Virus record (IMG/VR): IMGVR_UViG_3300046507_000667
Location: 1 to 64,000 of that record
DNA length: 64,000 bases
Strand: one strand, 5' to 3'
Shown piece by piece: positions 1 through 64,000 of this stretch (positions are counted from its first letter, which is position 1; each line of letters begins with the position of its first letter). Both the position numbers and the translations under genes were made by a program. The notes below the pieces were generated by a model. The model was not told the origin of the DNA. It ran no database searches and was given only the letters and a program-made list of their open reading frames with translations.

Positions 1-84
1 TTCAGTCTGTGCATCTGTAAATACATTGCTAAATGTAGCTAAAGTAGAAGCAATCGACGCATTAGGAGAGATTGGTGCTGGCAT
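1..84 (-). CDS. 5' part of a hypothetical protein running off the window start (MPAPISPNASIASTLATF...)
   Basis: ATG at 84-82, open frame to window edge, directly downstream of the 86-499 gene. Confidence 0.6.
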   Translation of the reverse strand, partial: MPAPISPNASIASTLATFSNVFTDAQTE

Positions 85-85
85 A

Positions 86-499
86 TCACTGCTCGTCTAG
101 ATTGATTTTACGATGATGATCTTCATCCTTCTCTTTATCTTCATGATCAGGATATTTGCCTTCTAGAGCATTGAATGTCTTGACCTTAGCCTTGAGCATA
201 CTTAATACTTTAATTTGAGCACGTAACTCTTTGCAACGATCTTCATCAGACGGCTTAGTTTCTTTCAAACCATCTTGAGCTTTCTGACGGACATTATCAA
301 TCTCAGTGAGAAGTTCAGTCTTATCGCTATGAGATTTAATATGCTTTGCACGTTCAATAAGCTTATCAGCTTGAGTAAGTGAGAAGTCTTTGTATGTCTT
401 AGTGACCCAATGTTTTAGGTCTTCAATCTTATCTGCAAAGAATCCTTTATCCTCATCTTCAGTGAGCACTTCCTTTTTGAGTTTAAGAAAAATTGTCAT
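86..499 (-). CDS. hypothetical helical protein, possibly a distant member of the MALFL head-protein family
   Basis: ATG at 499 (MTIFLKLKKEVLTEDEDKGFF); LTE motif followed by a K-rich amphipathic helix as in 33030/52874. Confidence 0.6.
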   Translation of the reverse strand: MTIFLKLKKEVLTEDEDKGFFADKIEDLKHWVTKTYKDFSLTQADKLIERAKHIKSHSDKTELLTEIDNVRQKAQDGLKETKPSDEDRCKELRAQIKVLSMLKAKVKTFNALEGKYPDHEDKEKDEDHHRKINLDEQ

Positions 500-500
500 G

Positions 501-1070
501 TCAAATCCTGTAAAGGGTAACTCGGAAAATGTCAGCGAAATTATCAATGTGTACTGTCTTTTTTGCAAAGACCTGCACTGATCCAATTTCAGAACCGTCA
601 GTACCGATAGTTAAACTGTTTAAAATATTTAAATCATTTTTATTTTTAAAATCTTCTCTAAATTCAATACACATAATAAGTTTAATTCTTTTATTAATTT
701 TAATCTTTAAAGAAGTATTTAAAGAATATACTTTACCTTTAATAAAAGTTTCATATCTTTTAAAAATTAAAGTGTTTAATAAATAAATTAATTTATTTAA
801 AAATTTATTTTTAAATGTATTAATATTAAAAAGACTACCAAAAATATAAGGAGTTGTAATAAATTGTGCTAAAAGTGCAAACTTACTTACAGTTCCTACT
901 TGAGCAAAAAGCTTTACAAATTCACCATCAAATGTATAATCTTTAAGCCCACTATCAATTTCAGAAATTGTCTTTTCTGGAAAGCAATTGTATAGCTCTT
1001 CATTGAAATCAATGGTGATGTCGCCATTGTTCACAAGACTTTTTAAATCTGAATATGTTAACGGAGTCAT
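501..1070 (-). CDS. hypothetical protein
   Basis: 189-aa ORF coupled to neighbours; very AT-rich central part. Confidence 0.65.
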   Translation of the reverse strand: MTPLTYSDLKSLVNNGDITIDFNEELYNCFPEKTISEIDSGLKDYTFDGEFVKLFAQVGTVSKFALLAQFITTPYIFGSLFNINTFKNKFLNKLIYLLNTLIFKRYETFIKGKVYSLNTSLKIKINKRIKLIMCIEFREDFKNKNDLNILNSLTIGTDGSEIGSVQVFAKKTVHIDNFADIFRVTLYRI

Positions 1071-1107
1071 GATTTTCCTTAGAAGCTTACGTTATGATTC
1101 TACTATT

Positions 1108-1815
1108 TTAGTTATTGATGACTGTTTTTGCAAAATAATCATTGAATGGCAAGAAGATATGATCGGTAAGTTGAATAAATTCAAAACCTTCATCTTTAGT
1201 TGCCTTTGCTTTTAGTTCCTCTTTATATTCATCACGAGCTTGATAGTGAGCATTTGAACCTTTAATTTCGATGATAAGATTCAGTGATGGAATATAAAAA
1301 TCTGGTAGATAGAATGATGCTACATCACCCTGTCGATAGTAAATAGTTGGTGCTGGAGCAAAGCATTGTGAATTGAATTTATAAACTACCTCAAGATACT
1401 TGAGAAAATCATATTCATAATCACCTGTAACACGAGTTACATCGCCATTATTCCATACATAGTCCTTCGAAATTGAACGACTATCTAACATTTTCTTTTG
1501 CTGCTCTGGATCATCTAGAATATGGTATTTACCATACTTAGCTAGCATCTTCTTCTTAAAGTCTTCACGATATTGAAGGCGCTCTTCTTCATTAGCAAAG
1601 CGTTCATAACGTTCAGTTACTTCATTCCAAGGCGTCGGTTTTCCAGAAAGCACAGACCTACCTTGTGTCTTTTTATATTTCAGATTGAAATAAAGACGTG
1701 AAGGTGACATATCGTCTGAAAGTAGGTTTGGATACTTTTCTTCAATATAAGCGTACATCTGTGCCTTAGTTGAAAACTTAGCCTTATCCAAGGGGAACAC
1801 AAATTGTTTTGCCAT
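1108..1815 (-). CDS. PD-(D/E)XK endonuclease with TnsA-N-like C-terminal domain
   Basis: C-terminal YLPDFYIPSLNLIIEIKG motif; ATG at 1815 below a late promoter. Confidence 0.75.
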   Translation of the reverse strand: MAKQFVFPLDKAKFSTKAQMYAYIEEKYPNLLSDDMSPSRLYFNLKYKKTQGRSVLSGKPTPWNEVTERYERFANEEERLQYREDFKKKMLAKYGKYHILDDPEQQKKMLDSRSISKDYVWNNGDVTRVTGDYEYDFLKYLEVVYKFNSQCFAPAPTIYYRQGDVASFYLPDFYIPSLNLIIEIKGSNAHYQARDEYKEELKAKATKDEGFEFIQLTDHIFLPFNDYFAKTVINN

Positions 1816-1844
1816 GATTTTATATGAGAGTTGCAATATAGTAT

Positions 1845-1869
1845 TATAAAGTTGTTAAACAGTTAATTA
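1845..1869. promoter_or_regulatory. overlapping divergent late-type promoters (AACA-N6-TA on both strands)
   Basis: + AACA GTTAAT TA 1858-1869; - AACA ACTTTA TA 1856-1845. Confidence 0.7.
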
Positions 1870-1907
1870 GTTTGTAACTTCTCTTCTTTTTGCAAAGGAC
1901 TTATATC

Positions 1908-2309
1908 ATGCTTAAAATCGCACTATCATTTTTACATAACCTAGTAGGTAATCTTAGGTATGTACTACTCTTACTAGTCATTGCATTTGCTGGATACTAT
2001 ATCCATTCTTATATCAAGACTAGTGAGAAAAACCAAATCATCAGTGAAAATAACATCGTTTTGAAGAATACAGTTACCTCGAATGCAAAAGCAGACAAAG
2101 CTAAAGCCGAGATTACTGTGGTTCAAAGTGATGCAGTCTCCGCTACTATCGCTACAGCTAGTGATATTAGAAAGAAGACTGACATAGTTAAGAAAGCTAA
2201 TGAAGCTATTAGCACAAATCAAAAAGTATCAAATGATACTGTCAATGCAATTCAAGCATTATCAGATCAATTTGATGAAGATGTAGCTAATCTACCAGAC
2301 CTAAAATAA
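1908..2309 (+). CDS. inner-membrane spanin (Rz-like, i-spanin)
   Basis: N-terminal TM helix (YVLLLLVIAFAGYYI) then Ala/Lys-rich coiled coil; lipoprotein gene nearby. Confidence 0.7.
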   Translation: MLKIALSFLHNLVGNLRYVLLLLVIAFAGYYIHSYIKTSEKNQIISENNIVLKNTVTSNAKADKAKAEITVVQSDAVSATIATASDIRKKTDIVKKANEAISTNQKVSNDTVNAIQALSDQFDEDVANLPDLK

Positions 2310-2319
2310 GGAAAAGACC

Positions 2320-2742
2320 ATGACACCAATTCCATCAGTAGCTACTTATATGCTAGCTGAAACTCTAATACTTCTAGTAATTTTTCAGCTAAAGCACCTT
2401 GTTGCTGACTATATTTTCCAAACTAAATACATGCTTGGAAAATTTAAAGATACTAGTTGGGTTCTTCCTTTATCAGCCCATGCATTGGTTCATGGATCAA
2501 TCACATTTGCTATCATTGCAAGTTATATTGGAATTTTCAATGGAGTTCTAATTGGCTTGATTGATTTTATAATTCACTTTGTAATTGATCGTCTTAAAGT
2601 CATTGCAAGTCGTAAAGTTACTATTGATAAACCGAAATTTTGGATTGCTTTAGGAGTAGATCAAATGTGCCATCATTTGACTCACTATAGCTTCATATTC
2701 ATTGTCATCTGTAATAAATACAGTCACTTCTTGGTAAAATAA
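2320..2742 (+). CDS. DUF3307-family integral membrane protein
   Basis: KHLVADYIFQ, HALVHG, HFVID, DQMCH motifs with TM segments. Confidence 0.8.
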   Translation: MTPIPSVATYMLAETLILLVIFQLKHLVADYIFQTKYMLGKFKDTSWVLPLSAHALVHGSITFAIIASYIGIFNGVLIGLIDFIIHFVIDRLKVIASRKVTIDKPKFWIALGVDQMCHHLTHYSFIFIVICNKYSHFLVK

Positions 2743-2744
2743 TT

Positions 2745-3092
2745 ATGAAAACACTTCTTAAGGTCACCATCGCATTAGCTGTTATTTATCTTCTTACTGG
2801 TTGTGGAATCTTCCAGTCAAAAGTACCTGCTCAAATAGTTGCTAAAGAAAAACTAACAGTAGTTCCACTAGATAAGAATCTTTTTAGTTGCCCAAAACCA
2901 CAGCCTGTAAAGTCTAAGTTTACTAATCTGGCAAATAAAGAAGTTTACGAAAAGGAACTAGACGCCGCCTTCAATGAAGCCTATGCTGCACAAGTTCAAT
3001 GTTATAAGTCAATGGTAAATATTCAAGTTACTTATGATAAGACTGCTGCAAAGATTCTTGAAGCAAATCAACCTGACACAGCAAAAAAGTAA
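2745..3092 (+). CDS. outer-membrane lipoprotein spanin (Rz1-like, o-spanin)
   Basis: signal peptide with lipobox LLTG/C, Pro-rich CPKPQP, second Cys in C-terminal helix. Confidence 0.7.
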   Translation: MKTLLKVTIALAVIYLLTGCGIFQSKVPAQIVAKEKLTVVPLDKNLFSCPKPQPVKSKFTNLANKEVYEKELDAAFNEAYAAQVQCYKSMVNIQVTYDKTAAKILEANQPDTAKK

Positions 3093-3098
3093 TTTATT

Positions 3099-5009
3099 AT
3101 GCAGATTGCACAAGAAACGTTTAGTGTTGTCGAAGATATTGTCAACTTTATCTCGCTTCTTGTCTTTAAAGATGAGCAAGAAGCAGATAAGCAAGAGACT
3201 CAAGAATCTGCTGCTGCAGCGGCTACATATCTTTCAGCAGTATTGAAAACTGATGGTAATACTGAAGCTCAACGTGCTGTCATTATTAAGACATACGTTG
3301 AAAAGAATAAGTATTACAAATGGTTATGGCGTAAATATGGTGTACCTTACTACACTTCTCGTCTAGCTAAAGACTTAGATATTGTATATCAGCCCACTGC
3401 AGTATTTACATCTAAACCACTCCTACAGAATTACCGCTCTCTATATAAAGAGTGCTTAACGTATTTCTATTTTACTTCCTATTCCAAAGCATTGGAAGGG
3501 CAAGATAATTATCGTAATCTAGCACTATACATTATCAATCTTATGGCATTCATTAAGATGATTCATGTACAACTAGAAACTCCTTACGATATCGATTTGA
3601 TGAATGAGAACCAACTAGATAAGTTCATGATGAACTTTGGTATCTCATATTTCCGTCGTTTCCCTATTTACTATAAGCAAAATCTTGCTCGTAGACTTAA
3701 TACTCTAATTTCAGAGAAGGGTACTGACCGAGTCATTACTGATATCGTCAATGTCTTTGGATTCGATAACGTTGAGCTACATCGATACCATCTAGTACGT
3801 GATGTCACCGATCCAAAAAATAAGTTTAATAGTATCATTACTAAGCCTAAATTCATTAGTCATAATATTGCTCTACCTTCATTGGCAGTGGCTATTAAAA
3901 CTAATCAGTACAAGGTATGGAATTATAATTCAGTAGTTGATGATGATCCTACATGGCAAGCTGATCCAAATGAAGTAGCTTCATACAATTTTGATCATAT
4001 TCAAACTAAATACTTCTCAGTTGAATCCAACTTTGAACTATTTAAAAGTGCAATGGATACTACATATCTATTGAATGTCATTAAGGAAGTTCGTAGAGAT
4101 TATTCAGCTAGAGATAAGATGACGATCTATCTCACTAATATCTCTAACCTTCCTATCAAAATTGAAGATTTGATTCTTACTTTACAAGTACTAAGCTTGA
4201 TGTATCATGGTGTACAAGATGTAATCCAATATGATCTAGATAATATTGGTGACATTTATATGTACAATATTCATGACAGTTTAGTCGAAACTAAGAAATC
4301 ATTCAATACTGATGATGCTTCAGTTCGTGAGACAGTAATGCTCACTGATATGGATAGTGTAAATAGTTTTGGTTTTACTGATACTAATGCTTTACATAAG
4401 CAAGGTAAAAAGGTCCGTTCATATTATGAAGATCTTTTAGAATCAACTACAAAGTATCCTAAATTTAAAGCTCTTGTAGATTTATACAAGTTTAAATTCA
4501 TCCAAAAGTATAATAATAGTGTATTTAAACCATATGCTACTTATACTGACTATATCAGAGCCAATAATAAAGACCTTGGTACTTACCTTCAAGCTATCAC
4601 TGATATTGTAAGTGACACTGATCGTAAAGATGAAATTGAACGCCAAATTGTATATCTAACAGATGCTGTTAAAAATGCATTAGGTGATAATACTCTTGTA
4701 TTTGATAATGATGCTACTGACATTATGGCTTCATATATCCGTGAAGTAGTGGATGTATTCAAAGCATATACAGTAATGCTAAAAGATATGAAAGTATCTA
4801 TTCTTGTCAAAGATAAGACTGTATATAAGCTTATTGATGATTACTATTTCCATGCACATATGGAATGGACTGACAGAATTCCTGATTTAAGTGATGCTAT
4901 CAATCCTATGCATGGAAAAATGGATGCTTATAGAAAGAAAGGATTTATGTGGCGTGATTATGTACGAGTAAATGATTCTTTTACTATTAATCATGTAGAT
5001 TACTCATAG
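3099..5009 (+). CDS. baseplate wedge-like virion protein
   Basis: LNTLISEKGTDRVITDIVNVFGF resembles the KGT..G motif of P2 gpI / T4 gp7-type wedge proteins; followed by a collar/fibre-type gene. Confidence 0.55.
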   Translation: MQIAQETFSVVEDIVNFISLLVFKDEQEADKQETQESAAAAATYLSAVLKTDGNTEAQRAVIIKTYVEKNKYYKWLWRKYGVPYYTSRLAKDLDIVYQPTAVFTSKPLLQNYRSLYKECLTYFYFTSYSKALEGQDNYRNLALYIINLMAFIKMIHVQLETPYDIDLMNENQLDKFMMNFGISYFRRFPIYYKQNLARRLNTLISEKGTDRVITDIVNVFGFDNVELHRYHLVRDVTDPKNKFNSIITKPKFISHNIALPSLAVAIKTNQYKVWNYNSVVDDDPTWQADPNEVASYNFDHIQTKYFSVESNFELFKSAMDTTYLLNVIKEVRRDYSARDKMTIYLTNISNLPIKIEDLILTLQVLSLMYHGVQDVIQYDLDNIGDIYMYNIHDSLVETKKSFNTDDASVRETVMLTDMDSVNSFGFTDTNALHKQGKKVRSYYEDLLESTTKYPKFKALVDLYKFKFIQKYNNSVFKPYATYTDYIRANNKDLGTYLQAITDIVSDTDRKDEIERQIVYLTDAVKNALGDNTLVFDNDATDIMASYIREVVDVFKAYTVMLKDMKVSILVKDKTVYKLIDDYYFHAHMEWTDRIPDLSDAINPMHGKMDAYRKKGFMWRDYVRVNDSFTINHVDYS

Positions 5010-5011
5010 CC

Positions 5012-5023
5012 AACAAACCTTTA
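5012..5023 (+). promoter_or_regulatory. late-type promoter AACA-N6-TA
   Basis: AACA AACCTT TA 36 nt before ATG 5060. Confidence 0.7.
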
Positions 5024-5059
5024 GAATTTATAGCTTTCAATAACTATCTTGGATATATA

Positions 5060-5752
5060 ATGATCGAATTTTTAGATGAACCAAGGATTATGCGTCTGGA
5101 AGATCAGATGCTAATGAAGGATATGGCTGGTAGTAAGCGCACCAAAAACTTCATTGTAGTTCGTTCACCACGTACAGGTGAAATTCTTTGGACTAGACAC
5201 AATCTAGTAGTTAATGGTGGTCGTGAGTTTACACTCCGTAAGCTATTTAATATTCCTTATGCTGGTGAAACTGCAAGTCAACTTTGTAGTCGTAAGGTAG
5301 CATTCTTTGGTATTGGTTCAGGTGGCACTCCTGTAGCTGATCCATTTATGCCTATCGCTCCAACTCCAGCAGATTCAAAGCTAAATAATGAAGTAGCTTT
5401 CCGTTCAGCTACAACTACTGCTCCATTAACTGATACTGAATTAGGTCTATATAACGACCAACGTTCAGATGGTACTGGTGGCTTCTTATATTATAAGAAA
5501 GCCTTCACTGATATGGAGCTAGTACTAAATACTAATACTGATGAAGATTATGTCCATCTAACTCTTGATATTTCAGATTTAGATGCTCGTGGCGCACTTA
5601 TTAGTGAACTTGGATTATTCACCGCAATGAATAATTCTACTACAAATACATGGTCCAATTATCAACTATTTACTCGTATTACCTTCCAAACTGAACCAAT
5701 GTCAATTGACACTAGTAAAGGTTTGAATATCGATTACTACGTATATGCCTAA
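5060..5752 (+). CDS. tail collar/fibre attachment protein (DUF3751-like)
   Basis: FFGIGSGG...P..ADSKLNNEVAFR...ISELGLF pattern. Confidence 0.6.
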   Translation: MIEFLDEPRIMRLEDQMLMKDMAGSKRTKNFIVVRSPRTGEILWTRHNLVVNGGREFTLRKLFNIPYAGETASQLCSRKVAFFGIGSGGTPVADPFMPIAPTPADSKLNNEVAFRSATTTAPLTDTELGLYNDQRSDGTGGFLYYKKAFTDMELVLNTNTDEDYVHLTLDISDLDARGALISELGLFTAMNNSTTNTWSNYQLFTRITFQTEPMSIDTSKGLNIDYYVYA

Positions 5753-5759
5753 GTAAATA

Positions 5760-6480
5760 TAGTATTCTCATGGATATATTATTTTCATGATAATGTAATT
5801 CATAGAGAATACTAATAAATATGCAAACCGTATTATTGCAATATTTATGGATATATTATCTAAATGCACTTATGATGTTAATAAGAGCCTGAAGTACCGT
5901 ACTTAAGCTTAATGAATCACTAGAAAGCTTAAGATATATCCTATTATATTTACGATAAAGAAGCAAAGCTAATGCAATCACAAATCATTGATCTTAGCGA
6001 AGAACAGCAAGCACATACAGTTAATAGCCCGGAAGATGATCGCCGGGATGATGATTGGTGGCAAGCACTTCGTTAAAGATCTATTGATATATAAAAAAGA
6101 TTCATTAGTGTAGTAGGATATAGTAGGGTCTCCAGAGTATTGGAGTTATTTGGTTTGCGAGGACCAAAGTAGTAAAATGATTCCGATGCCACGGAGTCTC
6201 GTAGTTGCTGTATCTCTACGAAACTAAGATATTTGCCAACTGTAGTATATCCTTAGGGGTTTTATTGTAGTACCGAATCCTTCAATGGATTCAGGACCGG
6301 AAGTTTAGTAATACTAATAAATATAAGTGCGCCTGGATAGTCATAGGCAACTAATGGGAAGACTAGCTACATCGTAATTGATACATCGTAGACTAGCAAA
6401 AATGCTTTAAAGTGCAGGGTATATAGGAGTGATCTGTAGAAGTCACCCATATATCAAAAATAGCATTGTGTGGTAGACGT
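5760..6480 (+). ncRNA. candidate large structured non-coding RNA (~720 nt), family not recognised; strand inferred
   Basis: no ORF over 35 codons noticed; at least 12 stems plus long-range pairs 5911-18/6099-6106 and 5866-73/6323-30. Confidence 0.65.
5972..6076 (+). CDS. small ORF MQSQIIDLSEEQQAHTVNSPEDDRRDDDWWQALR (34 aa) inside the structured region
   Basis: ATG 5972 to TAA 6076, purine-rich AAAGAAG upstream. Confidence 0.35.
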   Translation: MQSQIIDLSEEQQAHTVNSPEDDRRDDDWWQALR

Positions 6481-6493
6481 GATCAAAATTTGG

Positions 6494-6522
6494 TCCTGAA
6501 GATCCTATATGGGTCTTCAGGA
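6494..6522. terminator. 12-bp stem hairpin (terminator or leader stem)
   Basis: TCCTGAAGATCC-TATAT-GGGTCTTCAGGA. Confidence 0.65.
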
Positions 6523-6562
6523 TTAATTCTGTTTGCTTCATTTTTTTTTTATAAGAGAAATT

Positions 6563-7978
6563 ATGGCTGATACTGATATCGAAAATCAAGAGAATACGGA
6601 TATCGCCACTGAAGAGCAACCTAAACCACCAAAAAGAATTGATCCAAAAGATCTTAATTCGGTATTTAGTTTGCTTGAATCCGATATTACAAAATCATTC
6701 TTGATGGAAATGTTTGCAGTAAATGGAGATGCTGATGATGCAATAGTACCTCCAAATACTCCTATCAAGATTGATCCAAAAGTAATTCCTGAAGGTAGTC
6801 CGATTACTCAGTTTAAGAATTACAAAGATTTGGTTGGTAAGGAAACTACCATCGGCCGGATCATAGTAAATTTATTCATTTTTGGTATTTATGTCCACTT
6901 TGCTAAAAAAGAAGGTGGCATTGCAGATTATCCACTATATCCATTAGTCAACTTTGTTGATGCAGCTTTTGATGCTAAGACAATGAAAAATGCTGACTCT
7001 AATATAGTTAAACTCTATATCAATAGTCAAATAGATCACCAAGTTCTAACTGATTATATTGATAGATTGCAGTGGTTAGGTTATACATCCGCTATCTTTA
7101 CTTTACCTAGTCTTGATCTTAAGACTATTGTACCTGATGAAGAAACTACAAGAGTCAAGAATAAGCTTATTGCAGATAACCGAGATGCTATTGAAAATAA
7201 AGACGTTCTTAAATTCACTGAAATTGAGAATAAGGTTCTTGATGTAGCATCAGAAGAGCTTACTAAAAAGGGTGCCACTGGTAAATTCATTTACGATAGT
7301 GGATATAATGGATCGTGGAGTAACAACTATAAAGTTACATCAGTTTTCCGTGGAGTTGCTACGAAGACTGCAGATCCAAATGCTTTTGAAATTTGCTTAT
7401 CTAACCTTACTGAAGGTGTATCTAAAGAAGATATTCCTGCCCATGCTGACTTGGCTGTTCAAGGTGCAGCAGGTCGTGCTATTGACACCCAAAAGGGTGG
7501 TTATCTAAATAAGATCTTTATTAATGCATTCTCTGGTGTAGTTGCAGATAAAGAAGGTTCTGATTGTGGATCAACTAGAACAATTGATGCCATTATCACT
7601 AACAAGAACTATGATAACTACAAGTTTAGGTATATCAAAGAGGGTAGTAAATTAGTTCGTCTAGACGATGATAATAAAGACAAATATCTTGGCAAAGTAA
7701 GCAAATTTAGAAGTCCGATGTTTTGTAAGACACAAAAAATTTGTAATCATTGCCTAGGTGATATGTTCTATGTGATGAAGATTGAAAATATTGGTATGCA
7801 CATTGCCCGTATTTCAACTCGAATCATGCTATTGTCAATGAAGGCATTCCACAATATGGCTCTTAAACCTACAGAGTTTAATCTAAATGACTATGTAGAA
7901 GAAGCATCTGTTAAGATTAAGCCTAGTAAGCCTATTACAGATTCTATCCCTAAACAAGATAGATTTGAATTAACTTAA
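6563..7978 (+). CDS. rpoC: phage multisubunit RNA polymerase beta' subunit, C-terminal part
   Basis: AIDTQKGGYL (bridge-helix-like), SDCGS, RSPMFC...ICNHCLG zinc site; virion vs non-virion enzyme not determinable. Confidence 0.9.
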   Translation: MADTDIENQENTDIATEEQPKPPKRIDPKDLNSVFSLLESDITKSFLMEMFAVNGDADDAIVPPNTPIKIDPKVIPEGSPITQFKNYKDLVGKETTIGRIIVNLFIFGIYVHFAKKEGGIADYPLYPLVNFVDAAFDAKTMKNADSNIVKLYINSQIDHQVLTDYIDRLQWLGYTSAIFTLPSLDLKTIVPDEETTRVKNKLIADNRDAIENKDVLKFTEIENKVLDVASEELTKKGATGKFIYDSGYNGSWSNNYKVTSVFRGVATKTADPNAFEICLSNLTEGVSKEDIPAHADLAVQGAAGRAIDTQKGGYLNKIFINAFSGVVADKEGSDCGSTRTIDAIITNKNYDNYKFRYIKEGSKLVRLDDDNKDKYLGKVSKFRSPMFCKTQKICNHCLGDMFYVMKIENIGMHIARISTRIMLLSMKAFHNMALKPTEFNLNDYVEEASVKIKPSKPITDSIPKQDRFELT

Positions 7979-7990
7979 AAAAAAAAATAA

Positions 7991-8020
7991 CCCCTATACC
8001 CCCGTCAAGGAGGTATAGGG
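7991..8020. terminator. bidirectional terminator, CCCTATACC family
   Basis: CCCTATACC...GGTATAGGG between convergent genes, A-tract on left. Confidence 0.85.
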
Positions 8021-8026
8021 AATTAT

Positions 8027-8458
8027 TTATTCTACACGATAACCTTGAAAGGTAATCTTAGTAGGTGCAATAAGATCTGCTTCAGTTAGAAGCTTTTTAA
8101 TATTCGATTCAAGAATTGGTCCGTGACTAGAATCCTTTACATTGATAGTAAAGTTGATGCTTGCCTTAGTCAGTAAATCGACATTCATCACACTATTAAA
8201 TAGTGTATGCATCATCTTAATGACATTAGGAATGATTCGTTCGTGACCTAATGCATATTCTCTAAAATGGATAGTTACCGATACTTTCCTATAAGTTTCT
8301 TTAGCTAGATGTAATGCAAAAGTACGAATTGCTTCCGCCTGACTATCTAATTCCATATTGATAGGAAGATCAAACATAAGAAACATACGGAAGTCTTCCA
8401 TAGCATCTTCAATATGAATGATAACACTATCTTTTGTCATATTTGGCATGATACCCAT
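8027..8458 (-). CDS. hypothetical protein
   Basis: 143-aa ORF in coupled minus-strand operon. Confidence 0.75.
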   Translation of the reverse strand: MGIMPNMTKDSVIIHIEDAMEDFRMFLMFDLPINMELDSQAEAIRTFALHLAKETYRKVSVTIHFREYALGHERIIPNVIKMMHTLFNSVMNVDLLTKASINFTINVKDSSHGPILESNIKKLLTEADLIAPTKITFQGYRVE

Positions 8459-8466
8459 TTTTATCC

Positions 8467-8892
8467 TTATACATATCCTACTATTGGATCACCATTAATA
8501 GAGCAGGTTTTAGTGAATCCATATAGTAACTGCATGAAGTTATTCCATCGCTGATATAGACTTTCAAAGTCTTTACCCAAGCAATTAATAGTTGATAATC
8601 TTATATTATGATTGAATGAAATTCCTTCTTTTATCTCTTGAACTAGTAACCATTCAAGATGCTGAATAATGCTCATTAGTGAATCGTCATCTTTATGATT
8701 CCATAATGTAATTTCAGTCCAAACATAAGCATTATCCAAATCATCTTTACCTAGCTTAGAAAGATCATCCAAATGAATAAATTTCTTATCCATACATTGT
8801 GCATAATCATCCCATAATGATATTTCGCAGACTATTCTATATTTATCATTATTCAAGATATCGTTTGAAGCCATGTCTAATTTTCTCGTCAA
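8467..8892 (-). CDS. hypothetical protein
   Basis: 141-aa ORF overlapping the RNase H 3' end. Confidence 0.7.
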   Translation of the reverse strand: MTRKLDMASNDILNNDKYRIVCEISLWDDYAQCMDKKFIHLDDLSKLGKDDLDNAYVWTEITLWNHKDDDSLMSIIQHLEWLLVQEIKEGISFNHNIRLSTINCLGKDFESLYQRWNNFMQLLYGFTKTCSINGDPIVGYV

Positions 8893-9592
8893 TATATGGA
8901 AGAATGATCTTTACATCATCTTTCGCCGACGTAGAGATATTGAATGGATTGAAAGTACAAAGAGGACGATCTTCATAATTGATGTTATCTTTCAAGAAGC
9001 TAAATCCTGATACTAGATCATAAAGTCGGTCTGCTGGACTTGGTGTATTACCTTCTTTAATATCTAAGAAATGCTCTGTTTCTTTGTAAATATTCTTAGC
9101 GTATGACTCAGTAGCAATTTTGTCACAAGCTTCATTATATTGAATACCTGAATGACCTTTATACCATTGAAAGTCTAGCTTAGTAATGGTAAATTCTTCT
9201 TGAAGACGTCTACGAATAGCATAGAATGCCTTCCAGTAACCCATATTGGAGATAGGTTTACCGGTATTATTAGTCCATCCTTTCTTAGCCCAATTCCACA
9301 TCCACTCATTGTTACCCTTGACAGTATACTCTGAATCAGAGAATCCTCGGATACGAAAGTGAGTCTCTTTTTTATTGTAGTCAGGAAATGTAAGCTTTAG
9401 ATAATGGTAAATATAGAAAAGTGCCCATAAAGCAGAACCTGCTTCCATTTGCTGATTGGTAGTTTCATGTGATGTAATTTGACCAATATGCATTAGTTGC
9501 TTATCAAAATATGTCAAAATACCACCACCACCTGGTCCTTGTTTCTTATTGGCACCATCAGTGTGAAACTCAATCAAATGTACTGTTGCCAT
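8849..9592 (-). CDS. rnhA: ribonuclease HI
   Basis: FHTDGA, TTNQQME, SDSEY, W..KGW, KGHSGIQYNEACDKIA catalytic motifs. Confidence 0.95.
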   Translation of the reverse strand: MATVHLIEFHTDGANKKQGPGGGGILTYFDKQLMHIGQITSHETTNQQMEAGSALWALFYIYHYLKLTFPDYNKKETHFRIRGFSDSEYTVKGNNEWMWNWAKKGWTNNTGKPISNMGYWKAFYAIRRRLQEEFTITKLDFQWYKGHSGIQYNEACDKIATESYAKNIYKETEHFLDIKEGNTPSPADRLYDLVSGFSFLKDNINYEDRPLCTFNPFNISTSAKDDVKIILPYIDEKIRHGFKRYLE

Positions 9593-9628
9593 GATTTTCC
9601 TAAAAAATATTATTATTTATATGTAGAT

Positions 9629-9657
9629 TCCTATACCTTCACTTGGAAGGTATAGGA
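9629..9657 (-). terminator. terminator, CCTATACC family
   Basis: TCCTATACCTTC-ACTTG-GAAGGTATAGGA; core identical to 18130-18156. Confidence 0.8.
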
Positions 9658-9663
9658 TTTCTA

Positions 9664-10143
9664 TCAGAATAATGAAGTTGGTTCTACACCAATAATTAAT
9701 GATTGACGTGCTTTAATTGCAGCAGCATCACCATACATAATACCAAACTGAGTTGGAATCTTAGTACGGATACCATTAATTACTAACTCAGGCATTGCGA
9801 TATTTGGGAAAGTATCTATACCAACACGGCATTGAATAAATACTTTACTATTTGAAAAGTCACCTGTGGTAATCTTATAAAAATTCTCAAGGCACTTAAC
9901 AAGTGTATTTAAGAATTTATTTTCATCACCATAATTGTAACTAAAGACCCAAGGTGTAACTGACATTGCATAAGGGTTGATCACATTCTTCATAAACTCA
10001 GCATCATAGTCTTTACTGACATCGATAACAAAGTTTTTATCTACACTTACTGCAGTTTTAATTGTTTCATTAGTACGAGTACTAATGATATCCTGTGGTT
10101 CTAAAAGCTTATATGAAAAGCTTACTGTACCATTTGTGCTCAT
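9664..10143 (-). CDS. hypothetical protein
   Basis: 159-aa ORF, GGAG SD. Confidence 0.75.
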   Translation of the reverse strand: MSTNGTVSFSYKLLEPQDIISTRTNETIKTAVSVDKNFVIDVSKDYDAEFMKNVINPYAMSVTPWVFSYNYGDENKFLNTLVKCLENFYKITTGDFSNSKVFIQCRVGIDTFPNIAMPELVINGIRTKIPTQFGIMYGDAAAIKARQSLIIGVEPTSLF

Positions 10144-10172
10144 GATTGCTCCTAGATATAATATTTATTTGT

Positions 10173-10643
10173 CTAGTGATTGATCACTTCACCCGGTCCT
10201 GGTTCTCTTATCTTATAAGTAAAACCAAAATTAAATTCTTGAGTAGGTTGATCACCTAATAAGGTCAACTCATCAAAGACCTTTTGACGAAATGCAGTCC
10301 AACTGTCCATATGAGTAGGAATTGCAAAACTAAGATTCAAAAGAGTTTGAGTATCTGGATTAATCCTTTTAATTTCTTCTTTAAAAGAAATCATTAGCAT
10401 TACCATTTCAAGGGTATATTGCTTCAAGAAATAAGCTTGTGTGCTAATGCTAATATCAATCATCATACCATAGTATTGATCATATACTACATATGGCGGA
10501 GTTCGATGACCTTTTCTTAAACTAGTACAGCATAAGACCTTCTTAAAGATATCCCTTATTTGTTTCCTATCAAGAATAAAATTATCGACATTAGGAAAGC
10601 CAATGATTTCTTGACTATCAAGACCTTGATAGATCAAATGCAT
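10173..10643 (-). CDS. hypothetical protein
   Basis: 156-aa ORF coupled to upstream stop. Confidence 0.75.
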   Translation of the reverse strand: MHLIYQGLDSQEIIGFPNVDNFILDRKQIRDIFKKVLCCTSLRKGHRTPPYVVYDQYYGMMIDISISTQAYFLKQYTLEMVMLMISFKEEIKRINPDTQTLLNLSFAIPTHMDSWTAFRQKVFDELTLLGDQPTQEFNFGFTYKIREPGPGEVINH

Positions 10644-11180
10644 TTAGAACTCCAAGTATGGTACTGGTGTAGTACTACTTTGATTATAAGTAATAATAGC
10701 TAAATGAATACGAGCTTTTGGATGTTTGAAATCAAGACCCAATACATTATTAGTATCTTTTAAGAATCTAAAGATTTCATTTGATTTATCTTGAGCATAC
10801 TGCCAAAGTAGATCTCTATCATCAAGCATAGTTGCTTGTACATATAGGTATAAATTAAAATGAATAACTTCTAAATTTTCAGAAAATACTGATTGAGGAT
10901 ATTCTTGACCTACATCATAGGCTATATTAAGTAATCTATGAAGAAAAGCTAGAAAATTAGTAGGTTCTTTATAGATATCCTCATAGAAAGTACCGATACG
11001 AATTGTACTCTCGGCATGAATTACGGTTTTCTTACCAATAACAGCTGGATCTTTTTCAGCAGCTACTAAGAATTCACTTTGAATTTTTCTTTTGACTTCT
11101 TTATATTCAACTTCATTTAAATTGAAGTCATTTGGATATAGTGCCTTTTCAGCATAATGATGTCGTGAACCAATAATCAT
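10644..11180 (-). CDS. hypothetical protein
   Basis: 178-aa ORF with AGGAG SD below early promoter. Confidence 0.8.
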   Translation of the reverse strand: MIIGSRHHYAEKALYPNDFNLNEVEYKEVKRKIQSEFLVAAEKDPAVIGKKTVIHAESTIRIGTFYEDIYKEPTNFLAFLHRLLNIAYDVGQEYPQSVFSENLEVIHFNLYLYVQATMLDDRDLLWQYAQDKSNEIFRFLKDTNNVLGLDFKHPKARIHLAIITYNQSSTTPVPYLEF

Positions 11181-11209
11181 TTAATACTTCTCCTTATTAC
11201 ATCATTAAT

Positions 11210-11257
11210 ATAATATATTTACAATCCGTCATTAAAAATTCTTTATAAATATATTAT
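11210..11257. promoter_or_regulatory. divergent early-type promoters (AAATATATTAT on both strands)
   Basis: - copy 11220-11210, + copy 11247-11257. Confidence 0.7.
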
Positions 11258-11305
11258 TTTAATGCTGTAAATAATATTTTAACTATTAAGGAAGGCTATA
11301 CAAAG

Positions 11306-11701
11306 ATGACTGTTACTGCAGTAGTCGCTGAGTTAGAAACACTAATCCGTGATATCAATATTAATACACGGTTCTTAAAATCCTTAGAAGTTACATTAGT
11401 TGATCCGCTCGCTGGAGATAGTCGTGTTAAGGCCATTAAGATCTCGTACACTCTTTCACCTTCTAAATTCTTTCTGCTTGAGAATCTTCAAGTCTTCTCC
11501 TTTATTATTGAATCAGAATATTTCTCGCAAACGGACTATAGTAATATACTCAGAACATCAGAATTCCGTTGCGAATATCCAGGATCCAATTGCTTTGAAG
11601 ACGACATCTGCAAAAGTCTATTCTTTGAAGCGATGAAAGTTTGTCGGAAAGTATATCAATTGTATGAAAGCGAATTGATTACTGACGATGAAAAAGAATA
11701 A
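11306..11701 (+). CDS. hypothetical protein
   Basis: 131-aa ORF, AAGGAAGG upstream. Confidence 0.75.
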   Translation: MTVTAVVAELETLIRDININTRFLKSLEVTLVDPLAGDSRVKAIKISYTLSPSKFFLLENLQVFSFIIESEYFSQTDYSNILRTSEFRCEYPGSNCFEDDICKSLFFEAMKVCRKVYQLYESELITDDEKE

Positions 11702-11716
11702 ATTGTAAAGTTAAAA

Positions 11717-11746
11717 CCCCTATACCTTCTTTCGAGGGTATAGGGG
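11717..11746. terminator. bidirectional terminator, CCCTATACC family
   Basis: CCCCTATACC...GGGTATAGGGG between convergent genes. Confidence 0.85.
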
Positions 11747-11770
11747 AATAGTAAAATATCTATTTTTTTT

Positions 11771-12473
11771 TTATACTTCTTCTTCTTCACCTGAACCATC
11801 ATCCATACTTTCATCACCACCCATATCAGGTTGTGCATTAGCTGGATCATTAGTTTTGGTAATGGTTTCCTTTAATGATGCTTTAAGGAATGCTACCTTT
11901 TCAGTATCTACAAGTGCATTAAAGTCATCCCAATCAAAGTTGGTAATATACTTTTCTAGCATACCTTGTTTCAGTACACCAATAAATGCTTCATGCTGAT
12001 CATCAGGAATACCCTTAACCTTCAAGTTTTGTGTCAATGAATCAAGCAATGCAGAAACGTTATTAATCATTTCTGTAAGATTGGTCATATTCAAGCTTGA
12101 TGGTGATGGGAAAACGATACTGATATTATTTAGATCAAAATTAATGATATCTGCTGGATTATTCTTAGCTTCTTCACTTTGATCAGAACTATCACGTTCA
12201 TTTGATTTATACTCTAGATCATATAGACGACGTAAAAGTTTAGTATATCCTTCACCTAAAATACCTTGCTCAGAAATAATGTCTCGAATAAATCGACTAT
12301 TTTGCATTGAAAGAGTCTTTGCAAAATCAACATTCTCAACTTCTGTCAAATAGGATGAAGGAAGACCAATACCAGAAAAGATATTATTGCTTAACCAGTT
12401 TAAGAAATCATCATCAAGATTTTTAGCTGGCTGTGCATCAATATTCTCAAAAGTAACAGGCTTTTCACCATCT
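11771..12473 (-). CDS. portal protein, exon 2
   Basis: in frame with exon 1 after splicing (YYIPTI/DGEKP); spliced product 866 aa. Confidence 0.85.
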
Positions 12474-12695
12474 CTGGTGTAGTTTGTATGAATAGTTAAT
12501 TCATAATACTTATATTTTCATATAAGATCAGACTATATCTTTACCCTATAAATAGAGTATTTTCTGTTTCCATTTCACTTGAAATGTACATTATAGTCGT
12601 TGAACGTTCCTCTTAAGAGGCTTCGCTGCTGATCACCTTCATCATTACATGTTAAGGACTTCCAGCAATTAAGAAAATTTAACCACGACAGATGG

Positions 12696-13448
12696 TTATT
12701 TACCAAAAATTTCACTTAAACGTTCTTCAATATTTTCAGTATAGATGATACGATGTAAAGTAATTCCATTATCTTTACAAAAATTGTCTTTTACTGAATT
12801 ACGTTTAATACTTTCACTAAGATTATGGCCTGTAAATGCCTTAGATGTTTGAAAGTGCTGTTTACCATCGAATTCAATTAAGAAATATTCTGTATCCGAT
12901 ACATGTATTGCAAAATCAAAATAGAGTTTCCTATTTTTATCTGATTTACAATTATCAAAATAAACTTCAGTATCAAAAGAAATTCCATTATTTCTTAAAA
13001 ATTCTTCAATAGTTTTAACTCCTTTAGATACTTTAGGCAATTTACCCATATTACACTGTGGGCAACGCCTATTATCTAAAAATTTTATTGGAGCTACACT
13101 ATATTCATGGCCACATACATCGTGCCTAATTTTAATCTTAGTATCATTATTATAGTACTTCTCTAAAAAAGTATATTCAGAAGCATTTGGAAGCAATTTT
13201 ACTTGTTCTTCAAATTGCTCAGGTGTTTTTGCTCTGAGCTTATGAAGTTTCTTATACTTACAAGTAAAGCATCCACCTTTATTCTGAAGAAGGTCATTTG
13301 GACGAGACTCAAATTCATTACCACAAATAGTATGTCTAAATAAAATCTTGACATTATTTTTGATATATGTACCTAAAGCTTCGTACTCTGTACCCCACTT
13401 TTCTTTTAAAGTGTTGCAAAAATCTTCATGTGAAATTTTCTTTGGTAT
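12696..13448 (-). CDS. intron-encoded homing endonuclease (zinc-ribbon repeats + Vsr/DUF559-like PD-(D/E)XK domain); no in-frame ATG
   Basis: frame open from ATA 13448 (IPKKISHEDF): H..CG..F and CxxC repeats, C-terminal IEFDGKQHF; the 166-aa track ORF lacks the first repeat. Confidence 0.8.
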   Translation of the reverse strand: MPKKISHEDFCNTLKEKWGTEYEALGTYIKNNVKILFRHTICGNEFESRPNDLLQNKGGCFTCKYKKLHKLRAKTPEQFEEQVKLLPNASEYTFLEKYYNNDTKIKIRHDVCGHEYSVAPIKFLDNRRCPQCNMGKLPKVSKGVKTIEEFLRNNGISFDTEVYFDNCKSDKNRKLYFDFAIHVSDTEYFLIEFDGKQHFQTSKAFTGHNLSESIKRNSVKDNFCKDNGITLHRIIYTENIEERLSEIFGK

Positions 13449-13472
13449 AGCATGTAAAATAGTAATTAAACT

Positions 13473-13484
13473 TATTTACATGTT
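13473..13484 (-). promoter_or_regulatory. intron-internal late-type promoter for the endonuclease
   Basis: AACA TGTAAA TA, 24 nt upstream of ATA 13448. Confidence 0.6.
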
Positions 13485-13489
13485 ATTTT

Positions 13490-15387
13490 ATCGTGGGAAT
13501 GTAATAGTCGTTAAATTCACCTACCACATTCAAGATAGTCTGCATATCTAGATTATGTACACCGGTAATTTCCTTAGACTTTAAGTCACGGACAACCTGT
13601 TGTACAGATGCTGATGCATCATTATTTAATCCGATATCTACATATACTGCACGCTTATCTGCACCACGTAGTACATTCTGCATTAGAATAGTAACTAGTG
13701 TAGCAATATAAAGCTTTGCAAAGAATAGAATATTGTCAAAAATTGATTGACCACGATTGATATGAATAACTTCTTCAGGTTTTAAATAGACAATACGAAT
13801 CTTTTCATTACCTGTAAGCTTCTTAATAGCTAGACCTGAATAGATTGCATACTTCAATGTCTCATTCTTACGAAGAAGCTTAATATTTGAGTCTCTGCTC
13901 ATCTTATTTGCAAAGACATTAGCAATGAACATTAGACGTGCATCATCTACAGCATCAAGCTGTGGTGAACCATTTGGATTTTCAGCCTTAGCTTGATTAC
14001 CCATACGGTTATTACCATCCATACTGATATCATTACGAGCCATTACCATATTTTGAAGAATGGAACCATTGCCGCCTGATTGTGTAGCTGCTGGCATAAA
14101 GGTTACATTGTCTTCTGAGTCTTGACTCTTATCTGAAGGAAGTACTGTACCATCTGGATCAATTTCAACGATATCAAGATGGATATAACCTAGTACATTA
14201 CCATCAAATTCTAATGGTACAATATTAGCTGGATTGACACGCTTAAAGATAGGACGTTCACGACCACCTACAGGAACATCTTCAGGAGTTACCTTTCCAT
14301 CTTGCGGAGCACCCTTATTCTGTTGAGCAACGTTATTTTGCATAACAGAAGTAGGATCAACTCCAAAGAAGTTCATATTTACATCTTCAGATAAAGATGA
14401 AATTTGACTATGTTCCGCAGCAAGATGGCTAGAATTACCAATAATAAAGTGCTCTTGTAGAAATGTATCTACGTTTTTAAGTGCATCTGGAACTTTACTA
14501 CGATCAATACCAAATGCTTCTTGAACACCTTCAGATAACCACTTAGAATAATCTGATTCAGTACGCTGTGATGCTTCTGTAGACCATTCACTACCTTCCA
14601 TAAGACGTTTATCTTTGTCTGAAAGAATAGTAGTTAGTTTTTGATAAGTTCTTAATGGTTGCTCTCCAGCATGCTCAGAAAGCATCTTCTTGATCTGATC
14701 ATTCATTGATAGAGCTAAGAAGAATAACTTACCATTCTTAAGAAATGCTGTTACATCTTCTTTTAGCTTTTTATTGATATTATGATCAACAAGAAGTTTC
14801 TCAATACGTTCACGAATTACTTTTTGATCTTCTTCAGCTACACCTTCAGCATTAATATGGATCGATAAAGAATCTTTCGTAAAATCATCTGGAGAAATGA
14901 TTGTATTGGCAATTGTAGTAAGAGCTAAACGCATTTTAGGAATGATCTTAATGATCATATTGTAGGTAGCAATTGCATCACCTACTTTACGACGATTAAG
15001 GTCAATCATACTAGAAAGCTGTTGTTTATTGCTTGTTAGTACTTCATTTTTAATAGCATCTAGTTCTTTCTTAAATTTCTTACCATTCATACGACGCTGT
15101 GCAGCACCACTCTTTTGAGCTAGAGTGATCATTGTATCAGTAACTTCAACGTTATTTGTTGGATTACCTGCACTAGCGAATTGACCTAAAATCTTTGTGA
15201 TATTTAGGTCAATTTTTTGAGTAAGCTTCTTAGTTTTATCAGCTAGATCTAGATCATCATTATCCATCTCTAGCTGTTTTCTTTGAATCTTTTTTGTAGA
15301 ATTGTCAAATCTATCTTGCAGCTTTCTACGTGCTGAAGGAGAAATTGGACTAGTAAAGATACTATTGTCCTGATCCTTATCTGCCAT
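13490..15387 (-). CDS. portal protein (T4 gp20 / phiKZ gp129-like), exon 1
   Basis: RGADKRAVYVDIG resembles gp20 RAPERRVFYIDVG; spliced size close to jumbo-phage portals. Confidence 0.8.
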
Positions 15388-15399
15388 ATCGATTCCTTT

Positions 15400-16455
15400 T
15401 TAGACTTTTACTTGAAGCGTATTTGTAACTAGTGCCAGTACTTCGTTAAATAAACTTGTAAGCTGTGCAATAACACCCTGAAAAGTTACTAGAGTGTCTC
15501 CATAAGGACTAGTTAGAGCTAAACCATTGTTAGCTTTATACGTCAATGCTACTTTATTCTCAAAGAATAAGTATGTAAAGAGGTCAGTCAAATTGTATTT
15601 ACTGATATTATCGGAATTGGTAGTAGTCACTACGTCATCAGCATATACCGCTAGTTCAGTATTATTGTAACCACGACCTTTGATATTTAATTCAAAAATC
15701 CTTGAAGTTAAATAGTCATCCAATAGCTTTGAATAAGGTTGATAGTTAATAAGACTATGAAAAAATACTAGATTATCTGAAAATGTAGATGAATTACCTG
15801 AATAATCTACAATGAATGAAGCTAATTGATCATTATTGAATGTAGCAAATGGTTCCATTAAATAGGCCCACACTGCTTTCAATACTGTAGCACTTCTTCC
15901 AGTAATACTAGGATCAATAGTCCAGCTAGGTAATAATGCTGATACATCTGTGACATTATGAGTAGCTAATAAAGAAGAAGTTACCTTTTGATAGAATTCT
16001 TCCTTAAATGATGTCTCATTATCATAAATACTACCATTGGCTAGACCATATTCAACATATGGCGCTGATACTGTCTTAAGAGGTACCAACTCATCATACA
16101 TTGTAGTATTTAGCCAATCACTATAACCTGAGTAAAAACTCATTAATGGGGTTGGCTGACTATCTGTTCCAAGTAACCATTGTCTTGCATTGAAAGTCGT
16201 TGGTGTACCTGATGTGTCAGTAGAAGTATTGATCCTGTCATATAGATCAAAAAAATCCTGAATCGCTTGGTCATCTAAAATACTCATATTAGCTAGTTGA
16301 CTCAAATTAATTTGTCTAAGATAAAGCATAGACATAATTCGTTTGAAATTATCAACGTTGGTTAATGAATATAACTTAGAAAACACTAGGAAGGTCTTTG
16401 GAGTTACAAACCGATCTAGATAACTTTGTAAGTCACTATTGGAAATGGTTGTCAT
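15400..16455 (-). CDS. hypothetical protein, probably virion structural
   Basis: 351 aa, in late operon upstream of portal. Confidence 0.75.
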   Translation of the reverse strand: MTTISNSDLQSYLDRFVTPKTFLVFSKLYSLTNVDNFKRIMSMLYLRQINLSQLANMSILDDQAIQDFFDLYDRINTSTDTSGTPTTFNARQWLLGTDSQPTPLMSFYSGYSDWLNTTMYDELVPLKTVSAPYVEYGLANGSIYDNETSFKEEFYQKVTSSLLATHNVTDVSALLPSWTIDPSITGRSATVLKAVWAYLMEPFATFNNDQLASFIVDYSGNSSTFSDNLVFFHSLINYQPYSKLLDDYLTSRIFELNIKGRGYNNTELAVYADDVVTTTNSDNISKYNLTDLFTYLFFENKVALTYKANNGLALTSPYGDTLVTFQGVIAQLTSLFNEVLALVTNTLQVKV

Positions 16456-17498
16456 GATGTGGTCGCAAATTGAGTTGCAGTCTGAGATTGGACGTTAGCT
16501 TGGAATAGCTGATAATTAGTAAAGAAGTTAATAAGTGCATTATATGTACTTACTTCAGTAGCAATTAGTTTCGAATCAAAGAATGCAGAACCATAAATCT
16601 TTGTAAATAATACATAGCGTAGAAATACTACCTTACGGAATGCATTGATAAAATCAGCTTCATTAGCAATTAAAGCCTGATTAAAAATAGACTGCCAAGA
16701 ATAGTTTGGATCAGCCATCAACCTATTGATGGTAAAAGTACCATCTTTTGTTGTATCATTTGCATAATCCGTAGCCATTTCCTTAGTGAATGATGTTATA
16801 TTATCAACATAATTCTCATAGATGACATCTAGAAAGGATTTACGGTAAATATAGCCATTAATAGTATCAAAGCCACCCTTGATAGGAATAGTACCTTCAT
16901 TTGAATAGACAAAATAGCTATTATTAGTAGCTGTTGTCAATGCATTCATTAAAGGACTAATATCAAGATTGAAAGATGCCTTAATCTCAGAAATATTATT
17001 TTTGGCAGCAGCTAATAGTGTTTGAGCTACACTACCATTTACTAAAGCCATATAATTAGTACGTACAATATTGACATCATAGTACGAACCTGGAATGATA
17101 TTCAATGTGTCAAAAATAATCTGTGTACAAAACCGAATTGCTGATACACTTCGACGAGTAATACGTAGTCCAGCATTAGCCATCTGATCTTTTTCAAATT
17201 GGATCCAAGTTGGAAATGCTTTAATCTTATTTCGGTAGTAAGTATATTTACTAACTAGAGTATTTTGTCCATTTTCTACAGAGGTAATGAGTAACTTCAT
17301 TGACTCATTACTAATAGGCATTGTATATAGACTATTAATCTCTAATTGACCATATACTAGATAGTACATGATAGTATTGAGAATACTAGTATCTATAGTA
17401 TTAAGTGCTGCAATTACTCGTTTGATATCAGGATTTGTCATATCTAAAGTAGATAGATACGCATCTAAATCCGTTTTATTTACTAGAACTTGTGACAT
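16452..17498 (-). CDS. hypothetical protein, probably virion structural
   Basis: 348 aa, ATGA coupling; N-terminus resembles 15400 (s.sDL.aYL). Confidence 0.75.
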   Translation of the reverse strand: MSQVLVNKTDLDAYLSTLDMTNPDIKRVIAALNTIDTSILNTIMYYLVYGQLEINSLYTMPISNESMKLLITSVENGQNTLVSKYTYYRNKIKAFPTWIQFEKDQMANAGLRITRRSVSAIRFCTQIIFDTLNIIPGSYYDVNIVRTNYMALVNGSVAQTLLAAAKNNISEIKASFNLDISPLMNALTTATNNSYFVYSNEGTIPIKGGFDTINGYIYRKSFLDVIYENYVDNITSFTKEMATDYANDTTKDGTFTINRLMADPNYSWQSIFNQALIANEADFINAFRKVVFLRYVLFTKIYGSAFFDSKLIATEVSTYNALINFFTNYQLFQANVQSQTATQFATTS

Positions 17499-17507
17499 AT
17501 AAATCCT

Positions 17508-18041
17508 TTAATATGACGAAATCGGCTTAGTCGATAGTAAATCAGAAAACACTAACTGGACTTGCTTTACATCATCCATAGACAGATTTGCTACATTCAA
17601 CTCTTGAATGACTTCTTCATTCATGATTGGTAGAATTGAATTAATCTGATCTTGGGTAAGAGTCTGTCCAGTAAGCTTTGTAAAGTTCTCAGCAATGAGA
17701 GTTTGCATCGAAGAAATATCAGGCCTAAACATGACATTTTCTTTAATAACTTCTCCACCAAATAATCTAGCTGATAGATTATCTTTCATATTCTGAGCTA
17801 ACTGTTCATCAGTAAGACCAATTCGTGCATCAGTATTCTTATCGCCAAATCGATTATACTGTGCATCATTAGGTAGTAGCTTTCTGGTATCTTCAATATC
17901 TAGAGTACCAGCTAGAATTTGTTGCATAAGCGGTTTATAGTCAGAAATATCTGACCTAAGTAACGCTGCATAGAGATCAATATTAGTCGAATCAATAGGC
18001 AAAGCGTCAAATTGTTCTTTAAGTAAACTGATACTAGGCAT
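17508..18041 (-). CDS. hypothetical protein
   Basis: 177 aa, AGGA SD, first gene of portal operon. Confidence 0.75.
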   Translation of the reverse strand: MPSISLLKEQFDALPIDSTNIDLYAALLRSDISDYKPLMQQILAGTLDIEDTRKLLPNDAQYNRFGDKNTDARIGLTDEQLAQNMKDNLSARLFGGEVIKENVMFRPDISSMQTLIAENFTKLTGQTLTQDQINSILPIMNEEVIQELNVANLSMDDVKQVQLVFSDLLSTKPISSY

Positions 18042-18062
18042 GTTTTATCCTAATGCTTTAAT

Positions 18063-18074
18063 TAATTTCTTGTT
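18063..18074 (-). promoter_or_regulatory. late-type promoter AACA-N6-TA
   Basis: AACA AGAAAT TA upstream of portal operon. Confidence 0.7.
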
Positions 18075-18126
18075 ATAGCCTTATTTCTTTTGAAAAATAT
18101 ACAAAAAAGAAAACGAAGTAGAATAG

Positions 18127-18159
18127 AACCCTATACCTTCACTTGGAAGGTATAGGGTT
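18127..18159 (-). terminator. terminator, CCCTATACC family
   Basis: AACCCTATACCTTC-ACTTG-GAAGGTATAGGGTT. Confidence 0.85.
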
Positions 18160-18170
18160 ATCTAACTTAC

Positions 18171-18335
18171 TTATTTATCAGAAGATAATTTCTGCCATGA
18201 TGGTGAACCATAATAATGAATGGTAAAATCATCAGACATATGATTCATGAAATGATGTTCTTCTCTGGTACATGTAGTACCATCGGCCCATTCAAAAATA
18301 TCTTCAAGATCTGGTGTTGGTATTGAATTATCCAT
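18171..18335 (-). CDS. small hypothetical protein (54 aa, MDNSIPTPDLEDIFEWADG...)
   Basis: TAATG coupling to upstream gene; ends before terminator; below ORF-track cutoff. Confidence 0.65.
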   Translation of the reverse strand: MDNSIPTPDLEDIFEWADGTTCTREEHHFMNHMSDDFTIHYYGSPSWQKLSSDK

Positions 18336-18685
18336 TACTGGTTGGTCACATAAAAATCAAATTCTTCCTGTCGAATGACATTGATTTGTGTTACAAATGG
18401 ACCAGCGCCTTCATAAGCATCATTAATACTAGATGCACGAGGCAGATCAATATCAAGCCTTCCTCGGAATGGTTTGATAATCTGAATTGATGCAAGGTTA
18501 TGATACAGATTACGTGGGAAAGCTGTCTTCCAAGCATCAGCAATTTGGAAACGAACTGCGGAACCAGTATGAGCTTGAAGCATTAGCTCAATATTGTATC
18601 GTTGTTCCATAATTAATTCCTGGAATTTACGATAGCCTTCTTCATCAAAAGCTTCTAGCGCCACTTCTTGAACAACGTTTTCCAT
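18335..18685 (-). CDS. hypothetical protein
   Basis: 116 aa, coupled. Confidence 0.75.
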   Translation of the reverse strand: MENVVQEVALEAFDEEGYRKFQELIMEQRYNIELMLQAHTGSAVRFQIADAWKTAFPRNLYHNLASIQIIKPFRGRLDIDLPRASSINDAYEGAGPFVTQINVIRQEEFDFYVTNQ

Positions 18686-18900
18686 TAGTCTTCTACCTTT
18701 ACAAGATTGATTGCTGGAGGCATTTCGATTACTTTCTGCTCACTAAATACTTGATCCATCTTGTTGTGCCAATCCATAGTATCAAATGGATGTACTACAA
18801 CTTCGGAATAATCATTGATATCTTTATTTCCACGGAAATAAAGCTTTCCACAAGGAAATTCAAGAATATCTTTTGGATCTACAGGTCTTACTATGTCCAT
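18685..18900 (-). CDS. hypothetical protein
   Basis: 71 aa, coupled. Confidence 0.7.
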   Translation of the reverse strand: MDIVRPVDPKDILEFPCGKLYFRGNKDINDYSEVVVHPFDTMDWHNKMDQVFSEQKVIEMPPAINLVKVED

Positions 18901-18902
18901 TT

Positions 18903-19517
18903 TTAAGCTTCCAATTTAACTCGTTTGTGTCGACCAATACGATCGTATTGAAGCATATAAGGTACCCCGTTCCTATCAAGCTTATACTCTCGATCGGTTT
19001 CTACTCGAATATCATGAAGTGAAAAGCCTTCTATGATATAAGGACGGTTACTTTCTTTTCTTTGATTATCATTTGTAAGCATGAAAAAGGGCAAAACCGC
19101 CTTCTCTTTTTCACGTTGGTTCTCAAAGGAATGTTGAATATGGTCGTCGAAAAGAACTGTATCGAAGCGAGCAATATTATGGTGCATGTATGCACCATCA
19201 TAAATAAACTCACCTTCCGCATTATTCATAAAGAAAGTAAGACCTGTTGTATTAGAAAATTTATCTGTATGAGATCTTACACCATTAGGATGACAGATCA
19301 TAAGATTAAAGAATCCATCTGTCAAACCAAGTCTATCTGGAATCAAAGTTACATCACTTTCAGCAATTTCTTGATTAAGTTGGATGCTGTAATGATGCTT
19401 AATATCCTTATCATCATCCTGATACCACATATTCTGAAATAATGCACCGATATAATTACGGATTTGCATCATTGAAAATACACGGATTTCTGATTTACGG
19501 AAAATAGGATAAGACAT
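18903..19517 (-). CDS. 2OG-Fe(II) dioxygenase-like protein
   Basis: SHTD (HxD), GEFIY, VLFDDHIQHS distal His; double-stranded beta-helix pattern. Confidence 0.6.
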   Translation of the reverse strand: MSYPIFRKSEIRVFSMMQIRNYIGALFQNMWYQDDDKDIKHHYSIQLNQEIAESDVTLIPDRLGLTDGFFNLMICHPNGVRSHTDKFSNTTGLTFFMNNAEGEFIYDGAYMHHNIARFDTVLFDDHIQHSFENQREKEKAVLPFFMLTNDNQRKESNRPYIIEGFSLHDIRVETDREYKLDRNGVPYMLQYDRIGRHKRVKLEA

Positions 19518-19550
19518 AGTATAAGATTTATGTAAGTTAGAATAAACTAC

Positions 19551-19748
19551 TTAGTATTGTAGTTCTACATCATCCTCATCTTCCTGAATACGACGGAAGT
19601 CATTAGGAGTAAGATTACGAACGTTACGATTAAAATCTGATTTAGTTTTAGCTTTCGCACCACGGTTCTGTTCTTTTTTAAAGCCCTTCGACAGACGAGC
19701 ATCTTGATCTTGAACGTTCTTATTTGGTGCAATGATTTCTTTAGCCAT
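19551..19748 (-). CDS. small charged hypothetical protein
   Basis: 65 aa, basic N-terminus, acidic C-terminus. Confidence 0.7.
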   Translation of the reverse strand: MAKEIIAPNKNVQDQDARLSKGFKKEQNRGAKAKTKSDFNRNVRNLTPNDFRRIQEDEDDVELQY

Positions 19749-19811
19749 TTCAGTATTACAGTAAATTTTTTATGAAGTTTTATGGAAAAATGTTTACTAC
19801 TAAATCAGTTG

Positions 19812-20042
19812 TTATTCTGGATCTACTACAGAGAATTCAATTTCATCATGCTTAATCAGAATCTGATTAGCAGGGAAAAGCTGTTGAAGAGTACTATACA
19901 AATGCGTAAAAGCAAGACTATCTTTATTAGTAGCCATCTTAGTATACTGTTCTTTTGGAACAGATACTACAAGAACTTGACCCGGTTCAAGTTTAATCTT
20001 TGAAACTTCTACTTCAATCACTTTAAGCTGTGCTTCAGTCAT
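19812..20042 (-). CDS. hypothetical protein
   Basis: 76 aa, AGGA SD. Confidence 0.7.
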   Translation of the reverse strand: MTEAQLKVIEVEVSKIKLEPGQVLVVSVPKEQYTKMATNKDSLAFTHLYSTLQQLFPANQILIKHDEIEFSVVDPE

Positions 20043-20409
20043 TTGATGATCCTTTACCTAAACCTAAACCAATACGATCAAATCTTTCTTGCAAACGTTC
20101 ATCACGTTCTTTCTTTGTAGCACGCCAGTATTCATGATTAAATAGTGCGGTAGCTGTTTGGCTTACTTCACTTTGGCTAACTGAAGTCTTATTCACTGCA
20201 TCAAGTGCAACAATAGCATCATCTGGATCATTAAATTCAATAACTTCAGTAGTCAGTGCTACTGCTGGATGATTTACTGTTTTTTCATTACCACTCCAAT
20301 AAGATTGAGTAAATCCTCTTATTGATGTAGTGACAAGAATTCTAAAACGATTCCCATTAATATGGGTAGTTTTATTAGTCGCAGTTATTTGCTGATATTC
20401 CATAATCAA
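20035..20409 (-). CDS. hypothetical protein
   Basis: 124 aa, coupled. Confidence 0.7.
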   Translation of the reverse strand: MIMEYQQITATNKTTHINGNRFRILVTTSIRGFTQSYWSGNEKTVNHPAVALTTEVIEFNDPDDAIVALDAVNKTSVSQSEVSQTATALFNHEYWRATKKERDERLQERFDRIGLGLGKGSSND

Positions 20410-20618
20410 CCTTCTATATGAATATGATTGTGTGACTCATTGAAATTAGCTTGCAAAATATTGAAAAGATCAATTAATCCTTTATTTTGCTTATAAAATT
20501 CAGATTCATGAAGCTTCATTGAACCACCAGCTAAACGAAGAATACCATTAGTAATCTCCATTGCTGCTTTTCGATCAATATCAAGCTTAATCTTTTCAGT
20601 TGTGCTTTTGATGGCCAT
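20406..20618 (-). CDS. hypothetical protein
   Basis: 70 aa, coupled. Confidence 0.65.
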   Translation of the reverse strand: MAIKSTTEKIKLDIDRKAAMEITNGILRLAGGSMKLHESEFYKQNKGLIDLFNILQANFNESHNHIHIEG

Positions 20619-20799
20619 TTTTCTTATTCAAATTAATACGGCATAGATATGAATCATGGATTCTAACACCTTTAGAATCTATAAATACTTTAGATTCTGG
20701 AGTGATTTTTCCATAACATACTGGACATCTAACTTCCATCTCTTCTTTCTTAAGAAAAGATTTTTTACTAAAGTATTTTATAAGATTCTTAATCATCAT
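20596..20799 (-). CDS. small protein with CPVC...H...C putative zinc finger
   Basis: start placed at ATG 20799 overlapping upstream stop. Confidence 0.55.
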   Translation of the reverse strand: MMIKNLIKYFSKKSFLKKEEMEVRCPVCYGKITPESKVFIDSKGVRIHDSYLCRINLNKKNGHQKHN

Positions 20800-21043
20800 T
20801 AATATCAGTACAAGTATACTTTTTATTCTTGTTAGAATCAATCTTCATAGCTTTTACTTTAAGTCTTTCACAAAAAGCTAGAGTTCGAGTATCTACGATT
20901 TCTACAAGCTCACCATGAGTATCTTGTACAAAAAGAAACCCATGTTCACTGATTAAATTGGCATGGGCAAGTACGGAATAACAGAAAACCCAAATACCAA
21001 AGAGAATCTTATTCATCTTCGCAAAACATTCCATCAAATCCAA
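20789..21043 (-). CDS. small protein with signal-peptide-like N-terminus
   Basis: MNKILFGIWVFCYSVLAHA signal-like segment, two Cys. Confidence 0.6.
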   Translation of the reverse strand: MDLMECFAKMNKILFGIWVFCYSVLAHANLISEHGFLFVQDTHGELVEIVDTRTLAFCERLKVKAMKIDSNKNKKYTCTDINDD

Positions 21044-21293
21044 CGAGGAAAATTAACCAAGTGAAGTTCCAAAATCTTCTTTCAAAGATATTGCGTTTTG
21101 CCATAACTGCACTTGGAATCATATCGAATACAACTACTAATGGAAAATATAGACACCAAAGAGGGCATCTAATAAGATCAGTTTTAATACGAATAATTCG
21201 CTGACCTACAAAATTTCCATGAGTAGATAGGATAATCAATCCGAGGATGATCCATCCATAGTATCGTCCAAAGAAGTCATAATATCCTGACAT
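21009..21293 (-). CDS. small membrane protein
   Basis: three hydrophobic segments. Confidence 0.55.
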   Translation of the reverse strand: MSGYYDFFGRYYGWIILGLIILSTHGNFVGQRIIRIKTDLIRCPLWCLYFPLVVVFDMIPSAVMAKRNIFERRFWNFTWLIFLVGFDGMFCEDE

Positions 21294-21712
21294 ACAATCT
21301 CCTTGACAATGTCCTTAATAACTTCTTGATGAATAGCTAGCATAGTGGTAATAAGACCTTTAGTCATCTTCTTACCATTGCCGAAGTATTCAGCATAATA
21401 TCCATTCATCCATTTGAGGCATTTATCGATAGCATCAAAGTTATGAATTAGATACAGATTAAATTCTGGATAACGATCAATATATTTATTAGCCAATTCC
21501 AAAGTTTCTTCTTCTGGAAGTGGGTCTCCGCCTTCTGCAATGAAGAGAAGGATAAGTTTGTGAAGCTCAGATACATCTTTACGCTTCTTAATCAAGTCCA
21601 TTTTACATACTTGCGCATAGTGTTCACCTGCAGCAAAGATCTGATCAATCTGCTTTTCCATCAAAGTCGGATCTTGACTAACTGAAGCGAGTGCATTTTC
21701 GTAGAGCAACAT
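21236..21712 (-). CDS. hypothetical helical protein
   Basis: 158 aa. Confidence 0.75.
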   Translation of the reverse strand: MLLYENALASVSQDPTLMEKQIDQIFAAGEHYAQVCKMDLIKKRKDVSELHKLILLFIAEGGDPLPEEETLELANKYIDRYPEFNLYLIHNFDAIDKCLKWMNGYYAEYFGNGKKMTKGLITTMLAIHQEVIKDIVKEIVCQDIMTSLDDTMDGSSSD

Positions 21713-21746
21713 GGTAGGTCTTAGTAGAGTTATTAATTAAGGGATA

Positions 21747-22004
21747 TTACAAAATATTCAATGGAAAATACTTACGTTCATTTTCCTTTTGGCGTGCTGC
21801 TTTAACACGAGCTACTGCTTCTTCTGCATCATCCTTATGGATATCCCATACCAAAGGATCTGGATGAAGACGATTGAATCGAATTCCATCTCCACAGAAC
21901 TTATAATCACCGTCAAACTGTTTGTCAAAATACTTATAACCAACAGAGTGAGTTAAACCTGCCGAACGAGCTAAAAGATTAGCTAGGTTGATATAGTCTG
22001 ACAT
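21747..22004 (-). CDS. hypothetical protein, first gene after early promoter
   Basis: 85 aa. Confidence 0.7.
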   Translation of the reverse strand: MSDYINLANLLARSAGLTHSVGYKYFDKQFDGDYKFCGDGIRFNRLHPDPLVWDIHKDDAEEAVARVKAARQKENERKYFPLNIL

Positions 22005-22212
22005 GGTTTAAATAAGATGGAAATGAATATGTACAATACGAAACATGATACCGATCATCAGAAACCAACCAATGAATCTCCATTGTTTAGGAAATTTATT
22101 GTCGCTACCTCCCATATTCAAAGTAAGAATACAGAAAATAATAAGGCACATAACGAGGATAAGAGTATTGGTCATGATAACTTAGAAGAGTTATTTAAGG
22201 TACTTCAATAAT

Positions 22213-22223
22213 ATAATATATTT
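22213..22223 (-). promoter_or_regulatory. early-type promoter AAATATATTAT
   Basis: exact motif just after terminator 22249-22277. Confidence 0.65.
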
Positions 22224-22248
22224 ATAAAAAGACAATTGATTTTAGATA

Positions 22249-22277
22249 TCCCTATACTCCTTATGAGAGTATAGGGA
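22249..22277 (-). terminator. terminator, CCCTATAC family
   Basis: TCCCTATACTC...GAGTATAGGGA. Confidence 0.8.
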
Positions 22278-22282
22278 ATCTT

Positions 22283-22447
22283 TTAAATAGAATAAGTTCG
22301 TTCTAGCATTTCATTCGTCACACGAGAATCCCATGCTTTCTGTTCATATTCTTTTTCTCTTTCATTAAGCCTATTTACAAAAGCTTCAACTTGTGCTTCA
22401 GTAGGTTGAAAATTCTTTGCAGCTTCAATGAGTTCACGGACATTCAT
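22283..22447 (-). CDS. small hypothetical protein (54 aa, MNVRELIEAAKNFQPTEAQVEAF...)
   Basis: ATGA coupling, ends just before terminator. Confidence 0.7.
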   Translation of the reverse strand: MNVRELIEAAKNFQPTEAQVEAFVNRLNEREKEYEQKAWDSRVTNEMLERTYSI

Positions 22448-23118
22448 GTATTCTCAGTATCCATTGTTGGATTGAGGCCTGCCATTGCTAATGCAGTTGG
22501 ATCAAAATGATGCTGTTGATCAGCTACAGAGGCATATCGACTAGCACTATGATCAGTACCGGGATCGCTAAAAGAATGCGAATGTACTAGCTCTCTATTT
22601 GGGTCATAAAGAGAATTACTATGACCTGGATCAATTAGATTATGGTGATGAATAAAACCACCATCAGCTAGCATACCCATACCAGCTTCATCTACAGGAT
22701 GTTTAAGATGTTCAGCCATAGTATGTACTTTCTTATTACTATAAGTAATTTCAGAAAGTCGAACACGGCTTAATTCTGCTACACGGCGTGCTTCAGCTTC
22801 AGTCTTCTGGATCTCTTGCCAACGACGTTCAGCAAGTAAATAGCCTTCGAAAGCCCAGATTTTATCAAATGCTTTGCGATATGCCCATTCATTACCAATG
22901 ATAGGATTAAAGTTTGCTGGATCTACGCAAGCTGAAATACCTTCAAAAGTAAAGCCATTTTCCATTGTGATAATACAAATTGTCATTGTAGTATCAGGTG
23001 GATTAAAATAATCGATCTTTTGGATACGATCCTTAATAGAATCTTCTGTTACACGAGGTGCAGGTGATGCATCGGTTAATTCTTGTAGATCATTGTCACT
23101 CATTAATTGGGACATCAT
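22444..23118 (-). CDS. N4 gp49 / Sf6 gp66 family protein with His-rich C-terminal extension
   Basis: PRVT...TICIITMENGFTFEGISACVDPANFNPIIG...AFDKIWAFEGYLL signature. Confidence 0.85.
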   Translation of the reverse strand: MMSQLMSDNDLQELTDASPAPRVTEDSIKDRIQKIDYFNPPDTTMTICIITMENGFTFEGISACVDPANFNPIIGNEWAYRKAFDKIWAFEGYLLAERRWQEIQKTEAEARRVAELSRVRLSEITYSNKKVHTMAEHLKHPVDEAGMGMLADGGFIHHHNLIDPGHSNSLYDPNRELVHSHSFSDPGTDHSASRYASVADQQHHFDPTALAMAGLNPTMDTENT

Positions 23119-23186
23119 TTCACCTAAGAAGTTAGTTGTTTGTGTTACTGCTAACTATGGGTTACTTTAGATGTCCCTTTGGCAAA

Positions 23187-23630
23187 TTACAAGTCAGTGA
23201 TACCTAAAAGAGACTTTAATGTATTCATCTCAACTTGCATATCTTCTCGCAATTCTGAAATGCATTTATTTTCAAAGAAACCTGTGCAAATAGCATCTAG
23301 TCTTTTAACTGATTCAATTACCGGACTATTATATCGACCTAGATTTTTAATCTTCTCAAAAGTTTCAGCATTCCATCCATTATCTGGCAATGACGGAGGT
23401 TCTTTAGGAAGAGGCTCAATCCTATCATCCTTATTCTTAATTACAATAACATCATTCAGACTAAGGCTTTCTCTAGTAATGATACCAATCTTTTTATTAC
23501 CGGGTTTTTTACCACCGGGTTTGGGAGATCCTGGACCTCCAAGGCGTTTACCGTAAATACTCATTATATAATCCTTTTTTTTTAAATGATCAAACAAACC
23601 GTTTCCAAGGAAGTCCTGATCCGAGGGCAT
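23187..23630 (-). CDS. hypothetical protein
   Basis: 147 aa; true start may be the internal Met (MSIYGK). Confidence 0.55.
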   Translation of the reverse strand: MPSDQDFLGNGLFDHLKKKDYIMSIYGKRLGGPGSPKPGGKKPGNKKIGIITRESLSLNDVIVIKNKDDRIEPLPKEPPSLPDNGWNAETFEKIKNLGRYNSPVIESVKRLDAICTGFFENKCISELREDMQVEMNTLKSLLGITDL

Positions 23631-24609
23631 TAGATGTAAATTTTCGAGTATATTCGTAAGTAATTCCGTCGTTCTTAAATTCCAAGCTCATCTTATCAAA
23701 TTCTTCACAATACTTTTCCCAAATACCACGGCTTTGATGTGGCTTACCCCAATTAGAGTCAGCTACTACACCATGATCTTCTAGGATATTTTGTGCATGA
23801 ATCTTCCACCTTTCCCATTGCTTCCATTCTTCACCAGTCTGAAAGAACCAGCAAGCAGGATTTTGAGCAGTTTTAATGAAACCTGCAATGAGACTTACTG
23901 TTTCCAATAGTTCTCGAATAGTCAATAGATCATCTACTCGATTATCGGTAATATTGATTGAAAGAGTACGAAGTTCACAAGCTACAACAGTACTACCTTC
24001 TAATTCTCTAGCAGCTTTAACGAATACTCCACCACGACCTTTCTTACCAAAGCTTCCACTTAGATGTGGATTATTAAGGTTATTGAGGCAAGTGTAAATT
24101 CGATTCTTATTACCCCAAAGCATCTCTAGAAGCAATAGCATATAGTAAACATCTTCAGATTCTTGTACATCACCTAAAGTAAGATGTAAACTGTGCTCGC
24201 CTTTTGGAAGAAGATCAATATGACGTAAAAGATTAATTTGATCTAAAAGAATATACACATCATTTACTGGAAGAAATGCAAACTCCCAATACCCATCTTG
24301 ACCTTTAGGAAGACCCATCTTTTGAGTTTTAAGAAGGGTTGGAAGAAGGTATTTATCTTCTTCAATAGCAATTTCTTTGGAAATACGACCTTTAGTATCA
24401 AAGTCTCCATTCTTATACTCTCCAGTTGCAATATATTTCTTATAAAATTCTGGAAAGTAACTACTAAAGTTAACTTCAATTTCTGCACCAATACTTGCAA
24501 CACCACGCCAATTTTTACGTTCAGAAAGACTACCAGCATTCGGAGCCAATTCAAAAAGACGATTCAAGAGATATTTAGCTTTCTTATCAAATTCAGTATA
24601 ATTATTCAT
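23590..24609 (-). CDS. putative amidoligase (glutamate-cysteine-ligase-like COOH-NH2 ligase fold)
   Basis: IGAEIE, YWEFAFLP, HSLHLTLG, CELRT motifs in the expected order. Confidence 0.6.
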   Translation of the reverse strand: MNNYTEFDKKAKYLLNRLFELAPNAGSLSERKNWRGVASIGAEIEVNFSSYFPEFYKKYIATGEYKNGDFDTKGRISKEIAIEEDKYLLPTLLKTQKMGLPKGQDGYWEFAFLPVNDVYILLDQINLLRHIDLLPKGEHSLHLTLGDVQESEDVYYMLLLLEMLWGNKNRIYTCLNNLNNPHLSGSFGKKGRGGVFVKAARELEGSTVVACELRTLSINITDNRVDDLLTIRELLETVSLIAGFIKTAQNPACWFFQTGEEWKQWERWKIHAQNILEDHGVVADSNWGKPHQSRGIWEKYCEEFDKMSLEFKNDGITYEYTRKFTSNALGSGLPWKRFV

Positions 24610-24643
24610 TGTGCTATGCAAAAAGAAATTAGAAGAATTATTT

Positions 24644-24674
24644 ATAGGGAATAGCCTCTTCGACTATTCCCTAT
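24644..24674 (-). terminator. 11-bp stem hairpin
   Basis: ATAGGGAATAG...CTATTCCCTAT. Confidence 0.7.
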
Positions 24675-24681
24675 ATTTTAC

Positions 24682-24981
24682 TTAAGCGGCAATTGCTTGT
24701 TCCATATTCATTGCAGCTTTAGCAATTTCAATTACTCGATCAATCATCACTCGCTGGTTGTAATTTACGATTCCAACAACAACTGGTTCTGAAGTCTTAC
24801 CATGATGAGTTTCTTCTTCAGCTTTATACCAGAAAGTGCCAGTAGGCTGAATATCTTTAAAATAAAATACTTGAATTTCACCTTTGAACCCACGGGTATG
24901 ACTATCGATACGAATAGCTTCATTATTCTTATTAAAATAAACGCCTTTAAATGCCACAATTGCATCAGATTTCTTAATCAT
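24682..24981 (-). CDS. hypothetical protein
   Basis: start at MIKKSDAIV, coupled to upstream small ORF. Confidence 0.7.
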   Translation of the reverse strand: MIKKSDAIVAFKGVYFNKNNEAIRIDSHTRGFKGEIQVFYFKDIQPTGTFWYKAEEETHHGKTSEPVVVGIVNYNQRVMIDRVIEIAKAAMNMEQAIAA

Positions 24982-25105
24982 TTTGATACTCTTTCTCGTT
25001 TTTAAGAATAGTGTCCCAATCAGGTTCGGTAGTGAACCATTCATACAGCATCCATCCTAATCCAGCTAGAATTAGGATTGCTACAATACTCCAATGATTT
25101 ATCAT
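24974..25105 (-). CDS. small membrane peptide (43 aa, MINHWSIVAILILAGLGWMLYEWF...)
   Basis: ATGA-coupled, single TM helix; not in ORF track. Confidence 0.6.
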   Translation of the reverse strand: MINHWSIVAILILAGLGWMLYEWFTTEPDWDTILKNEKEYQND

Positions 25106-25299
25106 TGTTGAATAGGTTGTGTCATGCCAGTTGATGCTTTTGGAATAGGTTGCTGCTTAGGTACAATCATTAAACCACCAGTAGTAGCTCGTACATCTGG
25201 CTGATCTAGATTTGTAGGGTTTTTATTATCATTAGGATCACTACCACCACAAGCAGTCAGTACAATACCAAAGACAATTAGAGATAATGCAGTTTTCAT
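25102..25299 (-). CDS. small lipoprotein
   Basis: signal peptide with lipobox LTA/CGGSD. Confidence 0.8.
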   Translation of the reverse strand: MKTALSLIVFGIVLTACGGSDPNDNKNPTNLDQPDVRATTGGLMIVPKQQPIPKASTGMTQPIQQ

Positions 25300-25523
25300 T
25301 TTTGTGATATTGATAAAATATGGTCAATCTTTCCTTTATCTAGGAAGGATACAGGACCAAATTTAAACATTTTTGTTTCAGAACCATTATAAATCTTTTC
25401 CATACCAATATACCAATCGATTGAATCTACTGGCTTATAGTAAAAAGTTACTTCAGTATCTGTACGAAATTTTTCAATCCGAACTACTTCACCTTTATCA
25501 TTAAAGCGAATTCCTTCGGACAT
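25296..25523 (-). CDS. hypothetical protein
   Basis: 75 aa, coupled. Confidence 0.7.
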   Translation of the reverse strand: MSEGIRFNDKGEVVRIEKFRTDTEVTFYYKPVDSIDWYIGMEKIYNGSETKMFKFGPVSFLDKGKIDHILSISQK

Positions 25524-25527
25524 TTGA

Positions 25528-26046
25528 TCACCTTACATGCATGTAAGCTGAACTATTGAGAGCAGCATCGATACGAGGACCATTAGCTGGTACTGTATCA
25601 TGCATACCTACTTGCATTTCAGGCAAGCTACTAATTGTATCACGGTATGCTACATCAAAAGCTGCTTCATTCTTCACCTTTTGTGCCCAATAGATCTCAG
25701 CCATGATATCTTCTGGAACTGCATAATCTTCAGCAGTATCAGTAAGAATCTTTACATGTGCAAGATCTGCTACACATACAGGCTTACGCTTTTCTAAAGG
25801 TACTTGTGCGAGTTGAAGAATACTGACTAAGTATTGCTGATAAACAAGATATGGAATCTTACCAGTAATACATAGACGCTTATAATTCAAATATTCTAAA
25901 TAGATATTTGTAAGCACTGATGAATTACTAAAATCTTTTGGCACATTAATTGTCGCTGAAAGAATTTCTTGACGCAATTGTACAAAGTGAAGGATTTCTT
26001 CTGCTTGATTAGGATTATCCATGATATTCTTAAAATGAAATGCCAT
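25528..26046 (-). CDS. hypothetical protein
   Basis: 172 aa. Confidence 0.75.
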   Translation of the reverse strand: MAFHFKNIMDNPNQAEEILHFVQLRQEILSATINVPKDFSNSSVLTNIYLEYLNYKRLCITGKIPYLVYQQYLVSILQLAQVPLEKRKPVCVADLAHVKILTDTAEDYAVPEDIMAEIYWAQKVKNEAAFDVAYRDTISSLPEMQVGMHDTVPANGPRIDAALNSSAYMHVR

Positions 26047-26075
26047 AACCTTTCTTGATTATGGCATTGATTTAT

Positions 26076-27233
26076 TTAGTTTGAGAGATTATGAAGAAAA
26101 TTTTTAAATTCACGAAGATTCATTAATACTGGACCTGGCTTACGATATACGCCACCAAGCTTTGATGAATCTAGGCGATATTTTTGTGCAGCTTCATTAG
26201 GATCACAAAAGAAACTTTTTGGATCTTCAAATTCTTCATGATCCATTCCACGGTAAATATCTTCTTGAGTGAAAGTTTTACCAGATTGACGAAGTGTTTC
26301 AATAGCTTTTAATGCTGATTGAATTCCACCAAGAAGAATATCATCATCCAACTTTTCTACTTTCTTTTTTACAGGAGCTTCAATCATAACATGATACTTT
26401 ACACCATTTACAAGAAAATGACTAAATCCTGCAGCATCTACTTCATAAATATCAGCATAAATATCATTCCAACGAACTACTGGTACTTTTTGAAAAAGGT
26501 CAGCATACTCTGAAATAATTTCAGCGATCTGCTTAAGATTCGCAGCATGTGCTTTTTCAAGAATACTCCGTACAGCTTCTACTGGAGTATTTTTCATCTC
26601 CCAATAAATCTGTCCGTTAGTTTCCATTAGTGATTGAAGAATATTAGTCTTTTCTTTTTGTGTGGTTGCACGAACGCTATGATACAATTTAGCAAGAGCC
26701 GATGCTTGATAGATGATTGTCTGAAGTTTTACATCAGACGTATGAACTTCATTCAATAAAATATCATCACGATTGATGATACTATTGTAATGGTCTTGCT
26801 CATCTTTAAGTTGCTTTGCAATATTTTTAGCAGAAATAGACAAATTATCTTGCTTAGCTTTATCAGCCCAAGTCTGAATAACCTTTAGACTACTAAGTTC
26901 CTCAGTAAAGTCAAGAGGCTGAAACTTTACAGTTACATTAACTGGTTTTGCTTCAGGTTCAATCTTTCGACCATTAGGCTCACTGATAGTTGAAGTAGCC
27001 TTACAGCAAGAATTATTACGGCGGCAAATATCTTCATGATGGCATGACTTACCATCACCACAGGATACATGCGGCATATCACTCTTACTACCAGTATGAT
27101 GAATACCGATAGTTTGATAAAGATCAGCTAGAACTGTATTCGGAATCATCATATTGTGGCGCTTGAATACACATTCAATAGCTTCTGCAGTACGAGCCGA
27201 AACAGGATGGAGTACAATAGTTTTATTAGTCAT
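26076..27233 (-). CDS. hypothetical protein with short Cys cluster (CGDGKSCHHEDICRRNNSCC)
   Basis: 385 aa. Confidence 0.8.
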   Translation of the reverse strand: MTNKTIVLHPVSARTAEAIECVFKRHNMMIPNTVLADLYQTIGIHHTGSKSDMPHVSCGDGKSCHHEDICRRNNSCCKATSTISEPNGRKIEPEAKPVNVTVKFQPLDFTEELSSLKVIQTWADKAKQDNLSISAKNIAKQLKDEQDHYNSIINRDDILLNEVHTSDVKLQTIIYQASALAKLYHSVRATTQKEKTNILQSLMETNGQIYWEMKNTPVEAVRSILEKAHAANLKQIAEIISEYADLFQKVPVVRWNDIYADIYEVDAAGFSHFLVNGVKYHVMIEAPVKKKVEKLDDDILLGGIQSALKAIETLRQSGKTFTQEDIYRGMDHEEFEDPKSFFCDPNEAAQKYRLDSSKLGGVYRKPGPVLMNLREFKNFLHNLSN

Positions 27234-27236
27234 GAT

Positions 27237-27419
27237 TTATTTAAGATAATCTCGAAGAAGGTAAGACAGATTGCAGTTGGTATCAACCTTGACTGCATTT
27301 TTAGGTTTATGTATATTATGAACTTGATTACTATTCCAAGCTAATCTCATTAATTCAACATGTTCTTCTAATAATTTTTCTGTGCGAAAATTCTCTTCTA
27401 GCCACTCATCAAATGTCAT
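27237..27419 (-). CDS. small hypothetical protein
   Basis: 60 aa, MTFDEWL start common in phage early genes. Confidence 0.65.
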   Translation of the reverse strand: MTFDEWLEENFRTEKLLEEHVELMRLAWNSNQVHNIHKPKNAVKVDTNCNLSYLLRDYLK

Positions 27420-27577
27420 TTCTTCTCCACGGGAATATCACCATATTCCTCGTCTTTTTCATGCTTACAATGATTACATTTGACTCGATTAAAGATGACC
27501 ACAGTTGGATCATCTTCACTTACTTCGATACGAGTCCATTCATGTGTGCAAAAAATAGTTTTTACTAGTCCGAACAT
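27416..27577 (-). CDS. small zinc-ribbon-like protein (53 aa, FCTHEW...KCNHCKHEK)
   Basis: ATGA-coupled; CxH and CxxC; not in ORF track. Confidence 0.65.
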   Translation of the reverse strand: MFGLVKTIFCTHEWTRIEVSEDDPTVVIFNRVKCNHCKHEKDEEYGDIPVEKK

Positions 27578-27587
27578 GAGTATTTAT

Positions 27588-28385
27588 TTAGTTATAAGTA
27601 ACTGTCATACCATGAAATGGTTTAAATTCATAGTTCTTTCTACGGTTCTCACCATAATTATCAACGGCTTCATTGATATTACCATCATTGAAACCATCTT
27701 GAGTTTCCATGAAAGATGCACCAGTAAAGAAACTACGACGTGCTTCTTCAGCAATAAGATTTTTAAGATCATCAATAGACATAGTTACCATTGTCTTAGA
27801 ATTTGATGTTCGAAGTCCATTATTATGAGGAATCGTAGAAGAGTCGGCATATTGCTCATTACTATCAAGCTCAAGATCGCCCATACCTTCTAGAGCTTCA
27901 TCATCATTATTGCTATTATTAACCCATTGCTCATCATCATCTACACCATCAGCAACTGGCTTAATTTTCTCTTGTGAATTCCACCAACCCATATATTGCT
28001 TTACTAGATGACTATTAAATTCATCATAGTATTCTTTAACAGCAGCTACAAATTGAACATACTTCATTGGTGTATTAAATTGACCACCATCCCATACTGA
28101 CAACCATTCCCATGTATGGGCCATAATATCTTCACATTTTTGAGTTACATGTTCTGGTGATTTATAATTATCAAACTCTTTTTGAATCTCATATAGATCA
28201 TCATAAGTTTCTAGCATGAAAATACATAGTTCACGCCATGAATGTGTTGTAAGAAACTTATTGCCTAGGACACATGCAAGTACATGTCCTAAGCCATGAA
28301 AACGTTCATTAAAACGACGACGAAGCGTACTATCAGATACTTCACGATGTGGCTTTTTAGCTTTGTTTTTGTGCTTAGTAATCAT
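27588..28385 (-). CDS. hypothetical protein
   Basis: 265 aa with acidic linker. Confidence 0.8.
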   Translation of the reverse strand: MITKHKNKAKKPHREVSDSTLRRRFNERFHGLGHVLACVLGNKFLTTHSWRELCIFMLETYDDLYEIQKEFDNYKSPEHVTQKCEDIMAHTWEWLSVWDGGQFNTPMKYVQFVAAVKEYYDEFNSHLVKQYMGWWNSQEKIKPVADGVDDDEQWVNNSNNDDEALEGMGDLELDSNEQYADSSTIPHNNGLRTSNSKTMVTMSIDDLKNLIAEEARRSFFTGASFMETQDGFNDGNINEAVDNYGENRRKNYEFKPFHGMTVTYN

Positions 28386-28812
28386 TATTCATTTCCTCGT
28401 GACTTAGCATACATGAATAGTTATCATTATGCAGGTTATACACCATTCGATTCAGTTCATACTTGATATTATTAGGAATATCATAGATGCCACTATATTT
28501 TTCAATAGCTTGAACTGTCGCTTCTTTATTAGCTTGCTTGCCTTGGTTTCGTTTAATCCAATGCCAAACTGATTCTAAATATGATGCAAGGTACAACATC
28601 TGTTGAGAAGTACCATTAATGTATTTCTTTGTCTCCACCAAAGCTTCTGGATAATACTCTAAAAGCTTTTGAATCCGTAGGTATTCTTGTATATCATCCA
28701 TCCACTGATTTTGAGTGGTGAAAAGAGCAAGAAGTCGTACTTCATCATTAGGTAGTGCTGTCTCGACCGATAGATCCATGATATTATTATCTCGAAGTTT
28801 AATAAACCCCAT
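28375..28812 (-). CDS. hypothetical protein
   Basis: 145 aa, GGGGA SD. Confidence 0.75.
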   Translation of the reverse strand: MGFIKLRDNNIMDLSVETALPNDEVRLLALFTTQNQWMDDIQEYLRIQKLLEYYPEALVETKKYINGTSQQMLYLASYLESVWHWIKRNQGKQANKEATVQAIEKYSGIYDIPNNIKYELNRMVYNLHNDNYSCMLSHEEMNNDY

Positions 28813-28870
28813 TTCCCCTAAATAAGAGGAAATGGGTATTTATTAGTTCGCTTTATTAATGATTCGTATA

Positions 28871-29077
28871 TTACCTTGAAACTTTAAGGTGATTTACGAG
28901 TTGATCTAAAATGGACTTCTTTTCTTTGTATTCGTCTGTTTTTTCGTATTCTTTTGCAAGACGAATATCTCGTTCTAGTACTTTACCACCAAAGTACCAA
29001 AATACTAGTACGATGATCCCTATCATTCCAATACAAAGAAATTCCATTAAGCTGCTCTCGGTACATGTTCGATACAA
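28871..29077 (-). CDS. small single-TM protein
   Basis: FLCIGMIGIIVLVFWYF helix. Confidence 0.6.
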   Translation of the reverse strand: MYRTCTESSLMEFLCIGMIGIIVLVFWYFGGKVLERDIRLAKEYEKTDEYKEKKSILDQLVNHLKVSR

Positions 29078-29244
29078 TACATATTTTCATTACTACCATA
29101 ATGTGGTCCAAGCTTAGTACCGCAAGTATCACAATGTGGCAATGCATCACAACAAGATTTATTAAAATACTCTGTTACAGGCACAAGGCCCAATCCATGA
29201 AACACTTTAGCAAAAGGTTTTTGAATATTAGATGGAAGTTGCAT
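29047..29244 (-). CDS. small zinc-finger-like protein
   Basis: HCDTCG...YCIEH. Confidence 0.65.
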   Translation of the reverse strand: MQLPSNIQKPFAKVFHGLGLVPVTEYFNKSCCDALPHCDTCGTKLGPHYGSNENMYCIEHVPRAA

Positions 29245-29345
29245 AATAGTCTCTTACTTAATTATTGATAAACTAAGTTCTTATGAGGATACAACACTTT
29301 CCTAATGTATATTTCTTGTTGTGGTGCTTTTCAGCTAATTACTAG

Positions 29346-29669
29346 TTAAACCATTTTACCGTAAATATGATTCAAGTTCATATCAAGCTGTGATAGGTTG
29401 TGTTTACCATAACCACCATTCATATCATATGGTGGCATTTTGCCTTGTCGTTTAGCTTCTCTATTAGCTTCATAACGACGTTCAATTTCAAGACTTGCAA
29501 AAGTAGCACGATCAAATTGAAGTTTAATTTCTTCAGGAGTCATCTTTGCAATCTGATCAAAAAGCTCTTTCTTAGCTTCTTGACGTTGCTCAATGGTCTT
29601 TGTCATAAACTCAGTAAGATTGGTCACAGGAGTGAATCCACGTTGTTTCATTTCTGCAAAGTAATTCAT
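29346..29669 (-). CDS. hypothetical protein
   Basis: 107 aa. Confidence 0.75.
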   Translation of the reverse strand: MNYFAEMKQRGFTPVTNLTEFMTKTIEQRQEAKKELFDQIAKMTPEEIKLQFDRATFASLEIERRYEANREAKRQGKMPPYDMNGGYGKHNLSQLDMNLNHIYGKMV

Positions 29670-29678
29670 TATATTATT

Positions 29679-30236
29679 TCAAAAATTATATGATTGACCT
29701 TCAATAGCACGGCAAATTGCAATAGGTTTACCAAGATATTCATGAAGATTACTGGACCAAATAGTTCGAACACGTTTCAATGCTTCTTTACGAGTTGCAA
29801 AGGTGGTGAGAATTGGTTCAATTTGAGAAGGTACATCACCATCACCCTTCCAATCTGCAATGACAAGCCAAGGTTTTTTGCTGTTAATTTTTTGTAGCTT
29901 GCCATTAATACTAATATAAAGCCATTCAAAATACTTCATTTTAAGACTAAATGGATCAATTTCCATTTGAATATTACCAGTTAATTTTCTATCTTTCTCA
30001 AGCATCAGACTAAAAACAGATGTATCTTTTGAAGAAGGAGTACTAATGATAATACGTGGTGCAGGAAACTTAATACATTCAGAAATTAAACGAGGTGGTT
30101 TATAATTAGGTGTAAGTACAACTGAAGGATATCTTTTTGCAATTGCATTCAGTTCATCAAAGAGTTCTTGATTTAAAGTATCACTTTCAAAATCGCTTCT
30201 TTGTTTTTCAGAAATTGCTTTGATCTCTTTATTCAT
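29679..30236 (-). CDS. hypothetical protein
   Basis: 185 aa. Confidence 0.75.
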   Translation of the reverse strand: MNKEIKAISEKQRSDFESDTLNQELFDELNAIAKRYPSVVLTPNYKPPRLISECIKFPAPRIIISTPSSKDTSVFSLMLEKDRKLTGNIQMEIDPFSLKMKYFEWLYISINGKLQKINSKKPWLVIADWKGDGDVPSQIEPILTTFATRKEALKRVRTIWSSNLHEYLGKPIAICRAIEGQSYNF

Positions 30237-30254
30237 TTTCTTTATATAAGTAAA

Positions 30255-30282
30255 TCCCTATCCCTCATAAGAAGGATAGGGA
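30255..30282 (-). terminator. terminator after DNA polymerase, CCCTAT family
   Basis: TCCCTATCC...GGATAGGGA. Confidence 0.75.
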
Positions 30283-30287
30283 ATTGG

Positions 30288-32216
30288 TTAAATTGCAATA
30301 ATATTGGTTGGTGTTTCGTACTTCTTAGATTTTACAATTGTGAATCCAAGACTATCAAGAATAATATTACCACTTGACATAGTTCTATTAATAATGAAGT
30401 CTGTATCAATCAATGGAATAAACATGTCAGGAATCTTCTTAACTCCAAATGGAATTGAGATTAGACCAAGACCATGCTTTGATAGATCTTCACCATGTTG
30501 CTCAAACAATGCTTCAATTTTCTTACATGCATCTTCTGGTAAATACTCATATAACTCTTCAGAGGATACTTTCTTTAGAGTTAGAATATGCATTGAAGAA
30601 TTTTCATTGATCTGATTGTCCGGAAATAGCGCATTCCAGACTAAAAGACCACGATATGATTGCATTGAATATAAATTAGCATAGTTGCTAAAGTTTTTAA
30701 TAACTGCTGGTGTAAGGAATGCAGTATTGCTATTTTCAACGTCTTTACGAATTTGATTCTCGAACTCAATAAATCGACGATATACACCAATACCATTAAG
30801 AGTCTTAGCCTTAAGAATATCATCCTCAAGAATATCTGTGAAGAATTTCCGTGCAGGTCTAGGAGTTGTTGTCTTTTTGATCTGAATTCCTTTAATATCA
30901 ACGTCTGGTTCATCATAGATGTTACCTTCTTTTGATAATACAAGGCCAGCGTATGATTTCTTGTTTCGTGTTAACATCATACGTAAATAGTGAAACTCGG
31001 ATTTCATATTGATTTTGCTTCGGTCTTCCTCTAAGATATTTAGATTCTTAGTTAACTGCCAGAATACTCGTGCAATAAATTTAGTAATAACGAATGTCAT
31101 TACTGAAATAATAGATGCTTGCTGTTCTTTTGTAACATCTTCCTTCTCAATTCCACCAATATCGAGTACATACTCAAAATATGGGTTCAAATTAAGAAAG
31201 GTTGAGTCAGTATCAGAAATGATAACTGTCTTACGAATTAGCTTTGATACTTTCTCTGATTTATTTGGATATGGATACGGATAGTATACAAAGTATTCAA
31301 ATAATTCATTGAAATATTCTAGTTCATCCTTGATTTCTTCTGGTGGTGCATTTACATCAGGAAAATCATTACGAATGAAATTATCTTTGACGAATTCTTT
31401 AAGTGATGGAAGATTCAATAGTCCAAAGAAATCATTCTTTAGATAGAACTTCTGCATTACTGTAACTGGTAAATCTGTAAAGAATAGTTCAAGTACTTGT
31501 AACTGATTTTCAGTTAAATCAAATTGACATTTTTCTTTATACTTCTCAATAAGCATTTCTGAAGTAATCTCAGGTAGCTCATCAAGAATCATTTCCTCAT
31601 CATATTCTTCTCTACGAATATTTGTAAGGAAATAAAATAGTTCACCAAAGTTTTCAAAGTAATAATTACCACTTAGAAAACCTTCAAATCCAAGAATAGC
31701 ACTAATAATGATCAGCTGACCAGTATATGTAACTGATGGACCTAGATATGGATTAAAGAAAATAAATGATTTTGTACCGAAAGCACCATAGTATGAGTTA
31801 GCTAATACTTTAAGATTCTGTTGCTTTTGATGCAATGAATCATGGATAGCTTGGTCAGCATCATTGATATGCTTGAACATCTCATTCTTAGCTACCTTTC
31901 GTTCTTTTAGTAGATAGTCCAAGAATTTACCGGGAACATTCAGTGCTTGATTACTATTCTTGAATAGTGTATTAAAGCCTGATACAATCGGTTTCTGTTT
32001 ACTACATAGAGTCATCTTTAATAGATCACCCATTGTAGCTGACATCTCAATATTCTTAGCATTATTATTAAGCGTCAAATCCCTATCTTGATATTTGCTA
32101 AGGCAATGTGCTCTTAACTTATCAATATTGATGGATGCAATATCTGTGACCATCACTAATCGATCTAGTACTTCTTGAAAGTACTTTTCGAAAAAAGGAG
32201 ACTTTATTTCTTGCAT
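30288..32216 (-). CDS. family B DNA polymerase, catalytic (fingers/palm/thumb) subunit of a split enzyme
   Basis: KVLANSYYG (motif B), ISDTDS (motif C), KKSYAG, IKGI; lacks exonuclease motifs and motif A. Confidence 0.92.
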   Translation of the reverse strand: MQEIKSPFFEKYFQEVLDRLVMVTDIASINIDKLRAHCLSKYQDRDLTLNNNAKNIEMSATMGDLLKMTLCSKQKPIVSGFNTLFKNSNQALNVPGKFLDYLLKERKVAKNEMFKHINDADQAIHDSLHQKQQNLKVLANSYYGAFGTKSFIFFNPYLGPSVTYTGQLIIISAILGFEGFLSGNYYFENFGELFYFLTNIRREEYDEEMILDELPEITSEMLIEKYKEKCQFDLTENQLQVLELFFTDLPVTVMQKFYLKNDFFGLLNLPSLKEFVKDNFIRNDFPDVNAPPEEIKDELEYFNELFEYFVYYPYPYPNKSEKVSKLIRKTVIISDTDSTFLNLNPYFEYVLDIGGIEKEDVTKEQQASIISVMTFVITKFIARVFWQLTKNLNILEEDRSKINMKSEFHYLRMMLTRNKKSYAGLVLSKEGNIYDEPDVDIKGIQIKKTTTPRPARKFFTDILEDDILKAKTLNGIGVYRRFIEFENQIRKDVENSNTAFLTPAVIKNFSNYANLYSMQSYRGLLVWNALFPDNQINENSSMHILTLKKVSSEELYEYLPEDACKKIEALFEQHGEDLSKHGLGLISIPFGVKKIPDMFIPLIDTDFIINRTMSSGNIILDSLGFTIVKSKKYETPTNIIAI

Positions 32217-32292
32217 GGAATAGCTTTCCTAAGTTTATTAGTTGTATCTTTATGTTATTCGCTATAAAAATATGGAAGTTCTTGTCAATATA

Positions 32293-32303
32293 ATAATATA
32301 TTT
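32293..32303 (-). promoter_or_regulatory. early-type promoter AAATATATTAT
   Basis: exact motif upstream of DNA polymerase catalytic subunit. Confidence 0.65.
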
Positions 32304-32323
32304 TCAATTCAATTTTTAATATT

Positions 32324-32335
32324 AACATAGTAATA
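32324..32335 (+). promoter_or_regulatory. late-type promoter AACA-N6-TA
   Basis: AACA TAGTAA TA. Confidence 0.6.
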
Positions 32336-32444
32336 GCATTACCCTCATTTATAAATGACAGTAATTATAGTGCTTTGGGACTCAAATGGCCATTTTGGTC
32401 ATGAAGCGCTATCCAAAATAATTTTATCTTTAAAGGTATTTGAC

Positions 32445-32921
32445 ATGTCAAAATCAACACTAGACTTTCTACTAAATGAAGAAGACGACGCATCAGGCGT
32501 AGCTGCTGATGCTGCTGTCAATGGCGATAGCACTGTTACTGATATCGGCGACATCCAAGGTTCCGGTAATGATAACGAAACTCCAGATGCAGACGGCGAA
32601 CTAACCGAAGCTGGTCTTACAACTGGCGATATCGCTCAACTTCGTCAACTAGCTGAAAGCCAAGAACTTATTAGCGAACAGATCAACATCGTTCGTTTAA
32701 ATAAGCAAGCTAAGATTGCTAACCTTACAACACGTTCAGCACTTCTTCTAGCTAAGCGTAAGGGTGATCAGCTATACACCAAGTATGCTAAGCTAAATGC
32801 AGCACGTCTACAAATTCGTGCAATGATCGTTAAGAAGTATGGTGCAAAAGCAGCTTCCTATGCTCGTAAGCTAGTTGCTCATATGAGTACAGCTGCAGGT
32901 GCAGGCGCTCCTAAGAAGTAA
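32445..32921 (+). CDS. probable head/internal protein (acidic N-half, basic C-half)
   Basis: ATG 32445 after AAAGG; LLNEE, LTEA, LAES motifs. Confidence 0.7.
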   Translation: MSKSTLDFLLNEEDDASGVAADAAVNGDSTVTDIGDIQGSGNDNETPDADGELTEAGLTTGDIAQLRQLAESQELISEQINIVRLNKQAKIANLTTRSALLLAKRKGDQLYTKYAKLNAARLQIRAMIVKKYGAKAASYARKLVAHMSTAAGAGAPKK

Positions 32922-32934
32922 GTAATTTAATAAG

Positions 32935-32966
32935 ACCCTATACTCCCAAATTAGAGAGTATAGGGT
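32935..32966 (+). terminator. terminator, CCCTATAC family
   Basis: ACCCTATACTC...GAGTATAGGGT followed by T-run. Confidence 0.85.
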
Positions 32967-32982
32967 TTTTATTTACTTAACT

Positions 32983-32994
32983 AACACCATAATA
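32983..32994 (+). promoter_or_regulatory. late-type promoter AACA-N6-TA
   Basis: AACA CCATAA TA. Confidence 0.7.
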
Positions 32995-33029
32995 GTAAAA
33001 TCCTATTTACAATTTACAAAGGTAAAATC

Positions 33030-33899
33030 ATGGCATTATTTTTAGAATCAGCCCATGCTCCAGTAGCAGATTCTGTTGTTAGTGGTATGTCAATGACTGA
33101 AGCCACTCTTGGTCTAATTGAAATGGCTCAAGAATTTGATTCACTAACAGTTCAAACTTTCTCTGAAGACTTCATGCTACATGAAGAAGCTAAAGAAGAA
33201 GGTAAAATGGACAAATTCAAGGCTAAGTCCAAAGAATTTGTTTCAAAGACTGCATTTAAGCTTAAGCAGTGGATGCAAAAGATTGGTGATTTCATTATCC
33301 ATTTCTGGAATGCATTTAAGCGTAAGTGTGCTGGCCTAGCTGTTCGTGTTGCACTATTCCGTAAGAAAATGGCAGTTCCAAAGCGTGCTGAAGCTGGTCT
33401 TCATGCAATTATGGAAATTGCTAATGAAGGTATGTCGGCAGTTCGTAGCGTAATGAGCAAAGTTGGTACAGAAGGTTTCAATGATGCGGTTGCTTCAGTT
33501 GGTAAGCTCATTGAAAATGCTGGTAAGAAATTTGAATCAGTTGAAAAGGCTGGTGAAGGTACAACTGAAGTACCATTAGGTCCAGTTGCTTCAAAAGCTC
33601 TTCAAACAGCTATGAAGGCTTCAGAACTTTGCCAAGATATCGGTAAACAACTAAAGCGTCATGCCGATTCACTAAAAGCTGACAATGAAGCAGAAGTTGC
33701 ACATGCTCGTAAGGTTGCAGGTGATATGCATCATCTACAAGCTAAGGCTCAAGCTCTTCTAACTCCTTTAGCACCAAAGGTTCTACACTTTATTTCGATG
33801 GCTAAAGCTCAAGCTGAAGCTGCCGGTGTAGATACAAGCAAGTTTGATCAAGCTCATGCAGCAGTTAAGGGCATGGCTGGTGATCATGGTGAAGAGTAA
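33030..33899 (+). CDS. MALFL-family putative internal head protein
   Basis: N-terminal MALFLES and ~90-aa domain shared with 51904, 52874, 53780. Confidence 0.75.
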   Translation: MALFLESAHAPVADSVVSGMSMTEATLGLIEMAQEFDSLTVQTFSEDFMLHEEAKEEGKMDKFKAKSKEFVSKTAFKLKQWMQKIGDFIIHFWNAFKRKCAGLAVRVALFRKKMAVPKRAEAGLHAIMEIANEGMSAVRSVMSKVGTEGFNDAVASVGKLIENAGKKFESVEKAGEGTTEVPLGPVASKALQTAMKASELCQDIGKQLKRHADSLKADNEAEVAHARKVAGDMHHLQAKAQALLTPLAPKVLHFISMAKAQAEAAGVDTSKFDQAHAAVKGMAGDHGEE

Positions 33900-33927
33900 T
33901 CTTCATTAAGTATTAAGCATTAAAACT

Positions 33928-33956
33928 CCCTATACCTCTTTTTAAGGGGTATAGGG
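33928..33956. terminator. bidirectional terminator, CCCTATACC family
   Basis: CCCTATACC...GGTATAGGG between convergent genes. Confidence 0.85.
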
Positions 33957-33963
33957 GTTTTAT

Positions 33964-34830
33964 TTACTCGCCAATTTCTACATATTTATGGAAGTTATTG
34001 CAATAATATACACCTTCAGATTCTTCTACAACATCGACTTCTTCGCTAGTTACTTCACGAATGACATTGTATTGCTTATCTACGATGTAATATTGTTGAT
34101 CACCTTCAGCATAAAATAGAATTTCACCATCATCATCAACTTCTGAAGTTTCTAGTTCTTCTTCAATTTTAGGCTCTTCCACTATAGGTTGTGGAGTTTT
34201 TCTATGATCCAGAAGAGTATTGTTGACCGGTTCTTTAGTTGCTTCATCTTTCTCAGCAGCTTCTAAACGAGCCAGCATTTTTTCTTCTGATTCTTCTTCA
34301 GTTTCACCAGCATCTCTTTGAATATTACCACCGATAGATGGTAAGCGGACATTAGACTGTAAGAGGAATTTAAGGATTTCTGCAGCAGGAATACCGCCAG
34401 CACCACTTCCGTTTGCTTTGTCCTTTTGAATTTGATTAACAATCTTAAATGCACGATCAAGACGTGACTCTTTAAGATCCTTACCATGCTTAAGAAGACT
34501 TAATTTTAAGTTCTTCATGCTGATAAGGTTTGTAATCTGAGTAGAAATATACATGGGAGAAACCTTTTTAGGTTCTGCAGTTCCCATGCGTCTAGGAGTA
34601 CTAGGCTCATTACCTTCTTGAGCATCCATCAAAGCCATAGTATGTTTACTAGTTCTTTGATAGAGTTGATCAATTTCGGCAATTTCTTTGTTGAGTTGTG
34701 ATTCAACTTCAGCAAAGTCATTATTAGAGAGAATTTCTGTTAAATTACTTAAAGCAATACCAGCAAGAGAATCGTCGTTATCTTGTTGCGAGTTTTCTTC
34801 TTCTGGCGCATCGTGGTCTGTATGGGCCAT
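33964..34830 (-). CDS. hypothetical acidic coiled-coil protein
   Basis: 288 aa under a late-type promoter. Confidence 0.8.
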   Translation of the reverse strand: MAHTDHDAPEEENSQQDNDDSLAGIALSNLTEILSNNDFAEVESQLNKEIAEIDQLYQRTSKHTMALMDAQEGNEPSTPRRMGTAEPKKVSPMYISTQITNLISMKNLKLSLLKHGKDLKESRLDRAFKIVNQIQKDKANGSGAGGIPAAEILKFLLQSNVRLPSIGGNIQRDAGETEEESEEKMLARLEAAEKDEATKEPVNNTLLDHRKTPQPIVEEPKIEEELETSEVDDDGEILFYAEGDQQYYIVDKQYNVIREVTSEEVDVVEESEGVYYCNNFHKYVEIGE

Positions 34831-34857
34831 TTTTATGTACCTGCAAAATTCTTGAAC

Positions 34858-34900
34858 TATAAGGATGTTCTTTTTGATTCTTATTTTACAAATATATTAT
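34858..34900. promoter_or_regulatory. divergent promoters: late-type (-, 34869-34858) and early-type (+, 34890-34900)
   Basis: AACA TCCTTA TA on -, AAATATATTAT on +. Confidence 0.65.
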
Positions 34901-34955
34901 TATATTGCCATAGAAATATGGTGCTTTTATTCTTATCATTCAAATAAGAGAAATC

Positions 34956-35468
34956 ATGCAGAACACTATTCAAAAACCAATGGATGCAGAAACTTATATG
35001 GCTCGCTGCTTTCTATTTGGAGAGTATAATAAACAGAACTGCGAAAGTAGCTATGAAAAATTAACAGACTTCCAGCTACTTGATATGTTTGATAAAGATC
35101 CAGTATTACTATTTATTGAGACTCTTCGTGGTCCACAAATAAAAGAAAATGGTATTCTATCAGAGAAAGATTGTATTCGTCCTGATTTAGAGAATATCTT
35201 TATGCATGGTGCCTGTGGTCGCTTTGCAATGACACTGTTGTTACTATTTCCAAAAGGAAAGATTGCAAAGCTAAACGACAGTCATCATATTGTATTCTTA
35301 CATTGTGATATTGATGGTACACAATGGGTTTATGACATTCGTGGTCGGCACAAAAGAGATGCGCTTGGTTCGTTCACTATTCTGGATTTAACTCATAAGA
35401 AACATCTCGATCTTATATCAGAATATACAGATAATTACTCAAGTGAGCTTCACGGACCAATTGTATAA
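34956..35468 (+). CDS. hypothetical protein with Cys-His-Asp (papain/transglutaminase-like) pattern
   Basis: FMHGACGRFA, SHHIVF, VYDIRG. Confidence 0.55.
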   Translation: MQNTIQKPMDAETYMARCFLFGEYNKQNCESSYEKLTDFQLLDMFDKDPVLLFIETLRGPQIKENGILSEKDCIRPDLENIFMHGACGRFAMTLLLLFPKGKIAKLNDSHHIVFLHCDIDGTQWVYDIRGRHKRDALGSFTILDLTHKKHLDLISEYTDNYSSELHGPIV

Positions 35469-35480
35469 GGAAAGGATCGA

Positions 35481-36894
35481 ATGTCAGAAACAGTAAAACA
35501 ACTCCTTTTTGCACAAGCAGTAACTAATCACTTCAATGGTAAGACTAAATCTTTCATTGTAGAAAAAGTTAAAAATAAGACTACAGGTAAAGTTAAGAAA
35601 CGTGTAATCTTTGATGAAAATCCAGACTTTCACTTTTATAAGACTAAGAAAGGTCATGAACTGGATTATGCTGCAAAATGTATTCCAGTCGAGAAAGTTG
35701 AACGTATTGACTGTAAGTATAATCAGTTATTTGAACTAATTGCTAAGATTACTCATAAAGAAGAAGAATATGAGCAAATCATTAGTGAGAATAAGCGTTA
35801 TAAGCTAGCAGGTCTTCATAATGATTATAATATCCATCAGTCAGATGTAGTCTTAGATGACTATCTCATGATGAAATGGGCAAGAGAAAATAAAGATGTA
35901 ACTGAACCAATTGCACTTCATAAGGCATATTTCGATATTGAGGTGGATATCATCAATTATGATGGTTTTCCACAACCAGAAGAAGCGCCTTGTGAAGTTA
36001 ACTTTATTTCATATCTAAGTGATAAGAATCTTATTCTAAATTCATATATTCTCTATAATCGTGAGAATACTAGTATGCGTGAATTCCTACGCAAAGCTAA
36101 AATGGATAAAGAAACTAATTCACTAGATACTGCTTTAGGTAATGAATGGGCATTAAAGGTACTGGAAGAGCATTTCACAGAACCAAATCCTAAGTCAAAA
36201 TCATCAAAGCCACTAAAGGGTCTATGTGTACGAGTCTTTACAAGTGAGCAGGAATTAATCAAAGCTTTCTTTGATGATGTTCATGAAGACAAACCTGATT
36301 TCTTAGGCGGATGGAATAGTCACTTCGATATTCAGACTATTAAATCTAGGCTTGAAAATCATTTAGATGAAAAAGCAGTCAATTTCTTTTGCCCTTCAGA
36401 CTTTCCATTTAAGAAAGTGGATATTCGAAAAGATGAGCATGCTATTGACGTGTCAGATAGAGCGCATGAATTCTCTATCTCAGGCTACACTATCTTCTGT
36501 GACTTATTGTATTACTATGCTTCAATTCGAAAGACTAGTAAGGGTAAGAAAGAATCATGGAAGTTAGGTGATATTCTTCTTGAAGAACTAGGTGAATCTA
36601 AGTTCGAATATGAAGGTTCGATTAAAGATGCAGCATACATGAATTATGAGGCATTCTTAATCTACTCACAGATTGACTCATATCGTCTATATCAGCTTGA
36701 AGAAAAGAATGGCGACGTTGACCTTCTATATGGTATGTCATTGCTTACACATACCCGAATTGAAAAGGTTATGCGTAAGACGATTTCACTGAAGAACCTA
36801 GCAACAACAATGCTATTTGATAATGGTTATGCACTATGTAATAACCATAATAAGTTTATCAAGACCGGAGAGAAGAAGAAATTCCGGGGAGCAT
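35481..36894 (+). CDS. family B DNA polymerase, 3'-5' exonuclease/motif-A subunit, exon 1
   Basis: YFDIEV (ExoI), GWNSHFDI (ExoII), YSQIDS (ExoIII); joins exon 2 as FRGAFVANP; 574 aa spliced. Confidence 0.9.
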
Positions 36895-37678
36895 TAACCA
36901 TAAGTGCTCTTTAAATATACTTAATTGCTGGAAAACCCTCTGCTAAAGGGCAACTAGCAGCTATTTGATCTGCCAAGGTCACACAGAAAAGGTACTACAT
37001 GAAAGAGATCATTTTTAATGATTGGTTGAAATCATTTCTTGATTATGAAATTGATTTCAATGCAGTTAAACCAACACTCATCCGTTTATATGAGGGTGAT
37101 AAATCCTTTGAAGATTTTACAATCTCATATAGTATGAAAAAGGGAGTAATTCCTAATTTCACTATTCGAGAGGATGAATTAAATGGTGTAAAGGGTATTG
37201 TTTTACAAAAAGCAAATCGCCGATCTACTCGACATGTATTTTTACAAGATTTACCGTATAAAGTACGTGCTGTGGAATATAATAAGAAAAGTATGCTATG
37301 GCGTCTTGATCTTTATTATAAAAAAGAATTGTATTACTATCCTAGTGGTGAACGTCGTTATGATCATCGACTTCATTTAGATGGTATCAATGATAATGAT
37401 GAATATTGCTTTTCATATATTCCAAAGCAGTATGAAGCATTTAGTATTATGAAAGGATTTATCGATCCATTGATTATTGATAAACCTAGAGAGAAAGGTC
37501 CAGCTCAAATCAAAAAGAAAGCAGATCAAAAATTCACGAAACGACCCTTGGCGATTAAGTAGTTCAACGACTATTATGTACATCTCAAGTGAGATGGAAA
37601 CAGTATACTCTGATGATATAGTCTGATCTTATGTGAAAGCATAAGTAGGTAGATTAACGACCTACCGACAACACGATG
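36895..37678 (+). mobile_element. group I self-splicing intron (784 nt) in DNA polymerase subunit gene
   Basis: AATTGCTGGAAA, CTAGCAG, GTTCAACGACTA, GATATAGTCT; IGS GTGCTCT pairs exon GGAGCAT; P10 CCATAA pairs TTGTGG; terminal G at 37678. Confidence 0.93.
36999..37562 (+). CDS. intron-encoded protein of unknown function (no clear homing-endonuclease motif)
   Basis: intact 187-aa ORF with AAAGG SD located between intron Q and R elements. Confidence 0.75.
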   Translation: MKEIIFNDWLKSFLDYEIDFNAVKPTLIRLYEGDKSFEDFTISYSMKKGVIPNFTIREDELNGVKGIVLQKANRRSTRHVFLQDLPYKVRAVEYNKKSMLWRLDLYYKKELYYYPSGERRYDHRLHLDGINDNDEYCFSYIPKQYEAFSIMKGFIDPLIIDKPREKGPAQIKKKADQKFTKRPLAIK

Positions 37679-37989
37679 TTGTGGCAAACCCTAACCTGAT
37701 TGCAAAGGTTGGAATTGAGGTTAATGGTTCTAAAACTCATAATATTTTTGAAAATGTAATTGACGAAGACTTGGCTTCACTATATCCGTCTATTATTCTT
37801 TCATCTAATATTGACTCTGAAACTATGATCGGCAAGATCTTAGCTGAAGATGATGATGAGTATTTAGGGCTCTTCGGTGAAATGATTGCTGAAGCTGATT
37901 TAGTATCTATTGGTAATCATTTTCTAAATCTACCATCTTTTGAAGATGTTGTAGAAAATATTGGCGATTTCCTTCTGGAAGAAGCATAA
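37679..37989 (+). CDS. DNA polymerase exonuclease/motif-A subunit, exon 2
   Basis: DEDLASLYPSIILSSNI = PolB motif A. Confidence 0.9.
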
Positions 37990-38321
37990 TGTATAATAGT
38001 AAAGGTAAAGTAGAGATTTCTCAGAATAATAGAGTTATTGTAGAATCTGATGGTAAGACAGTAACTGTAGTAGAACCATTTAAATTCCCTGATCTCTCAA
38101 AACCTCTCGAAAAACCAAGAGATAGAAAAAGCAATTATACTAATCGTGTAGTAACTATGCGACCAGTAACTCCAGTAGATGCTAGACATGGCACTGATGC
38201 AGAAATCCAGATTGGTACTCTTCGAGTAGGTCTGTCTGGAAAGGAGTTTATGGACGTATTAACTACTATGCAGAGACATCTTGCAGATAATCCAGAATTA
38301 CTAATTCTAGCAAAGAAATAA
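37989..38321 (+). CDS. hypothetical protein
   Basis: 110 aa, TAATG coupling. Confidence 0.75.
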   Translation: MYNSKGKVEISQNNRVIVESDGKTVTVVEPFKFPDLSKPLEKPRDRKSNYTNRVVTMRPVTPVDARHGTDAEIQIGTLRVGLSGKEFMDVLTTMQRHLADNPELLILAKK

Positions 38322-38386
38322 CGATTAAATAGGTGATACAAGAATAAATCTTGTATCACCTTCTATTTTTCTTATCGAGTGAAAAA

Positions 38387-38737
38387 ATGGATCTGATTAA
38401 ACGGAATTTTATTGATCTGCCGCCTTGCAAGAATACAATGGTTGAATTACCAGATAATCATCCACTTCGTCTAGCTGTAAAGAAGCTTGCTCTTAATGGT
38501 AAGACGATGACCTTTTATCCTGAACTACCAGAAGTTGAGAAAATTGTATTTGCTATCTTTTGGGATGGCTCTTGTGGTATTGTAAAGTATACAGGTGCTT
38601 GGACATATAAATTAGTATCTGGTGGCTATATCAATAAAATGCCTATTGCTTGGTGCAAAGCCACAGAGACCAGTAAGTTCACCGAGAAGCAGCTTGAGTT
38701 CGTTTATCAATTGAAGAACTTATATCAAGACAGATAG
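38387..38737 (+). CDS. hypothetical protein
   Basis: ATG 38387. Confidence 0.7.
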   Translation: MDLIKRNFIDLPPCKNTMVELPDNHPLRLAVKKLALNGKTMTFYPELPEVEKIVFAIFWDGSCGIVKYTGAWTYKLVSGGYINKMPIAWCKATETSKFTEKQLEFVYQLKNLYQDR

Positions 38738-38763
38738 GCTTAATTTTAAATGGAATTTGAAAC

Positions 38764-38910
38764 ATGTCAACACAAGTTAATGCTGAAGAAAACGGTCTAA
38801 ACGAAACTGAATTAGACGCACTCTTTGATCAATTTTGGGCTGTAGAAGGTCCAAAGGTATCAGATGCTTTAGATAAGTTCTTTGCAGAAACTCGTAAAGA
38901 GGTTCAATAA
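38764..38910 (+). CDS. small acidic protein (48 aa, MSTQVNAEENGLNETELDALFDQFW...)
   Basis: TAATG coupling to next gene; not in ORF track. Confidence 0.65.
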   Translation: MSTQVNAEENGLNETELDALFDQFWAVEGPKVSDALDKFFAETRKEVQ

Positions 38911-39128
38911 TGGCTTGTGGACTTTGTGGTTGTGAAGGCATTCATGCTTGTATCGGTCATAAACCTGCTCCAATGACAGAAGAACAAAAAACTGCTTTAG
39001 ATAGATTATTTAGAAATTTTGATCAAGATCAGCAGATGATTGAAGAATTAACTGTTGAACAACTTACAGCTATTAAAAAGGCATCGGGCATAGATCAAAG
39101 TAATGTAAATAATATTGATCCTTTTTGA
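38910..39128 (+). CDS. small protein with N-terminal Cys/His cluster
   Basis: MACGLCGCEGIHACIGH. Confidence 0.7.
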   Translation: MACGLCGCEGIHACIGHKPAPMTEEQKTALDRLFRNFDQDQQMIEELTVEQLTAIKKASGIDQSNVNNIDPF

Positions 39129-39140
39129 AATAAATATTAC

Positions 39141-39151
39141 AAATATATTAT
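39141..39151 (+). promoter_or_regulatory. early-type promoter AAATATATTAT
   Basis: exact motif upstream of 39199. Confidence 0.65.
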
Positions 39152-39198
39152 TAACTTGATACACTTGTATCTTAACTTCTAATAGATGTGGGAGCTTC

Positions 39199-39927
39199 AT
39201 GGCCACAAGAAAAGAAAAAACAGATGATGAATTGCGTCATTCACTTTTGAATGATATCAATCAGATTCTCAAAAACTATGAAGTATATTCTTATAACCTT
39301 GCTAACGATGTATTTTATGGCAAGTTTGCTGGTTTCAATTTTAAGTATCGTGACTTTGGAACTGAAGGTTTTCTCTCAAGTGTTAATTTCAGTATCACCG
39401 ATGGAAAATCACTCTTCAGTGCACTAAAGACAGTTGATAAAGTACGTATGATTCGTAATGAGAACGATAAGACTGCTGAACCGCAGAATTCCGTTCTTTC
39501 AATTATTGATGATCATTCGAATCCTATTCCGTATCGTGAATCGGATTTCAAGATTAAAGGTGCAGTAGGTTTGTCTCTTAACCTACAAGATGCAACATTA
39601 AGATATAATGATGAAGTAGTAAAAACTGGACAATTGTTTCCAGAAGATATTACTGGAGCCGTGCGAGGTTCAGATAATGATCATTCATTGATCTTTCTGA
39701 ATTTCACAACTGACTCTATCATTATTCGGTCAAGCAAGACGGATCTTGATACCAAACAACCGTTCTTGATTACCGATAAAAAGACCTTCTTGAAGATTAA
39801 GCATGGCAAGAAGGAGGATTACTATTTCGATATTAAATTCCTAGATAATTATACTAAGATTTATATCCGATATGGTACTGATGCACGTATGCTAACATTG
39901 TTTGCAAACGGAATCTTTAAGTTCTAA
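39199..39927 (+). CDS. hypothetical replication protein, possibly sliding-clamp-like
   Basis: 242 aa, weak resemblance to T4 gp45 segments; next to SSB-like gene. Confidence 0.35.
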   Translation: MATRKEKTDDELRHSLLNDINQILKNYEVYSYNLANDVFYGKFAGFNFKYRDFGTEGFLSSVNFSITDGKSLFSALKTVDKVRMIRNENDKTAEPQNSVLSIIDDHSNPIPYRESDFKIKGAVGLSLNLQDATLRYNDEVVKTGQLFPEDITGAVRGSDNDHSLIFLNFTTDSIIIRSSKTDLDTKQPFLITDKKTFLKIKHGKKEDYYFDIKFLDNYTKIYIRYGTDARMLTLFANGIFKF

Positions 39928-39985
39928 AAGAACTATCAGCCTTAAATTCACATCTCTTATCCTAACTAAATAAAGGAAGCCTATC

Positions 39986-40831
39986 ATGGCATTTACAAAA
40001 AAAGGTAGCGGCAACGCCGAAGGTCGTCAATCCCGTCCACAAGCAACATACACAAATGCAGATTTTTCATCATATGATGGTCTGTTTAGTGCATTGAGCT
40101 TTATGCTCATCAATCAAAGCACCACACTTCAACTAGCCCCTATTGATCCAGCAATGATCGGTAAGCAGCCTAAGAAGGGTGAACGTGTCTATGATTATGA
40201 CAATAAGCTTACTGTAATGCTTAATGCTCCATTTGCAATGCAATTGCAAAAGGCATTCGAGTATATTACTGATCCAGAATTGGATGCAGAAGTTACTCAA
40301 ATTACAGTTAGTACTGGCGTCGAAGGTAATTCTCGTGCTGTCACAATCTTCCGTCCGGGTGCAGTAAAGCTAAAGGTTGCTGGTAAGTCAACACAGTTTG
40401 ATGAAAACTATCTCATGAAAATTGAGATCACCAAAGATGGCGATACCACTCGTGCATATCATGTAATGCAGAATTCTGTTATTACATTCGGTATGAAGAA
40501 TGCTGAAGGCGTTAAAAGTGAAGATGAAGTAACAATCGAACACGACATCGAGATTATTAAGCAAGTATGTCAGCGTGTTATTGACACTGCTCTTGGTCTT
40601 TCACGTCATGGCGCTACTCAAGCTGTTCGTATGAATGGTGGTGGTAGCAGCCCAGCCCGTAAGAAGAATGCCTTCCAAGGCGTTGAAGAGGGCGAAGATG
40701 ATGGTGGTAGTGATGGTGGAGACAGCGAAGAAGAAGATGGTAATACTTCTAAGAATGGTAAGAAGCAAGCTGTAAAATCTACTCTTGCTGCTGAATTCGG
40801 TGAAGGTGAAGACGACGATATTCCCTATTAA
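39986..40831 (+). CDS. single-stranded DNA-binding protein-like
   Basis: beta-rich core, Gly/acidic linker, C-terminal EDDDIPY like bacterial SSB DDDIPF. Confidence 0.65.
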   Translation: MAFTKKGSGNAEGRQSRPQATYTNADFSSYDGLFSALSFMLINQSTTLQLAPIDPAMIGKQPKKGERVYDYDNKLTVMLNAPFAMQLQKAFEYITDPELDAEVTQITVSTGVEGNSRAVTIFRPGAVKLKVAGKSTQFDENYLMKIEITKDGDTTRAYHVMQNSVITFGMKNAEGVKSEDEVTIEHDIEIIKQVCQRVIDTALGLSRHGATQAVRMNGGGSSPARKKNAFQGVEEGEDDGGSDGGDSEEEDGNTSKNGKKQAVKSTLAAEFGEGEDDDIPY

Positions 40832-40861
40832 TATTAAATAAAGGGAAGTAGTAAATAACAT

Positions 40862-40892
40862 ACCCCATAAGGTCTTAATGATCTTATGGGGT
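40862..40892 (+). terminator. terminator hairpin
   Basis: ACCCCATAAGGTC...GATCTTATGGGGT followed by T-run. Confidence 0.8.
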
Positions 40893-40931
40893 TTTTGTTT
40901 TACCTTATAATTTTTAAATAAAGGATTGGTT

Positions 40932-41765
40932 GTGCTTAAGCAAACTGACGATAATACGTTTGTCATCAATAATGGTGGTTCAGTACGTAGTAACAATCTG
41001 AGTTTAGCAGGTGCATCATCTAAGAAGACTAAGTTTGTATTGGCAGTAGACTATGATGAAGTCATTGTTAATATCAATCATAAATGGATGCAGAAGCTGT
41101 TGAAAGATGAAGTGATTAGTAATTACTTCTCGCCAGAGCATCGAATTGTAGCTAATCTAGAAGCAAATCTTCGTACAGACTACGATGTATTTAACTGGCT
41201 TGGTATCAAGCATGGCGCTCCAGAATTTGAACGTGGAATGAGTTTGTATTTTAATGATCCTAAGTTCTATAGTAAGCTAAAGCCAACTAAGTACTTTGAA
41301 TCGATTTATCAAGCTCGTCACTTCTTTAGTGAAATTCATATCATTACTAAATGTGGTGAAGATCTTGATGCACCATGTAATATTGATAAGAAGCGCCAGA
41401 TGGCTTTCCTATTCCGTAATTTTGACGGAATTAAGCTAGGTTTTCACTTCATCAAGAGTTCAGAATCTAAAGCACAATATTTCAAGCAAAAAGGTATTAA
41501 GTTTGATTCCTTTGTGGATGATGCACAATCCAATATGCTTGACATGATCAATGTATTCAAAGATGAATTTAATTTTGAAGCATTGATGCCATTGTATTGC
41601 TATAACTTCCTGACTCCTCAGAAGATTGATCCTGCATGGATTCATGATGGTCGAAACCAATTCCGGTTCTTCCATAATCTTGAGAGTTTGAATACTCAGC
41701 AAATGGGTCAAATTGTTAAAGAACTAGAAGCAAAACAGGCTGAACAGATGCTTGTAGCGGCATAA
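40932..41765 (+). CDS. HAD-superfamily 5'(3')-deoxyribonucleotidase (NT5C-like)
   Basis: VLAVDYDEVI (DxD), IHIITK, FVDD motifs; GTG start after AAGGA. Confidence 0.75.
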   Translation: MLKQTDDNTFVINNGGSVRSNNLSLAGASSKKTKFVLAVDYDEVIVNINHKWMQKLLKDEVISNYFSPEHRIVANLEANLRTDYDVFNWLGIKHGAPEFERGMSLYFNDPKFYSKLKPTKYFESIYQARHFFSEIHIITKCGEDLDAPCNIDKKRQMAFLFRNFDGIKLGFHFIKSSESKAQYFKQKGIKFDSFVDDAQSNMLDMINVFKDEFNFEALMPLYCYNFLTPQKIDPAWIHDGRNQFRFFHNLESLNTQQMGQIVKELEAKQAEQMLVAA

Positions 41766-41775
41766 AAATTGTCAT

Positions 41776-41815
41776 GGGCTAATGGGAGAAATTCCATTAG
41801 CCCAACAATCTTTTA
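41776..41815 (+). promoter_or_regulatory. hairpin 41776-41803 immediately followed by late-type promoter 41804-41815
   Basis: GGGCTAATGG...CCATTAGCCC then AACA ATCTTT TA. Confidence 0.65.
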
Positions 41816-41855
41816 GACAGTCTTTTTTTTTTGCTTCGTTAAAGGAACACATGAA

Positions 41856-43244
41856 ATGAATTTAGATGTGTTAAATATTGACGACTTTATTAAGGTTAAT
41901 GGGATTAAGCAAGTATCTTCACCATTTATCTTTGCTGCAGATAAAACACCTGATCCAGAAGGTATCTTCTCATATGATATTTTTGGTCGAGTTGGTTCTG
42001 TAGCTCGTAAAGTCAATTATGGTTATGTGGATCTTAAACGAGAGTTTATTCATCCATTCGTATACAATATCTTGCAATCAGTTTATCGTAATCTTCCTCT
42101 GATTATTTCAGGTGATAAATACGTTAAACTTGGTCCAGATGGTACCATTCTCAATGCTAAGGACGATGATCCTGAAGGTCAGACAGGTATTGACTTTATT
42201 ATTGATAATTGGGAAAAGATTTCTTGGGAATCAAAATCTTCTACAGCTAGTCGTGAAAAGAAGTTAGCTATTCTTAGTGATTTTTCACGCAGTGAAATCT
42301 TCGTTACTAAGTGGCTAATTATTCCTGCAATGTATCGTGATATTAATTTACATTCACAAGATACAGGCAAGATTAGTATGGATGAAGTTAATTCATTTTA
42401 TAATAAGTTAATTAATCTTACAAATTCTGAATCAATTACTTTTGCTTCAAGTACTAATACTCAGTCTGCAGTGCAGATGAATCTAGTAGATATTCATAAC
42501 TATTTAACAAAGAAACTTTCAGGTAAGCGTGGTGTTATTCGTCAAGCTGTTATGGGTAAGACTATTGACCATGCAGCAACAAACGTTATTTCTGCACCAA
42601 GGTTCAATGATGAACACTATAAGAATCAGCTAGTACCTTATAACTATATTGGAATTCCATTGTATGTTATTTGTGCTACATTCTATCCATATTTCTTAAA
42701 ATGGATGGAAGATTATTTTTATGGTATTGAACAAAATGCTGAATTCGTATTCGGTGGTCAAGTATATGACTCCAGTATGGCCGCTAATGTAGTCAATTCA
42801 GAATCTATCCGTAAATTGATTACTGCTTACGTTAAAGATAAGACAAAACGTATTCGTACTGCACCATTTTCACTTAATAAGACAAATAGAAAGCTACAGT
42901 TCCGTGATGCTATTATTAATTTCCGTGACTATACTCTAACTGATCTTTTATTTGAAGCTGCAGAGCAAATTGTTAGTAATAAGTTAGTCCTTAGTACTCG
43001 TTATCCTGTTACTGGTTCAGAATCTATTATTATGAACAAAGTACGGATTTTAACTACAGAAGAAACTATTGATATGACACCAAGGCTTCGTACCCTTAGT
43101 GAATCAGCTAAGTTTCAATATAGTAAGTATCCAAGCTTCCCATATGATAGTACTGGCGCGGTTATTGCAGATCATGTACGTTGGATTGATTCCCTAGTAC
43201 CAAATAACTCCTTCCTAGCTGGTATGGGTGGTGACTATGACGGT
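41856..43244 (+). CDS. rpoC: phage RNA polymerase beta' subunit, N-terminal/catalytic part, exon 1
   Basis: PDPEGIFSYDIFG, GKRGVIRQAVMGK, RYP; ends GGDYDG; 515 aa spliced. Confidence 0.92.
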
Positions 43245-43290
43245 AGTTTTGCAATAAATTTATAGATTGTGCTAAAATGGGTGGTGATTA

Positions 43291-43302
43291 AACAAAATCA
43301 TA
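43291..43302 (+). promoter_or_regulatory. intron-internal late-type promoter
   Basis: AACA AAATCA TA, 16 nt before ATG 43319. Confidence 0.6.
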
Positions 43303-43318
43303 ATTTGTATATAGGATT

Positions 43319-44290
43319 ATGATTATGGCAAAAGCACTAACTCTAGCTGAATTTCAAGAAAGGATTTCAGCAAAATATGACAATGAGTATTCATTAATTT
43401 TCTTCAAAGCACTAGCAGTTAGAGCTCCTATCATTCTTAGACATAGTTGTGGACATGAATTTGAATCTACTTTTCAATCATTTGTAAATGATTCTAAAGG
43501 TAAATGCAAAGTATGCTATTTACAAACTAGTAAAGGAAGACAAAAAGCTCTTACTGAAGATGAGTTAATAAAAAGGCTTATTAATACTGAATATAACTAT
43601 ATATCAGGATTTATTAATACTAAGAAGAAAGCTTTATTTAGACATAGCTGCGGACATGAATTTGAATCTCTACCAAGAGATATTTATAGTAATAAGTCAG
43701 GCTGTCCAAAATGTGCTAATAAAAATAGAGGTAAATATCAAGTTAATAAAAATTATTTAGAATTACTACTATCTGTTGAAGATGGTAATGAATATAAATG
43801 GTTAGATAAGTTTAGGGATAATAAAACACTTACGCTTATTAAACACTTAACTTGCAATAATGAATATAAAGTTCGTCCAAATGATTTTCAACAAGGTTAT
43901 CGTTGTCCATTTTGTTCTGAAAAATTTCCTACAGAATCAAAAAGTGTTAAGCACATAATAAAACGTCTTACCGAATTAAATATTTCTTTCGCTAGAGAAT
44001 TTACTGATTCTAGATGTCGTTTTAAAAATGTGCTTAGATTTGATTTTGCTATTGATTTACCAGATAGCAGGAAACTTTTAATAGAATTTGATGGTAAATA
44101 ACATTTTCATCCCTTAATTAATGAAGATGTATTTGAACTTCAAATTGAAAGAGATTTAGTTAAGAATCAGTTTTGTAAAATATACTCTAAGGAGTATGTA
44201 TTAGAAAGAATTTCTTATAAAGAAAATGTAGAAGATAAATTAGTTGAAATATTATTAAAACACAATCTTGTAGAGTATTGCCGTCATTAA
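43319..44290 (+). pseudogene. intron homing endonuclease (3 zinc-ribbon repeats + Vsr/DUF559-like domain) with premature TAA at 44099-44101
   Basis: IEFDGK*HF versus IEFDGKQHF in the portal-intron paralog; frame continues 62 codons (RD..KNQFC...ERISY) to TAA 44290. Confidence 0.8.
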
Positions 44291-44475
44291 ACTCTCTTAA
44301 TTGCTGGAAACCCTTAAATGGCAATCAGCAGCGAATCTTTTTATGAAGAACGTTCAACGACTATTATGTACTTATCAAATGATAAGGAAACAGAGAGCAT
44401 CGAAAGATGAAGATATAGTCTGGTCTTATATGAAAATATAAGTATGATAGTGTAATAAACTATCGCAACACTAAG

Positions 44476-44634
44476 GATACATTCCGTATTATTGGCCTAT
44501 TCACTCAAGAAGCTAATGATGAAGCTAAAGGTATTATGGAATCACCATTAAATTTCATTGACCCATCAGGCAGTTTAATGCGTGGTGTAGGTCGTGAAGC
44601 AGGTCTAGCTTTATATATGCTTACAAAGAAATAA
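44476..44634 (+). CDS. rpoC: RNAP beta' N-terminal subunit, exon 2 (DTFRIIGLFTQEANDEAK...)
   Basis: supplies third Asp of DYDGD; 52 aa, below ORF-track cutoff. Confidence 0.9.
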   Translation, partial: DTFRIIGLFTQEANDEAKGIMESPLNFIDPSGSLMRGVGREAGLALYMLTKK

Positions 44635-44639
44635 AGATT

Positions 44640-44669
44640 TCCCTAACCTTCTGAAAAGAGGGTTAGGGA
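44640..44669 (+). terminator. terminator, CCCTAACC family
   Basis: TCCCTAACC...GGTTAGGGA. Confidence 0.8.
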
Positions 44670-44688
44670 GTATCTATAGCCTTCATGC

Positions 44689-44699
44689 AAATATATTAT
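44689..44699 (+). promoter_or_regulatory. early-type promoter AAATATATTAT
   Basis: exact motif. Confidence 0.65.
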
Positions 44700-44747
44700 A
44701 TTAGTGTAGGATTGTATAACACAAATTGATTATAATAGGATTAGATT

Positions 44748-45044
44748 ATGCCTAAGAAGACAAAGGCATCTGCTCCGTTAGTTATGGGCAATCCCCTTAA
44801 ATTCTATAGCGACGATATCTATCTTGAAAAATATGAGCAAACTTTACTTCCAAGATTAATTCAAGGTTTCAATAATTATGGTGAAGCATTAAAAGCGCAT
44901 TCTGAAATTTCAGGAGCTATGATTGTAGCAATTTTTGATAATAATGGTAAAGTATCAGCAAAACCGGTAGCTGGTCATTGTCATAAATTTCCTTATTTCA
45001 GAGAGTATGCTTTGCTTATGTTGGAACCAAGCCAGTCATTGTAG
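44748..45044 (+). CDS. hypothetical protein
   Basis: 98 aa, AGGA SD. Confidence 0.7.
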   Translation: MPKKTKASAPLVMGNPLKFYSDDIYLEKYEQTLLPRLIQGFNNYGEALKAHSEISGAMIVAIFDNNGKVSAKPVAGHCHKFPYFREYALLMLEPSQSL

Positions 45045-45140
45045 TAAATTAGGCTAAAAAATATAAATATTCAGTGAATAGGCATTTGGGGGCTTCTTCA
45101 TGTCTAGCACTAACCATTTTTGTATCTTGGGGTAAGCCAA

Positions 45141-45707
45141 ATGGTGAGACCTATTTCATCTCTTTCATGGAAGGCGAAACTTGAACTGTTAAAGTCTAGA
45201 CTCCATGTAACAAACAGGCAGTTGTCGAAGATTCTTGACGTTCAGTCCAATCTGCTGGAGAAGTATTATATGAGTATTACTCCAACGGAAGAGGTAGGTC
45301 TTAAGATTGATGAAGCGCTAAAAACCTTTCACAAGGACTATCGCAAGGTCAATCTGATTGTAATACATGAATCTTATATGGCACGTGAAGATCTTGACGA
45401 TCTAATGCGCCAAGTTCACAGAGAAGGATTGCTCAATGAATATCATATAATTTCTTCCTCCAAAGAAGAAATGAAAGATGAAGCAATTGTGAACAACACA
45501 GGTGACATTCGTATTCGAATTCATCGTGATCCAGATCTGAACCAACGTCAAGTTGATCAGTATTTTGCGATTATTGTGATGAATATGATATGCCGCATTC
45601 AACCTCAGAATGTGGGATCTGTGTCCATCCTTGCCGATGCCAAGCAATTTCGTCCTTTGTGTGAATTTATATCAAAGGACTATGGTATCACCTGCTCGTT
45701 CGTTTAA
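45141..45707 (+). CDS. HTH-domain protein with NYN/PIN-like C-terminal domain
   Basis: VTNRQLSKILDVQSNLLEKY (Xre-like HTH); QVDQYF...VSILADAKQFRPL. Confidence 0.5.
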   Translation: MVRPISSLSWKAKLELLKSRLHVTNRQLSKILDVQSNLLEKYYMSITPTEEVGLKIDEALKTFHKDYRKVNLIVIHESYMAREDLDDLMRQVHREGLLNEYHIISSSKEEMKDEAIVNNTGDIRIRIHRDPDLNQRQVDQYFAIIVMNMICRIQPQNVGSVSILADAKQFRPLCEFISKDYGITCSFV

Positions 45708-45885
45708 TGGATAACTATGTCTCAAACCAGTAATGGTAAGGGGCATAGTTATTCAATTTCTTTTTTGTGAATATATTATCTTTGTGAAAGAAAATCTTAA
45801 TATAAATAAAGAACTTCTAGGAAAATAATTTTTTCACCTATAGTTTCTAATCCATGTTATAATAACGGTTCTGAGTGTTATTTTT

Positions 45886-45897
45886 AACATAAACTTA
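45886..45897 (+). promoter_or_regulatory. late-type promoter AACA-N6-TA
   Basis: AACA TAAACT TA upstream of beta subunit. Confidence 0.7.
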
Positions 45898-45926
45898 GAC
45901 CTAATCAATAAGGAACGGACATTAAT

Positions 45927-47435
45927 ATGCCAATTGGATCGATTCAAAGTGCATTGGTTTCAGCATTCCAAGACGAAAATCCTGAAACTTTTAATGAAGA
46001 CCTCATCTATATGCGCCATAAAGAACGCGCATCATTGCATGACTACTTCAAAGATGTATTTGCATCACTGAAGCTTCAAGGTATTACATATCTTGAAAGT
46101 CGCACTATTACTGATGAATCTGAATTCGAGAAGTATGTACCAAAGCGTACAAAGGCAATTGAAGAAAATCGGATGGACTTGATTGAAGCTAAGTTCCTCC
46201 TTGAATTTGAAGGTGAAAAGAAGGAAACATCAATCCATCTTTTCTTCCCTAAGCTAGTAGATGATTTCTTCTTTTATATCAATGGTAATCGCTACTTTGC
46301 TATTTATCAGATTTCAGATCGTAACTTTTATTCAACTCGTACAGGTCTCTTCCTTAAGACTCTATTGATGCCTTTGGGTCTTCAGTTTAGGAAGTCTGAA
46401 TTTGAGACTCTTGAAGGTACTCATTATGAAGGTAAAGAATATGTGCTAGACTTCTTCAAGACAAAGTTCCAAAACTTTGATGCATTGAAGAATATGTTCT
46501 ATTACTTCTTCATTAAGTTTGGAGTAACAGAAGCAATTGATATGATCTTTGAAAATACTGAAGATTTTACCAAGGTAGCATTGGTAGATGATGCAGATGA
46601 AATTGAAGGTTATGAAACAATTGAACTCCGTAAAGATCTATTCATCAAGTTCTATAGCAATCCAGGACAGAATGAGCAGAACTATATTAATCTGGTTGCA
46701 ACACTAGTAGCTGCTCTTAAAGGTATTCGTAAGACATCTATTACAGATAATGAAGACTATTGGAAGCGTAAGATCCTTAATAGCCCTACAGCAAAGCTTA
46801 CTAAAGCTGACAAAGCACTTATTAGTCTTGAACGTGTTCTTGATGAACGCACTAAGCGGAATCTTAAGGAAGTTACTGATCCAGCATACAAGCAAGATGT
46901 ATATGGCTTGATTCGTTGGATGACTTATAACTTTGAGAATCTTTATAATATTGATACAGTCGATATCTACAATCGTCGTCTGCGTCTATATGAATACATG
47001 CTGTATCCTCTGCTAATTAAGTTTTCAGATGCATCATATCGTATTCTTAATAGTCGTAACCTTGATTTGAAACGTTTAGAAACGGTATTTTCTAATATCG
47101 GCCCTATGTTCATCATTAAACGTTTGATTACTAACGAACTTTTCCGTTATAATAATGCTACGTCAAGTCTTGAACTATTCAGTGCGGCACTTCGTTGGAG
47201 TTCAAGAGGTTCTCAGTCTCTTGGTTCGTCTGGTGGTAGTATTACCATCAAGTATCGTGCTGTCCATCCTTCTTACCTTGGTGTCGTTAGCCTTAATGCA
47301 GCAAGTGCATCAGATCCTGGGATGACAGGTACTTTGGTACCAATGTCAAAGAATGTTGATACCATGTTCTTTGAACCAGATGCTCCTCAAGATATTTATA
47401 GCCATTCAGTAGATGCGATGTTGGGAGTTGAGTAA
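45927..47435 (+). CDS. rpoB: phage RNA polymerase beta subunit, N-terminal part
   Basis: FFYINGNRYFAIYQI, YRAVHPSYLGVVSLNAASASDPGMTG (beta fork-loop region). Confidence 0.88.
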   Translation: MPIGSIQSALVSAFQDENPETFNEDLIYMRHKERASLHDYFKDVFASLKLQGITYLESRTITDESEFEKYVPKRTKAIEENRMDLIEAKFLLEFEGEKKETSIHLFFPKLVDDFFFYINGNRYFAIYQISDRNFYSTRTGLFLKTLLMPLGLQFRKSEFETLEGTHYEGKEYVLDFFKTKFQNFDALKNMFYYFFIKFGVTEAIDMIFENTEDFTKVALVDDADEIEGYETIELRKDLFIKFYSNPGQNEQNYINLVATLVAALKGIRKTSITDNEDYWKRKILNSPTAKLTKADKALISLERVLDERTKRNLKEVTDPAYKQDVYGLIRWMTYNFENLYNIDTVDIYNRRLRLYEYMLYPLLIKFSDASYRILNSRNLDLKRLETVFSNIGPMFIIKRLITNELFRYNNATSSLELFSAALRWSSRGSQSLGSSGGSITIKYRAVHPSYLGVVSLNAASASDPGMTGTLVPMSKNVDTMFFEPDAPQDIYSHSVDAMLGVE

Positions 47436-47444
47436 CATTTAGAT

Positions 47445-47560
47445 AGTTGTGCTTTCCGTCTGATGCTAATTCAAAGTAATTTAGCTAAGAATGTGGCGGC
47501 GCACTCTATCCTCCTAAGTATTTCTCAAAATCCCTTAACCCTAAAAGGTTAAGGGATTTT
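47445..47560 (+). ncRNA. candidate small RNA or structured leader between a late-type promoter (47434-47445) and a terminator (47531-47556)
   Basis: nested stems GTGC/GCAC, CCGTC/GGCGG, GCTAATT/AATTTAGC. Confidence 0.4.
47531..47556 (+). terminator. terminator hairpin
   Basis: TCCCTTAACC...GGTTAAGGGA followed by T-run. Confidence 0.8.
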
Positions 47561-47591
47561 TGTTTACATCTATTTTTTATAGGATTTTAAG

Positions 47592-48629
47592 ATGAATGAC
47601 GATGTATTAGCTATCTCTAATGGTCTAAAAATTAAATACCTTGAGATGAATAAGCTAATGGAGGATTGTACATTTTCAGAAGGAATTGAAACCATCGATA
47701 TCTATATCGACTCTAATCAATTCTTTGCATTCATGCGTCAAGAGCATACTAAGGCTGTTGCAGATAAACTGATTAAAAGTAAAGACTCAGTATCTCCAGC
47801 TATTGCTTTCTTTAATCTCTGTGGACATTATCGAAACTACTTTAAGACTGTTGGAGTAAGTACTCGATTCTTTCTTATTCATTCTGTTGGTGATACTATC
47901 AAATCAGGTATCTATTCAGATTGGAATAAGGAAATCACTGAAGGTTATACTGATCTAAAAGGTAAGAATTACGTTGATTTTGTAGTACTAAAACGTATTC
48001 GTCCAATGGCTGAATTTCTTAATGATGTATATGTCATTAATTCAGTTGATGTATGTCATACTACATTTCCTTTCATTCTAAATGAAAAGAAAGAAAATAG
48101 AGCCACATTTATTTTATCTAATGATAAACGTTTTCTTCAATATACTTATCTATTAGATAAATGTGCTGTTATGCGTCCTTCAGCAAAGAACTATCGACTA
48201 GTAGAAGCAAGTGATATATTCAACTATATTCAAGATAAATTGAAGAATCAAGTTGAACTTACTTGTCATTATCTAATTCCATATCTAATGCTTGTAGGAA
48301 ATAAGAGTATTGATCCAATGGATGATAGTGTAAAGACTGCTAGTAAAGCTGTAAAGTATCTTGCTAATGGCCCTAAGATCGAATGGGATACTTATGATAA
48401 TCCGGAACTTCTCCGAGAAATCATGGGTAGCTTTGTAGATGAAGAAGATGATATCCCAAATACTTTAACTTTATTTGATGTACCTACTTTGGTGCAGAAA
48501 GTTGAGTTTTTAGATGCTTGGAAGACTCATATTCGGAATCAAGTTCAATCTACTCCATCAAAGAAATCAGCATTCGAGCTAAATGCCGAATTCTTTGAAG
48601 ATGAAATCAACTTGTCCATGCTCTATTGA
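47592..48629 (+). CDS. 5'-3' exonuclease/FEN (PIN)-fold protein, possibly inactive
   Basis: IYIDSN, YRNYF, FILSNDKRFLQY pattern; several expected acidic residues absent. Confidence 0.5.
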   Translation: MNDDVLAISNGLKIKYLEMNKLMEDCTFSEGIETIDIYIDSNQFFAFMRQEHTKAVADKLIKSKDSVSPAIAFFNLCGHYRNYFKTVGVSTRFFLIHSVGDTIKSGIYSDWNKEITEGYTDLKGKNYVDFVVLKRIRPMAEFLNDVYVINSVDVCHTTFPFILNEKKENRATFILSNDKRFLQYTYLLDKCAVMRPSAKNYRLVEASDIFNYIQDKLKNQVELTCHYLIPYLMLVGNKSIDPMDDSVKTASKAVKYLANGPKIEWDTYDNPELLREIMGSFVDEEDDIPNTLTLFDVPTLVQKVEFLDAWKTHIRNQVQSTPSKKSAFELNAEFFEDEINLSMLY

Positions 48630-48634
48630 TATAG

Positions 48635-48692
48635 AACAATGGGTTAGTTAAAAATTCAAATGTCCTAAAGATCCTTATTGGGTCTTTAGGAC
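48635..48692 (+). promoter_or_regulatory. late-type promoter (48635-48646) followed by leader hairpin (48662-48692)
   Basis: AACA ATGGGT TA; GTCCTAAAGATCC...GGGTCTTTAGGAC. Confidence 0.6.
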
Positions 48693-48720
48693 TACTCTTT
48701 ACTCTTCTTTTTTTTTGATT

Positions 48721-51700
48721 ATGGATAATATTGCAGCCGATTTAAGCCTTAATAGTTATCCGGGTGCCGATTATACTATTCCTCCTACATCAGGTAAGCA
48801 GGATCGTAAATCAGCAAATCTTAGTGCAGCTGATCAAGATAAGCTAAAGTCATTATTAGATCAAACTAATAAGGCATATGCTACTTGGCAGTCATGGATT
48901 CCTACATATCAGTTTAGTATTAAAGAAACCACTCGCTTAATGAGTGGTAATACTACTTTACAGAATGCACAAGCTCAAGCAGAAAACGATATTCAAGTAG
49001 CTAAACTTGATAAAGCTATTACAGTTGCTACGCGTCTTAATAGTGAGATGCAAAAAATATGTGATCCGAATGATTTGTACTCGGTTAATGTAGAATTTGG
49101 TGACTATTCAGATATCTATCCTTATAATAGTCATTTTAAAGAATATTTAGAAACTATTAAAGCTATTCAGCCACAAGTAGCAAATATTAAGAATAGCGCT
49201 CAACCAGTAGCTAAAGAAACTACTATTGCTGCAGCTACTGATAATGGTAATCCAAACGCTCCAGATATCACTGTGGCTACTGTAAAATCTGTAACTATTC
49301 CGATTCATCCATTTGAAAAGATCATGTATCAGATTTCAATGAATATGATCATGCCCGGAGCTACAGATATTCAGATTGATCAGTATATTCAGGATATGCT
49401 TTATTCTATTGATTTTGATAAGCATGCAATGCCTATTTTATCAGTAGGTATGAGAGTACCATACGCAGTTATTGCTTCAATTAAAGATCACTTTGAGAAT
49501 ATTACTTGGAGGTGGTCTGTTAGTAAGATTGCTAAAATATCAGATAAGAAAGAAGTCCAAGATTTTGCAATTCCCGAAGTTATCTTTGATAATGTGGAAC
49601 TAACAGCAATCGATCCTGATTTCAATGCAGTTAATCTTAATAAAGATACGGCAAGTAGACCAGAAGGTGCAATACCTACATATCCATTAAAGATTGACTT
49701 CATTATGAAGAAAGACAATCTTGCTAGTTCACATCAAATGGCAAGAATCTTTAATAATGTACGTATGATGGATATTCTTACTTTCTTATGTAATGCACTT
49801 AAGAAAGATAATCCTGATCTAAGTTTCACTATTACTCCACCTGATAATCAAAAGGTATATGAGCAAGTAATAATGGAACCATCTACATTTACACAAGCTA
49901 TTAATAACTTACAAGATCGATATGGGTTATATCGTTCTGGAGTTAGAGTATCACTTAGTTCAAATACTCAAGTAAGTGCAAATCCAGATACACAAGTAGC
50001 TAACTCTACTAGTGATGTACCAGAAAAGAAAGTAACGAAAAGTTACGTTACTATTACTGATAAAACTGGTACTGCACCAGCTACAGGTGCATTTTCTAAT
50101 GTACTTATTGAGATAGTAGATACTCGTAATACTGATAATCTTGGATATGAAAGTGGTTCATGGCTTGATAAAGATTCAAAGACATTAGTAGTTAGATCCA
50201 GTAAGCCATATTCTATCAATAAGAATAATTCAGAACGTTTGAGTAATGGTGAGAATATGCGTGTTCTCCATAATAGCTCAAATTTTCATGCTCGTTCTGT
50301 TTGTGATGCAGTAACTAATGTAGTTGGTTCACAACGTCTGTATAAGCATCCATATGATAATGAGTATGCTTTATCACAAGTACAAACAGCAGTACACGAA
50401 AAGACTCTACAAGTAGGTATTGAAGTAGCTGATATTGATATCTTTACATTTTCAGATAATCTTAATTATTATCTAAAATTCTATTCAGCAGATGATACTA
50501 CTGCATCAGGTACTTATCGTATTACTAATGCTCAATTTTTACTTCGTGATGGTAATTCTGGACCTAAGAATGCTATAGAGACTTCAGGTAAGTTTATCTT
50601 TACAGATATTCCACCTCTTAAGCAAGATGGTAAAGTAATTGAACGTCCTACTTATGAAGCACGAGTAAATACAGCTATTAAAGAAACTACTACAAATGCT
50701 AACTCTACTGGTACAGTACCTATGCCAACTACAGCAGTTGGTCTATTTGGTATTCCAGTGGCTCCTGCAGGTAATTCAGTTAGCAAAGCAATTGATTCAG
50801 CTAAATCTGGTATAAGTGGGGCATTAGCTACGGCTAAGGCTGCTACTACTGCAGTTAATAACACTATTACATCCGCTGTTAAGAATGTAGAAAATGCAGT
50901 ATCTGACACAGTTAATTCTGGTTTGGATCAAGTAAATAGTGGAGTTAACACTGTTAAAGCTTCTGTTGGTAGTACTTATGATAGTGCTTTAAGTAATATT
51001 AAAACTTCCGTTTCTCCTATTACTGAATCAGCATCAAAGGCTTTAGGTGATGGTAAAGATGTGATTGTTAAAGGTATGGGTGAGGCAGGTTTTAATGTTC
51101 CATCTACTGTACCTACATCAAACTTTCCAGTTCCAGCTGTACTAGGTGGAGTTGCTGCGGCAGCAGGAGTTACAACTATGATGAAGCTACGAGCATTAGT
51201 TCAGCCCAATAAAGTAGCAGCTACTTCAACAATTGCAGCAAGTACTAAGGTATACCAATTTAGACCTACATTTACTAATCGTAAAGATTATAATAATAAT
51301 GTAGTACCTGATACTATTGCTGATAACTATAATATGTCAGTACATATTCAATTTAAAGATGTATATGATTGTGTAACTGGTACTGATATTAATGCAGCAA
51401 ATGCAATGATGCAGAATTTTCCATCATTCATCTATGCTCAAAAGTTTTCAAATGAAATTCTTGATCCAATTATAGAGAAGTTTGGTAAATTCAACTATAG
51501 TAATGGTAAATTGCTTAGATTTTATAAGTATTCAGTTCCTGCACTAGATGGATTGGCCAGTCAATCATTAGTAGCTCTTTCAGCAGATTTTGTGCCTACT
51601 AGTGATATCGGTGATTCATTGTGTTCAGCATTACTCTGGATTGCTATTAATAGTGGATTAGACTTCGACCAATTGATTCTAGAAGGTGATGGAAATCAAT

Positions 51701-51864
51701 GGAAGTTTATTCACATTGGTAGACAGCTTAATGGAACTAATCGAAAGCAAGTTCTATTAATGCCTAATACTAGTGCAAATACTAACTTTTATCAGATTGA
51801 TCCTACAGTAATTGGTCATGAATCTCAGATCTATTACAAGAACTATAAATCTTTAATTAACTAA
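48721..51864 (+). CDS. large tail/baseplate-hub-like virion protein with C-terminal degenerate peptidase M15-like domain
   Basis: 1047 aa; Ala/Ser/Thr/Val low-complexity linker; ILDPIIEKFG...SQSLVALSADF...FDQLILE...FIHIG. Confidence 0.55.
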   Translation: MDNIAADLSLNSYPGADYTIPPTSGKQDRKSANLSAADQDKLKSLLDQTNKAYATWQSWIPTYQFSIKETTRLMSGNTTLQNAQAQAENDIQVAKLDKAITVATRLNSEMQKICDPNDLYSVNVEFGDYSDIYPYNSHFKEYLETIKAIQPQVANIKNSAQPVAKETTIAAATDNGNPNAPDITVATVKSVTIPIHPFEKIMYQISMNMIMPGATDIQIDQYIQDMLYSIDFDKHAMPILSVGMRVPYAVIASIKDHFENITWRWSVSKIAKISDKKEVQDFAIPEVIFDNVELTAIDPDFNAVNLNKDTASRPEGAIPTYPLKIDFIMKKDNLASSHQMARIFNNVRMMDILTFLCNALKKDNPDLSFTITPPDNQKVYEQVIMEPSTFTQAINNLQDRYGLYRSGVRVSLSSNTQVSANPDTQVANSTSDVPEKKVTKSYVTITDKTGTAPATGAFSNVLIEIVDTRNTDNLGYESGSWLDKDSKTLVVRSSKPYSINKNNSERLSNGENMRVLHNSSNFHARSVCDAVTNVVGSQRLYKHPYDNEYALSQVQTAVHEKTLQVGIEVADIDIFTFSDNLNYYLKFYSADDTTASGTYRITNAQFLLRDGNSGPKNAIETSGKFIFTDIPPLKQDGKVIERPTYEARVNTAIKETTTNANSTGTVPMPTTAVGLFGIPVAPAGNSVSKAIDSAKSGISGALATAKAATTAVNNTITSAVKNVENAVSDTVNSGLDQVNSGVNTVKASVGSTYDSALSNIKTSVSPITESASKALGDGKDVIVKGMGEAGFNVPSTVPTSNFPVPAVLGGVAAAAGVTTMMKLRALVQPNKVAATSTIAASTKVYQFRPTFTNRKDYNNNVVPDTIADNYNMSVHIQFKDVYDCVTGTDINAANAMMQNFPSFIYAQKFSNEILDPIIEKFGKFNYSNGKLLRFYKYSVPALDGLASQSLVALSADFVPTSDIGDSLCSALLWIAINSGLDFDQLILEGDGNQWKFIHIGRQLNGTNRKQVLLMPNTSANTNFYQIDPTVIGHESQIYYKNYKSLIN

Positions 51865-51867
51865 TAA

Positions 51868-51898
51868 TCCCCCTAACCCTCGAAAGAAGGTTAGGGGA
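51868..51898. terminator. bidirectional terminator, CCCTAACC family
   Basis: between convergent genes. Confidence 0.85.
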
Positions 51899-51903
51899 TT
51901 TTA

Positions 51904-52791
51904 TTAGGCCTTACGAATTTTAAGACCATTCATAAAGTCTTGGATTGCTCTTAATTCTAAATGAACAATCTTGACCATGAGACTATTGATATAAGCAATA
52001 TGATTAAGCTTGTCATGGATTGCGGCAATATCATGATGTGCTGTCGGATCATCTGCTTTAACCTTATCTACTTCAGCTTCAGTAGCTCCTACTCGATGAA
52101 CTAATGAGCCAAGCATTTGCTTATATTTGTCTTGATCACTCTTTAGATCACCAATGATACGTGCAAATAATTGCAGTGAAAATTTAACGGTACCATCAAT
52201 TTCTTTGGTCTCATCATAATCTGCAATAAGATGAGCATATTTCTTGCCCATATCATCAACTGTATCTTCTACAGACTTTTTCTTTTCAGCATAAGAAGTT
52301 ACTGGTACTTCATCTAATGCTGTAATTAGATCATTTAATTTAGGTACATTGTCTCTTGAGAATGGACGAATCTTCTCATAATTTTTGACAATACCTTTTT
52401 TACATTCTGCTTCAAGCAGTTCTTTTTCTAGCAATACTGATTCTTCTAAACTACCACCTGATTTCCAACGCTTTTCAACAATAAGCAGGTGAGCTAGAAT
52501 TCTAATCATTGTTACAATGATTGCATTCCATACACGCTTGAGAGTTTCGAGGAACTTTCGAATGAGACTCTTTACACTCTCAATAAATTTGGAAATTAGG
52601 CTGACTTTGGCTTCTTTCTGCTCATTCTCAGAAAGAATATTTGCTGATACGTGTAATTGGTAATCTTCATGTAGAACTGAAATCATACAGTCCGACATAC
52701 TCTGGGTGAATTCGCATAAACTTACTAATGCTTCTTCAAGAGTGACTACTTCTACTTGCATTTGTTGTTGATTTTCTAAAAATAGCGCCAT
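51904..52791 (-). CDS. MALFL-family putative internal head protein
   Basis: start corrected to ATG 52791 (MALFLENQ); the track's upstream extension crosses a terminator. Confidence 0.75.
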   Translation of the reverse strand: MALFLENQQQMQVEVVTLEEALVSLCEFTQSMSDCMISVLHEDYQLHVSANILSENEQKEAKVSLISKFIESVKSLIRKFLETLKRVWNAIIVTMIRILAHLLIVEKRWKSGGSLEESVLLEKELLEAECKKGIVKNYEKIRPFSRDNVPKLNDLITALDEVPVTSYAEKKKSVEDTVDDMGKKYAHLIADYDETKEIDGTVKFSLQLFARIIGDLKSDQDKYKQMLGSLVHRVGATEAEVDKVKADDPTAHHDIAAIHDKLNHIAYINSLMVKIVHLELRAIQDFMNGLKIRKA

Positions 52792-52814
52792 ATCTAACCC
52801 TTGAAAATAAAAAC

Positions 52815-52840
52815 CCCTAACCCTCGGTAGAAGGTTAGGG
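52815..52840 (-). terminator. terminator, CCCTAACC family
   Basis: CCCTAACC...GGTTAGGG. Confidence 0.75.
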
Positions 52841-52873
52841 AGTTCATCAAGCAATTAAGTAATTATTAATTAC

Positions 52874-53668
52874 TTATTCCTTCTTTTCTTCTGGTGTATT
52901 TGCTGCACCAGCTTGAACAGCTTGTGAAGCAAGACCAAATAGACGAGTAGCTGCTTGAGCTAGTGTTGAAACACCAGTCTTTTGTGCAACTAGCTTGCCA
53001 TGTTCTTCACCAGCTGACTTCTTGTCGTCTGCTGAAGACTTTTCATCGCTTTGAACCTTCTCAGCTTGAGCAATCATTGCATTGATTTGGGCTTCTGCAT
53101 TCTTTTGCTTAGCGATGACGATTGTCATTGCCTTTTGAATTGCGCCGAGTTCTGAAGCCTTAACTGCAACTGCTTCGCCACCTTGTGCGTCTGCTGCGGC
53201 TTCCTTATCGAAAGCTTCCTTAGCTTCTGCAACTGCCTTTGAATAAGCTTCTGCTGAAGCTGGCTTAGCTGAAACAGCCTTACCTAGCTTGTCAAATGCT
53301 TCTGAAGCCTTGTTTAGACGCTCTAGCTTTGCCTTGTTAACCTTGAGCTTGCCATTTGCGCCAGTGATCTTGGCCCAGAGAGCCTTGAAACGTGCGACAA
53401 CAGCGGCCCATACGCGCTTGATCATTTCCTTGAGCTTCTTGAACATTTCAACTAGCTTTGAACCAGCACGCTTTAGAAGACCAGCCTTCTTTTCTTCAGC
53501 AGCTTCTTCAGTTAGTGTCTTTGATTGCTCATGGATGATGAAGTCAGCACGGAGTACTGATTCATTAAATGCTGCGAACTCTTGTGTGAACTCTAGAAGG
53601 CCGAGAAGGGCTGTGTCTAGTGATACACGTGGAGCTACTTGGGTGCTTTCTTGTAGGAAAAGTGCCAT
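52874..53668 (-). CDS. MALFL-family putative internal head protein (Ala/Lys-rich, strongly biased codons)
   Basis: MALFLQES...FNESVLRADF..HE; own late promoter. Confidence 0.8.
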   Translation of the reverse strand: MALFLQESTQVAPRVSLDTALLGLLEFTQEFAAFNESVLRADFIIHEQSKTLTEEAAEEKKAGLLKRAGSKLVEMFKKLKEMIKRVWAAVVARFKALWAKITGANGKLKVNKAKLERLNKASEAFDKLGKAVSAKPASAEAYSKAVAEAKEAFDKEAAADAQGGEAVAVKASELGAIQKAMTIVIAKQKNAEAQINAMIAQAEKVQSDEKSSADDKKSAGEEHGKLVAQKTGVSTLAQAATRLFGLASQAVQAGAANTPEEKKE

Positions 53669-53729
53669 GATATGTAAAATCCTTATTTACAAAATTTAGA
53701 AAAATTTAATACGTGGCGGTATTGATGAC

Positions 53730-53741
53730 TAACTTTATGTT
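53730..53741 (-). promoter_or_regulatory. late-type promoter AACA-N6-TA
   Basis: AACA TAAAGT TA. Confidence 0.65.
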
Positions 53742-53779
53742 TATTAGTTGTCACTCATAACTCGAACGTTCTAACTACA

Positions 53780-54598
53780 TCAAGTTGCTGATTGATCCTT
53801 AGCTAGCCTAGCACTATTACAAATAACGCCAATTACAGGACCAATTGTAGACATTACGAACTGTATAATTTCTTGCTTATGAATTAATTCAGCATGAATA
53901 TTATCAAATCCACTAGGATCTCTTTCTAAAATGATGACATTGGCTTCTTTTTGAATAGTCTCAATCGAAGACTTAAAATGTTTATCAGTTTCAGTAAAGA
54001 AATCTAAAAGCTTCTTAATGAAATCACAGAAATTAGTATCTGCATATACAATACCTTCCTCATCATTTGCCTTTGTAAAGACATCTTTAAGGACTAAAGT
54101 AAGTCTACCAATTTCTTTTCTAGTATCAGTATGAATTTGGTCGTAATTATCTTTCTTAGATACAAAAGTCTTATCGACAAAAGTTGTCGCAGTATTTACA
54201 AGATTTTGAATAGCCTCAAAAATCTCTTTCCTATGAATATAAATACCCTTATCGACAACGGTACGACCTTTTCCTTCATGACTTGTAATCTTTTCATAAA
54301 CTGCCGTGATTTTCTGCTTAATCCAGTTATAGATTCTTAGAAGAAAATCTTTTAATTTCTGGTAAAGTTTCTTAATAGCTTCAAAAGCTTTATTAACAAT
54401 TCCTTTACTTTCATTAAGTACTGTATCTTCAGAAAGAAATGCTAACCTTTCATGGAGAGAAAAGTCAGCGCGCAATACTGATTCATTAATAGCATTGAAT
54501 TCAATATTGGCTTCTAGAAGATCCAGAAATACTTCATGTAATTCAAATACTTGTACTATTTGAGTATCATCTTGTCTGGTTTCTAGAAAAAGTGCCAT
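53780..54598 (-). CDS. MALFL-family putative internal head protein
   Basis: MALFLETR...INESVLRADFSLHE. Confidence 0.75.
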   Translation of the reverse strand: MALFLETRQDDTQIVQVFELHEVFLDLLEANIEFNAINESVLRADFSLHERLAFLSEDTVLNESKGIVNKAFEAIKKLYQKLKDFLLRIYNWIKQKITAVYEKITSHEGKGRTVVDKGIYIHRKEIFEAIQNLVNTATTFVDKTFVSKKDNYDQIHTDTRKEIGRLTLVLKDVFTKANDEEGIVYADTNFCDFIKKLLDFFTETDKHFKSSIETIQKEANVIILERDPSGFDNIHAELIHKQEIIQFVMSTIGPVIGVICNSARLAKDQSAT

Positions 54599-54599
54599 A

Positions 54600-55709
54600 T
54601 TAGATCATTACTGATGAAGTTTGTAAATTGGATAAGGCACGCTTATCTTGATTAGCTTCCATGCGCATTTTGACTTCAGCTTGATCATTAGCATGATTTA
54701 CAACTGTAGCACGACGTTGTGCACCGGCCTTAAATGATTCAAAGTCAGACTTTGTCATGATACGAGCTTTCTGAACACCAATACTTGCTTCAATACCAGC
54801 AGAAATATTCTTATAGATATTGAATGTATAGCGAACTGAATAAATCAGGAAGCGGATTAAATAGACAGGGAATAGGAGAAGATCAGTGAAAGTATTGTGG
54901 GTAACTAGACCAACAATAACGTCAAGAATATTCTCATTAAGCTTCACTTGTTCAACAGCTTGGTCACAAGCTTCAGATAGTGTAGGCTGAAGAGCCTTAA
55001 CTAACGAACCATTGCTAAGACGTGAGCTAATGAAGTTGATATATGTTAGTTGGTTGTCAATTAGACCAGCTGGATATTCAAAGCGAAGGCTTGCAACTGT
55101 AGGAACCTTTGTAGTATAATCAAAATCAGCTTGAATTGAATTTGAATATAGAAGGTCAGCAGATACTTGAATTAGGTATACTGCTAGTTTAAAGAAACTT
55201 GTACCAAGCTTCTTACTATCACCATTTGCTGCTTCAGCTTGAATAATTTCACGCAATTGACGAGCATTCTGAGCTAGAAGACTAATAGCACGCAGGATGA
55301 TACTTGCATTGTGACTATATTCTTGCTGCTCAGGTGATTGTTGACTACCCATTGCATCATTTACTGACATTGATGTCTTTAGAAGACTAATCACTGCAGC
55401 ATTGTACTTTGTACGATTAATGTCGCCTTGAGCATTATCTAGATCTTTGAAGAATGCTAGATCTTCTGATGAAATCTTATCAAAAGTAGAAGCATCAACT
55501 TCATCACTATTAGCAATTAGATCTAGGACGTCTTTACGTGTAGCATTGACGAATTCATTTAAAGCATATTCAGCCCTAACTAGCTTTGCTTCTTTCAAAG
55601 GTAGCTTACGGAAAGCATCCTTATCTACAGCTTCATTGAGGTAGTAAGCTTCAGTATTACGATCTAGCATTGATTCTACTAGAGCGAGTTTGATTGGTGA
55701 ATTTAGCAT
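54600..55709 (-). CDS. probable virion head protein
   Basis: 369 aa, late operon, LVES/LNEA/LSEA motifs. Confidence 0.7.
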   Translation of the reverse strand: MLNSPIKLALVESMLDRNTEAYYLNEAVDKDAFRKLPLKEAKLVRAEYALNEFVNATRKDVLDLIANSDEVDASTFDKISSEDLAFFKDLDNAQGDINRTKYNAAVISLLKTSMSVNDAMGSQQSPEQQEYSHNASIILRAISLLAQNARQLREIIQAEAANGDSKKLGTSFFKLAVYLIQVSADLLYSNSIQADFDYTTKVPTVASLRFEYPAGLIDNQLTYINFISSRLSNGSLVKALQPTLSEACDQAVEQVKLNENILDVIVGLVTHNTFTDLLLFPVYLIRFLIYSVRYTFNIYKNISAGIEASIGVQKARIMTKSDFESFKAGAQRRATVVNHANDQAEVKMRMEANQDKRALSNLQTSSVMI

Positions 55710-55724
55710 TATTTATCCTTAGAA

Positions 55725-56846
55725 TTAACCACGCTGAATGCTGCTAAAGATAGCCTGTAGCTGCTTCTCATTATCTAGTGCAGCAGTACTCGTAACTTGC
55801 ATATCTGAAGGACGATCGCTATCAAAAATGATGAATTTCTTAGCAGGCTCATCAATAATGCAAATAGAAAGAATATTTAGTGAACTAAAGATTCGATGTA
55901 GGCTACCAGCATTAGTTAGAGTAAGTTTATACTCTGATGAAAGGCGATCTGCATCTGAAGAATCAAGAATAATTAAGAAATTCTTAAATTCAGTAATTTC
56001 ATCAAAAGCCTTTGGCCAAATAACACCAGAACGTGATGTAATTTTTGAGAGTACACGGTCTTTTAAAGCCAGTGATGTACGACGATCTGCTTCCTTCATG
56101 ACTGTACTAAGATTTAGTAGTACATCCTTGAAGAAACTTGCCTTACCAGCACGCCATTTGAGATACTGATAGAAATTTTGAGCATTCTTGCTTTGTGCAA
56201 GTGTAGCAATTAGTTCTTCACTATCTACAATAATAACAGTAACACGAACGAAGATGTTAAGCTTGAATTGAACAGCTTGACCATCTGCAGTTGCTACAGT
56301 AAGATTGTATGAATGAAGACTTCCAGGAGACATGAATGTACTTGCTTGACTGGAACCTAGATCAGTATTTTTAGCTGCTGGTTGATCACCATTAGCAACT
56401 ACTGGACTATTATTACGACGACCAGCAGGAGCTTCAGTAAGAGATTGACTAAATTTGAGATTTGAAAAATCAAAATTCTCATGCATACTACCTAGTGCAA
56501 CGTTTGCACTATCAGCTTTAGCAACGATAGAATTTTCTACATCTGGATTGGTAAGATTGCGGCGTAGGAAATCTTTAGCCGATGCAGCATTCTGACCAAT
56601 GTAATCTTGAATGATAACGTCAAGAAGTGTAGCTACCTTTGTCTCAATACCCTTAGCAATACGTGAAAATTGTGCAGGGCTGACATTGTTTGATGCAATC
56701 GCATAGATATTTAATGTATTCTTTGAGGCACGCTTGTTAATATCATTAAAATCATCTTGATCTGTACTTGCATTAAACTTGATTAATGGTAGTACGTTAT
56801 CTCGTACGTAATCAACCGTTTGGGCAATAATTGAAGGAGATGCCAT
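55725..56846 (-). CDS. probable virion structural protein
   Basis: 373 aa, first gene of late operon. Confidence 0.7.
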   Translation of the reverse strand: MASPSIIAQTVDYVRDNVLPLIKFNASTDQDDFNDINKRASKNTLNIYAIASNNVSPAQFSRIAKGIETKVATLLDVIIQDYIGQNAASAKDFLRRNLTNPDVENSIVAKADSANVALGSMHENFDFSNLKFSQSLTEAPAGRRNNSPVVANGDQPAAKNTDLGSSQASTFMSPGSLHSYNLTVATADGQAVQFKLNIFVRVTVIIVDSEELIATLAQSKNAQNFYQYLKWRAGKASFFKDVLLNLSTVMKEADRRTSLALKDRVLSKITSRSGVIWPKAFDEITEFKNFLIILDSSDADRLSSEYKLTLTNAGSLHRIFSSLNILSICIIDEPAKKFIIFDSDRPSDMQVTSTAALDNEKQLQAIFSSIQRG

Positions 56847-56887
56847 TATATATCCTATTGGTTTTAGTGTAAGACGAAACTCAGTTC

Positions 56888-57022
56888 TAAATCATTGTTA
56901 TTTTTAAGCATGAGAAAGATCTATGATAGACTTATATTTTTAAAACCATCTAACTAGTTAAATTAATGCTTTTAAGGATTAAGGTAAAATCATTAAACAT
57001 TTTATATTGAAACATCATAATA
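56888..57022. promoter_or_regulatory. divergent late-type promoters (- 56899-56888; + 57011-57022)
   Basis: AACA ATGATT TA and AACA TCATAA TA. Confidence 0.65.
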
Positions 57023-57055
57023 ATTAAATTTTTCTATTAAAATAAGATCTTTAAT

Positions 57056-58075
57056 ATGGCTAACTTATCCAATGCAAGCTCAGGATATCAAGATGTAAAT
57101 ACTCTTGATACCGCCATAGATAGAAGATATAGGGAATTTCAGGATTTCTTTCCTGATCGTAGAGCAATCAATGACCCTTTGGTCACAGGTTATAACTACA
57201 TTTTCTTTACATCTCCAGATCTATCACTGACTCAACAGAATTTCTCAGGTGCTTCTAATTCAGACACAGGTCTGCTATTAAGTAAGAATCAGTCATTTTT
57301 AAAGCTTCCGGGCGGAGGGGATAGTATTTATAATGATAATATCATTCAAATGCTATCAGGTAACTCTGGTACCTTCATGAAGCCTTTTACCAATAGAGCT
57401 ACCTCATATCCAGCTAATTCGGATCAATTAGGTACTCTTGATTATGCTGAGACATGGACTCACCATAAAATGACTCTTGGTACGACTACTAGAGATACCA
57501 AGATTGCAGGTAATTTTAATATGTCTTTTCTAGAAGATGGTGATCTTACTATGTGTAAGAGCATTAAACTATGGATGGACTATATTGAAGCTATCTTCTA
57601 TGGTGATGCTATTAGCGCTTATGCAACTCTAGAAGATCTTGACAATGCTAAAAACGGTTTTATCGATTACTACAGTAGCGCTTATATGTTCGCTACTAAG
57701 CCTGATGGCCGAACTTTATCTTATTGGTGCAAGTATACAGGTTTGTACCCTACTTCTGTTCCGTGGGATGTCTTTCATACTAACGATTCTTCTCCAAACG
57801 TAGTATCTGAAGTTAGTATTGATTTCCAGTTCGTCTATAAAGAAGATATGTCCGTTGCTGCATTACGTGACTTCAATCTTTTAGGGCAAGAAAATAAGGC
57901 TCTTCTCATTAATCCGACTGGTAGTTTCTATGATGACAATTCGGTAGATATCGGTGGTAGTAATTCCTCACCAAATATTACCAAGTCTATAGATAATCTA
58001 GGAAACCCGGTGTATACATTACACTTTGCCGATTTCCATGATGAAGCTACAAGTGGCGGATATAACGAAAATTAA
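57056..58075 (+). CDS. tail-tube-fold baseplate protein (T4 gp48/gp54-like)
   Basis: YTGLYPTSVP...VSIDFQF tube-protein-type motif; adjacent to wedge gene. Confidence 0.55.
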   Translation: MANLSNASSGYQDVNTLDTAIDRRYREFQDFFPDRRAINDPLVTGYNYIFFTSPDLSLTQQNFSGASNSDTGLLLSKNQSFLKLPGGGDSIYNDNIIQMLSGNSGTFMKPFTNRATSYPANSDQLGTLDYAETWTHHKMTLGTTTRDTKIAGNFNMSFLEDGDLTMCKSIKLWMDYIEAIFYGDAISAYATLEDLDNAKNGFIDYYSSAYMFATKPDGRTLSYWCKYTGLYPTSVPWDVFHTNDSSPNVVSEVSIDFQFVYKEDMSVAALRDFNLLGQENKALLINPTGSFYDDNSVDIGGSNSSPNITKSIDNLGNPVYTLHFADFHDEATSGGYNEN

Positions 58076-58087
58076 TAAAGGTTTACT

Positions 58088-60667
58088 ATGGCACTTACTC
58101 GTATTATTGCTGAGTCAGAAACAGTATTCCAAGAAAGAGCATTAGAAATTGCACAAAACTTCTTTGATGTTTCAAGTACATCACAATTGAAGATTGGTAG
58201 TTTCGGCTATGTCACTGGTCTTGCTTCACACATTATGCGTGATAGCACATTTCACCGTGATATGCTTTACAATGAATTCTTTCTTGTATCAGCAAGTCTT
58301 AATAGCACTCTTTATAATTGGGCTAAGACTCTTGATTATCCAATCAATTTAGCTACTCCATCACGCTTTCCAGTAGCTATTAAGTTTCCTATTTCAAGCA
58401 TTGAAGCAGCAGCTACATTGACTTCTAGTGGTATTTCAAGGGTATTCAATATCCCAAGAACTACTAAGTTCGATGTAGGTGGTTATTCATTTATGCTACC
58501 ATATGATGTAAATATTCTATTTACTCGTGGAGCTAATAACCAGCTATCAATTACTGGAACGTATGATTTTTCGATTACAAACTATTCAGATTCATCAATT
58601 ACAACTCCTTATCTGAAAACAATGCTTACAACTGAAAATGGTATTGCTTATGCTACCATTGCAGTTACATTATTTCAGTTAGATTATAAGCAGTGGATTT
58701 TCAATATTGCATCCAATGATTCACTAGATGCAGGTATTATTGAGCAAAACTATGGTTCAAATCTAGTTAGCTTTAATTCATTCTATAATCCAAATACAGT
58801 ATCAAATAATTCATATACTCCATTGGAAATGATTTTCAATGAAGTATCGCTTCCAACTACAAACCAGTATTGTTACTATACATTAATTAGTGATGATACG
58901 ATTCGTCTTTATTTCTCTAATGCTGCAAACGATTTTCGTCCTGCATACAACTCTAAAGTTGGTATTGAGACATTCACTACTCTAGCTGAAGGTGGCAATT
59001 TCACTTATAGTGGTGCAATCTCTATGCAAGGTACATTGAGTGCATTACCTTTTACAGTAGCTAATATTTCATCAGCTGCTACTGGTGGTGTGAGTATTTC
59101 ATCATTTAATGATACTCGTATTGCCCTAATGGAAAAGCTTCGCACTCGTGATAGCTATATTACTAGCTATGACCTTGAAAGCTTCTTTAAGACAAATCGT
59201 AAAAAGAATTTTACTACAAATACTGATTTTTCAGTTGTAAAGCTTCGTGATGATATCTTCCGTCGTCAATATACAGTGTATATTAATCAGAGGAATGCAA
59301 ATAACGAAGTAGTTCCAACTAATACAGTTGACCTTAAGCTTTCTATTGATGATATTGTCAATATGGATTACCGAATCAAACCCGGTACTCTAGTCATCTA
59401 TGATAGAACTTTAGGTCGTTATCGTATTCTTCAGGATTCAGAACTTCCAGAAGTATATCTAACATCATCTGATCAATATCTGTATTCAGTACCACTTCTA
59501 TTGAATTTTGATTTTAAGGAATTTCCTAAAGTAGTTCCTTATCTTACAAACTATTCAAAAGATTCAGCGCTAACGTATCATTCATACAATACTCAAATTC
59601 CATATGAGATTGTGATTAATACACTGACTCTTACTAGAGATACACTGAATAATCCTGATTATTTTGCACTTACATGTGATTTGAATACATCTGCTGTTAA
59701 TCTAGATGATATTCTTATTCGTGCAGTATTAATGCAAGATAATAAGATCATTGGCTATGCTGATATGCAACGAGGTGCTAATACTTCATCATATTCATTA
59801 GCTATTCAGACAAGTGATAAGTTTGATTCAGATGGATATTTCTTACTTGAAAATTCATTTAAGAATATAGCAGATGGCTCAGTACAATCTACTACAGCTA
59901 TTAATGGTGGATACAATGTACGTCTAGCAGTTCTAATTAAGAATTCGGCTATCAATTCAGAAGTTACAAATGCTCTGTATGATAATATGCCAGACTTACA
60001 GAACTATACACTAGTAGCAGAGCTAGATACTCAAGATACATTTACATTTGCTGAAGATCTTTCAGAAATCATGTATTATGGTCTAGATATTCGTCAAGCA
60101 ACTGGTGAAATCACTATTAAGAAAGTGCCTTTAGTTGGTTCACTATTTTATTTGAATGATTATCAGAATGCGCAGATTATGAATGACTTCTACCAGAATC
60201 TTATGGTAGCAAAGAATATGTCAGATCAGCTAGAAAATAATACAAGTATTGATGTCAAGTATTTTAATACTTGCGGTATCTCAAGGTATTTTGAATCAGA
60301 TACTATTGATTTAAGATTTAAACTTAGTATGGCACTTAATGTGTCACCTAATAAGACTCTTACTAATTCAATTAAGAATTCAATTGTATCATTTATTGAA
60401 GCTTGTAATGATGCTTCAGATAAGCAATTTGCATTCTCTAATCTGATTAAGAAGCTTGAGACTGACTATCAAGAGATTAAGTATATCAAGTTCTTCTCTA
60501 TCAATGGTGCAAATATTCAGAGTATTACTCAAACTCAGTATCTGGATACTGTGACTGAGCAACTACCCTTAGATTATGTACCAGAATATCTGACAGTCCG
60601 AAAGATTCTTCCTACAGATGCAACTCTATCCGACTTTGATTACGATATTCAAATTGATTTTATTTGA
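58088..60667 (+). CDS. baseplate wedge protein (T4 gp6-like)
   Basis: NEFFLVSASLNSTLYNWAKTLDY N-terminal motif, ATGG...TRDSYITSYDLE. Confidence 0.75.
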   Translation: MALTRIIAESETVFQERALEIAQNFFDVSSTSQLKIGSFGYVTGLASHIMRDSTFHRDMLYNEFFLVSASLNSTLYNWAKTLDYPINLATPSRFPVAIKFPISSIEAAATLTSSGISRVFNIPRTTKFDVGGYSFMLPYDVNILFTRGANNQLSITGTYDFSITNYSDSSITTPYLKTMLTTENGIAYATIAVTLFQLDYKQWIFNIASNDSLDAGIIEQNYGSNLVSFNSFYNPNTVSNNSYTPLEMIFNEVSLPTTNQYCYYTLISDDTIRLYFSNAANDFRPAYNSKVGIETFTTLAEGGNFTYSGAISMQGTLSALPFTVANISSAATGGVSISSFNDTRIALMEKLRTRDSYITSYDLESFFKTNRKKNFTTNTDFSVVKLRDDIFRRQYTVYINQRNANNEVVPTNTVDLKLSIDDIVNMDYRIKPGTLVIYDRTLGRYRILQDSELPEVYLTSSDQYLYSVPLLLNFDFKEFPKVVPYLTNYSKDSALTYHSYNTQIPYEIVINTLTLTRDTLNNPDYFALTCDLNTSAVNLDDILIRAVLMQDNKIIGYADMQRGANTSSYSLAIQTSDKFDSDGYFLLENSFKNIADGSVQSTTAINGGYNVRLAVLIKNSAINSEVTNALYDNMPDLQNYTLVAELDTQDTFTFAEDLSEIMYYGLDIRQATGEITIKKVPLVGSLFYLNDYQNAQIMNDFYQNLMVAKNMSDQLENNTSIDVKYFNTCGISRYFESDTIDLRFKLSMALNVSPNKTLTNSIKNSIVSFIEACNDASDKQFAFSNLIKKLETDYQEIKYIKFFSINGANIQSITQTQYLDTVTEQLPLDYVPEYLTVRKILPTDATLSDFDYDIQIDFI

Positions 60668-60671
60668 TATC

Positions 60672-60683
60672 AACATTCTCTTA
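60672..60683 (+). promoter_or_regulatory. late-type promoter AACA-N6-TA
   Basis: AACA TTCTCT TA. Confidence 0.7.
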
Positions 60684-60721
60684 GTTAGCATATAGAAACC
60701 AACTTTTACACAGGAATTGCT

Positions 60722-62254
60722 ATGTCAAAGTATACAGAAAGATTGGCAATGCGTCGTAAGGGTCTTCAAGAAGCTGGTCGTGAACGTGCTGAAAAGTTAC
60801 TTACAGAACAGACACAACTTCAAGAAGATTCACACGCAAAGTCATTCGTTCCACGTCGCAGTAAATTGCGCAATAGCTTTAATCAGCGTCAACGTGAGCT
60901 AAACGAAAGCCATCGCGATCGTATGCACATGTTTATTGCTGAAGTAGTTAAGCAAGCTTGTCCAGTAGATCTCTCACATGTACCACTTGAAGAAATGGTA
61001 CATCAGATTGCTGAAGTCCGTGAGACATTCAAGTCAGTCATTACAGAGAATCCAGATATTTGGCAAACACCTATTCCAGATGCAGGTACTAAGACAGCTG
61101 TAATGTCTCTAGGTAATGCCAATGGTGATTGTACTGCTGTTGATATGATCAAAGCAATGGGTACAGTATGTGCTCAGTTTGATAAGCTTGGTCGTACACA
61201 GACAGGCTCAGAAGCTAAAGATACAATTATCGGTGCTGCTAATTTCATGGATACCTTTATTGCTAAGGGTAATGATGAACATGCAATCTTCACACCACAA
61301 TTTGAGCAATTCCGTCAATCACTAATGGGTAGCCTTGCTGACAATGCTCGTAGCAAAGTCGTAATGTCCATTAAACAAGATCGTGAAATTGCAAGTCAAA
61401 AGCAAACTATCGTTGAAAATTGCCTAACAGAAGATGTACAAGGTATTGCTCGTGTTAAGTTTGAAAAAGAAGTAAAAGATCTAGACGCTCGTCCAAATAT
61501 TCTTCGTGAAGTATTCAATAGTGTCAAGCTCTTTAATGAGCATGAAACTGGTGATTCACAAGACTATATGAATGAAACAGTCTTTAATCTTACAGTTCTA
61601 GAAGTTCTTAATGAACTAGGTGAAGTCAAGGGCAAAGCTGATGACATCTGCTTACAACTTCGTAAGGATCGTCGCAGTTTTTTAAATGAAGGCCATGGAC
61701 GTTATTGGGGAGGTGCTTTTAAAGATGCAGTTACTTTTAAGCATGTAGGCAACTCCATGGCTTCTCTTTTCTCAGGTATTGCAAGCAATATCAAACGTAC
61801 TCATGAAATTGTAGATAGTACTATTTCATGGCTAGAAGATGAAAAGAAAAATAGTCATTTTGATTTCAAAAAGATTGATGAAAGCCATCTTAAGAATTTT
61901 TTTATCCATCAAGATAAAGCAGTTCATTGGCGCTTTTATTTTCTTTTAGATGATACTAAATTTGAGCAAATCAAAAAAGGTATTTCTAATGAAGGTAAAG
62001 ATACTGGGTGGTTTGATTTTTCATATAAGCCAGATGTCCTTGGTCCAGTAGTTCGTATTGCTGGTAATAAGTCAGTAGATGCATTTATTAGCCTAGCTAA
62101 GAAGTATAAAGCTCGTGCTGATGAGATTGCAGGACTTATTAAGAAAGATCCACGTAATGCTAAGGCAGTTAAACATGAAATGAAGATTGTTGCTGCAGGT
62201 GCAATGGATTTTGATTTAATGGTTAAAAACCTAGTACGTATGGCAGCAGTGTAA
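60722..62254 (+). CDS. probable head-associated protein
   Basis: 510 aa, repeated LTE/LNE motifs, late promoter. Confidence 0.7.
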   Translation: MSKYTERLAMRRKGLQEAGRERAEKLLTEQTQLQEDSHAKSFVPRRSKLRNSFNQRQRELNESHRDRMHMFIAEVVKQACPVDLSHVPLEEMVHQIAEVRETFKSVITENPDIWQTPIPDAGTKTAVMSLGNANGDCTAVDMIKAMGTVCAQFDKLGRTQTGSEAKDTIIGAANFMDTFIAKGNDEHAIFTPQFEQFRQSLMGSLADNARSKVVMSIKQDREIASQKQTIVENCLTEDVQGIARVKFEKEVKDLDARPNILREVFNSVKLFNEHETGDSQDYMNETVFNLTVLEVLNELGEVKGKADDICLQLRKDRRSFLNEGHGRYWGGAFKDAVTFKHVGNSMASLFSGIASNIKRTHEIVDSTISWLEDEKKNSHFDFKKIDESHLKNFFIHQDKAVHWRFYFLLDDTKFEQIKKGISNEGKDTGWFDFSYKPDVLGPVVRIAGNKSVDAFISLAKKYKARADEIAGLIKKDPRNAKAVKHEMKIVAAGAMDFDLMVKNLVRMAAV

Positions 62255-62261
62255 TAAGTAT

Positions 62262-62291
62262 CCCTTAACTCTCTTTACTGAGGGTTAAGGG
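62262..62291 (+). terminator. terminator hairpin
   Basis: CCCTTAAC...GTTAAGGG followed by T-rich run. Confidence 0.8.
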
Positions 62292-62304
62292 GTTTTATTT
62301 TTCC

Positions 62305-62316
62305 AACAATTCCTTA
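62305..62316 (+). promoter_or_regulatory. late-type promoter AACA-N6-TA
   Basis: AACA ATTCCT TA. Confidence 0.7.
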
Positions 62317-62338
62317 GTTTTCAATAGGAATTTAGAAT

Positions 62339-63511
62339 ATGTCAAGAATTCTCCTAGATACATATGGATCTTTGATTCATACTGCAGTAAACGATAAACC
62401 TAGATTAACTAAATTTATCACTCATATTGAGAAGTACTTTGATAAGAACCATGCTATCGTTTTTGATCAAGGACCAACTAAGAAATTACTATTTGCTAAT
62501 AGTGATAAGCAAGTAGTATATGATTTTCTCGGTATGTCCGATAAAGATGTAGCTGATGTAAAGAAAGTTATTAAGACAGTACCTACTATTTACTCTAAAG
62601 GTATTATGCTTAATGACCCATTCGTCATCTTATCAGTATATATTGTACGTGAACTTCATGTTCAAAAGCTTGTTAGACAGCGTGATTTAGTTCTTATGTA
62701 TTTAGCATTTAAGAACTATTCAAGCTCTCAGAATAAGTTCTTCAAGTATGGTGCTAATGAACAGGTTATGGCCTTTACTTTGAATAATCTATCAGATAAG
62801 TTCAAATATAAGGTATTAAAGAATAACTATGCTGTACTTAAAGATACAGTAATGAATTCACACATGACATATGAAAAACTGTTAGAAACTGGCACAGATG
62901 ATATGCCGCCAATTTACTATATTCAGTTACATAGTCGTGTCAATAAGATCATTCGTAATATTGCTGGGGAGTATTACACAAACTATAATGAGAAGCGTTA
63001 TATCAATTCAGTTAAGACCTATGATGAAGAATCAGGTGGACTTATTGATTATGAAAATTCTTCTGCTCTTATTAGTGGTTTAGCTGAAGGTACACTAAGC
63101 TATTTTCTAAGCTCTTCTGTCAATATGAATCTTGTAAAGACAGTATCTGAACGAAATTCTATTCCTTCTAGTACTGTATTTCAGGCTCTTAATGCTATTA
63201 AGAAAGAAGAAGATCCTTTAGTAATCCAACTAATGATTACTAAGATTCTAACGATTATCTATGATGATAATCCAGATCTTTTAGGACGAGTTTGTTCACA
63301 AGACTTTGCAATTAATGCTATTAAGCAATTGTCAATTTCTAATACAACTAATCCTAATCTTATTGAGCTAAAGAATATTCTTGATAAGTGGCTAATGACA
63401 TACAATATTAAGTATGCACAGACACAACGATTAGCTACTAAGATGGCTTATCGTAATGCATTATATAGCTACTTTGTATATATTCTTATTCTCAATAAGT
63501 GTAAGAGTTAA
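62339..63511 (+). CDS. hypothetical helical protein
   Basis: 390 aa, AGGA SD. Confidence 0.8.
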   Translation: MSRILLDTYGSLIHTAVNDKPRLTKFITHIEKYFDKNHAIVFDQGPTKKLLFANSDKQVVYDFLGMSDKDVADVKKVIKTVPTIYSKGIMLNDPFVILSVYIVRELHVQKLVRQRDLVLMYLAFKNYSSSQNKFFKYGANEQVMAFTLNNLSDKFKYKVLKNNYAVLKDTVMNSHMTYEKLLETGTDDMPPIYYIQLHSRVNKIIRNIAGEYYTNYNEKRYINSVKTYDEESGGLIDYENSSALISGLAEGTLSYFLSSSVNMNLVKTVSERNSIPSSTVFQALNAIKKEEDPLVIQLMITKILTIIYDDNPDLLGRVCSQDFAINAIKQLSISNTTNPNLIELKNILDKWLMTYNIKYAQTQRLATKMAYRNALYSYFVYILILNKCKS

Positions 63512-63519
63512 GGAATAAT

Positions 63520-64000
63520 ATGCTCATTAATTCATTAGAAGAAGCAGGTATTATTAGGCAAGAGTATAAACCTACTCTACTTGAAGCGGTATATAAGAGA
63601 CATCCAGTTCTTATTCAATGTGAAAAACTACTAGATCAATATATTCAAAAAGTAACTTCACCATTAAATGCTAATTTCTTTGATAGCGAAAAGATTCTTC
63701 AAGAAGTTCAGACTTTACTAGGAAAGCATTTTGGATATAGCGAGTTAGTTATTTCCAACCAACGGTTTTCATTTGGTAGACAAACTGAAACTACTGTCTA
63801 TAAGGATGGTAATACTGTAACTGGTATTGAATCTAAAGAAGTAGTTAACTTTAGAACAAACTTCAAGAATATTGATGCTCATACTTTTAAGTCTATTTCA
63901 GTACAGAAATTAAATCCTTTTGTAGATGACTTAGATATATATGAAAATACAGGCTATAATATTCGATATAAGCCTGGAATGAATTCATTCAATCTTATCC
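63520..64000 (+). CDS. 5' part of a hypothetical protein running off the window end (MLINSLEEAG...LLEA...)
   Basis: AAGGA SD, ATG 63520, open to window edge. Confidence 0.75.
   Translation, partial: MLINSLEEAGIIRQEYKPTLLEAVYKRHPVLIQCEKLLDQYIQKVTSPLNANFFDSEKILQEVQTLLGKHFGYSELVISNQRFSFGRQTETTVYKDGNTVTGIESKEVVNFRTNFKNIDAHTFKSISVQKLNPFVDDLDIYENTGYNIRYKPGMNSFNLI

What the first reader, a model, noticed from the sequence alone, without database searches (positions are those of the whole stretch)
1845..62316. AR9-type AACA-N6-TA late promoters genome-wide, hinting at a uracil-DNA phage with a Gram-negative host
Seen: exact AACA-N6-TA upstream of at least 16 late/structural/RNAP units (1858+, 1856-, 5012+, 18074-, 32324+, 32983+, 34869-, 41804+, 45886+, 47434+, 48635+, 53741-, 56899-, 57011+, 60672+, 62305+) and inside two introns. 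My rough chance estimate is about 4% per 60-nt window, so the upstream enrichment is not random. Established: this matches the late promoter consensus of Bacillus phage AR9, whose non-virion RNAP needs template-strand uracils opposite the AA, and AR9/PBS1 and phiR1-37 carry dU in place of dT. Inference: this phage may have dU-DNA while carrying Gram-negative-type spanins.
Basis: partly seen in the sequence, partly recalled or inferred. Interest (0 to 1): 0.7.

Follow-up and report, generated by a model that had tools for sequence, protein, structure and literature searches.

The report
AR9-type late promoters, likely uracil-DNA phage
The short signal AACA-N6-TA marks the late-gene promoters of an uncultivated 249-kb rhizosphere jumbo phage related to Yersinia phage phiR1-37 and Bacillus phage AR9, and its own polymerase parts suggest, without proving, that its DNA carries uracil instead of thymine.

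Summary
Observation confirmed. All 16 listed sites exist. The motif is rare overall: 27 in the window against 71 expected, and 97 in the 249,347-bp genome. It is concentrated in front of genes: 56 of 97 lie in the 9.6% of the genome that is intergenic, and 49 genes have it upstream in sense against 10 in antisense. It is the top hit (p 8e-32) of an unbiased scan of all 4mer-N2..10-2mer patterns. The same test is positive in AR9, where the motif is experimentally proven, and in phiR1-37. Between this phage and phiR1-37 the motif sits before the same orthologous genes (odds ratio 17, p 2e-9).

The genome is complete. It encodes orthologues of all five AR9 non-virion RNA polymerase subunits, including the promoter-specificity subunit gp226. 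In that orthologue the valine that excludes thymine is kept, as in 30 of 30 family members. The genome lacks ThyA, ThyX, dUTPase and thymidylate kinase. It also has AR9's early promoter (ATATATTAT-N6-G, 56 copies) and a spanin-like pair shared with phiR1-37.

Verdict: real late promoters (about 0.9), a Gram-negative host (about 0.8), and uracil-DNA likely but only inferred (about 0.7). This is a new member of a known kind. Two modest new points: the consensus, never reported for phiR1-37, holds across the Gram-negative branch, with a preferred G after TA; and the motif is strongly avoided inside genes.

The parts
1845..1856 (-). late promoter motif; drives the endonuclease gene 1108-1836 (likely ATG near 1815), orthologue of phiR1-37 g237
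   Evidence: the orthologues in phiR1-37 and AR9 also carry the motif
1858..1869 (+). late promoter motif, divergent from the previous one; drives i-spanin-like 1908-2309, DUF3307 protein 2320-2742, lipobox protein 2745-3092 and virion protein 3099-5009
5012..5023 (+). late promoter motif before virion structural protein 5060-5752
   Evidence: phiR1-37 orthologue g233 also has it
13473..13484 (-). late promoter motif at the exon 1/intron border of the split portal-like gene, upstream of HNH endonuclease 12696-13196
   Evidence: 277 nt to the called ATG, so the assignment is less sure
18063..18074 (-). late promoter motif before 17508-18041 and the operon running down to the portal-like gene 13483-15387
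   Evidence: phiR1-37 orthologue also has it
32245..32256 (-). late promoter motif before the DNA polymerase catalytic part 30288-32216; an early motif lies 45 nt further upstream, so the gene probably has dual (continuous) expression
32324..32335 (+). late promoter motif before virion structural protein 32355-32921
   Evidence: orthologues in phiR1-37 and AR9 g153 have it; AR9 g153 is an experimentally late gene, PMC5312081
32983..32994 (+). late promoter motif before 33030-33899
34858..34869 (-). late promoter motif before 33964-34830
   Evidence: phiR1-37 orthologue has it
41804..41815 (+). late promoter motif before virion RNAP beta'-N exon 1 (41856-43265); a terminator hairpin at 41775-41804 abuts it
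   Evidence: AR9 orthologue g145 has the motif
43291..43302 (+). late promoter motif inside the group I intron, before HNH endonuclease 43319-44101
45886..45897 (+). late promoter motif before the non-virion RNAP beta-N orthologue 45927-47435; an early motif lies at 45771
47434..47445 (+). late promoter motif overlapping the stop codon of 45927-47435, before 47592-48629
48635..48646 (+). late promoter motif before the 1049-aa protein 48715-51864
   Evidence: phiR1-37 orthologue has it
53730..53741 (-). late promoter motif before 52874-53668
56888..56899 (-). late promoter motif before 55725-56846 and the following genes
57011..57022 (+). late promoter motif, divergent from 56899(-), before virion proteins 57056-58075 and 58088-60667
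   Evidence: orthologues in phiR1-37 and AR9 g213 have it
60672..60683 (+). late promoter motif before 60722-62254
62305..62316 (+). late promoter motif before 62339-63511
   Evidence: orthologues in both relatives have it
29293..29304 (+). doubtful match: intergenic, but with no same-strand gene downstream and no G after TA
5774..5782 (+). early (virion-RNAP type) promoter core ATATATTAT; a second copy lies at 5851-5859
11210..11218 (-). early promoter core before 10644-11180
11249..11257 (+). early promoter core before 11306-11701
22213..22221 (-). early promoter core in the block of small orphan genes
32293..32301 (-). early promoter core before DNA polymerase part 30288-32216
34892..34900 (+). 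early promoter core before 34956-35468 and DNA polymerase exonuclease part 35481-36914
39143..39151 (+). early promoter core before 39199-39927
44691..44699 (+). early promoter core before 44748-45044
45771..45779 (+). early promoter core before the non-virion RNAP beta-N gene
45927..47435 (+). non-virion RNAP beta-N subunit, orthologue of AR9 gp105, which forms half of the -10 uracil pocket
   Evidence: 35% identity, E 8e-84; R363 kept, K375 to R, N382 kept
41856..43265 (+). virion RNAP beta'-N, exon 1; it ends inside the catalytic D-[FY]-D-G-D motif
6533..7978 (+). virion RNAP beta'-C orthologue (AR9 g264, phiR1-37 g231)
1908..2309 (+). i-spanin-like protein: N-terminal membrane helix followed by a long helical region
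   Evidence: same architecture and position as phiR1-37 g236
2745..3092 (+). o-spanin-like lipoprotein (lipobox LLTGC)
   Evidence: reciprocal best hit at 33% with phiR1-37 g235, which has lipobox LAGC
40926..41765 (+). HAD-like protein, homologue of AR9 g151, which its authors annotate as 5'(3')-deoxyribonucleotidase; a lead for a thymidylate-removing enzyme
   Evidence: 27% identity, E 1e-11, DxDEV motif kept; no Pfam support

Best explanation
AACA-N6-TA is the late promoter of this phage. The window is the first 64 kb of a complete 249-kb jumbo phage from rhizosphere metagenomes, sister to Yersinia phage phiR1-37 and more distantly related to Bacillus phages AR9/PBS1. Transcription follows the AR9 scheme. 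A virion-borne multisubunit RNA polymerase starts early genes at ATATATTAT-N6-G. An early-made non-virion polymerase (split beta and beta' subunits plus a gp226-type sigma-like subunit) then starts late genes at AACA-N6-TA. These late genes encode virion proteins, virion RNAP subunits, spanin-like proteins and intron endonucleases. The polymerase reads the complement of AACA in the template strand, and initiation is at the final A (inferred). In AR9 the two template bases opposite AA must be uracil, and the residue that excludes thymine's methyl group is conserved here. The genome also has no way of its own to make dTMP or destroy dUTP. Its DNA therefore most likely contains deoxyuridine in place of thymidine, which would keep the short motif silent on host DNA. 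The host is most likely Gram-negative. What is shown: the motif statistics, the orthologues, the residue conservation and the gene absences. What is inferred: the start site, the uracil content and the host.
For: Motif statistics.
- It is the top pattern of an unbiased scan, p 8e-32, with 49 genes upstream-sense against 10 antisense.
- 56 of 97 copies lie in the 9.6% of the genome that is intergenic.
- Dinucleotide shuffles of the upstream regions give 16.1 +/- 4.2.
- Functional sites carry extra information, with G after TA in 67% of upstream sites (58% of intergenic against 19% of in-ORF copies).

Controls in relatives.
- The same test gives 71/20 in AR9, where 94 of 118 mapped non-early start sites carry the motif (PMC5312081), and 59/14 in phiR1-37.
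- Orthologue conservation with phiR1-37: 29 both, 11 and 8 one only, 53 neither; odds ratio 17, p 2e-9.
- In 8 high-GC gp226-bearing relatives, 22 of 38 copies lie in the 12% of sequence that is intergenic, p 2e-11.

Selection inside genes.
- There are 31 sense and 5 antisense copies. The in-phase control spacings N3 and N9 give 64/60 sense and 30/30 antisense.

Polymerase machinery.
- Reciprocal best hits exist to all five AR9 non-virion RNAP subunits: gp105, gp089, gp154, gp270 and gp226.
- The gp226 orthologue (genome 242577-244043, minus strand) has E 2e-28 to AR9 gp226. Its only PDB match is 7S01_A, AR9 gp226, at E 2e-26.
- V206, Y210 and S245 are kept, and the YSDxV[IM]WxYLxN helix is invariant in 30 of 30 sequences. 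V206G lets AR9's enzyme accept thymine (PMC9209446).

Other support.
- The early motif has 56 copies, 44 of them upstream-sense, including one before the gp226 gene as in AR9.
- No ThyA, ThyX, dUTPase, thymidylate kinase or tubulin in a genome that CheckV rates 100% complete, and two dCMP-deaminase-family genes are present. Iyer et al. (PMC7824862) describe this absence pattern as required for uracil DNA.
- Sigma-70-like promoters are not enriched: 80 against 86 +/- 9.5.
- Host: the spanin-like pair is shared with phiR1-37 and absent from AR9.
Against: - No transcription start site was observed. RNA-library contigs cover the capsid gene only and stop 38 nt short of the predicted start.
- No chemistry was done, so uracil is inferred.
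- There is no Ugi homologue and no DCD-type dCTP deaminase.
- The DNA reached word depth 95 in a metagenome whose library preparation is not on record. From general knowledge, archaeal-type proofreading PCR enzymes stall on uracil templates, so high depth would be unexpected if such PCR was used.
- Lacking thymidylate synthase does not by itself prove uracil DNA.
- Several pocket-lining residues differ from AR9: I207M, Y246F, F261A, K262N.
- The spanin call rests on architecture only; Pfam gave no spanin family.
- Gene calls were crude longest-ORF calls.
Confidence: 0.7

Rival explanations
1. The motif is the late promoter read by the gp226-type polymerase, but the DNA carries thymine or some other base, such as 5-hydroxymethyluracil, rather than uracil. 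The polymerase of this branch would tolerate or require that base.
For: Nothing here measures base composition. No Ugi homologue was found. There is no DCD-type dCTP deaminase. The contig reached depth 95 in a metagenome library of unknown preparation. Some pocket-lining residues differ from AR9.
Against: The valine whose replacement by glycine lets AR9 accept thymine is invariant in 30 of 30 sequences (PMC9209446). The nearest cultured relative, phiR1-37, has uracil DNA and likewise lacks a recognisable Ugi (PMC7598289). ThyA, ThyX, dUTPase and thymidylate kinase are all absent from a complete genome. A hydroxymethylating enzyme would normally be a ThyA-family member, and none is present.
Confidence: 0.2
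2. AACA-N6-TA is a conserved upstream element that is not a promoter, for instance an RNA processing site, a binding site for another regulator, or a by-product of A+T-rich intergenic composition.
For: No start sites were mapped in this phage. Intergenic DNA is A+T-rich.
Against: Dinucleotide shuffles, the antisense orientation, other spacings and permuted tetramers all fail to reproduce the signal. The identical motif is the biochemically proven promoter in AR9, with the same roughly 30-nt distance to start codons (PMC5312081, PMC5449584). The cognate specificity subunit is present. Antisense copies inside genes are depleted about six-fold, which fits a signal that acts on DNA in either orientation rather than one on the mRNA.
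Confidence: 0.05
3. Chance clustering of a low-information motif.
For: Only six bases are specified.
Against: p 8e-32 and first rank among all comparable patterns. Conserved placement across orthologues, p 2e-9.
Confidence: 0.01

Closest known systems
Late promoters of Bacillus phage AR9/PBS1, read by the non-virion RNAP holoenzyme with gp226 (PMC5312081, PMC5449584, PMC9209446)
   Same: The core AACA-N6-TA is the same, with W at -2 and a 5'UTR of about 30 nt. All five polymerase subunits have orthologues. The gp226 2.1bis helix with V206 and Y210 is kept. The early promoter core ATATATTAT-N6-G is the same, including one before the gp226 gene. ThyA, ThyX and dUTPase are absent. Homing endonuclease genes in introns have their own promoters.
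   Different: Proteins are only 30-37% identical. G follows TA in 67% of sites here against 17% in AR9. The TG variant of the start is not enriched here, 4 sense against 2 antisense. Avoidance inside genes is much stronger. There is no Ugi homologue. Spanin-like genes replace a Gram-positive lysis set. The start site and the uracil dependence are untested here.
Yersinia phage phiR1-37, a uracil-DNA jumbo phage of a Gram-negative host
   Same: It is the nearest cultured relative, with 101 reciprocal best hits at a mean 42% identity and 51% in virion RNAP beta'-N. The motif sits before 29 shared orthologous units. G after TA is preferred, 87% there against 67% here. The spanin-like pair and local gene order are shared. 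The beta' gene is interrupted at the same catalytic motif.
   Different: The literature reports that no late consensus could be found for phiR1-37 (PMC5312081, PMC4848604); the consensus seen here is therefore an addition. This phage is uncultivated, 249 kb against 262 kb, with a DUF3307 gene inserted between the spanin-like genes and stronger motif avoidance.
phiKZ non-virion RNAP with gp68 and its TATG late promoters
   Same: A split beta/beta' polymerase with a distantly related fifth subunit, and independence from host RNAP (PMC7598289).
   Different: The promoter differs (TATG at the start site). phiKZ has thymine DNA, a phage nucleus and tubulin; no tubulin gene is present here.
Bacterial sigma-70 -10 element
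   Same: A short element about 10 nt upstream of the start, recognised in single-stranded form by base-flipping into pockets (PMC9209446).
   Different: In the AR9 system the template strand is read, not the non-template strand. Sigma-70-like sites are not enriched in this window.

Membership tests
AR9-type late promoter (gp226/non-virion RNAP dependent) | Consensus A(-11)ACA-(6N)-T-A/G upstream of late genes | tested here: met
   49 genes upstream-sense against 10 antisense, top of the unbiased scan. The downstream genes are virion proteins and virion RNAP subunits.
AR9-type late promoter (gp226/non-virion RNAP dependent) | Transcription starts at the last base of the motif | tested here: inconclusive
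   Metatranscriptome contigs cover the capsid transcription unit up to 38 nt short of the predicted start and nothing upstream of it.
AR9-type late promoter (gp226/non-virion RNAP dependent) | A cognate gp226-like specificity subunit is encoded | tested here: met
   Genome 242577-244043 (minus strand), 488 aa, E 2e-28 to AR9 gp226. The sole PDB match is 7S01_A at E 2e-26.
AR9-type late promoter (gp226/non-virion RNAP dependent) | Four split beta/beta' core subunits of the non-virion enzyme | tested here: met
   Reciprocal best hits to AR9 gp105, gp089, gp154 and gp270.
AR9-type late promoter (gp226/non-virion RNAP dependent) | Uracil required at template positions -11 and -10 | not testable with these tools
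   Only indirect evidence: V206 is invariant, and beta-N R363 and N382 are kept.
Uracil-DNA jumbo phages (PBS1/AR9, S6, phiR1-37) | dU replaces dT in virion DNA | not testable with these tools
   No chemistry is possible. The sequence reads T by convention.
Uracil-DNA jumbo phages (PBS1/AR9, S6, phiR1-37) | Absence of thymidylate synthase (ThyA or ThyX) and of dUTPase (criterion of PMC7824862) | tested here: met
   No matches in a genome rated 100% complete, with positive controls responding. The same result holds for phiR1-37 and AR9.
Uracil-DNA jumbo phages (PBS1/AR9, S6, phiR1-37) | Phylogenetic placement within the clade | tested here: met
   The best hits of virion RNAP beta'-N are phiR1-37 at 51%, AR9/PBS1 at 36% and S6-like phages at 30%. 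There are 101 and 64 reciprocal best hits to phiR1-37 and AR9.
Uracil-DNA jumbo phages (PBS1/AR9, S6, phiR1-37) | Inhibitor of host uracil-DNA glycosylase (Ugi in PBS1/AR9) | tested here: not met
   No blastp or tblastn match to AR9 Ugi. phiR1-37, a proven uracil-DNA phage, has none either, so sequence-level Ugi is not universal in the group.
Two-component spanins (Gram-negative lysis) | A type-II inner-membrane protein with a helical periplasmic part, plus a small outer-membrane lipoprotein with a lipobox, encoded together | tested here: inconclusive
   The architecture is present at 1908-2309 and 2745-3092, with counterparts phiR1-37 g236/g235. A DUF3307 gene separates the two genes, there is no family-level match, and no function was tested.

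The most novel reading that the evidence does not exclude
This phage and at least 25 further uncultivated gp226-bearing lineages, some with 50-66% G+C, would form a broad soil and rhizosphere radiation of uracil-DNA jumbo phages of Gram-negative bacteria. All would use uracil-dependent, template-strand promoter recognition at AACA-N6-TA(G). The combination of upstream enrichment with strong avoidance inside genes, especially in antisense, would then be a sequence-only marker for such genomes in metagenomes.
Probability: 0.45. Interest if true: 0.65.

Novelty: new member of a known kind. Interest (0 to 1): 0.5.

Why it matters
Uracil-DNA phages are known from only a handful of isolates, and only one of those, phiR1-37, infects a Gram-negative host. 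The AR9 promoter mechanism, in which a sigma-like subunit reads uracils in the template strand, has been demonstrated in a single Bacillus phage.

Three results bear on how general it is:
- The same promoter and the same uracil-selecting residues appear in an abundant rhizosphere phage.
- They also appear in phiR1-37, where transcriptomics had not found a late consensus.
- They appear in high-GC metagenomic relatives.

This suggests the mechanism is a clade-wide trait rather than a curiosity. It gives testable promoter predictions for phiR1-37. It also offers a way to flag candidate uracil genomes from sequence alone. Such genomes may be under-represented in PCR-amplified metagenomes and resistant to many restriction enzymes.

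Tried and rejected
- Megablast of 15 kb against 50,697 phage records: no match. Relatives were found only at the protein level.
- RNA evidence for start sites: six RNA runs hold parts of the capsid gene. The data are assembled contigs from related strains (90-99% identical). They cover the capsid unit only and give no 5' ends.
- A second lay on window 54501-60500 found no RNA at all and one continuous DNA contig. This argues that the capsid signal is RNA rather than DNA carry-over, but it maps nothing.
- Ugi homologue: none.
- DCD-type dCTP deaminase: none.
- Pfam gave nothing for the spanin-like proteins or for the HAD-like protein 40926-41765.
- Orthologue conservation of the motif against AR9 is weak (odds ratio 2, not significant), presumably because operon structure has diverged.
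- The synonymous-codon shuffle overstates expectation. Control spacings also fall to 0.5-0.8 of expected, so AACA is generally rare in genes. I therefore quote depletion relative to the in-phase spacings N3 and N9, not the raw 3-fold and 11-fold.
- The AACA-N6-TG start variant of AR9 is not enriched here.
- Host sigma-70 promoters are not enriched.


Full report
**What the window is.**
The window is bases 1-64000 of a single-contig, 249,347-bp virus record with direct terminal repeats, which CheckV rates 100% complete. G+C is 35%. DNA runs from rhizosphere metagenomes hold it; one holds the tested 6-kb stretch (window 54501-60500) inside a single 28-kb contig at word depth 95. No phage record matches at the nucleotide level. 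At the protein level the virion RNA polymerase beta'-N gene (41856-43265) is closest to:
- Yersinia phage phiR1-37, 51% identity;
- Bacillus phages AR9, PBS1 and relatives, 33-37%;
- S6-like Staphylococcus jumbo phages, about 30%.

This is the group of jumbo phages that the literature reports to carry uracil in place of thymine (PMC7598289).

**Checking the observation.**
All 16 listed sites are exact matches on the stated strand. The motif is not common; it is rare and misplaced toward gene fronts.
- The window has 27 copies against 70.9 +/- 8.0 in dinucleotide shuffles.
- The genome has 97 copies, and 56 of them lie in the 9.6% of the genome that my ORF calls leave intergenic.
- 49 of 307 genes have it within 100 nt upstream in the sense orientation, against 10 in antisense. 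Shuffling those same upstream regions gives 16.1 +/- 4.2, with a maximum of 32 in 300 shuffles.
- For the window alone the figures are 17 of 77 genes against 4.6 +/- 2.1.
- I scanned every 4mer-N(2..10)-2mer pattern without prior choice. AACA-N6-TA came first at p 8e-32. The runner-up, at 1e-18, is part of a different A+T-rich signal.
- Permuted tetramers and spacings of 5 or 7 show nothing.
- Copies in intergenic DNA carry extra information that copies inside ORFs lack. The next base is G in 58% of intergenic copies against 19% of in-ORF copies, followed by T, T.
- The predicted 5'UTR has a median of 32 nt.

**Controls in relatives.**
I fetched the whole genomes of AR9 and phiR1-37 and ran the identical procedure. 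AR9 is the positive control, because differential RNA-seq tied 94 of 118 non-early start sites to AACA-(6N)-TA/G with the last base as the start (PMC5312081).
- AR9 gives 71 sense against 20 antisense.
- phiR1-37 gives 59 against 14.
- Control patterns are flat in both.

The AR9 authors state that no late consensus could be obtained for phiR1-37, and the phiR1-37 transcriptome paper found only the A/dU-rich early-type motif (PMC5312081, PMC4848604). The phiR1-37 result is therefore new as far as the searchable literature shows. It fits the report that AR9's enzyme is partly active on phiR1-37 genomic DNA (PMC5449584).

Placement of the motif is also conserved.
- Among 101 reciprocal-best-hit gene pairs between this phage and phiR1-37 (mean 42% identity), 29 pairs have the motif in both, 11 and 8 in one only, and 53 in neither. 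The odds ratio is 17 and p is 2e-9.
- Against AR9 the association is weak, with an odds ratio of 2 that is not significant.
- The two Gram-negative-branch genomes share a preference for G after TA, 67% here and 87% in phiR1-37, against 17% in AR9. The TG start variant used by AR9 is not enriched here.

**Avoidance inside genes.**
Within ORFs there are 31 sense and 5 antisense copies.
- A synonymous-codon shuffle predicts 98 +/- 8 and 54 +/- 6.
- The same shuffle also over-predicts the control spacings, where observed/expected is 0.5-0.8. AACA is therefore generally scarce in genes.
- Against the in-phase spacings N3 and N9 (64/60 sense, 30/30 antisense), the N6-specific deficit is about two-fold in sense and six-fold in antisense.
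- phiR1-37 and AR9 show the same direction but weaker.

Selection against stray copies, strongest for those that would drive antisense transcripts, is what one expects if six specified bases suffice to start transcription.

**The machinery.**
Reciprocal best hits exist to all five subunits of the AR9 non-virion RNA polymerase holoenzyme (with AR9 annotation):

| AR9 subunit | Role | Orthologue here |
|---|---|---|
| gp105 | beta-N | window 45927-47435, 35% identity, E 8e-84 |
| gp089 | beta-C | genome 232420-234363 |
| gp154 | beta'-C | genome 96766-98571 |
| gp270 | beta'-N | genome 212431-213783 |
| gp226 | promoter specificity | genome 242577-244043, minus strand, 488 aa, 30% identity, E 2e-28 |

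- The gp226 orthologue's only match in the PDB is AR9 gp226 (7S01_A, E 2e-26).
- The AR9 structure paper shows that the -10 uracil sits in a pocket between the gp226 '2.1bis' helix and beta-N. V206 leaves no room for thymine's methyl group, and V206G makes thymine acceptable. Y210 stacks on the -9 guanine (PMC9209446).
- Here V206, Y210 and S245 are kept, I207 is M and Y246 is F. In beta-N, R363 and N382 are kept and K375 is R.
- A search of 5.8 billion proteins found 28 clusters of this family, all unnamed. Across these plus AR9 and phiR1-37, Y202, S203, V206, W208, Y210 and L211 are invariant in 30 of 30 sequences.
- Sixteen IMG/VR loci encode the family. In eight high-GC relatives, 22 of 38 motif copies lie in the 12% of sequence that is intergenic (p 2e-11). 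Control spacings give 4 of 28.

**The other half of the programme.**
- The commonest upstream 9-mer is ATATATTAT, with 56 copies, 44 of them upstream in sense. It is followed six bases later by G, usually as TG. This is the core of AR9's early, virion-polymerase promoter AAATATATATTAT-(6N)-G (PMC5312081).
- Early and late motifs almost never precede the same gene within 120 nt: 50 genes late, 44 early, 1 both.
- The gp226 gene has an early motif 50 nt upstream, as in AR9.
- The beta-N gene has an early motif at 45771 and a late one at 45886. The polymerase catalytic gene 30288-32216 has both as well. These resemble AR9's 'continuously expressed' class.
- Genes after late motifs in the window are mostly virion proteins or virion RNAP subunits.
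- Sigma-70-like sites are not enriched, 80 against 86 +/- 9.5.

**Uracil.**
Evidence for:
- clade membership;
- the uracil-selecting residues described above;
- no ThyA, ThyX, dUTPase or thymidylate kinase in a complete genome, with the control genomes responding. phiR1-37 and AR9 give the same picture. Iyer et al. name the absence of ThyA/ThyX and dUTPase as the necessary negative determinants and note that most jumbo phages have one of the two synthases (PMC7824862);
- two dCMP-deaminase-family genes that could supply dUMP;
- no tubulin, in line with the nucleus-less AR9 group.

A lead only: window 40926-41765 is homologous to AR9 g151, which its authors annotate as a 5'(3')-deoxyribonucleotidase (27% identity, E 1e-11). 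The DxDEV motif is kept, and the gene lies next to the virion beta'-N gene in all three genomes. Pfam does not confirm it.

Evidence against, or missing:
- no Ugi homologue, though phiR1-37 has none either;
- no DCD-type dCTP deaminase;
- no chemical evidence;
- a depth of 95 in a library of unknown preparation. From general knowledge, that would be surprising if an archaeal-type proofreading PCR enzyme had been used.

I put uracil DNA at about 0.7.

**Host.**
- The late operon starting at 1858 encodes three small proteins in order. The first has one N-terminal membrane helix and a long helical tail (1908-2309). The second is a multi-pass DUF3307 protein (2320-2742). The third is a 115-aa protein with lipobox LLTGC (2745-3092).
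- phiR1-37 has the same arrangement without the middle gene. g236 has a membrane helix plus a helical region. g235 has lipobox LAGC, a shared SCPKP motif, and is a reciprocal best hit at 33%.
- No AR9 counterpart of these three genes came up among the reciprocal best hits.
- This is the architecture of a two-component spanin, which only makes sense with an outer membrane.
- The nearest clusters of the DUF3307 protein are mostly from Pseudomonadota, a weak hint.

I put a Gram-negative host at about 0.8.

**RNA.**
Root and soil RNA libraries contain contigs 90-99% identical to the capsid gene. They span L037 142-1745. The gene runs from 149 to 1705 and the predicted start is at 1783. Nothing lies upstream of the predicted start. 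The same libraries show nothing on window 54501-60500. This is compatible with the model and suggests real transcription of relatives in roots, but it does not map a start site.

**Verdict.**
This is a new, uncultivated member of the phiR1-37/AR9 kind.
- a clade-wide late consensus that includes phiR1-37;
- a branch-specific G after TA;
- marked intragenic avoidance of the motif.

Noticed in passing
window 5774, 5851, 11218(-), 11249, 22221(-), 32301(-), 34892, 39143, 44691, 45771; 56 copies genome-wide: A second promoter class, ATATATTAT followed six bases later by G (usually TG). It has the same core as AR9's early virion-RNAP promoter and is almost mutually exclusive with the late motif.
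   Followed up: yes
phiR1-37 genome (L003-L016): phiR1-37 carries AACA-N6-TA(G) upstream of 59 genes in sense against 14 in antisense, although published work states that no late promoter consensus could be found for it.
   Followed up: partly
window 43246-44473 (intron), 43319-44101 (HNH gene), 44474 to about 44630 (exon 2): The virion RNAP beta'-N gene is interrupted by a group I intron exactly inside the catalytic D-[FY]-D-G-D motif. Exon 2 resumes with D and a stretch resembling the conserved region that follows the motif in bacterial beta'. phiR1-37 g178 ends at the same point and is also followed by an HNH gene, so its annotation is probably truncated in the same way.
   Followed up: partly
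window 11771-15387 (-): The portal-like gene is split by a group I intron (Rfam match 12509-12752) carrying HNH endonuclease 12696-13196. Exon 2 appears to be 11771-12349, which matches later positions of the same PHROG family.
   Followed up: partly
window 5753-6532: A 780-nt stretch without a convincing ORF carries two tandem early promoter cores and precedes the virion RNAP beta'-C gene. Rfam gathering thresholds found nothing there. It could be a long leader, a non-coding RNA or an unrecognised intron.
   Followed up: no
window 18335-30236 (-): About 30 consecutive small minus-strand ORFs have no reciprocal best hit in phiR1-37 or AR9 and carry no late motif. Only one exact early core (22221) was found, so variant early promoters may exist.
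   Followed up: no
whole genome, inside ORFs: AACA followed by TA is under-represented at every spacing tested (observed/expected 0.5-0.8 under a synonymous-codon shuffle), not only at N6. The tetramer itself may be avoided. In sense orientation, N7 is as depleted as N6.
   Followed up: partly
window 2320-2742: A DUF3307 multi-pass membrane protein is inserted between the two spanin-like genes. It is absent at this position in phiR1-37, and its nearest relatives are mostly from Pseudomonadota. It may be a holin-like or host-derived gene.
   Followed up: partly
window 40926-41765: A HAD-like homologue of AR9 g151, annotated there as a 5'(3')-deoxyribonucleotidase, lies next to the virion RNAP beta'-N gene in this phage, phiR1-37 and AR9. 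It is a candidate for the thymidylate phosphatase activity known from PBS2 infection (recalled, not tested).
   Followed up: partly
L042-L049, L052, L054 (IMG/VR contigs): gp226-family genes also occur on jumbo-phage contigs with 50-66% G+C, some of them 259-263 kb long. There too the AACA-N6-TA motif is concentrated in intergenic DNA.
   Followed up: partly
L037 (genome 83701-85700): Root and soil RNA libraries hold contigs 90-99% identical to the major capsid gene, which indicates related strains that are transcriptionally active in roots.
   Followed up: partly
window 48662-48692: A strong hairpin (13 pairs) sits 16 nt downstream of the predicted late start at 48646, inside the leader of the 1049-aa gene. 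Its function is unknown.
   Followed up: no

What the first reader, a model, noticed from the sequence alone, without database searches (positions are those of the whole stretch)
5760..6522. ~720-nt ornate non-coding region: candidate undescribed large structured phage RNA
Seen: the only large gap (810 nt) in a densely coding genome is packed with helices: 5760-69/5805-14; 5849-56/5934-41 enclosing 5902-10/5925-33; 5990-6002/6068-81 enclosing 6028-32/6043-47; a multibranch domain closed by 6115-22/6246-53 with four hairpins (6130-34/6141-45, 6149-54/6163-68, 6179-85/6192-98, 6199-6204/6216-21); 6275-80/6287-92; 6401-06/6462-67 enclosing 6429-32/6443-46. Two long-range 8-bp complements suggest tertiary contacts: loop 5911-18 AATGAATC with 6099-6106, and 5866-73 GCACTTAT with 6323-30. 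G.U pairs fit + strand RNA better. Two early-promoter-like GGATATATTAT copies (5772, 5849) lie at the 5' end and a strong hairpin closes the 3' end. It lacks group I/II intron, tmRNA, RNase P and SRP signatures. Established: phages carry large RNAs of unknown function in this size range (GOLLD, ROOL). Inference: a new or highly diverged giant phage ncRNA beside an RNAP subunit gene.
Basis: partly seen in the sequence, partly recalled or inferred. Interest (0 to 1): 0.85.

Follow-up and report, generated by a model that had tools for sequence, protein, structure and literature searches.

The report
Early small-ORF transcript with long structured tail
The gap is most likely a conserved early phage transcription unit (promoter, tiny gene, terminator) that this lineage has enlarged with about 410 bases of hairpin-rich, gene-free RNA, and nothing yet shows that it is a new giant catalytic-style RNA.

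Summary
The helices, the two promoter-like repeats, the 3' hairpin and the absence of any Rfam match are all real. The interpretation as one ~720-nt ornate ncRNA is only partly supported.

Eleven other lineages of related jumbo phages (phiR1-37 group) have a 237-317-nt spacer at this position. It holds one virion-RNAP-type early promoter (TATATTAT-N6-G), a 5' hairpin, a 14-55-aa ORF (C-terminal D-W-W/F motif in 9 of the 11) and an intrinsic terminator just before the RNAP beta-like gene.

The window has the same unit: promoters with predicted starts G5789 and G5866, a 34-aa ORF at 5972-6076 (…DDWWQALR), and a terminator at 6490-6526. It adds a duplicated promoter and a 414-nt ORF-free segment (6077-6489).

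More than half of the fold-energy excess (z about -9) comes from the promoter-1 hairpin and the terminator. The 414-nt segment is no more structured than genome background, except for one long G.U-rich hairpin (6105-6229).

No homologue of the 3' segment exists in any collection searched, so covariation there is untestable. Its function remains open.

The parts
5060..5752 (+). Upstream context: virion structural gene, homologue of phiR1-37 g233.
   Evidence: PHROG 19418, E 1e-50; blastn match to phiR1-37 g233.
5760..5814 (+). Hairpin (24 bp, 3 G.U) whose 5' arm contains promoter copy 1. It is probably the 3' stem-loop of read-through RNA from the upstream late gene. Its 3' arm can alternatively pair with promoter copy 2 in RNA started at 5789.
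Evidence: Fold -21.5 (+) versus -11.8 (-) kcal/mol. The inner 14-17 bp are kept in the diverged lineage L016, with two double compensatory pairs (U-A to C-G, A-U to G-C) and three wobble-compatible changes.
5772..5789 (+). Early (virion-RNAP type) promoter copy 1, GGATATATTAT-N6-G; predicted start G5789. It is the positional homologue of the single promoter in relatives.
   Evidence: consensus from PMC5312081; conserved in L016.
5849..5866 (+). Early promoter copy 2, 77 nt downstream of copy 1; predicted start G5866.
   Evidence: The copy and the exact 77-nt spacing are conserved in L016.
5866..5888 (+). Weakly predicted 5'-terminal stem-loop of the copy-2 transcript.
   Evidence: Present in the MFE of the isolated 5' segment but ensemble probability only about 0.05 in the full transcript. 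Most relatives' MFE folds show a hairpin at or near +1.
5902..5933 (+). 9-bp palindromic hairpin in the 5' UTR (D1).
   Evidence: Pair probability 0.98. L016 has a hairpin of similar size at the same place built from a different sequence, but the alignment is ambiguous.
5972..6076 (+). 34-aa small ORF (MQSQ…DDDWWQALR), homologue of phiR1-37 g232. It lies inside a predicted long hairpin (5984-6088).
   Evidence: Same position and the same C-terminal [D]-W-[W/F] motif in 10 of 12 lineages. Called by the JGI gene caller. The only strain SNP in it, 6025 T>C, is synonymous and turns a predicted G.U into G-C. Hairpin probability 0.83-1.0.
6077..6489 (+). 414-nt ORF-free, relatively GC-rich 3' segment that is absent from all relatives examined.
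   Evidence: No ORF above 25 aa with an ATG start. None of the ten stop-free pieces searched per library (27-59 aa) gives a significant Pfam or PHROG hit. GC is 0.39, the highest 400-nt window in the first 16 kb. z is -3.6 on both strands, not an outlier against background. No homologue in any collection.
6105..6229 (+). Long irregular hairpin D3: 45 pairs, 9 of them G.U, capped by a GCGA tetraloop at 6157-6160. It is the one outstanding element of the 3' segment.
   Evidence: -47.7 kcal/mol on + versus -25.7 on -. It is the third most stable of about 8000 125-nt windows on the + strand and has the second strongest + strand bias in the window. z -4.7 in 200 shuffles. Helix probabilities 0.73-1.0. 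SNP 6172 G>A falls in its 9-nt bulge.
6275..6292 (+). Small hairpin D4 (6 bp).
   Evidence: Probability 1.0.
6401..6467 (+). Hairpin D6, formed by 6401-06/6462-67, 6418-24/6449-55 and 6429-32/6443-46.
   Evidence: Probabilities 0.77-0.99.
6490..6550 (+). Intrinsic terminator: 16-bp stem-loop 6490-6526 followed by a T-rich tract with a T10 run at 6541-6550, directly before the RBS of the RNAP gene.
   Evidence: z -6.9. Every relative has a stem-loop plus a T5-12 run or T-rich tract at the same place.
6563..7978 (+). Downstream context: RNAP beta-like subunit gene, homologue of phiR1-37 g231 (virion RNAP).
   Evidence: PHROG 2962, E 1e-70.
5808..5822 (.). First copy of an exact 15-nt direct repeat, AATACTAATAAATAT. 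The second copy is at 6310-6324, 502 nt away. Unexplained.
   Evidence: Copy 1 is not conserved in L016 and copy 2 carries a strain SNP at 6311.

Best explanation
The interval is a conserved early transcription unit of phiR1-37-like jumbo phages that has been enlarged in this lineage. It is not a single giant ncRNA gene.

**Shown by comparison**
- In eleven other lineages the spacer between the g233-like structural gene and the virion-RNAP beta-like gene is 237-317 nt.
- That spacer holds one virion-RNAP-type early promoter (TATATTAT-N6-G), usually a hairpin near the transcript start, a 14-55-aa ORF that in 9 of the 11 carries a D-W-W/F motif near its end, and an intrinsic terminator with a long T run just before the RNAP gene.
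- The window has all of these parts: promoter copy 1 (start G5789), the ORF at 5972-6076, and the terminator at 6490-6550.
- It has three additions: a second promoter copy 77 nt downstream (start G5866) together with a complementary arm; a small 5'-UTR hairpin; and a 414-nt ORF-free segment (6077-6489) between the ORF's stop codon and the terminator.

**Inferred**
- The injected virion RNAP makes + strand RNAs of about 680 and 760 nt early in infection.
- The small ORF is translated.
- The 3' segment travels as a long 3' UTR. Its dominant element is a 125-nt G.U-rich hairpin (6105-6229).
- Together with the terminator stem, that hairpin most likely acts in cis on RNA stability or processing, for example as a double-strand-specific RNase (RNase III-type) site.
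- The terminator insulates the RNAP gene, or lets through a regulated fraction of transcripts.
For: - Synteny and spacer anatomy were read in relatives L001, L009, L011-L015 and L041-L044.
- The promoter consensus comes from AR9, phiKZ and phiR1-37 (PMC5312081). The motif is enriched 12 versus 2.2 in the window, and 7 of the other 10 copies lie 23-141 nt upstream of an ORF of at least 98 aa.
- The small-ORF motif is present in 10 of 12 lineages. The ORF was called by the JGI gene caller, and its only strain SNP is synonymous.
- The terminator is detected and is syntenic in all relatives.
- Both promoters, their 77-nt spacing and the promoter-1 hairpin are conserved in lineage L016, which is 31% diverged at four-fold sites. 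The hairpin keeps its pairing through two compensatory pairs.
- Every major hairpin shows a + strand bias.
- D3 ranks in the top 0.1% for stability.
- Short promoter-to-terminator units upstream of structural genes are documented in giant phage 201phi2-1 (PMC11512511).
Against: - No transcript data exist for this phage.
- In phiR1-37 RNA-seq, no reads mapped to g232 and the spacer promoter is listed as unverified (PMC4848604). A ~230-nt RNA could have been lost in library preparation.
- Both promoter copies read GGATATATTAT, whereas the other copies of the motif in the window mostly read AAATATATTAT. Virion RNAP is said to be sensitive to deviations from consensus.
- The conserved D-W-W always uses GAT TGG TGG, so a nucleotide-level motif cannot be excluded.
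- The 414-nt segment is no more structured than genome background and shows no strand bias as a whole. A cis RNA role is therefore inferred from D3 alone.
Confidence: 0.6

Rival explanations
1. One reading: the whole 5760-6522 interval is one large, ornate, tertiary-folded ncRNA of a new family, comparable to GOLLD or ROOL.
For: - It is the largest ORF-free gap in the window.
- Whole-interval fold z is -9 and about 4 SD beyond genome background on the + strand only.
- Inverted 8-mers are enriched.
- The other two ORF-free gaps are structured RNAs, both group I introns.
Against: - The interval contains a conserved small ORF and promoter DNA.
- More than half of the energy excess comes from a promoter hairpin and a terminator.
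- The multibranch fold is 18 kcal/mol worse than a simple hairpin.
- The proposed tertiary pairs are at chance level.
- It is absent from all relatives with 42-51% identical RNAP beta.
- No Rfam match appears even at E 10.
Confidence: 0.08
2. The 414-nt 3' segment, or at least hairpin D3, is a lineage-specific functional RNA domain acting in trans or on the polymerase. Examples would be a decoy for a host nuclease or defence protein, or a put-like antitermination element that lets early transcription read into the RNAP gene.
For: - D3 is in the top 0.1% for stability, has 9 G.U pairs and a GNRA loop, and shows strong + strand bias.
- GC is enriched relative to the relatives' spacers.
- The three strain SNPs in the transcribed interval (one in the small ORF, two in this segment) spare all predicted helices.
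- It lies between an early promoter and a terminator that precedes a gene.
Against: - The segment as a whole is at background level for structure.
- There are no homologues and therefore no covariation.
- Relatives manage without it.
- Three SNPs are too few to show constraint.
Confidence: 0.2
3. The extra 414 nt is a functionless remnant of inserted DNA, such as a decayed gene or mobile element, whose hairpins are incidental.
For: - This spacer accepts insertions: L044 carries a 143-aa ORF with a ParB-like DGFHR motif (recognised by eye, not searched) at the same junction.
- Its GC differs from surrounding spacer DNA.
- A 15-nt exact direct repeat lies 502 nt apart.
- Structure is at background level.
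Against: - Every reading frame has 13 or more stops and no searched piece matches Pfam or PHROGs.
- There is no second copy in the window or, for the patterns scanned, in the 249-kb contig.
- D3's G.U-rich strand bias is not expected from decayed coding DNA.
- The direct repeat is not conserved in L016.
Confidence: 0.2
4. The interval acts as DNA, for example as a replication origin, a packaging site or a cluster of protein-binding sites built on the repeated GGATATA motif.
For: GGATATA-like motifs recur in both orientations at 5772, 5849, 5934, 6115 and 6246. Inverted repeats are enriched.
Against: - There are no iterons.
- The interval is GC-rich rather than AT-rich, and no gene-orientation switch occurs there.
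- Hairpins rely on G.U pairs that are A-C mismatches on the other strand.
- The 8-mer GGATATAT is not enriched window-wide: 6 observed versus 3.7 expected.
Confidence: 0.05

Closest known systems
phiR1-37 g232 unit: the spacer between g233 and the RNAP beta-subunit gene g231
   Same: Same flanking genes. Same promoter motif directly after the structural gene's stop codon. A small ORF with a W-containing C-terminal motif. An intrinsic terminator plus T run before the RNAP gene.
   Different: phiR1-37 has 284 nt, one promoter and 48 nt between the stop codon and the terminator. The window has 810 nt, two promoters and 414 nt between stop and terminator. In phiR1-37, g232 had no RNA-seq reads.
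Virion-RNAP early promoters of phiKZ-like phages (AR9 AAATATATATTAT-N6-G+1; phiKZ; phiR1-37)
   Same: TATATTAT, a 6-nt spacer, then G at +1. AT-rich context. The motif is enriched upstream of genes in this window.
   Different: Both copies in the interval begin GG rather than AA. Their activity is untested.
Premature-termination (5'UTR-derived) sRNAs of giant phages such as 201phi2-1 sRNA005 and the phiKZ gp182 upstream sRNA
   Same: A promoter followed shortly by a terminator directly upstream of a structural gene, at a position conserved among related giant phages (PMC11512511).
   Different: Those RNAs are under 250 nt and are described as non-coding. Here the unit is 680-760 nt and carries a conserved small ORF. 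No sequence relationship was tested.
Large bacterial and phage ncRNAs GOLLD, ROOL, HEARO and OLE
   Same: Size range, and in some cases location in phages.
   Different: No covariance-model match even at E 10. No multi-branch core is supported. No family of homologues exists.
Group I introns of this same phage (12509-12752, 44243-44442, and the RNAP-gene intron of strain L004)
   Same: An ORF-poor, structured gap in the same genome, next to or inside the RNAP gene.
   Different: No RF00028 match in the interval. No sequence similarity to the three introns. The flanking genes are separate genes in all relatives, so nothing is interrupted.
RNase III processing hairpins of phage early transcripts (T7 R sites, lambda sib); recalled from general knowledge
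   Same: Long imperfect hairpins with internal loops in early mRNAs, which leave a protective 3' stem.
   Different: This is purely an analogy for D3. No cleavage data exist and no sequence model was tested.

Membership tests
Rfam large ncRNAs (GOLLD, ROOL, HEARO, OLE, RNase P, tmRNA, SRP) | Match to the family covariance model at or above its gathering score | tested here: not met
   cmscan of the whole window at gathering threshold, and of 5600-6700 at E<=10, gave only three chance-level snoRNA/sRNA hits below threshold. ARAGORN found no tRNA or tmRNA.
Group I intron | RF00028 core (P3-P8, P7 G-binding site) | tested here: not met
   No hit in the interval at E<=10. The same model scores 81-90 bits on three other sites in this phage population.
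Group I intron | Interrupts a gene whose exons are contiguous in intron-less relatives | tested here: not met
   The flanking genes are two separate, complete genes in the 10 of 11 other lineages whose contigs reach the structural gene.
phiKZ-like virion-RNAP early promoter | AT-rich consensus …TATATTAT, a 6-nt spacer, G at +1 | tested here: met
   5775-5789 and 5852-5866 match exactly. The motif occurs 12 times versus 2.2 expected. The consensus is from PMC5312081.
phiKZ-like virion-RNAP early promoter | Transcription start observed early and independent of protein synthesis | not testable with these tools
   No transcriptome exists for this uncultured phage. The homologous promoter in phiR1-37 is listed as unverified.
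Intrinsic terminator | GC-containing stem-loop followed by a U tract | tested here: met
   16-bp stem at 6490-6526 with a T-rich tail and a T10 run. It is syntenic with the terminators of all relatives.
g232-type small ORF of phiR1-37-like phages | Position between the g233 and g231 homologues, downstream of the spacer promoter, on the same strand | tested here: met
   5972-6076, 106 nt after the predicted start G5866.
g232-type small ORF of phiR1-37-like phages | C-terminal [D]-W-[W/F] motif | tested here: met
   The window has DDWWQALR. The motif is present in 10 of 12 lineages.
g232-type small ORF of phiR1-37-like phages | Evidence of translation or coding-type selection | tested here: inconclusive
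   One synonymous strain SNP. Purine-rich, RBS-like sequences were seen upstream of the ORF in several lineages. The motif codons are invariant, so coding and nucleotide-level constraint cannot be separated.
Structured functional RNA (generic criteria) | Folding energy beyond both shuffles and genome background | tested here: inconclusive
   Met for the whole interval (about 4 SD) and for D3. Not met for 5866-6076 or for 6077-6489 as a whole.
Structured functional RNA (generic criteria) | Covariation across homologues | tested here: inconclusive
Testable only for 5753-5968, against the single lineage L016. For 5969-6562 no diverged homologue could be retrieved.

The most novel reading that the evidence does not exclude
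The 414-nt 3' segment, centred on the 125-nt G.U-rich GNRA-capped hairpin 6105-6229, is a new phage RNA element. It would be made in the first minutes of infection by the injected virion RNAP, fused to a conserved micro-ORF mRNA. It would act beyond simple mRNA stabilisation, for example as a decoy for a host nuclease or defence sensor, or as a cis antiterminator that controls early read-through into the virion-RNAP beta gene.
Probability: 0.2. Interest if true: 0.55.

Novelty: new variant of a known kind. Interest (0 to 1): 0.3.

Why it matters
If the unit is expressed as predicted, it defines a conserved early micro-ORF (D-W-W motif) cassette. That cassette sits directly in front of the virion-RNAP beta gene across a whole clade of phiR1-37-like jumbo phages, and in phiR1-37 it is annotated only as a hypothetical protein. 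One lineage has grafted a long structured tail onto it.

This gives a concrete, small target for asking how jumbo phages time or insulate expression of their own polymerase genes, and what their tiny early peptides do.

It also cautions about z-scores against shuffles. In this genome they overstate structure, because ordinary coding DNA already scores about -2 to -3.

Tried and rejected
**Known RNA families.** Rfam at gathering and permissive thresholds, and ARAGORN, found nothing in the interval.

**Decayed gene.** All six frames have 13-25 stops. Ten stop-free pieces of 27-59 aa, searched separately against Pfam and against PHROGs, gave no significant hit. tblastn with the 143-aa protein inserted at this junction in L044 gave nothing.

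**Link to this phage's group I introns.** There is no similarity.

**Repeat or mobile element.** No second copy exists in the window, and the scanned patterns occur once per contig. This also argues against a template/variable-repeat pair.

**Homologue hunt**
- blastn against GenBank phages (E<=10) and plasmids gave only chance hits.
- Four IMG/VR pattern scans, one metagenome scan and one GTDB scan returned only the three near-identical contigs plus chance matches, as verified by blastn.
- The metagenome collection evidently lacks the relevant samples.
- The protein route showed no RNAP beta relatives between 51% and 100% identity.
- A search with the N-terminal 160 aa found nothing.
- Only L016, a 1105-nt contig that ends at window position 5968, came out of this.

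**Origin of replication.** There are no iterons, the DNA is GC-rich, and there is no orientation switch.

**Technical note.** A first attempt at the genome-wide 810-nt background timed out and was repeated at a smaller scale.
Full report
**Where we are.** The window is the first 64 kb of IMG/VR contig UViG_3300046507_000667, a 249-kb contig. It comes from a jumbo phage distantly related to Yersinia phage phiR1-37. The finding covers the 810-nt gap 5753-6562. Upstream is a virion structural gene (5060-5752; PHROG 19418; phiR1-37 g233 homologue). Downstream is an RNAP beta-like subunit gene (6563-7978; PHROG 2962; g231 homologue).

**Checking the observation: what holds.**
- GGATATATTAT occurs only at 5772 and 5849 in the window; 0.12 copies are expected by chance.
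- A 16-bp stem-loop with a T-rich tail closes the interval at 6490-6526.
- Rfam finds nothing in the interval at gathering score, and only three chance-level hits at E<=10. ARAGORN finds nothing.
- The whole interval folds to -238.4 kcal/mol on the + strand (shuffles -179, z -9.0) and -186.3 on the - strand (z -5.6).
- Inverted 8-mers are three-fold enriched.

**Checking the observation: what needs qualifying.**
- The gap is the largest but not the only ORF-free one. With ORFs of 50 aa or more, two other gaps remain (12350-12695 and 44102-44747), and both hold group I introns.
- Shuffles are a lenient null in this genome. Thirty-two ordinary 810-nt windows beat their own shuffles by 19.5 +/- 9.4 kcal/mol, with z values from -0.7 to -5.5.
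- Against that background the interval's -59 kcal/mol excess is about 4 SD on the + strand and about 1.4 SD on the - strand. It is real and strand-specific, but less extreme than z -9 suggests.

**Where the structure sits.** Partitioning the interval gives:

| Segment | z | Excess (kcal/mol) |
|---|---|---|
| 5753-5865 | -5.5 | -14.8 |
| 5866-6076 | -1.2 | -4.7 |
| 6077-6489 | -3.6 | -16.9 (the - strand gives -17.6) |
| 6490-6562 | -6.9 | -15.1 |

- For 413-nt background windows the excess is -11.0 +/- 6.7, and 9 of 36 are as extreme as 6077-6489. About half of the signal therefore comes from two end hairpins, and the long middle is unexceptional as a whole.
- A single long-range perfect 8-mer complement is expected about 7.5 times by chance here. 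The two proposed tertiary contacts therefore carry no weight on their own.
- One of those contacts (5866-5873) also overlaps a weakly predicted local hairpin at the transcript's 5' end.
- One element does stand out: the long irregular hairpin 6105-6229. It has 45 pairs, 9 of them G.U, and a GCGA tetraloop. It folds to -47.7 kcal/mol on the + strand against -25.7 on the - strand.
- That hairpin is the third most stable of about 8000 125-nt windows on the + strand. It has the second strongest + strand bias in the window, although part of this reflects G+T richness; the residual z is -2.6. Its shuffle z is -4.7.

**What relatives show.**
- The RNAP beta-like protein has no database relatives between 51% and 100% identity. 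I fetched the locus from eleven other lineages with 42-51% identity: phiR1-37 (L001), L009, L011-L015 and L041-L044.
- Synteny is conserved, and the spacer is only 237-317 nt wherever the contig reaches the structural gene (10 of the 11; L042's contig starts inside the spacer).
- Each spacer contains one TATATTAT-like motif followed 6 nt later by G, placed just after the structural gene's stop codon. Most MFE folds show a hairpin at or near the predicted +1.
- Each also contains a 14-55-aa ORF, then a strong stem-loop with a T5-12 run or T-rich tract directly before the RNAP gene's RBS.
- In 10 of 12 lineages, counting the window, the small ORF carries a [D]-W-[W/F] motif a few residues before its end:

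| Lineage | Motif |
|---|---|
| window | DDWWQ |
| L044 | DDWWT |
| L043 | CDWWD |
| L013 | FDWWL |
| L015 | NDWWS |
| L011 | IDWWD |
| L041 | VWWW |
| L009 | VDWFD |
| phiR1-37 g232 | SWFD |
| L012 | FDWAE |

- The window's 34-aa ORF at 5972-6076 is therefore the homologue of phiR1-37 g232. The JGI gene caller also called it. Part of the "non-coding" interval is a conserved micro-gene.

**The promoters.**
- Published work on AR9, phiKZ and phiR1-37 defines virion-RNAP early promoters as an AT-rich block ending …TATATTAT with the start site 6 nt downstream, G in AR9 (PMC5312081).
- TATATTAT-N6-G occurs 12 times in the window against 2.2 expected. Seven of the other ten copies lie 23-141 nt upstream of an ORF of at least 98 aa. 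One copy lies after a group I intron, upstream of a 98-aa ORF.
- Both copies in the interval fit the motif, predicting starts at G5789 and G5866.
- Caveats: both copies begin GG where the other copies of the motif in the window mostly have AA. In phiR1-37 the homologous promoter is listed as unverified and g232 had no RNA-seq reads (PMC4848604). A ~230-nt RNA could have escaped that library.

**A diverged lineage for the 5' part.**
- The 90% cluster of the structural protein held one variant, on a 1105-nt JGI contig (L016). Its protein is 90.5% identical and its four-fold sites are 31% diverged.
- The contig reaches window position 5968. Non-coding identity is 77% plus indels, with perfectly conserved blocks at both promoters, at TGCAAACCGTA, and at ATATCCTATTA-ATTTACGATAAAGAAGCAA just before the small ORF.
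- Both promoter copies and their exact 77-nt spacing are kept.
- The hairpin whose 5' arm contains promoter 1 is kept through two double compensatory changes (U-A to C-G, A-U to G-C) and three wobble-compatible changes.
- Because that hairpin lies upstream of both predicted starts, it can only form in RNA reading through from the late structural gene. Its 3' arm can instead pair with promoter copy 2 in RNA started at 5789, in both lineages.
- The 5'-UTR hairpin 5902-5933 is replaced in L016 by a hairpin of similar size built from different sequence, but the alignment there is ambiguous.
- The 5' 216 nt are thus a conserved arrangement of a late-gene 3' hairpin, tandem early promoters and a 5' UTR.

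**The 3' 414 nt.**
- In relatives the stop codon is about 5-50 nt from the terminator. Here 414 nt intervene (6077-6489).
- The segment has no ATG ORF above 25 aa and 13-25 stops in every frame across the interval.
- Ten stop-free pieces per library, searched separately against Pfam and PHROGs, gave no significant match.
- It shows no similarity to this phage's introns, and no second copy exists in the window.
- I found no homologue in GenBank phages, plasmids, IMG/VR, the JGI metagenome collection or GTDB genomes. Every extra match was a chance k-mer hit, as verified by blastn.
- Its GC content (0.39) is the highest 400-nt value in the first 16 kb and exceeds the relatives' spacers (0.24-0.38).
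- Among the three near-identical strains only two substitutions fall in it (6172 and 6311), both in predicted unpaired positions. A third SNP, 6025 in the ORF, is synonymous and converts a predicted G.U to G-C. This is consistent with structure but far too little to prove it.
- An exact 15-nt direct repeat (5808-5822 and 6310-6324) is unexplained. Its first copy is not conserved in L016.

**Most likely mechanism.**
- Shown: the promoter motif, small ORF and terminator are conserved, syntenic parts of one + strand unit in front of the virion-RNAP beta gene.
- Inferred: the injected virion RNAP starts at G5789 and G5866 and stops at the terminator, giving RNAs of about 760 and 680 nt. The micro-ORF is translated.
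- Inferred: the 414-nt tail is a 3' UTR whose long hairpin and terminator stem protect or direct processing of the RNA. The terminator insulates the RNAP gene or passes a regulated fraction of transcripts.
- Short promoter-to-terminator units directly upstream of structural genes, conserved by position among giant phages, have been reported as 5'UTR-derived sRNAs in 201phi2-1 and phiKZ (PMC11512511). The relatives' ~200-260-nt units resemble these.
- A speculative extension: tandem Trp codons followed by a terminator recall leader-peptide attenuation. The stop-to-terminator distance varies widely, however, and here it is 414 nt.

**Rivals.**
- A functional trans-acting or antiterminating RNA domain in the tail remains possible, at about 0.2. 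It rests mainly on hairpin 6105-6229.
- A functionless insertion remnant is about equally likely. The junction accepts insertions: L044 carries a 143-aa ORF with a ParB-like DGFHR motif there, recognised by eye and not searched.
- A DNA-level role is unlikely, given no iterons, the GC richness and the G.U dependence of the hairpins.

**Novelty and score.**
- Nothing here belongs to a described RNA family.
- The conserved unit is a known kind of thing (an early promoter-to-terminator cassette with a micro-ORF). The window holds an enlarged variant of it.
- The ORF-free tail is unique to this lineage, and covariation cannot be assessed with the available data.
- Interest is modest at 0.3. It would rise if a diverged copy showed compensatory changes in the tail.

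Noticed in passing
window 12509-12752 (-) and 44243-44442 (+): Two group I introns (RF00028, 84.5 and 81.1 bits) occupy the other two ORF-free gaps of the window. An early-promoter motif at 44692-44706 sits about 250 nt downstream of the second intron's Rfam match, inside the same ORF-free gap and 42 nt upstream of a 98-aa ORF. This recalls the intron-borne early gene of AR9.
   Followed up: partly
L004 4760-4985, inserted between window 7321 and 7322: A near-identical strain (IMG/VR 3300046457_000278) carries a 226-nt ORF-less group I intron (89.6 bits) inside the RNAP beta-like gene, which the window's strain lacks. Three third-codon-position substitutions directly flank the insertion site (7324, 7327, 7330), as in a co-conversion tract.
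   Followed up: partly
window 5972-6076; L001 6630-6725; L009 2849-2938; L011 2790; L012 2811; L013 2372; L015 2854; L041 1852; L043 1863; L044 1809: A family of 20-55-aa ORFs with a C-terminal D-W-W/F motif, often followed by an acidic tail, is conserved directly upstream of the virion-RNAP beta gene in 10 of 12 phiR1-37-like lineages. In phiR1-37 it is annotated only as a hypothetical protein (g232).
   Followed up: partly
window 5808-5822 and 6310-6324: An exact 15-nt direct repeat, AATACTAATAAATAT, lies 502 nt apart. Removing one copy plus the intervening DNA would leave a 308-nt spacer, the size seen in relatives. However, the small ORF lies inside that stretch, and copy 1 is not conserved in L016.
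   Followed up: partly
L044 1254-1685: One relative has a 143-aa ORF inserted between the structural gene and the spacer, carrying a ParB-like DGFHR motif (recognised by eye, not searched). This junction therefore tolerates insertions.
   Followed up: no
window 5772 and 5849, compared with the other TATATTAT-N6-G sites (11250, 34893, 39144, 44692 and others): The spacer promoter reads (G)GATATATTAT in the window and G/A-GATAT… in most relatives, whereas the other copies of the motif in the window mostly read AAATATATTAT. This may be a sub-class of promoter specific to this unit.
   Followed up: no
window 7991-8021: A strong 13-bp stem-loop lies between the convergent RNAP gene and the gene at 8027-8458. 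Both strands fold with z of -5.6 to -7.0, so it is a likely bidirectional terminator.
   Followed up: no
L009 6601-6885 (-): The 51%-identity relative encodes a 94-aa protein with an Acb2/Tad1 hairpin domain (anti-CBASS/anti-Thoeris sponge family) a few kb downstream of the RNAP gene.
   Followed up: no
whole window, 810-nt and 413-nt windows: Ordinary, mostly coding DNA of this phage folds 11-20 kcal/mol better than its dinucleotide shuffles (mean z about -2.4 to -3.3). Shuffle-based z-scores therefore overstate structure in this genome.
   Followed up: yes

What the first reader, a model, noticed from the sequence alone, without database searches (positions are those of the whole stretch)
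11771..15387. Group I intron interrupting the portal gene
Seen: the two track ORFs (634 and 192 aa) join at ACG AT/A GAT into YYIPTIDGEKP, giving 866 aa; a 7-bp P1 with the U.G splice pair and a 6-bp P10 define both junctions. Established: phage group I introns mostly sit in nucleotide-metabolism, polymerase, lysin or terminase genes. Inference: portal is an unusual target, making head assembly splicing-dependent; automated annotation would miscall two truncated genes.
Basis: partly seen in the sequence, partly recalled or inferred. Interest (0 to 1): 0.6.

Follow-up and report, generated by a model that had tools for sequence, protein, structure and literature searches.

The report
Mobile group I intron splitting portal gene
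The portal (head-entry) gene of this 249-kb soil jumbo phage is interrupted by a 1,016-base self-splicing-type group I intron that carries its own homing nuclease gene; it is a real but ordinary mobile intron in an uncommon host gene, and one of about eight introns in the genome.

Summary
On the minus strand, exon 1 (15387..13490) and exon 2 (12473..11771) of a phiKZ/AR9/phiR1-37-type portal gene are separated by a 1,016-nt group I intron (13489..12474). Rfam RF00028 scores its core at 84.5 bits. A 13-nt internal guide sequence just upstream of P3 forms the 7-bp P1 (with U.G) and the 6-bp P10, and the intron ends in G.

About twenty intron-less homologues read straight across the junction (YYIP-VV/TI-DGEKP), with exactly one residue at the split codon. 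A contig from another rhizosphere metagenome run lacks exactly these 1,016 nt, so intron-plus and intron-minus alleles coexist.

The P1 loop holds a 250-codon homing endonuclease: two treble-clef zinc modules plus a Vsr-like PD-(D/E)xK domain. Its start codon is ATG in sister strains but ATA in this genome.

The genome carries about eight such introns: RNA polymerase subunits, DNA polymerase, terminase, topoisomerase, helicase and portal. This is typical of AR9-like jumbo phages.

Splicing itself is inferred, because no RNA data exist. I rate it a new member of a known kind, of modest interest. I found no published portal intron, but introns in terminase, capsid and prohead protease genes are known.

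The parts
13490..15387 (-). Portal exon 1: codons 1-632 plus the first two bases (AT) of split codon 633. The last base, U13490, is the U of the U.G pair at the 5' splice site.
   Evidence: phrog_3004 profile positions 40-586; Portal_T4 24.2 bits against cut-off 22.9; 47% identity to phiR1-37 g160 residues 3-639.
12474..13489 (-). Group I intron, 1,016 nt: 5' hairpin, homing endonuclease ORF in the P1 loop, guide sequence, P3-P9.1 core, terminal G at 12474.
   Evidence: Run X6 holds a contig that skips exactly 1,016 nt between 12472 and 13489.
13483..13485 (-). TAA in the exon-1 frame, two codons past the 5' splice site. It stops ribosomes on unspliced RNA before they enter the intron.
13447..13486 (-). 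Hairpin at the intron 5' end (-9.8 kcal/mol, z = -3.0). Its base overlaps the endonuclease start codon.
   Evidence: A role in translational control is inference only.
12696..13448 (-). Homing endonuclease ORF, 250 codons plus TAA. The first codon is ATA here and ATG in sister strains. It has two treble-clef zinc-finger modules and a C-terminal Vsr-like PD-(D/E)xK nuclease domain.
   Evidence: phrog_559, 2.7e-53; position 13446 A in the window, G elsewhere; 250-aa call P0024; Z 10.0 to Vsr 1cw0_A, Z 9.6 to I-Bth0305I 3r3p_B.
12683..12695 (-). Internal guide sequence. 12695..12690 (CCAUCU) forms P10 with exon 2; 12689..12683 (GUCGUGG) forms P1 with exon 1.
   Evidence: The same position in three paralogous introns carries a different guide, each complementary to its own 5' exon.
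13490..13496 (-). Exon strand of P1 (CCACGAU).
12468..12473 (-). Exon strand of P10 (AGAUGG), the first six bases of exon 2.
12487..12678 (-). Ribozyme core. P3 12678-12672/12565-12559; P4 12666-12661/12632-12627; P5 12657-12654/12639-12636; P6a 12620-12609; P7 12598-12594/12535-12531; extra hairpin 12586-12571; P8 12557-12544; P9 12524-12511; P9.1 12505-12487. There is no P2.
   Evidence: alignment to RF00028; MFE fold, z = -2.7; coordinates; 20 of 48 pairs with compensatory changes among four paralogues.
11771..12473 (-). Portal exon 2: third base of the split codon (A12473), 233 codons and the stop (11773..11771).
   Evidence: phrog_3004 profile positions 590-746; 55% identity to phiR1-37 g160 residues 642-845.

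Best explanation
This is a mobile group I intron inserted in the single-copy portal gene of a phiR1-37/AR9-like jumbo phage. The gene is transcribed as one pre-mRNA. Ribosomes on unspliced RNA stop at a TAA two codons into the intron. The guide sequence, about 800 nt downstream of the 5' splice site and just before P3, pairs with the end of exon 1 (P1, with U.G) and the start of exon 2 (P10). The P3-P9 core then catalyses the two guanosine-dependent transesterifications and joins AT|A into an Ile codon, giving ...DYYIPTIDGEKP... in an 866-residue portal protein. The P1 loop carries a Vsr-like PD-(D/E)xK homing endonuclease with two zinc-finger DNA-binding modules. In co-infections this enzyme would cut intron-less portal alleles at the conserved IP(T/V)(I/V)DGEKP-coding site and copy the intron in by recombinational repair. 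In the window's own genome the endonuclease start codon has mutated from ATG to ATA, so here the intron is probably close to immobile but still has to splice.

Shown: the anatomy, the family membership of the RNA, the junction, the intron-plus/intron-minus polymorphism and the nuclease fold. Inferred: splicing in vivo, endonuclease specificity and homing.
For: - RF00028 scores 84.5 bits, E = 5e-20. The J8/7, J6/7 and P7 consensus bases are intact.
- P1, P10 and the terminal G sit exactly at the junction.
- Four paralogous introns in this genome each carry a different guide sequence, complementary to their own 5' exon. One of them (topoisomerase II) has a short 13-nt P1 loop, which shows that the endonuclease ORF is an insertion into L1.
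- 20 of 48 core pairs show compensatory changes.
- Exon 1 and exon 2 map to adjacent positions of phrog_3004 (586 and 590) and of phiR1-37 g160 (639 and 642), leaving one alignment column for the split codon.
- Nineteen full-length homologues and 11 related viral contigs are uninterrupted. One reads PTIDGEKP, identical to the predicted junction.
- A contig in run X6 lacks exactly the 1,016 nt. Contigs in X3-X5 and two sister contigs carry the intron.
- Against sister contig L011 the intron has 3 differences in 1,016 nt, while the flanking exons have 58 in 2,601 nt (Fisher p = 8e-6).
- The portal is single-copy in a complete genome with terminal repeats.
- Endonuclease fold: Z 10.0 to Vsr and Z 9.6 to the intron endonuclease I-Bth0305I.
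Against: - There is no RNA evidence. All eight runs holding the sequence are recorded or guessed as DNA, so splicing is not observed.
- The run type of X6 is itself a guess ('DNA?'). If it were RNA, the joint would be spliced RNA rather than an intron-less allele. That would still fix the junction.
- P1 has to form across about 800 nt, which may need co-transcriptional folding or helper proteins.
- The endonuclease lacks a canonical start in this genome (ATA), so present-day mobility of this copy is doubtful.
- Portal identity rests on weak sequence hits and on a low-confidence model (pLDDT 52) of a homologue.
- The lower divergence of the intron is partly confounded by a generally patchy mosaic between the strains.
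Confidence: 0.92

Rival explanations
1. Fractured gene. The insertion no longer splices, and the portal is made as two polypeptides (about 634 aa plus a C-terminal piece) that assemble non-covalently, as in genes split by free-standing endonucleases.
For: Two separate ORFs are called. An in-frame TTG at 12349 could start a 192-aa product.
Against: Every core element and P1/P10 are intact and covary. A TTG start at 12349 would drop 41 residues, including the nearly invariant DGEKP...LDDDFLNWLSNNIFSG block.
Confidence: 0.03
2. Dead gene. The intron is splicing-defective, and the contig represents a defective or helper-dependent phage with a broken portal.
For: No RNA data exist. The endonuclease start codon is mutated in this genome.
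Against: The same intron-containing allele is found in at least five independent samples, and the exon differences are almost all synonymous (41 nt changes give 1 aa change in exon 1). This indicates purifying selection on both exons. The genome is complete with terminal repeats and has only one portal copy.
Confidence: 0.03
3. Assembly artefact: a chimeric contig with an intron-plus-endonuclease cassette from another locus or phage pasted into the portal gene.
For: Related intron cores occur elsewhere in the same genome and in the same metagenomes, and such repeats can confuse assemblers.
Against: The identical arrangement occurs in two other IMG/VR contigs from different samples and in a 1,769-nt contig of run X3 that spans both junctions. 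The guide sequence is specific to the portal exons.
Confidence: 0.01

Closest known systems
Group I introns of AR9-like jumbo phages (Bacillus AR9; Staphylococcus MarsHill, Madawaska, Machias)
   Same: The phage lineage is related: the portal is 31-45% identical to AR9, PBS1 and MarsHill 'portal vertex protein'. There are many introns per genome, in RNA polymerase subunits, DNA polymerase, large terminase and gyrase/topoisomerase (bioRxiv 10.1101/2020.12.14.422802). This genome has introns in the same set of genes.
   Different: That paper lists RNA polymerase subunits, prohead scaffold/protease, DNA polymerase, terminase and gyrase B as interrupted, but not the portal. I could not read the AR9 genome paper itself.
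[quoted passage not shown] Escherichia phage tootiki)
   Same: It is the closest ribozyme found by nucleotide search: 86% identity over 78 nt of the P4-P7 core. It is confirmed as RF00028 at 61 bits, lying between two DNA polymerase CDSs.
   Different: The host gene and the phage family differ. That intron is about 230 nt with no ORF inside; an endonuclease gene lies downstream of the second exon.
Phage T4 td / nrdB / nrdD (sunY) mobile introns
   Same: [quoted passage not shown]
   Different: The T4 ORFs sit in P6/P6a/P9.1 loops and encode GIY-YIG or HNH enzymes, and their targets are nucleotide-metabolism genes. Here the ORF is in L1, the enzyme is Vsr-like, and the target is a virion gene.
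I-Bth0305I (Bacillus thuringiensis phage 0305phi8-36 intron endonuclease, PDB 3R3P) and Vsr endonuclease (1CW0)
   Same: The C-terminal 115 residues of the intron ORF superpose at Z 9.6 on I-Bth0305I (rmsd 3.2 over 90 residues) and at Z 10.0 on Vsr (rmsd 2.7 over 102 residues).
   Different: Sequence identity is only 13-17%. The invariant motif here is D...E-x-D-G-x-x-H...K, not a literal E-D-x-H-D. The N-terminal DNA-binding part here is two DUF4379/DUF723-type zinc modules.
PhiPA3 gp210 intron endonuclease (Birkholz et al. 2024, cited in PMC12908238)
   Same: It is an intron-borne endonuclease in a jumbo phage that attacks the intron-less allele of an essential virion-related gene in a co-infecting relative.
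   Different: The nuclease family and the target (virion RNA polymerase) differ, and that phage forms a nucleus. No functional data exist here.

Membership tests
Group I intron (Rfam RF00028) | Covariance-model score above the curated gathering score | tested here: met
   84.5 bits against 50, E = 5e-20, model positions 1-253.
Group I intron (Rfam RF00028) | P1 helix between the 5' exon end and an internal guide sequence, with a U.G pair at the splice site | tested here: met
   CCACGAU (13496..13490) pairs with GUCGUGG (12689..12683). The guide occurs once in the intron. Guide and exon covary in four paralogous introns.
Group I intron (Rfam RF00028) | Terminal G (omega-G) and a P10 pairing that aligns the 3' exon | tested here: met
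   G at 12474. CCAUCU (12695..12690) pairs with AGAUGG (12473..12468).
Group I intron (Rfam RF00028) | Conserved P3-P9 core supported by covariation | tested here: met
   20 of 48 predicted pairs keep pairing through double changes among four paralogues. P3 is UUUUCU/AGAAAA here and CUCUCU/AGAGAG in the RNA polymerase intron.
Group I intron (Rfam RF00028) | Guanosine-dependent self-splicing of the RNA | not testable with these tools
   No RNA run holds the sequence. This needs in vitro transcription or RT-PCR.
Mobile (homing) intron | Endonuclease ORF looped out of the ribozyme | tested here: met
   A 250-codon ORF lies in L1, between the 5' splice site and the guide sequence. A paralogous intron without an ORF in L1 has a 13-nt loop there.
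Mobile (homing) intron | Intron-plus and intron-minus alleles of the same site in related genomes | tested here: met
   A contig in run X6 skips exactly 1,016 nt. X3-X5, L010 and L011 carry the intron. Caveat: the run kind of X6 is guessed as DNA.
Mobile (homing) intron | Intact, translatable endonuclease gene | tested here: inconclusive
   The frame is open for 250 codons, but the start codon is ATA in the window. It is ATG in L010, L011, X3 and X4.
Mobile (homing) intron | The endonuclease cleaves the intron-less target site | not testable with these tools
   This needs expressed protein and a cleavage assay.
Tailed-phage portal protein (phiKZ gp129 / T4 gp20 type) | Sequence-profile membership | tested here: met
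   Pfam Portal_T4 scores 24.2 bits against cut-off 22.9 on exon 1. phrog_213 'portal protein' 1.7e-6 and phrog_3004. The profile of homologues hits PHIKZ129 (9xpe_M, 12 chains per entry) at E = 0.0012. All are weak but concordant.
Tailed-phage portal protein (phiKZ gp129 / T4 gp20 type) | Portal fold | tested here: inconclusive
   The model of the uninterrupted homologue P0006 has mean pLDDT 51.8. Even so, the Foldseek top hit is the phiKZ portal (E = 1.2e-7, prob 1.00), and most further hits are portals of N4, HFTV1, lambda, T4, 812 and G20c.
Tailed-phage portal protein (phiKZ gp129 / T4 gp20 type) | Dodecamer at the unique capsid vertex | not testable with these tools
   This needs virion structure or proteomics. 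phiR1-37 g160 is annotated as a virion structural protein.
Vsr-like / EDxHD PD-(D/E)xK homing endonucleases | Vsr-type nuclease fold in the catalytic domain | tested here: met
   Model pLDDT 86. Z 10.0 to 1cw0_A, Z 9.6 to 3r3p_B, Z 9.2 to 1vsr, over residues 136-250.
Vsr-like / EDxHD PD-(D/E)xK homing endonucleases | Literal E-D-x-H-D catalytic motif | tested here: inconclusive
   The invariant residues in 35 homologues are D178, E192, D194, G195, H198 and K220 (I-E-F-D-G-K-Q-H). This is similar in spirit, but I made no residue-by-residue superposition on I-Bth0305I.
HNH endonuclease (the label of phrog_559) | Beta-beta-alpha-metal HNH motif | tested here: not met
   There is no Pfam HNH hit. 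The catalytic domain folds as PD-(D/E)xK. The PHROG label appears to be a misnomer.

The most novel reading that the evidence does not exclude
The portal intron and its Vsr-like endonuclease act as a weapon between co-infecting strains of this jumbo phage. By cutting the intron-less portal allele, which does coexist in the same habitat, the endonuclease would block head assembly of the competitor or convert it. That would make the portal vertex a target of intron-mediated interference competition, as shown for the virion RNA polymerase gene in PhiPA3 and PhiKZ. A weaker variant: splicing efficiency across the 800-nt P1 loop sets the low portal dosage.
Probability: 0.15. Interest if true: 0.55.

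Novelty: new member of a known kind. Interest (0 to 1): 0.35.

Why it matters
For annotation, the portal is a hallmark gene used to recognise, classify and build trees of tailed phages. Here it is called as a truncated 634-aa protein plus an orphan ORF, and public gene calls already do this.

For biology, the case adds a virion-assembly gene to the list of group I intron targets in AR9/phiR1-37-like jumbo phages. It offers a natural pair of intron-plus and intron-minus alleles from the same habitat, and an endonuclease caught at the first step of decay (ATG to ATA). This is a compact example of the homing cycle. It does not change what is known about how such introns work.

Tried and rejected
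- **Alternative guide sequence.** I looked for one close to the 5' splice site. There is none; GUCGUGG occurs once.
- **Missing start codon.** I first read the ATG at 13481, followed at once by an in-frame TAA, as a nonsense-mutated start or a read-through signal. I rejected this. Sister strains have ATG at 13448, a paralogous endonuclease starts at the aligned position, and a 250-aa gene is called there.
- **Recoded TAA.** Rejected. The portal exons and other conserved genes show no in-frame TAA, so I named no alternative code.
- **Co-conversion tract.** L010 has six synonymous differences at 12398-12446, next to the intron. I do not claim a co-conversion tract, because similar patches occur elsewhere in the 12.7-kb comparison.
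- **Solved structures.** Single-sequence searches for exon 1 and for the endonuclease found nothing.
- **Foldseek for the endonuclease.** It gave only weak E-values. The VIA re-alignment was needed.
- **RNA evidence.** No RNA run holds the sequence.
- **AR9 genome paper.** It is not held.
- **Promoter/terminator scan.** Uninformative; there were fewer sigma-70-like sites than in shuffles.
- **Literature searches for a portal-gene intron.** These returned only terminase, polymerase, lysin and capsid cases.
- **Joined protein.** All searches were done exon by exon by reference, and the fold was made on a natural uninterrupted homologue.
Full report
**Where the window lies.** The window is the first 64 kb of a 249,347-bp IMG/VR virus record with direct terminal repeats, estimated as complete. 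The sequence occurs in eight rhizosphere metagenome runs, and none is on record as RNA. By portal similarity the nearest named relative is Yersinia jumbo phage phiR1-37 (47-55% amino-acid identity). Next come the Bacillus phages AR9 and PBS1 and the Staphylococcus jumbo phages.

**The observation.** On the minus strand, the ORF listing gives a 634-aa ORF (15387..13483) and a 192-aa ORF (12349..11771). The second frame is open upstream to 12472.

Rfam RF00028 matches 12752..12509 (minus strand) at 84.5 bits against a gathering score of 50, with E = 5e-20. The J6/7, P7 and J8/7 consensus bases are intact.

Immediately 5' of P3 lies CCAUCU|GUCGUGG (12695..12683). The second half pairs with the last seven bases of exon 1 (CCACGAU, 13496..13490), ending in U.G. 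The first half pairs with the first six bases of exon 2 (AGAUGG, 12473..12468). The intron ends in G at 12474. GUCGUGG occurs only once in the intron, and no alternative guide lies near the 5' splice site.

The intron is therefore 13489..12474, 1,016 nt.

**Independent confirmation of the junction.**
- PHROG family phrog_3004 aligns exon 1 to profile positions 40-586 and exon 2 to 590-746.
- phiR1-37 g160 (878 aa, uninterrupted) aligns to exon 1 up to P639 and to exon 2 from D642, so YYIP-VV-DGEKP corresponds to YYIP-T[I]-DGEKP with no gap.
- In a multiple alignment, exon 1 ends at column 665 and exon 2 starts at column 667.
- Nineteen full-length database homologues (847-959 aa) and eleven related viral contigs are uninterrupted. 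Only two near-identical sister contigs carry the extra 1 kb.
- One homologue, on a 263-kb contig, reads PTIDGEKP, identical to the predicted junction.
- D-G-E-K-P is nearly invariant in the family, so the intron sits at one of the most conserved sites, as homing introns usually do.

The strongest evidence comes from laying the contigs of four further runs on the region. One contig in run X6 joins 12472 to 13489 and skips exactly 1,016 nt. There is a one-base ambiguity because an A flanks both sides. A 1,769-nt contig in X3 spans both junctions with the intron present. Intron-plus and intron-minus alleles of the same phage species therefore coexist. The caveat is that the kind of X6 is only guessed as DNA. 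If it were RNA, the joint would be spliced RNA, and the junction would be fixed just the same.

**Structure of the RNA.** There is no P2; P3 follows the guide sequence directly. The helix coordinates are listed under parts.

The genome holds five RF00028 matches above the cut-off and three below it. Four of these introns are clear paralogues of one another. Aligning them gives 48 consensus pairs, 20 of which carry compensatory double changes across P5, P6a, P7, the extra hairpin, P8, P9 and P9.1.

At the position equivalent to the portal guide sequence, each paralogue has a different guide, complementary to the end of its own 5' exon:
- AUGACGGU/GCCGUCAU in an RNA polymerase beta gene.
- UCUGGAU/GUCCAGA in another RNA polymerase beta gene.
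- UGAGGGU/GCUCUCA in topoisomerase II.

In the topoisomerase intron the P1 loop is only 13 nt. In the other three the loop holds an endonuclease ORF of about 0.8-1 kb. The unusual 800-nt distance between the splice site and the guide is therefore an ORF insertion in L1, not a mis-assignment.

**The intron ORF.** The frame 13475..12696 is open for 259 codons but has no ATG, GTG or TTG before 13196. The answer lies at codon 13448-13446. It is ATA in the window but ATG in both sister contigs and in the contigs of runs X3 and X4. A 250-aa protein is called there on a sister contig (P0024), and a paralogous endonuclease starts at the aligned position. This genome has therefore lost, or greatly weakened, the start codon.

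The protein matches phrog_559 (2.7e-53), labelled 'HNH endonuclease'. It has two treble-clef zinc modules of DUF4379/DUF723 type. Its C-terminal domain has invariant D178, E192, D194, G195, H198 and K220.

A confident model (pLDDT 86) superposes on Vsr endonuclease at Z 10.0 and on the intron endonuclease I-Bth0305I at Z 9.6. The enzyme is therefore a Vsr-like PD-(D/E)xK homing endonuclease, not an HNH enzyme.

**Is the host gene the portal?** The evidence is concordant but individually weak:
- Pfam Portal_T4 is just above its cut-off on exon 1, and phrog_213 'portal protein' scores 1.7e-6.
- A profile of the homologues hits phiKZ gp129 in a 12-chain portal entry at E = 0.0012.
- A low-confidence AlphaFold model of the uninterrupted homologue still finds the phiKZ portal first (E = 1.2e-7), followed by a list of other portals.
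- AR9, PBS1 and the Staphylococcus jumbo phages annotate their homologues as portal vertex protein.
- The genome has one copy only.

I did not build, search or fold the joined protein. Everything was done exon by exon or on natural intact homologues.

**Mobility.** Against sister contig L011, the 1,016-nt intron has 3 differences while the 2,601 nt of flanking exons have 58, nearly all synonymous (Fisher p = 8e-6). This fits recent lateral spread of the intron among strains. The strains are mosaic in general, so I treat it as suggestive only. The intron is confined to one phage species among all detectable relatives.

**Comparison with what is known.**
- AR9-like jumbo phages are known to be intron-rich. 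Interrupted genes there include RNA polymerase subunits, prohead scaffold/protease, DNA polymerase, large terminase and gyrase (10.1101/2020.12.14.422802).
- crAss-like phages have introns in the major capsid gene (PMC7886860).
- Jug phages average 18.5 introns per genome (PMC12880540).
- My searches found no paper reporting an intron in a portal gene. The library is incomplete, so this is absence of evidence only.
- By nucleotide search, the nearest ribozyme is the DNA polymerase intron of Felixounavirus phages.

**Verdict.** It is a new member of a well-known kind, a mobile group I intron with a homing endonuclease, in an uncommon host gene and in a lineage already known for many introns. 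Splicing in vivo remains to be shown.

Noticed in passing
window 43245-44474 (+): A second group I intron (RF00028, 81 bits at 44243-44442) splits an RNA polymerase beta subunit gene (exon 1 41856..43244, phrog_2986). Its guide GCCGUCAU pairs with the exon end AUGACGGU. The L1 endonuclease ORF (43319-44101, same family as the portal one) has an in-frame TAA where homologues have Gln in the invariant I-E-F-D-G-K-Q-H motif. The frame then stays open and homologous for about 60 more codons, so this looks like a fresh nonsense mutation in a second endonuclease.
   Followed up: partly
window 36915-37680 (+): The DNA polymerase is split into 35481-36914 and 37681-37989 (phrog_3011 profile positions 20-454 and 470-562). 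A sub-threshold RF00028 match (32 bits, 37451-37645) and a 187-aa ORF with no PHROG match lie between them. This is probably a third, more divergent intron.
   Followed up: partly
G000:C1 65382-65663, 72871-73021, 105854-106085, 173352-173405, 186426-186653: Five further RF00028 matches lie outside the window (three above the cut-off, two below). They interrupt or adjoin an RNA polymerase subunit piece, the large terminase, a second RNA polymerase beta gene, a DnaB-like helicase and the topoisomerase II large subunit. With the three in the window, that makes about eight introns in 249 kb, and at least five carry a phrog_559-type endonuclease.
   Followed up: partly
window 13446 (minus-strand codon 13448-13446): The endonuclease start codon is ATA in this genome but ATG in two sister contigs and in contigs of two other runs. 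This single G-to-A change probably silences the homing enzyme.
   Followed up: yes
window 13447-13486 (-): A stable hairpin (z = -3.0) sits at the very 5' end of the intron. It contains an ATG-TAA mini-ORF in the endonuclease frame, and its base overlaps the endonuclease start codon. It may be a translational control element like those of the T4 intron endonucleases, but this is untested.
   Followed up: partly
window 13585-13633 and 12398-12446: There are dense patches of synonymous substitutions between sister strains: 16 in 49 nt of exon 1 against L011, and 6 in 49 nt of exon 2 against L010, L011, X3 and X6. The surrounding sequence is otherwise nearly identical. Similar patches occur elsewhere (e.g. 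10995-11410, 17166-17265), so short-patch recombination seems common in this population.
   Followed up: partly
runs X3, X4, X5 laid on window 12509-12541 and 12597-12633: Several contigs match only short pieces of the intron core and then continue into unrelated sequence. Relatives of this ribozyme therefore sit at other loci or in other phages of the same soils.
   Followed up: no
L013:3-386: An intron-less phiR1-37-like contig encodes a relative of the portal-intron endonuclease (36% identity over 133 residues) about 3.7 kb upstream of its portal gene. It appears not to be inside the portal, so it may be a free-standing or differently located copy.
   Followed up: no
phrog_559 (matches at window 12696-13448, 43319-44101): This PHROG family is labelled 'HNH endonuclease', but its members here have a Vsr-like PD-(D/E)xK catalytic domain (Z 10 to Vsr) and no HNH motif. 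The label looks wrong.
   Followed up: yes
window 15400-17498 (-): The two genes upstream of the portal (351 and 348 aa) are in the same order as phiR1-37 g161 and g162 (virion structural proteins of similar size). The head-gene neighbourhood is therefore conserved.
   Followed up: no
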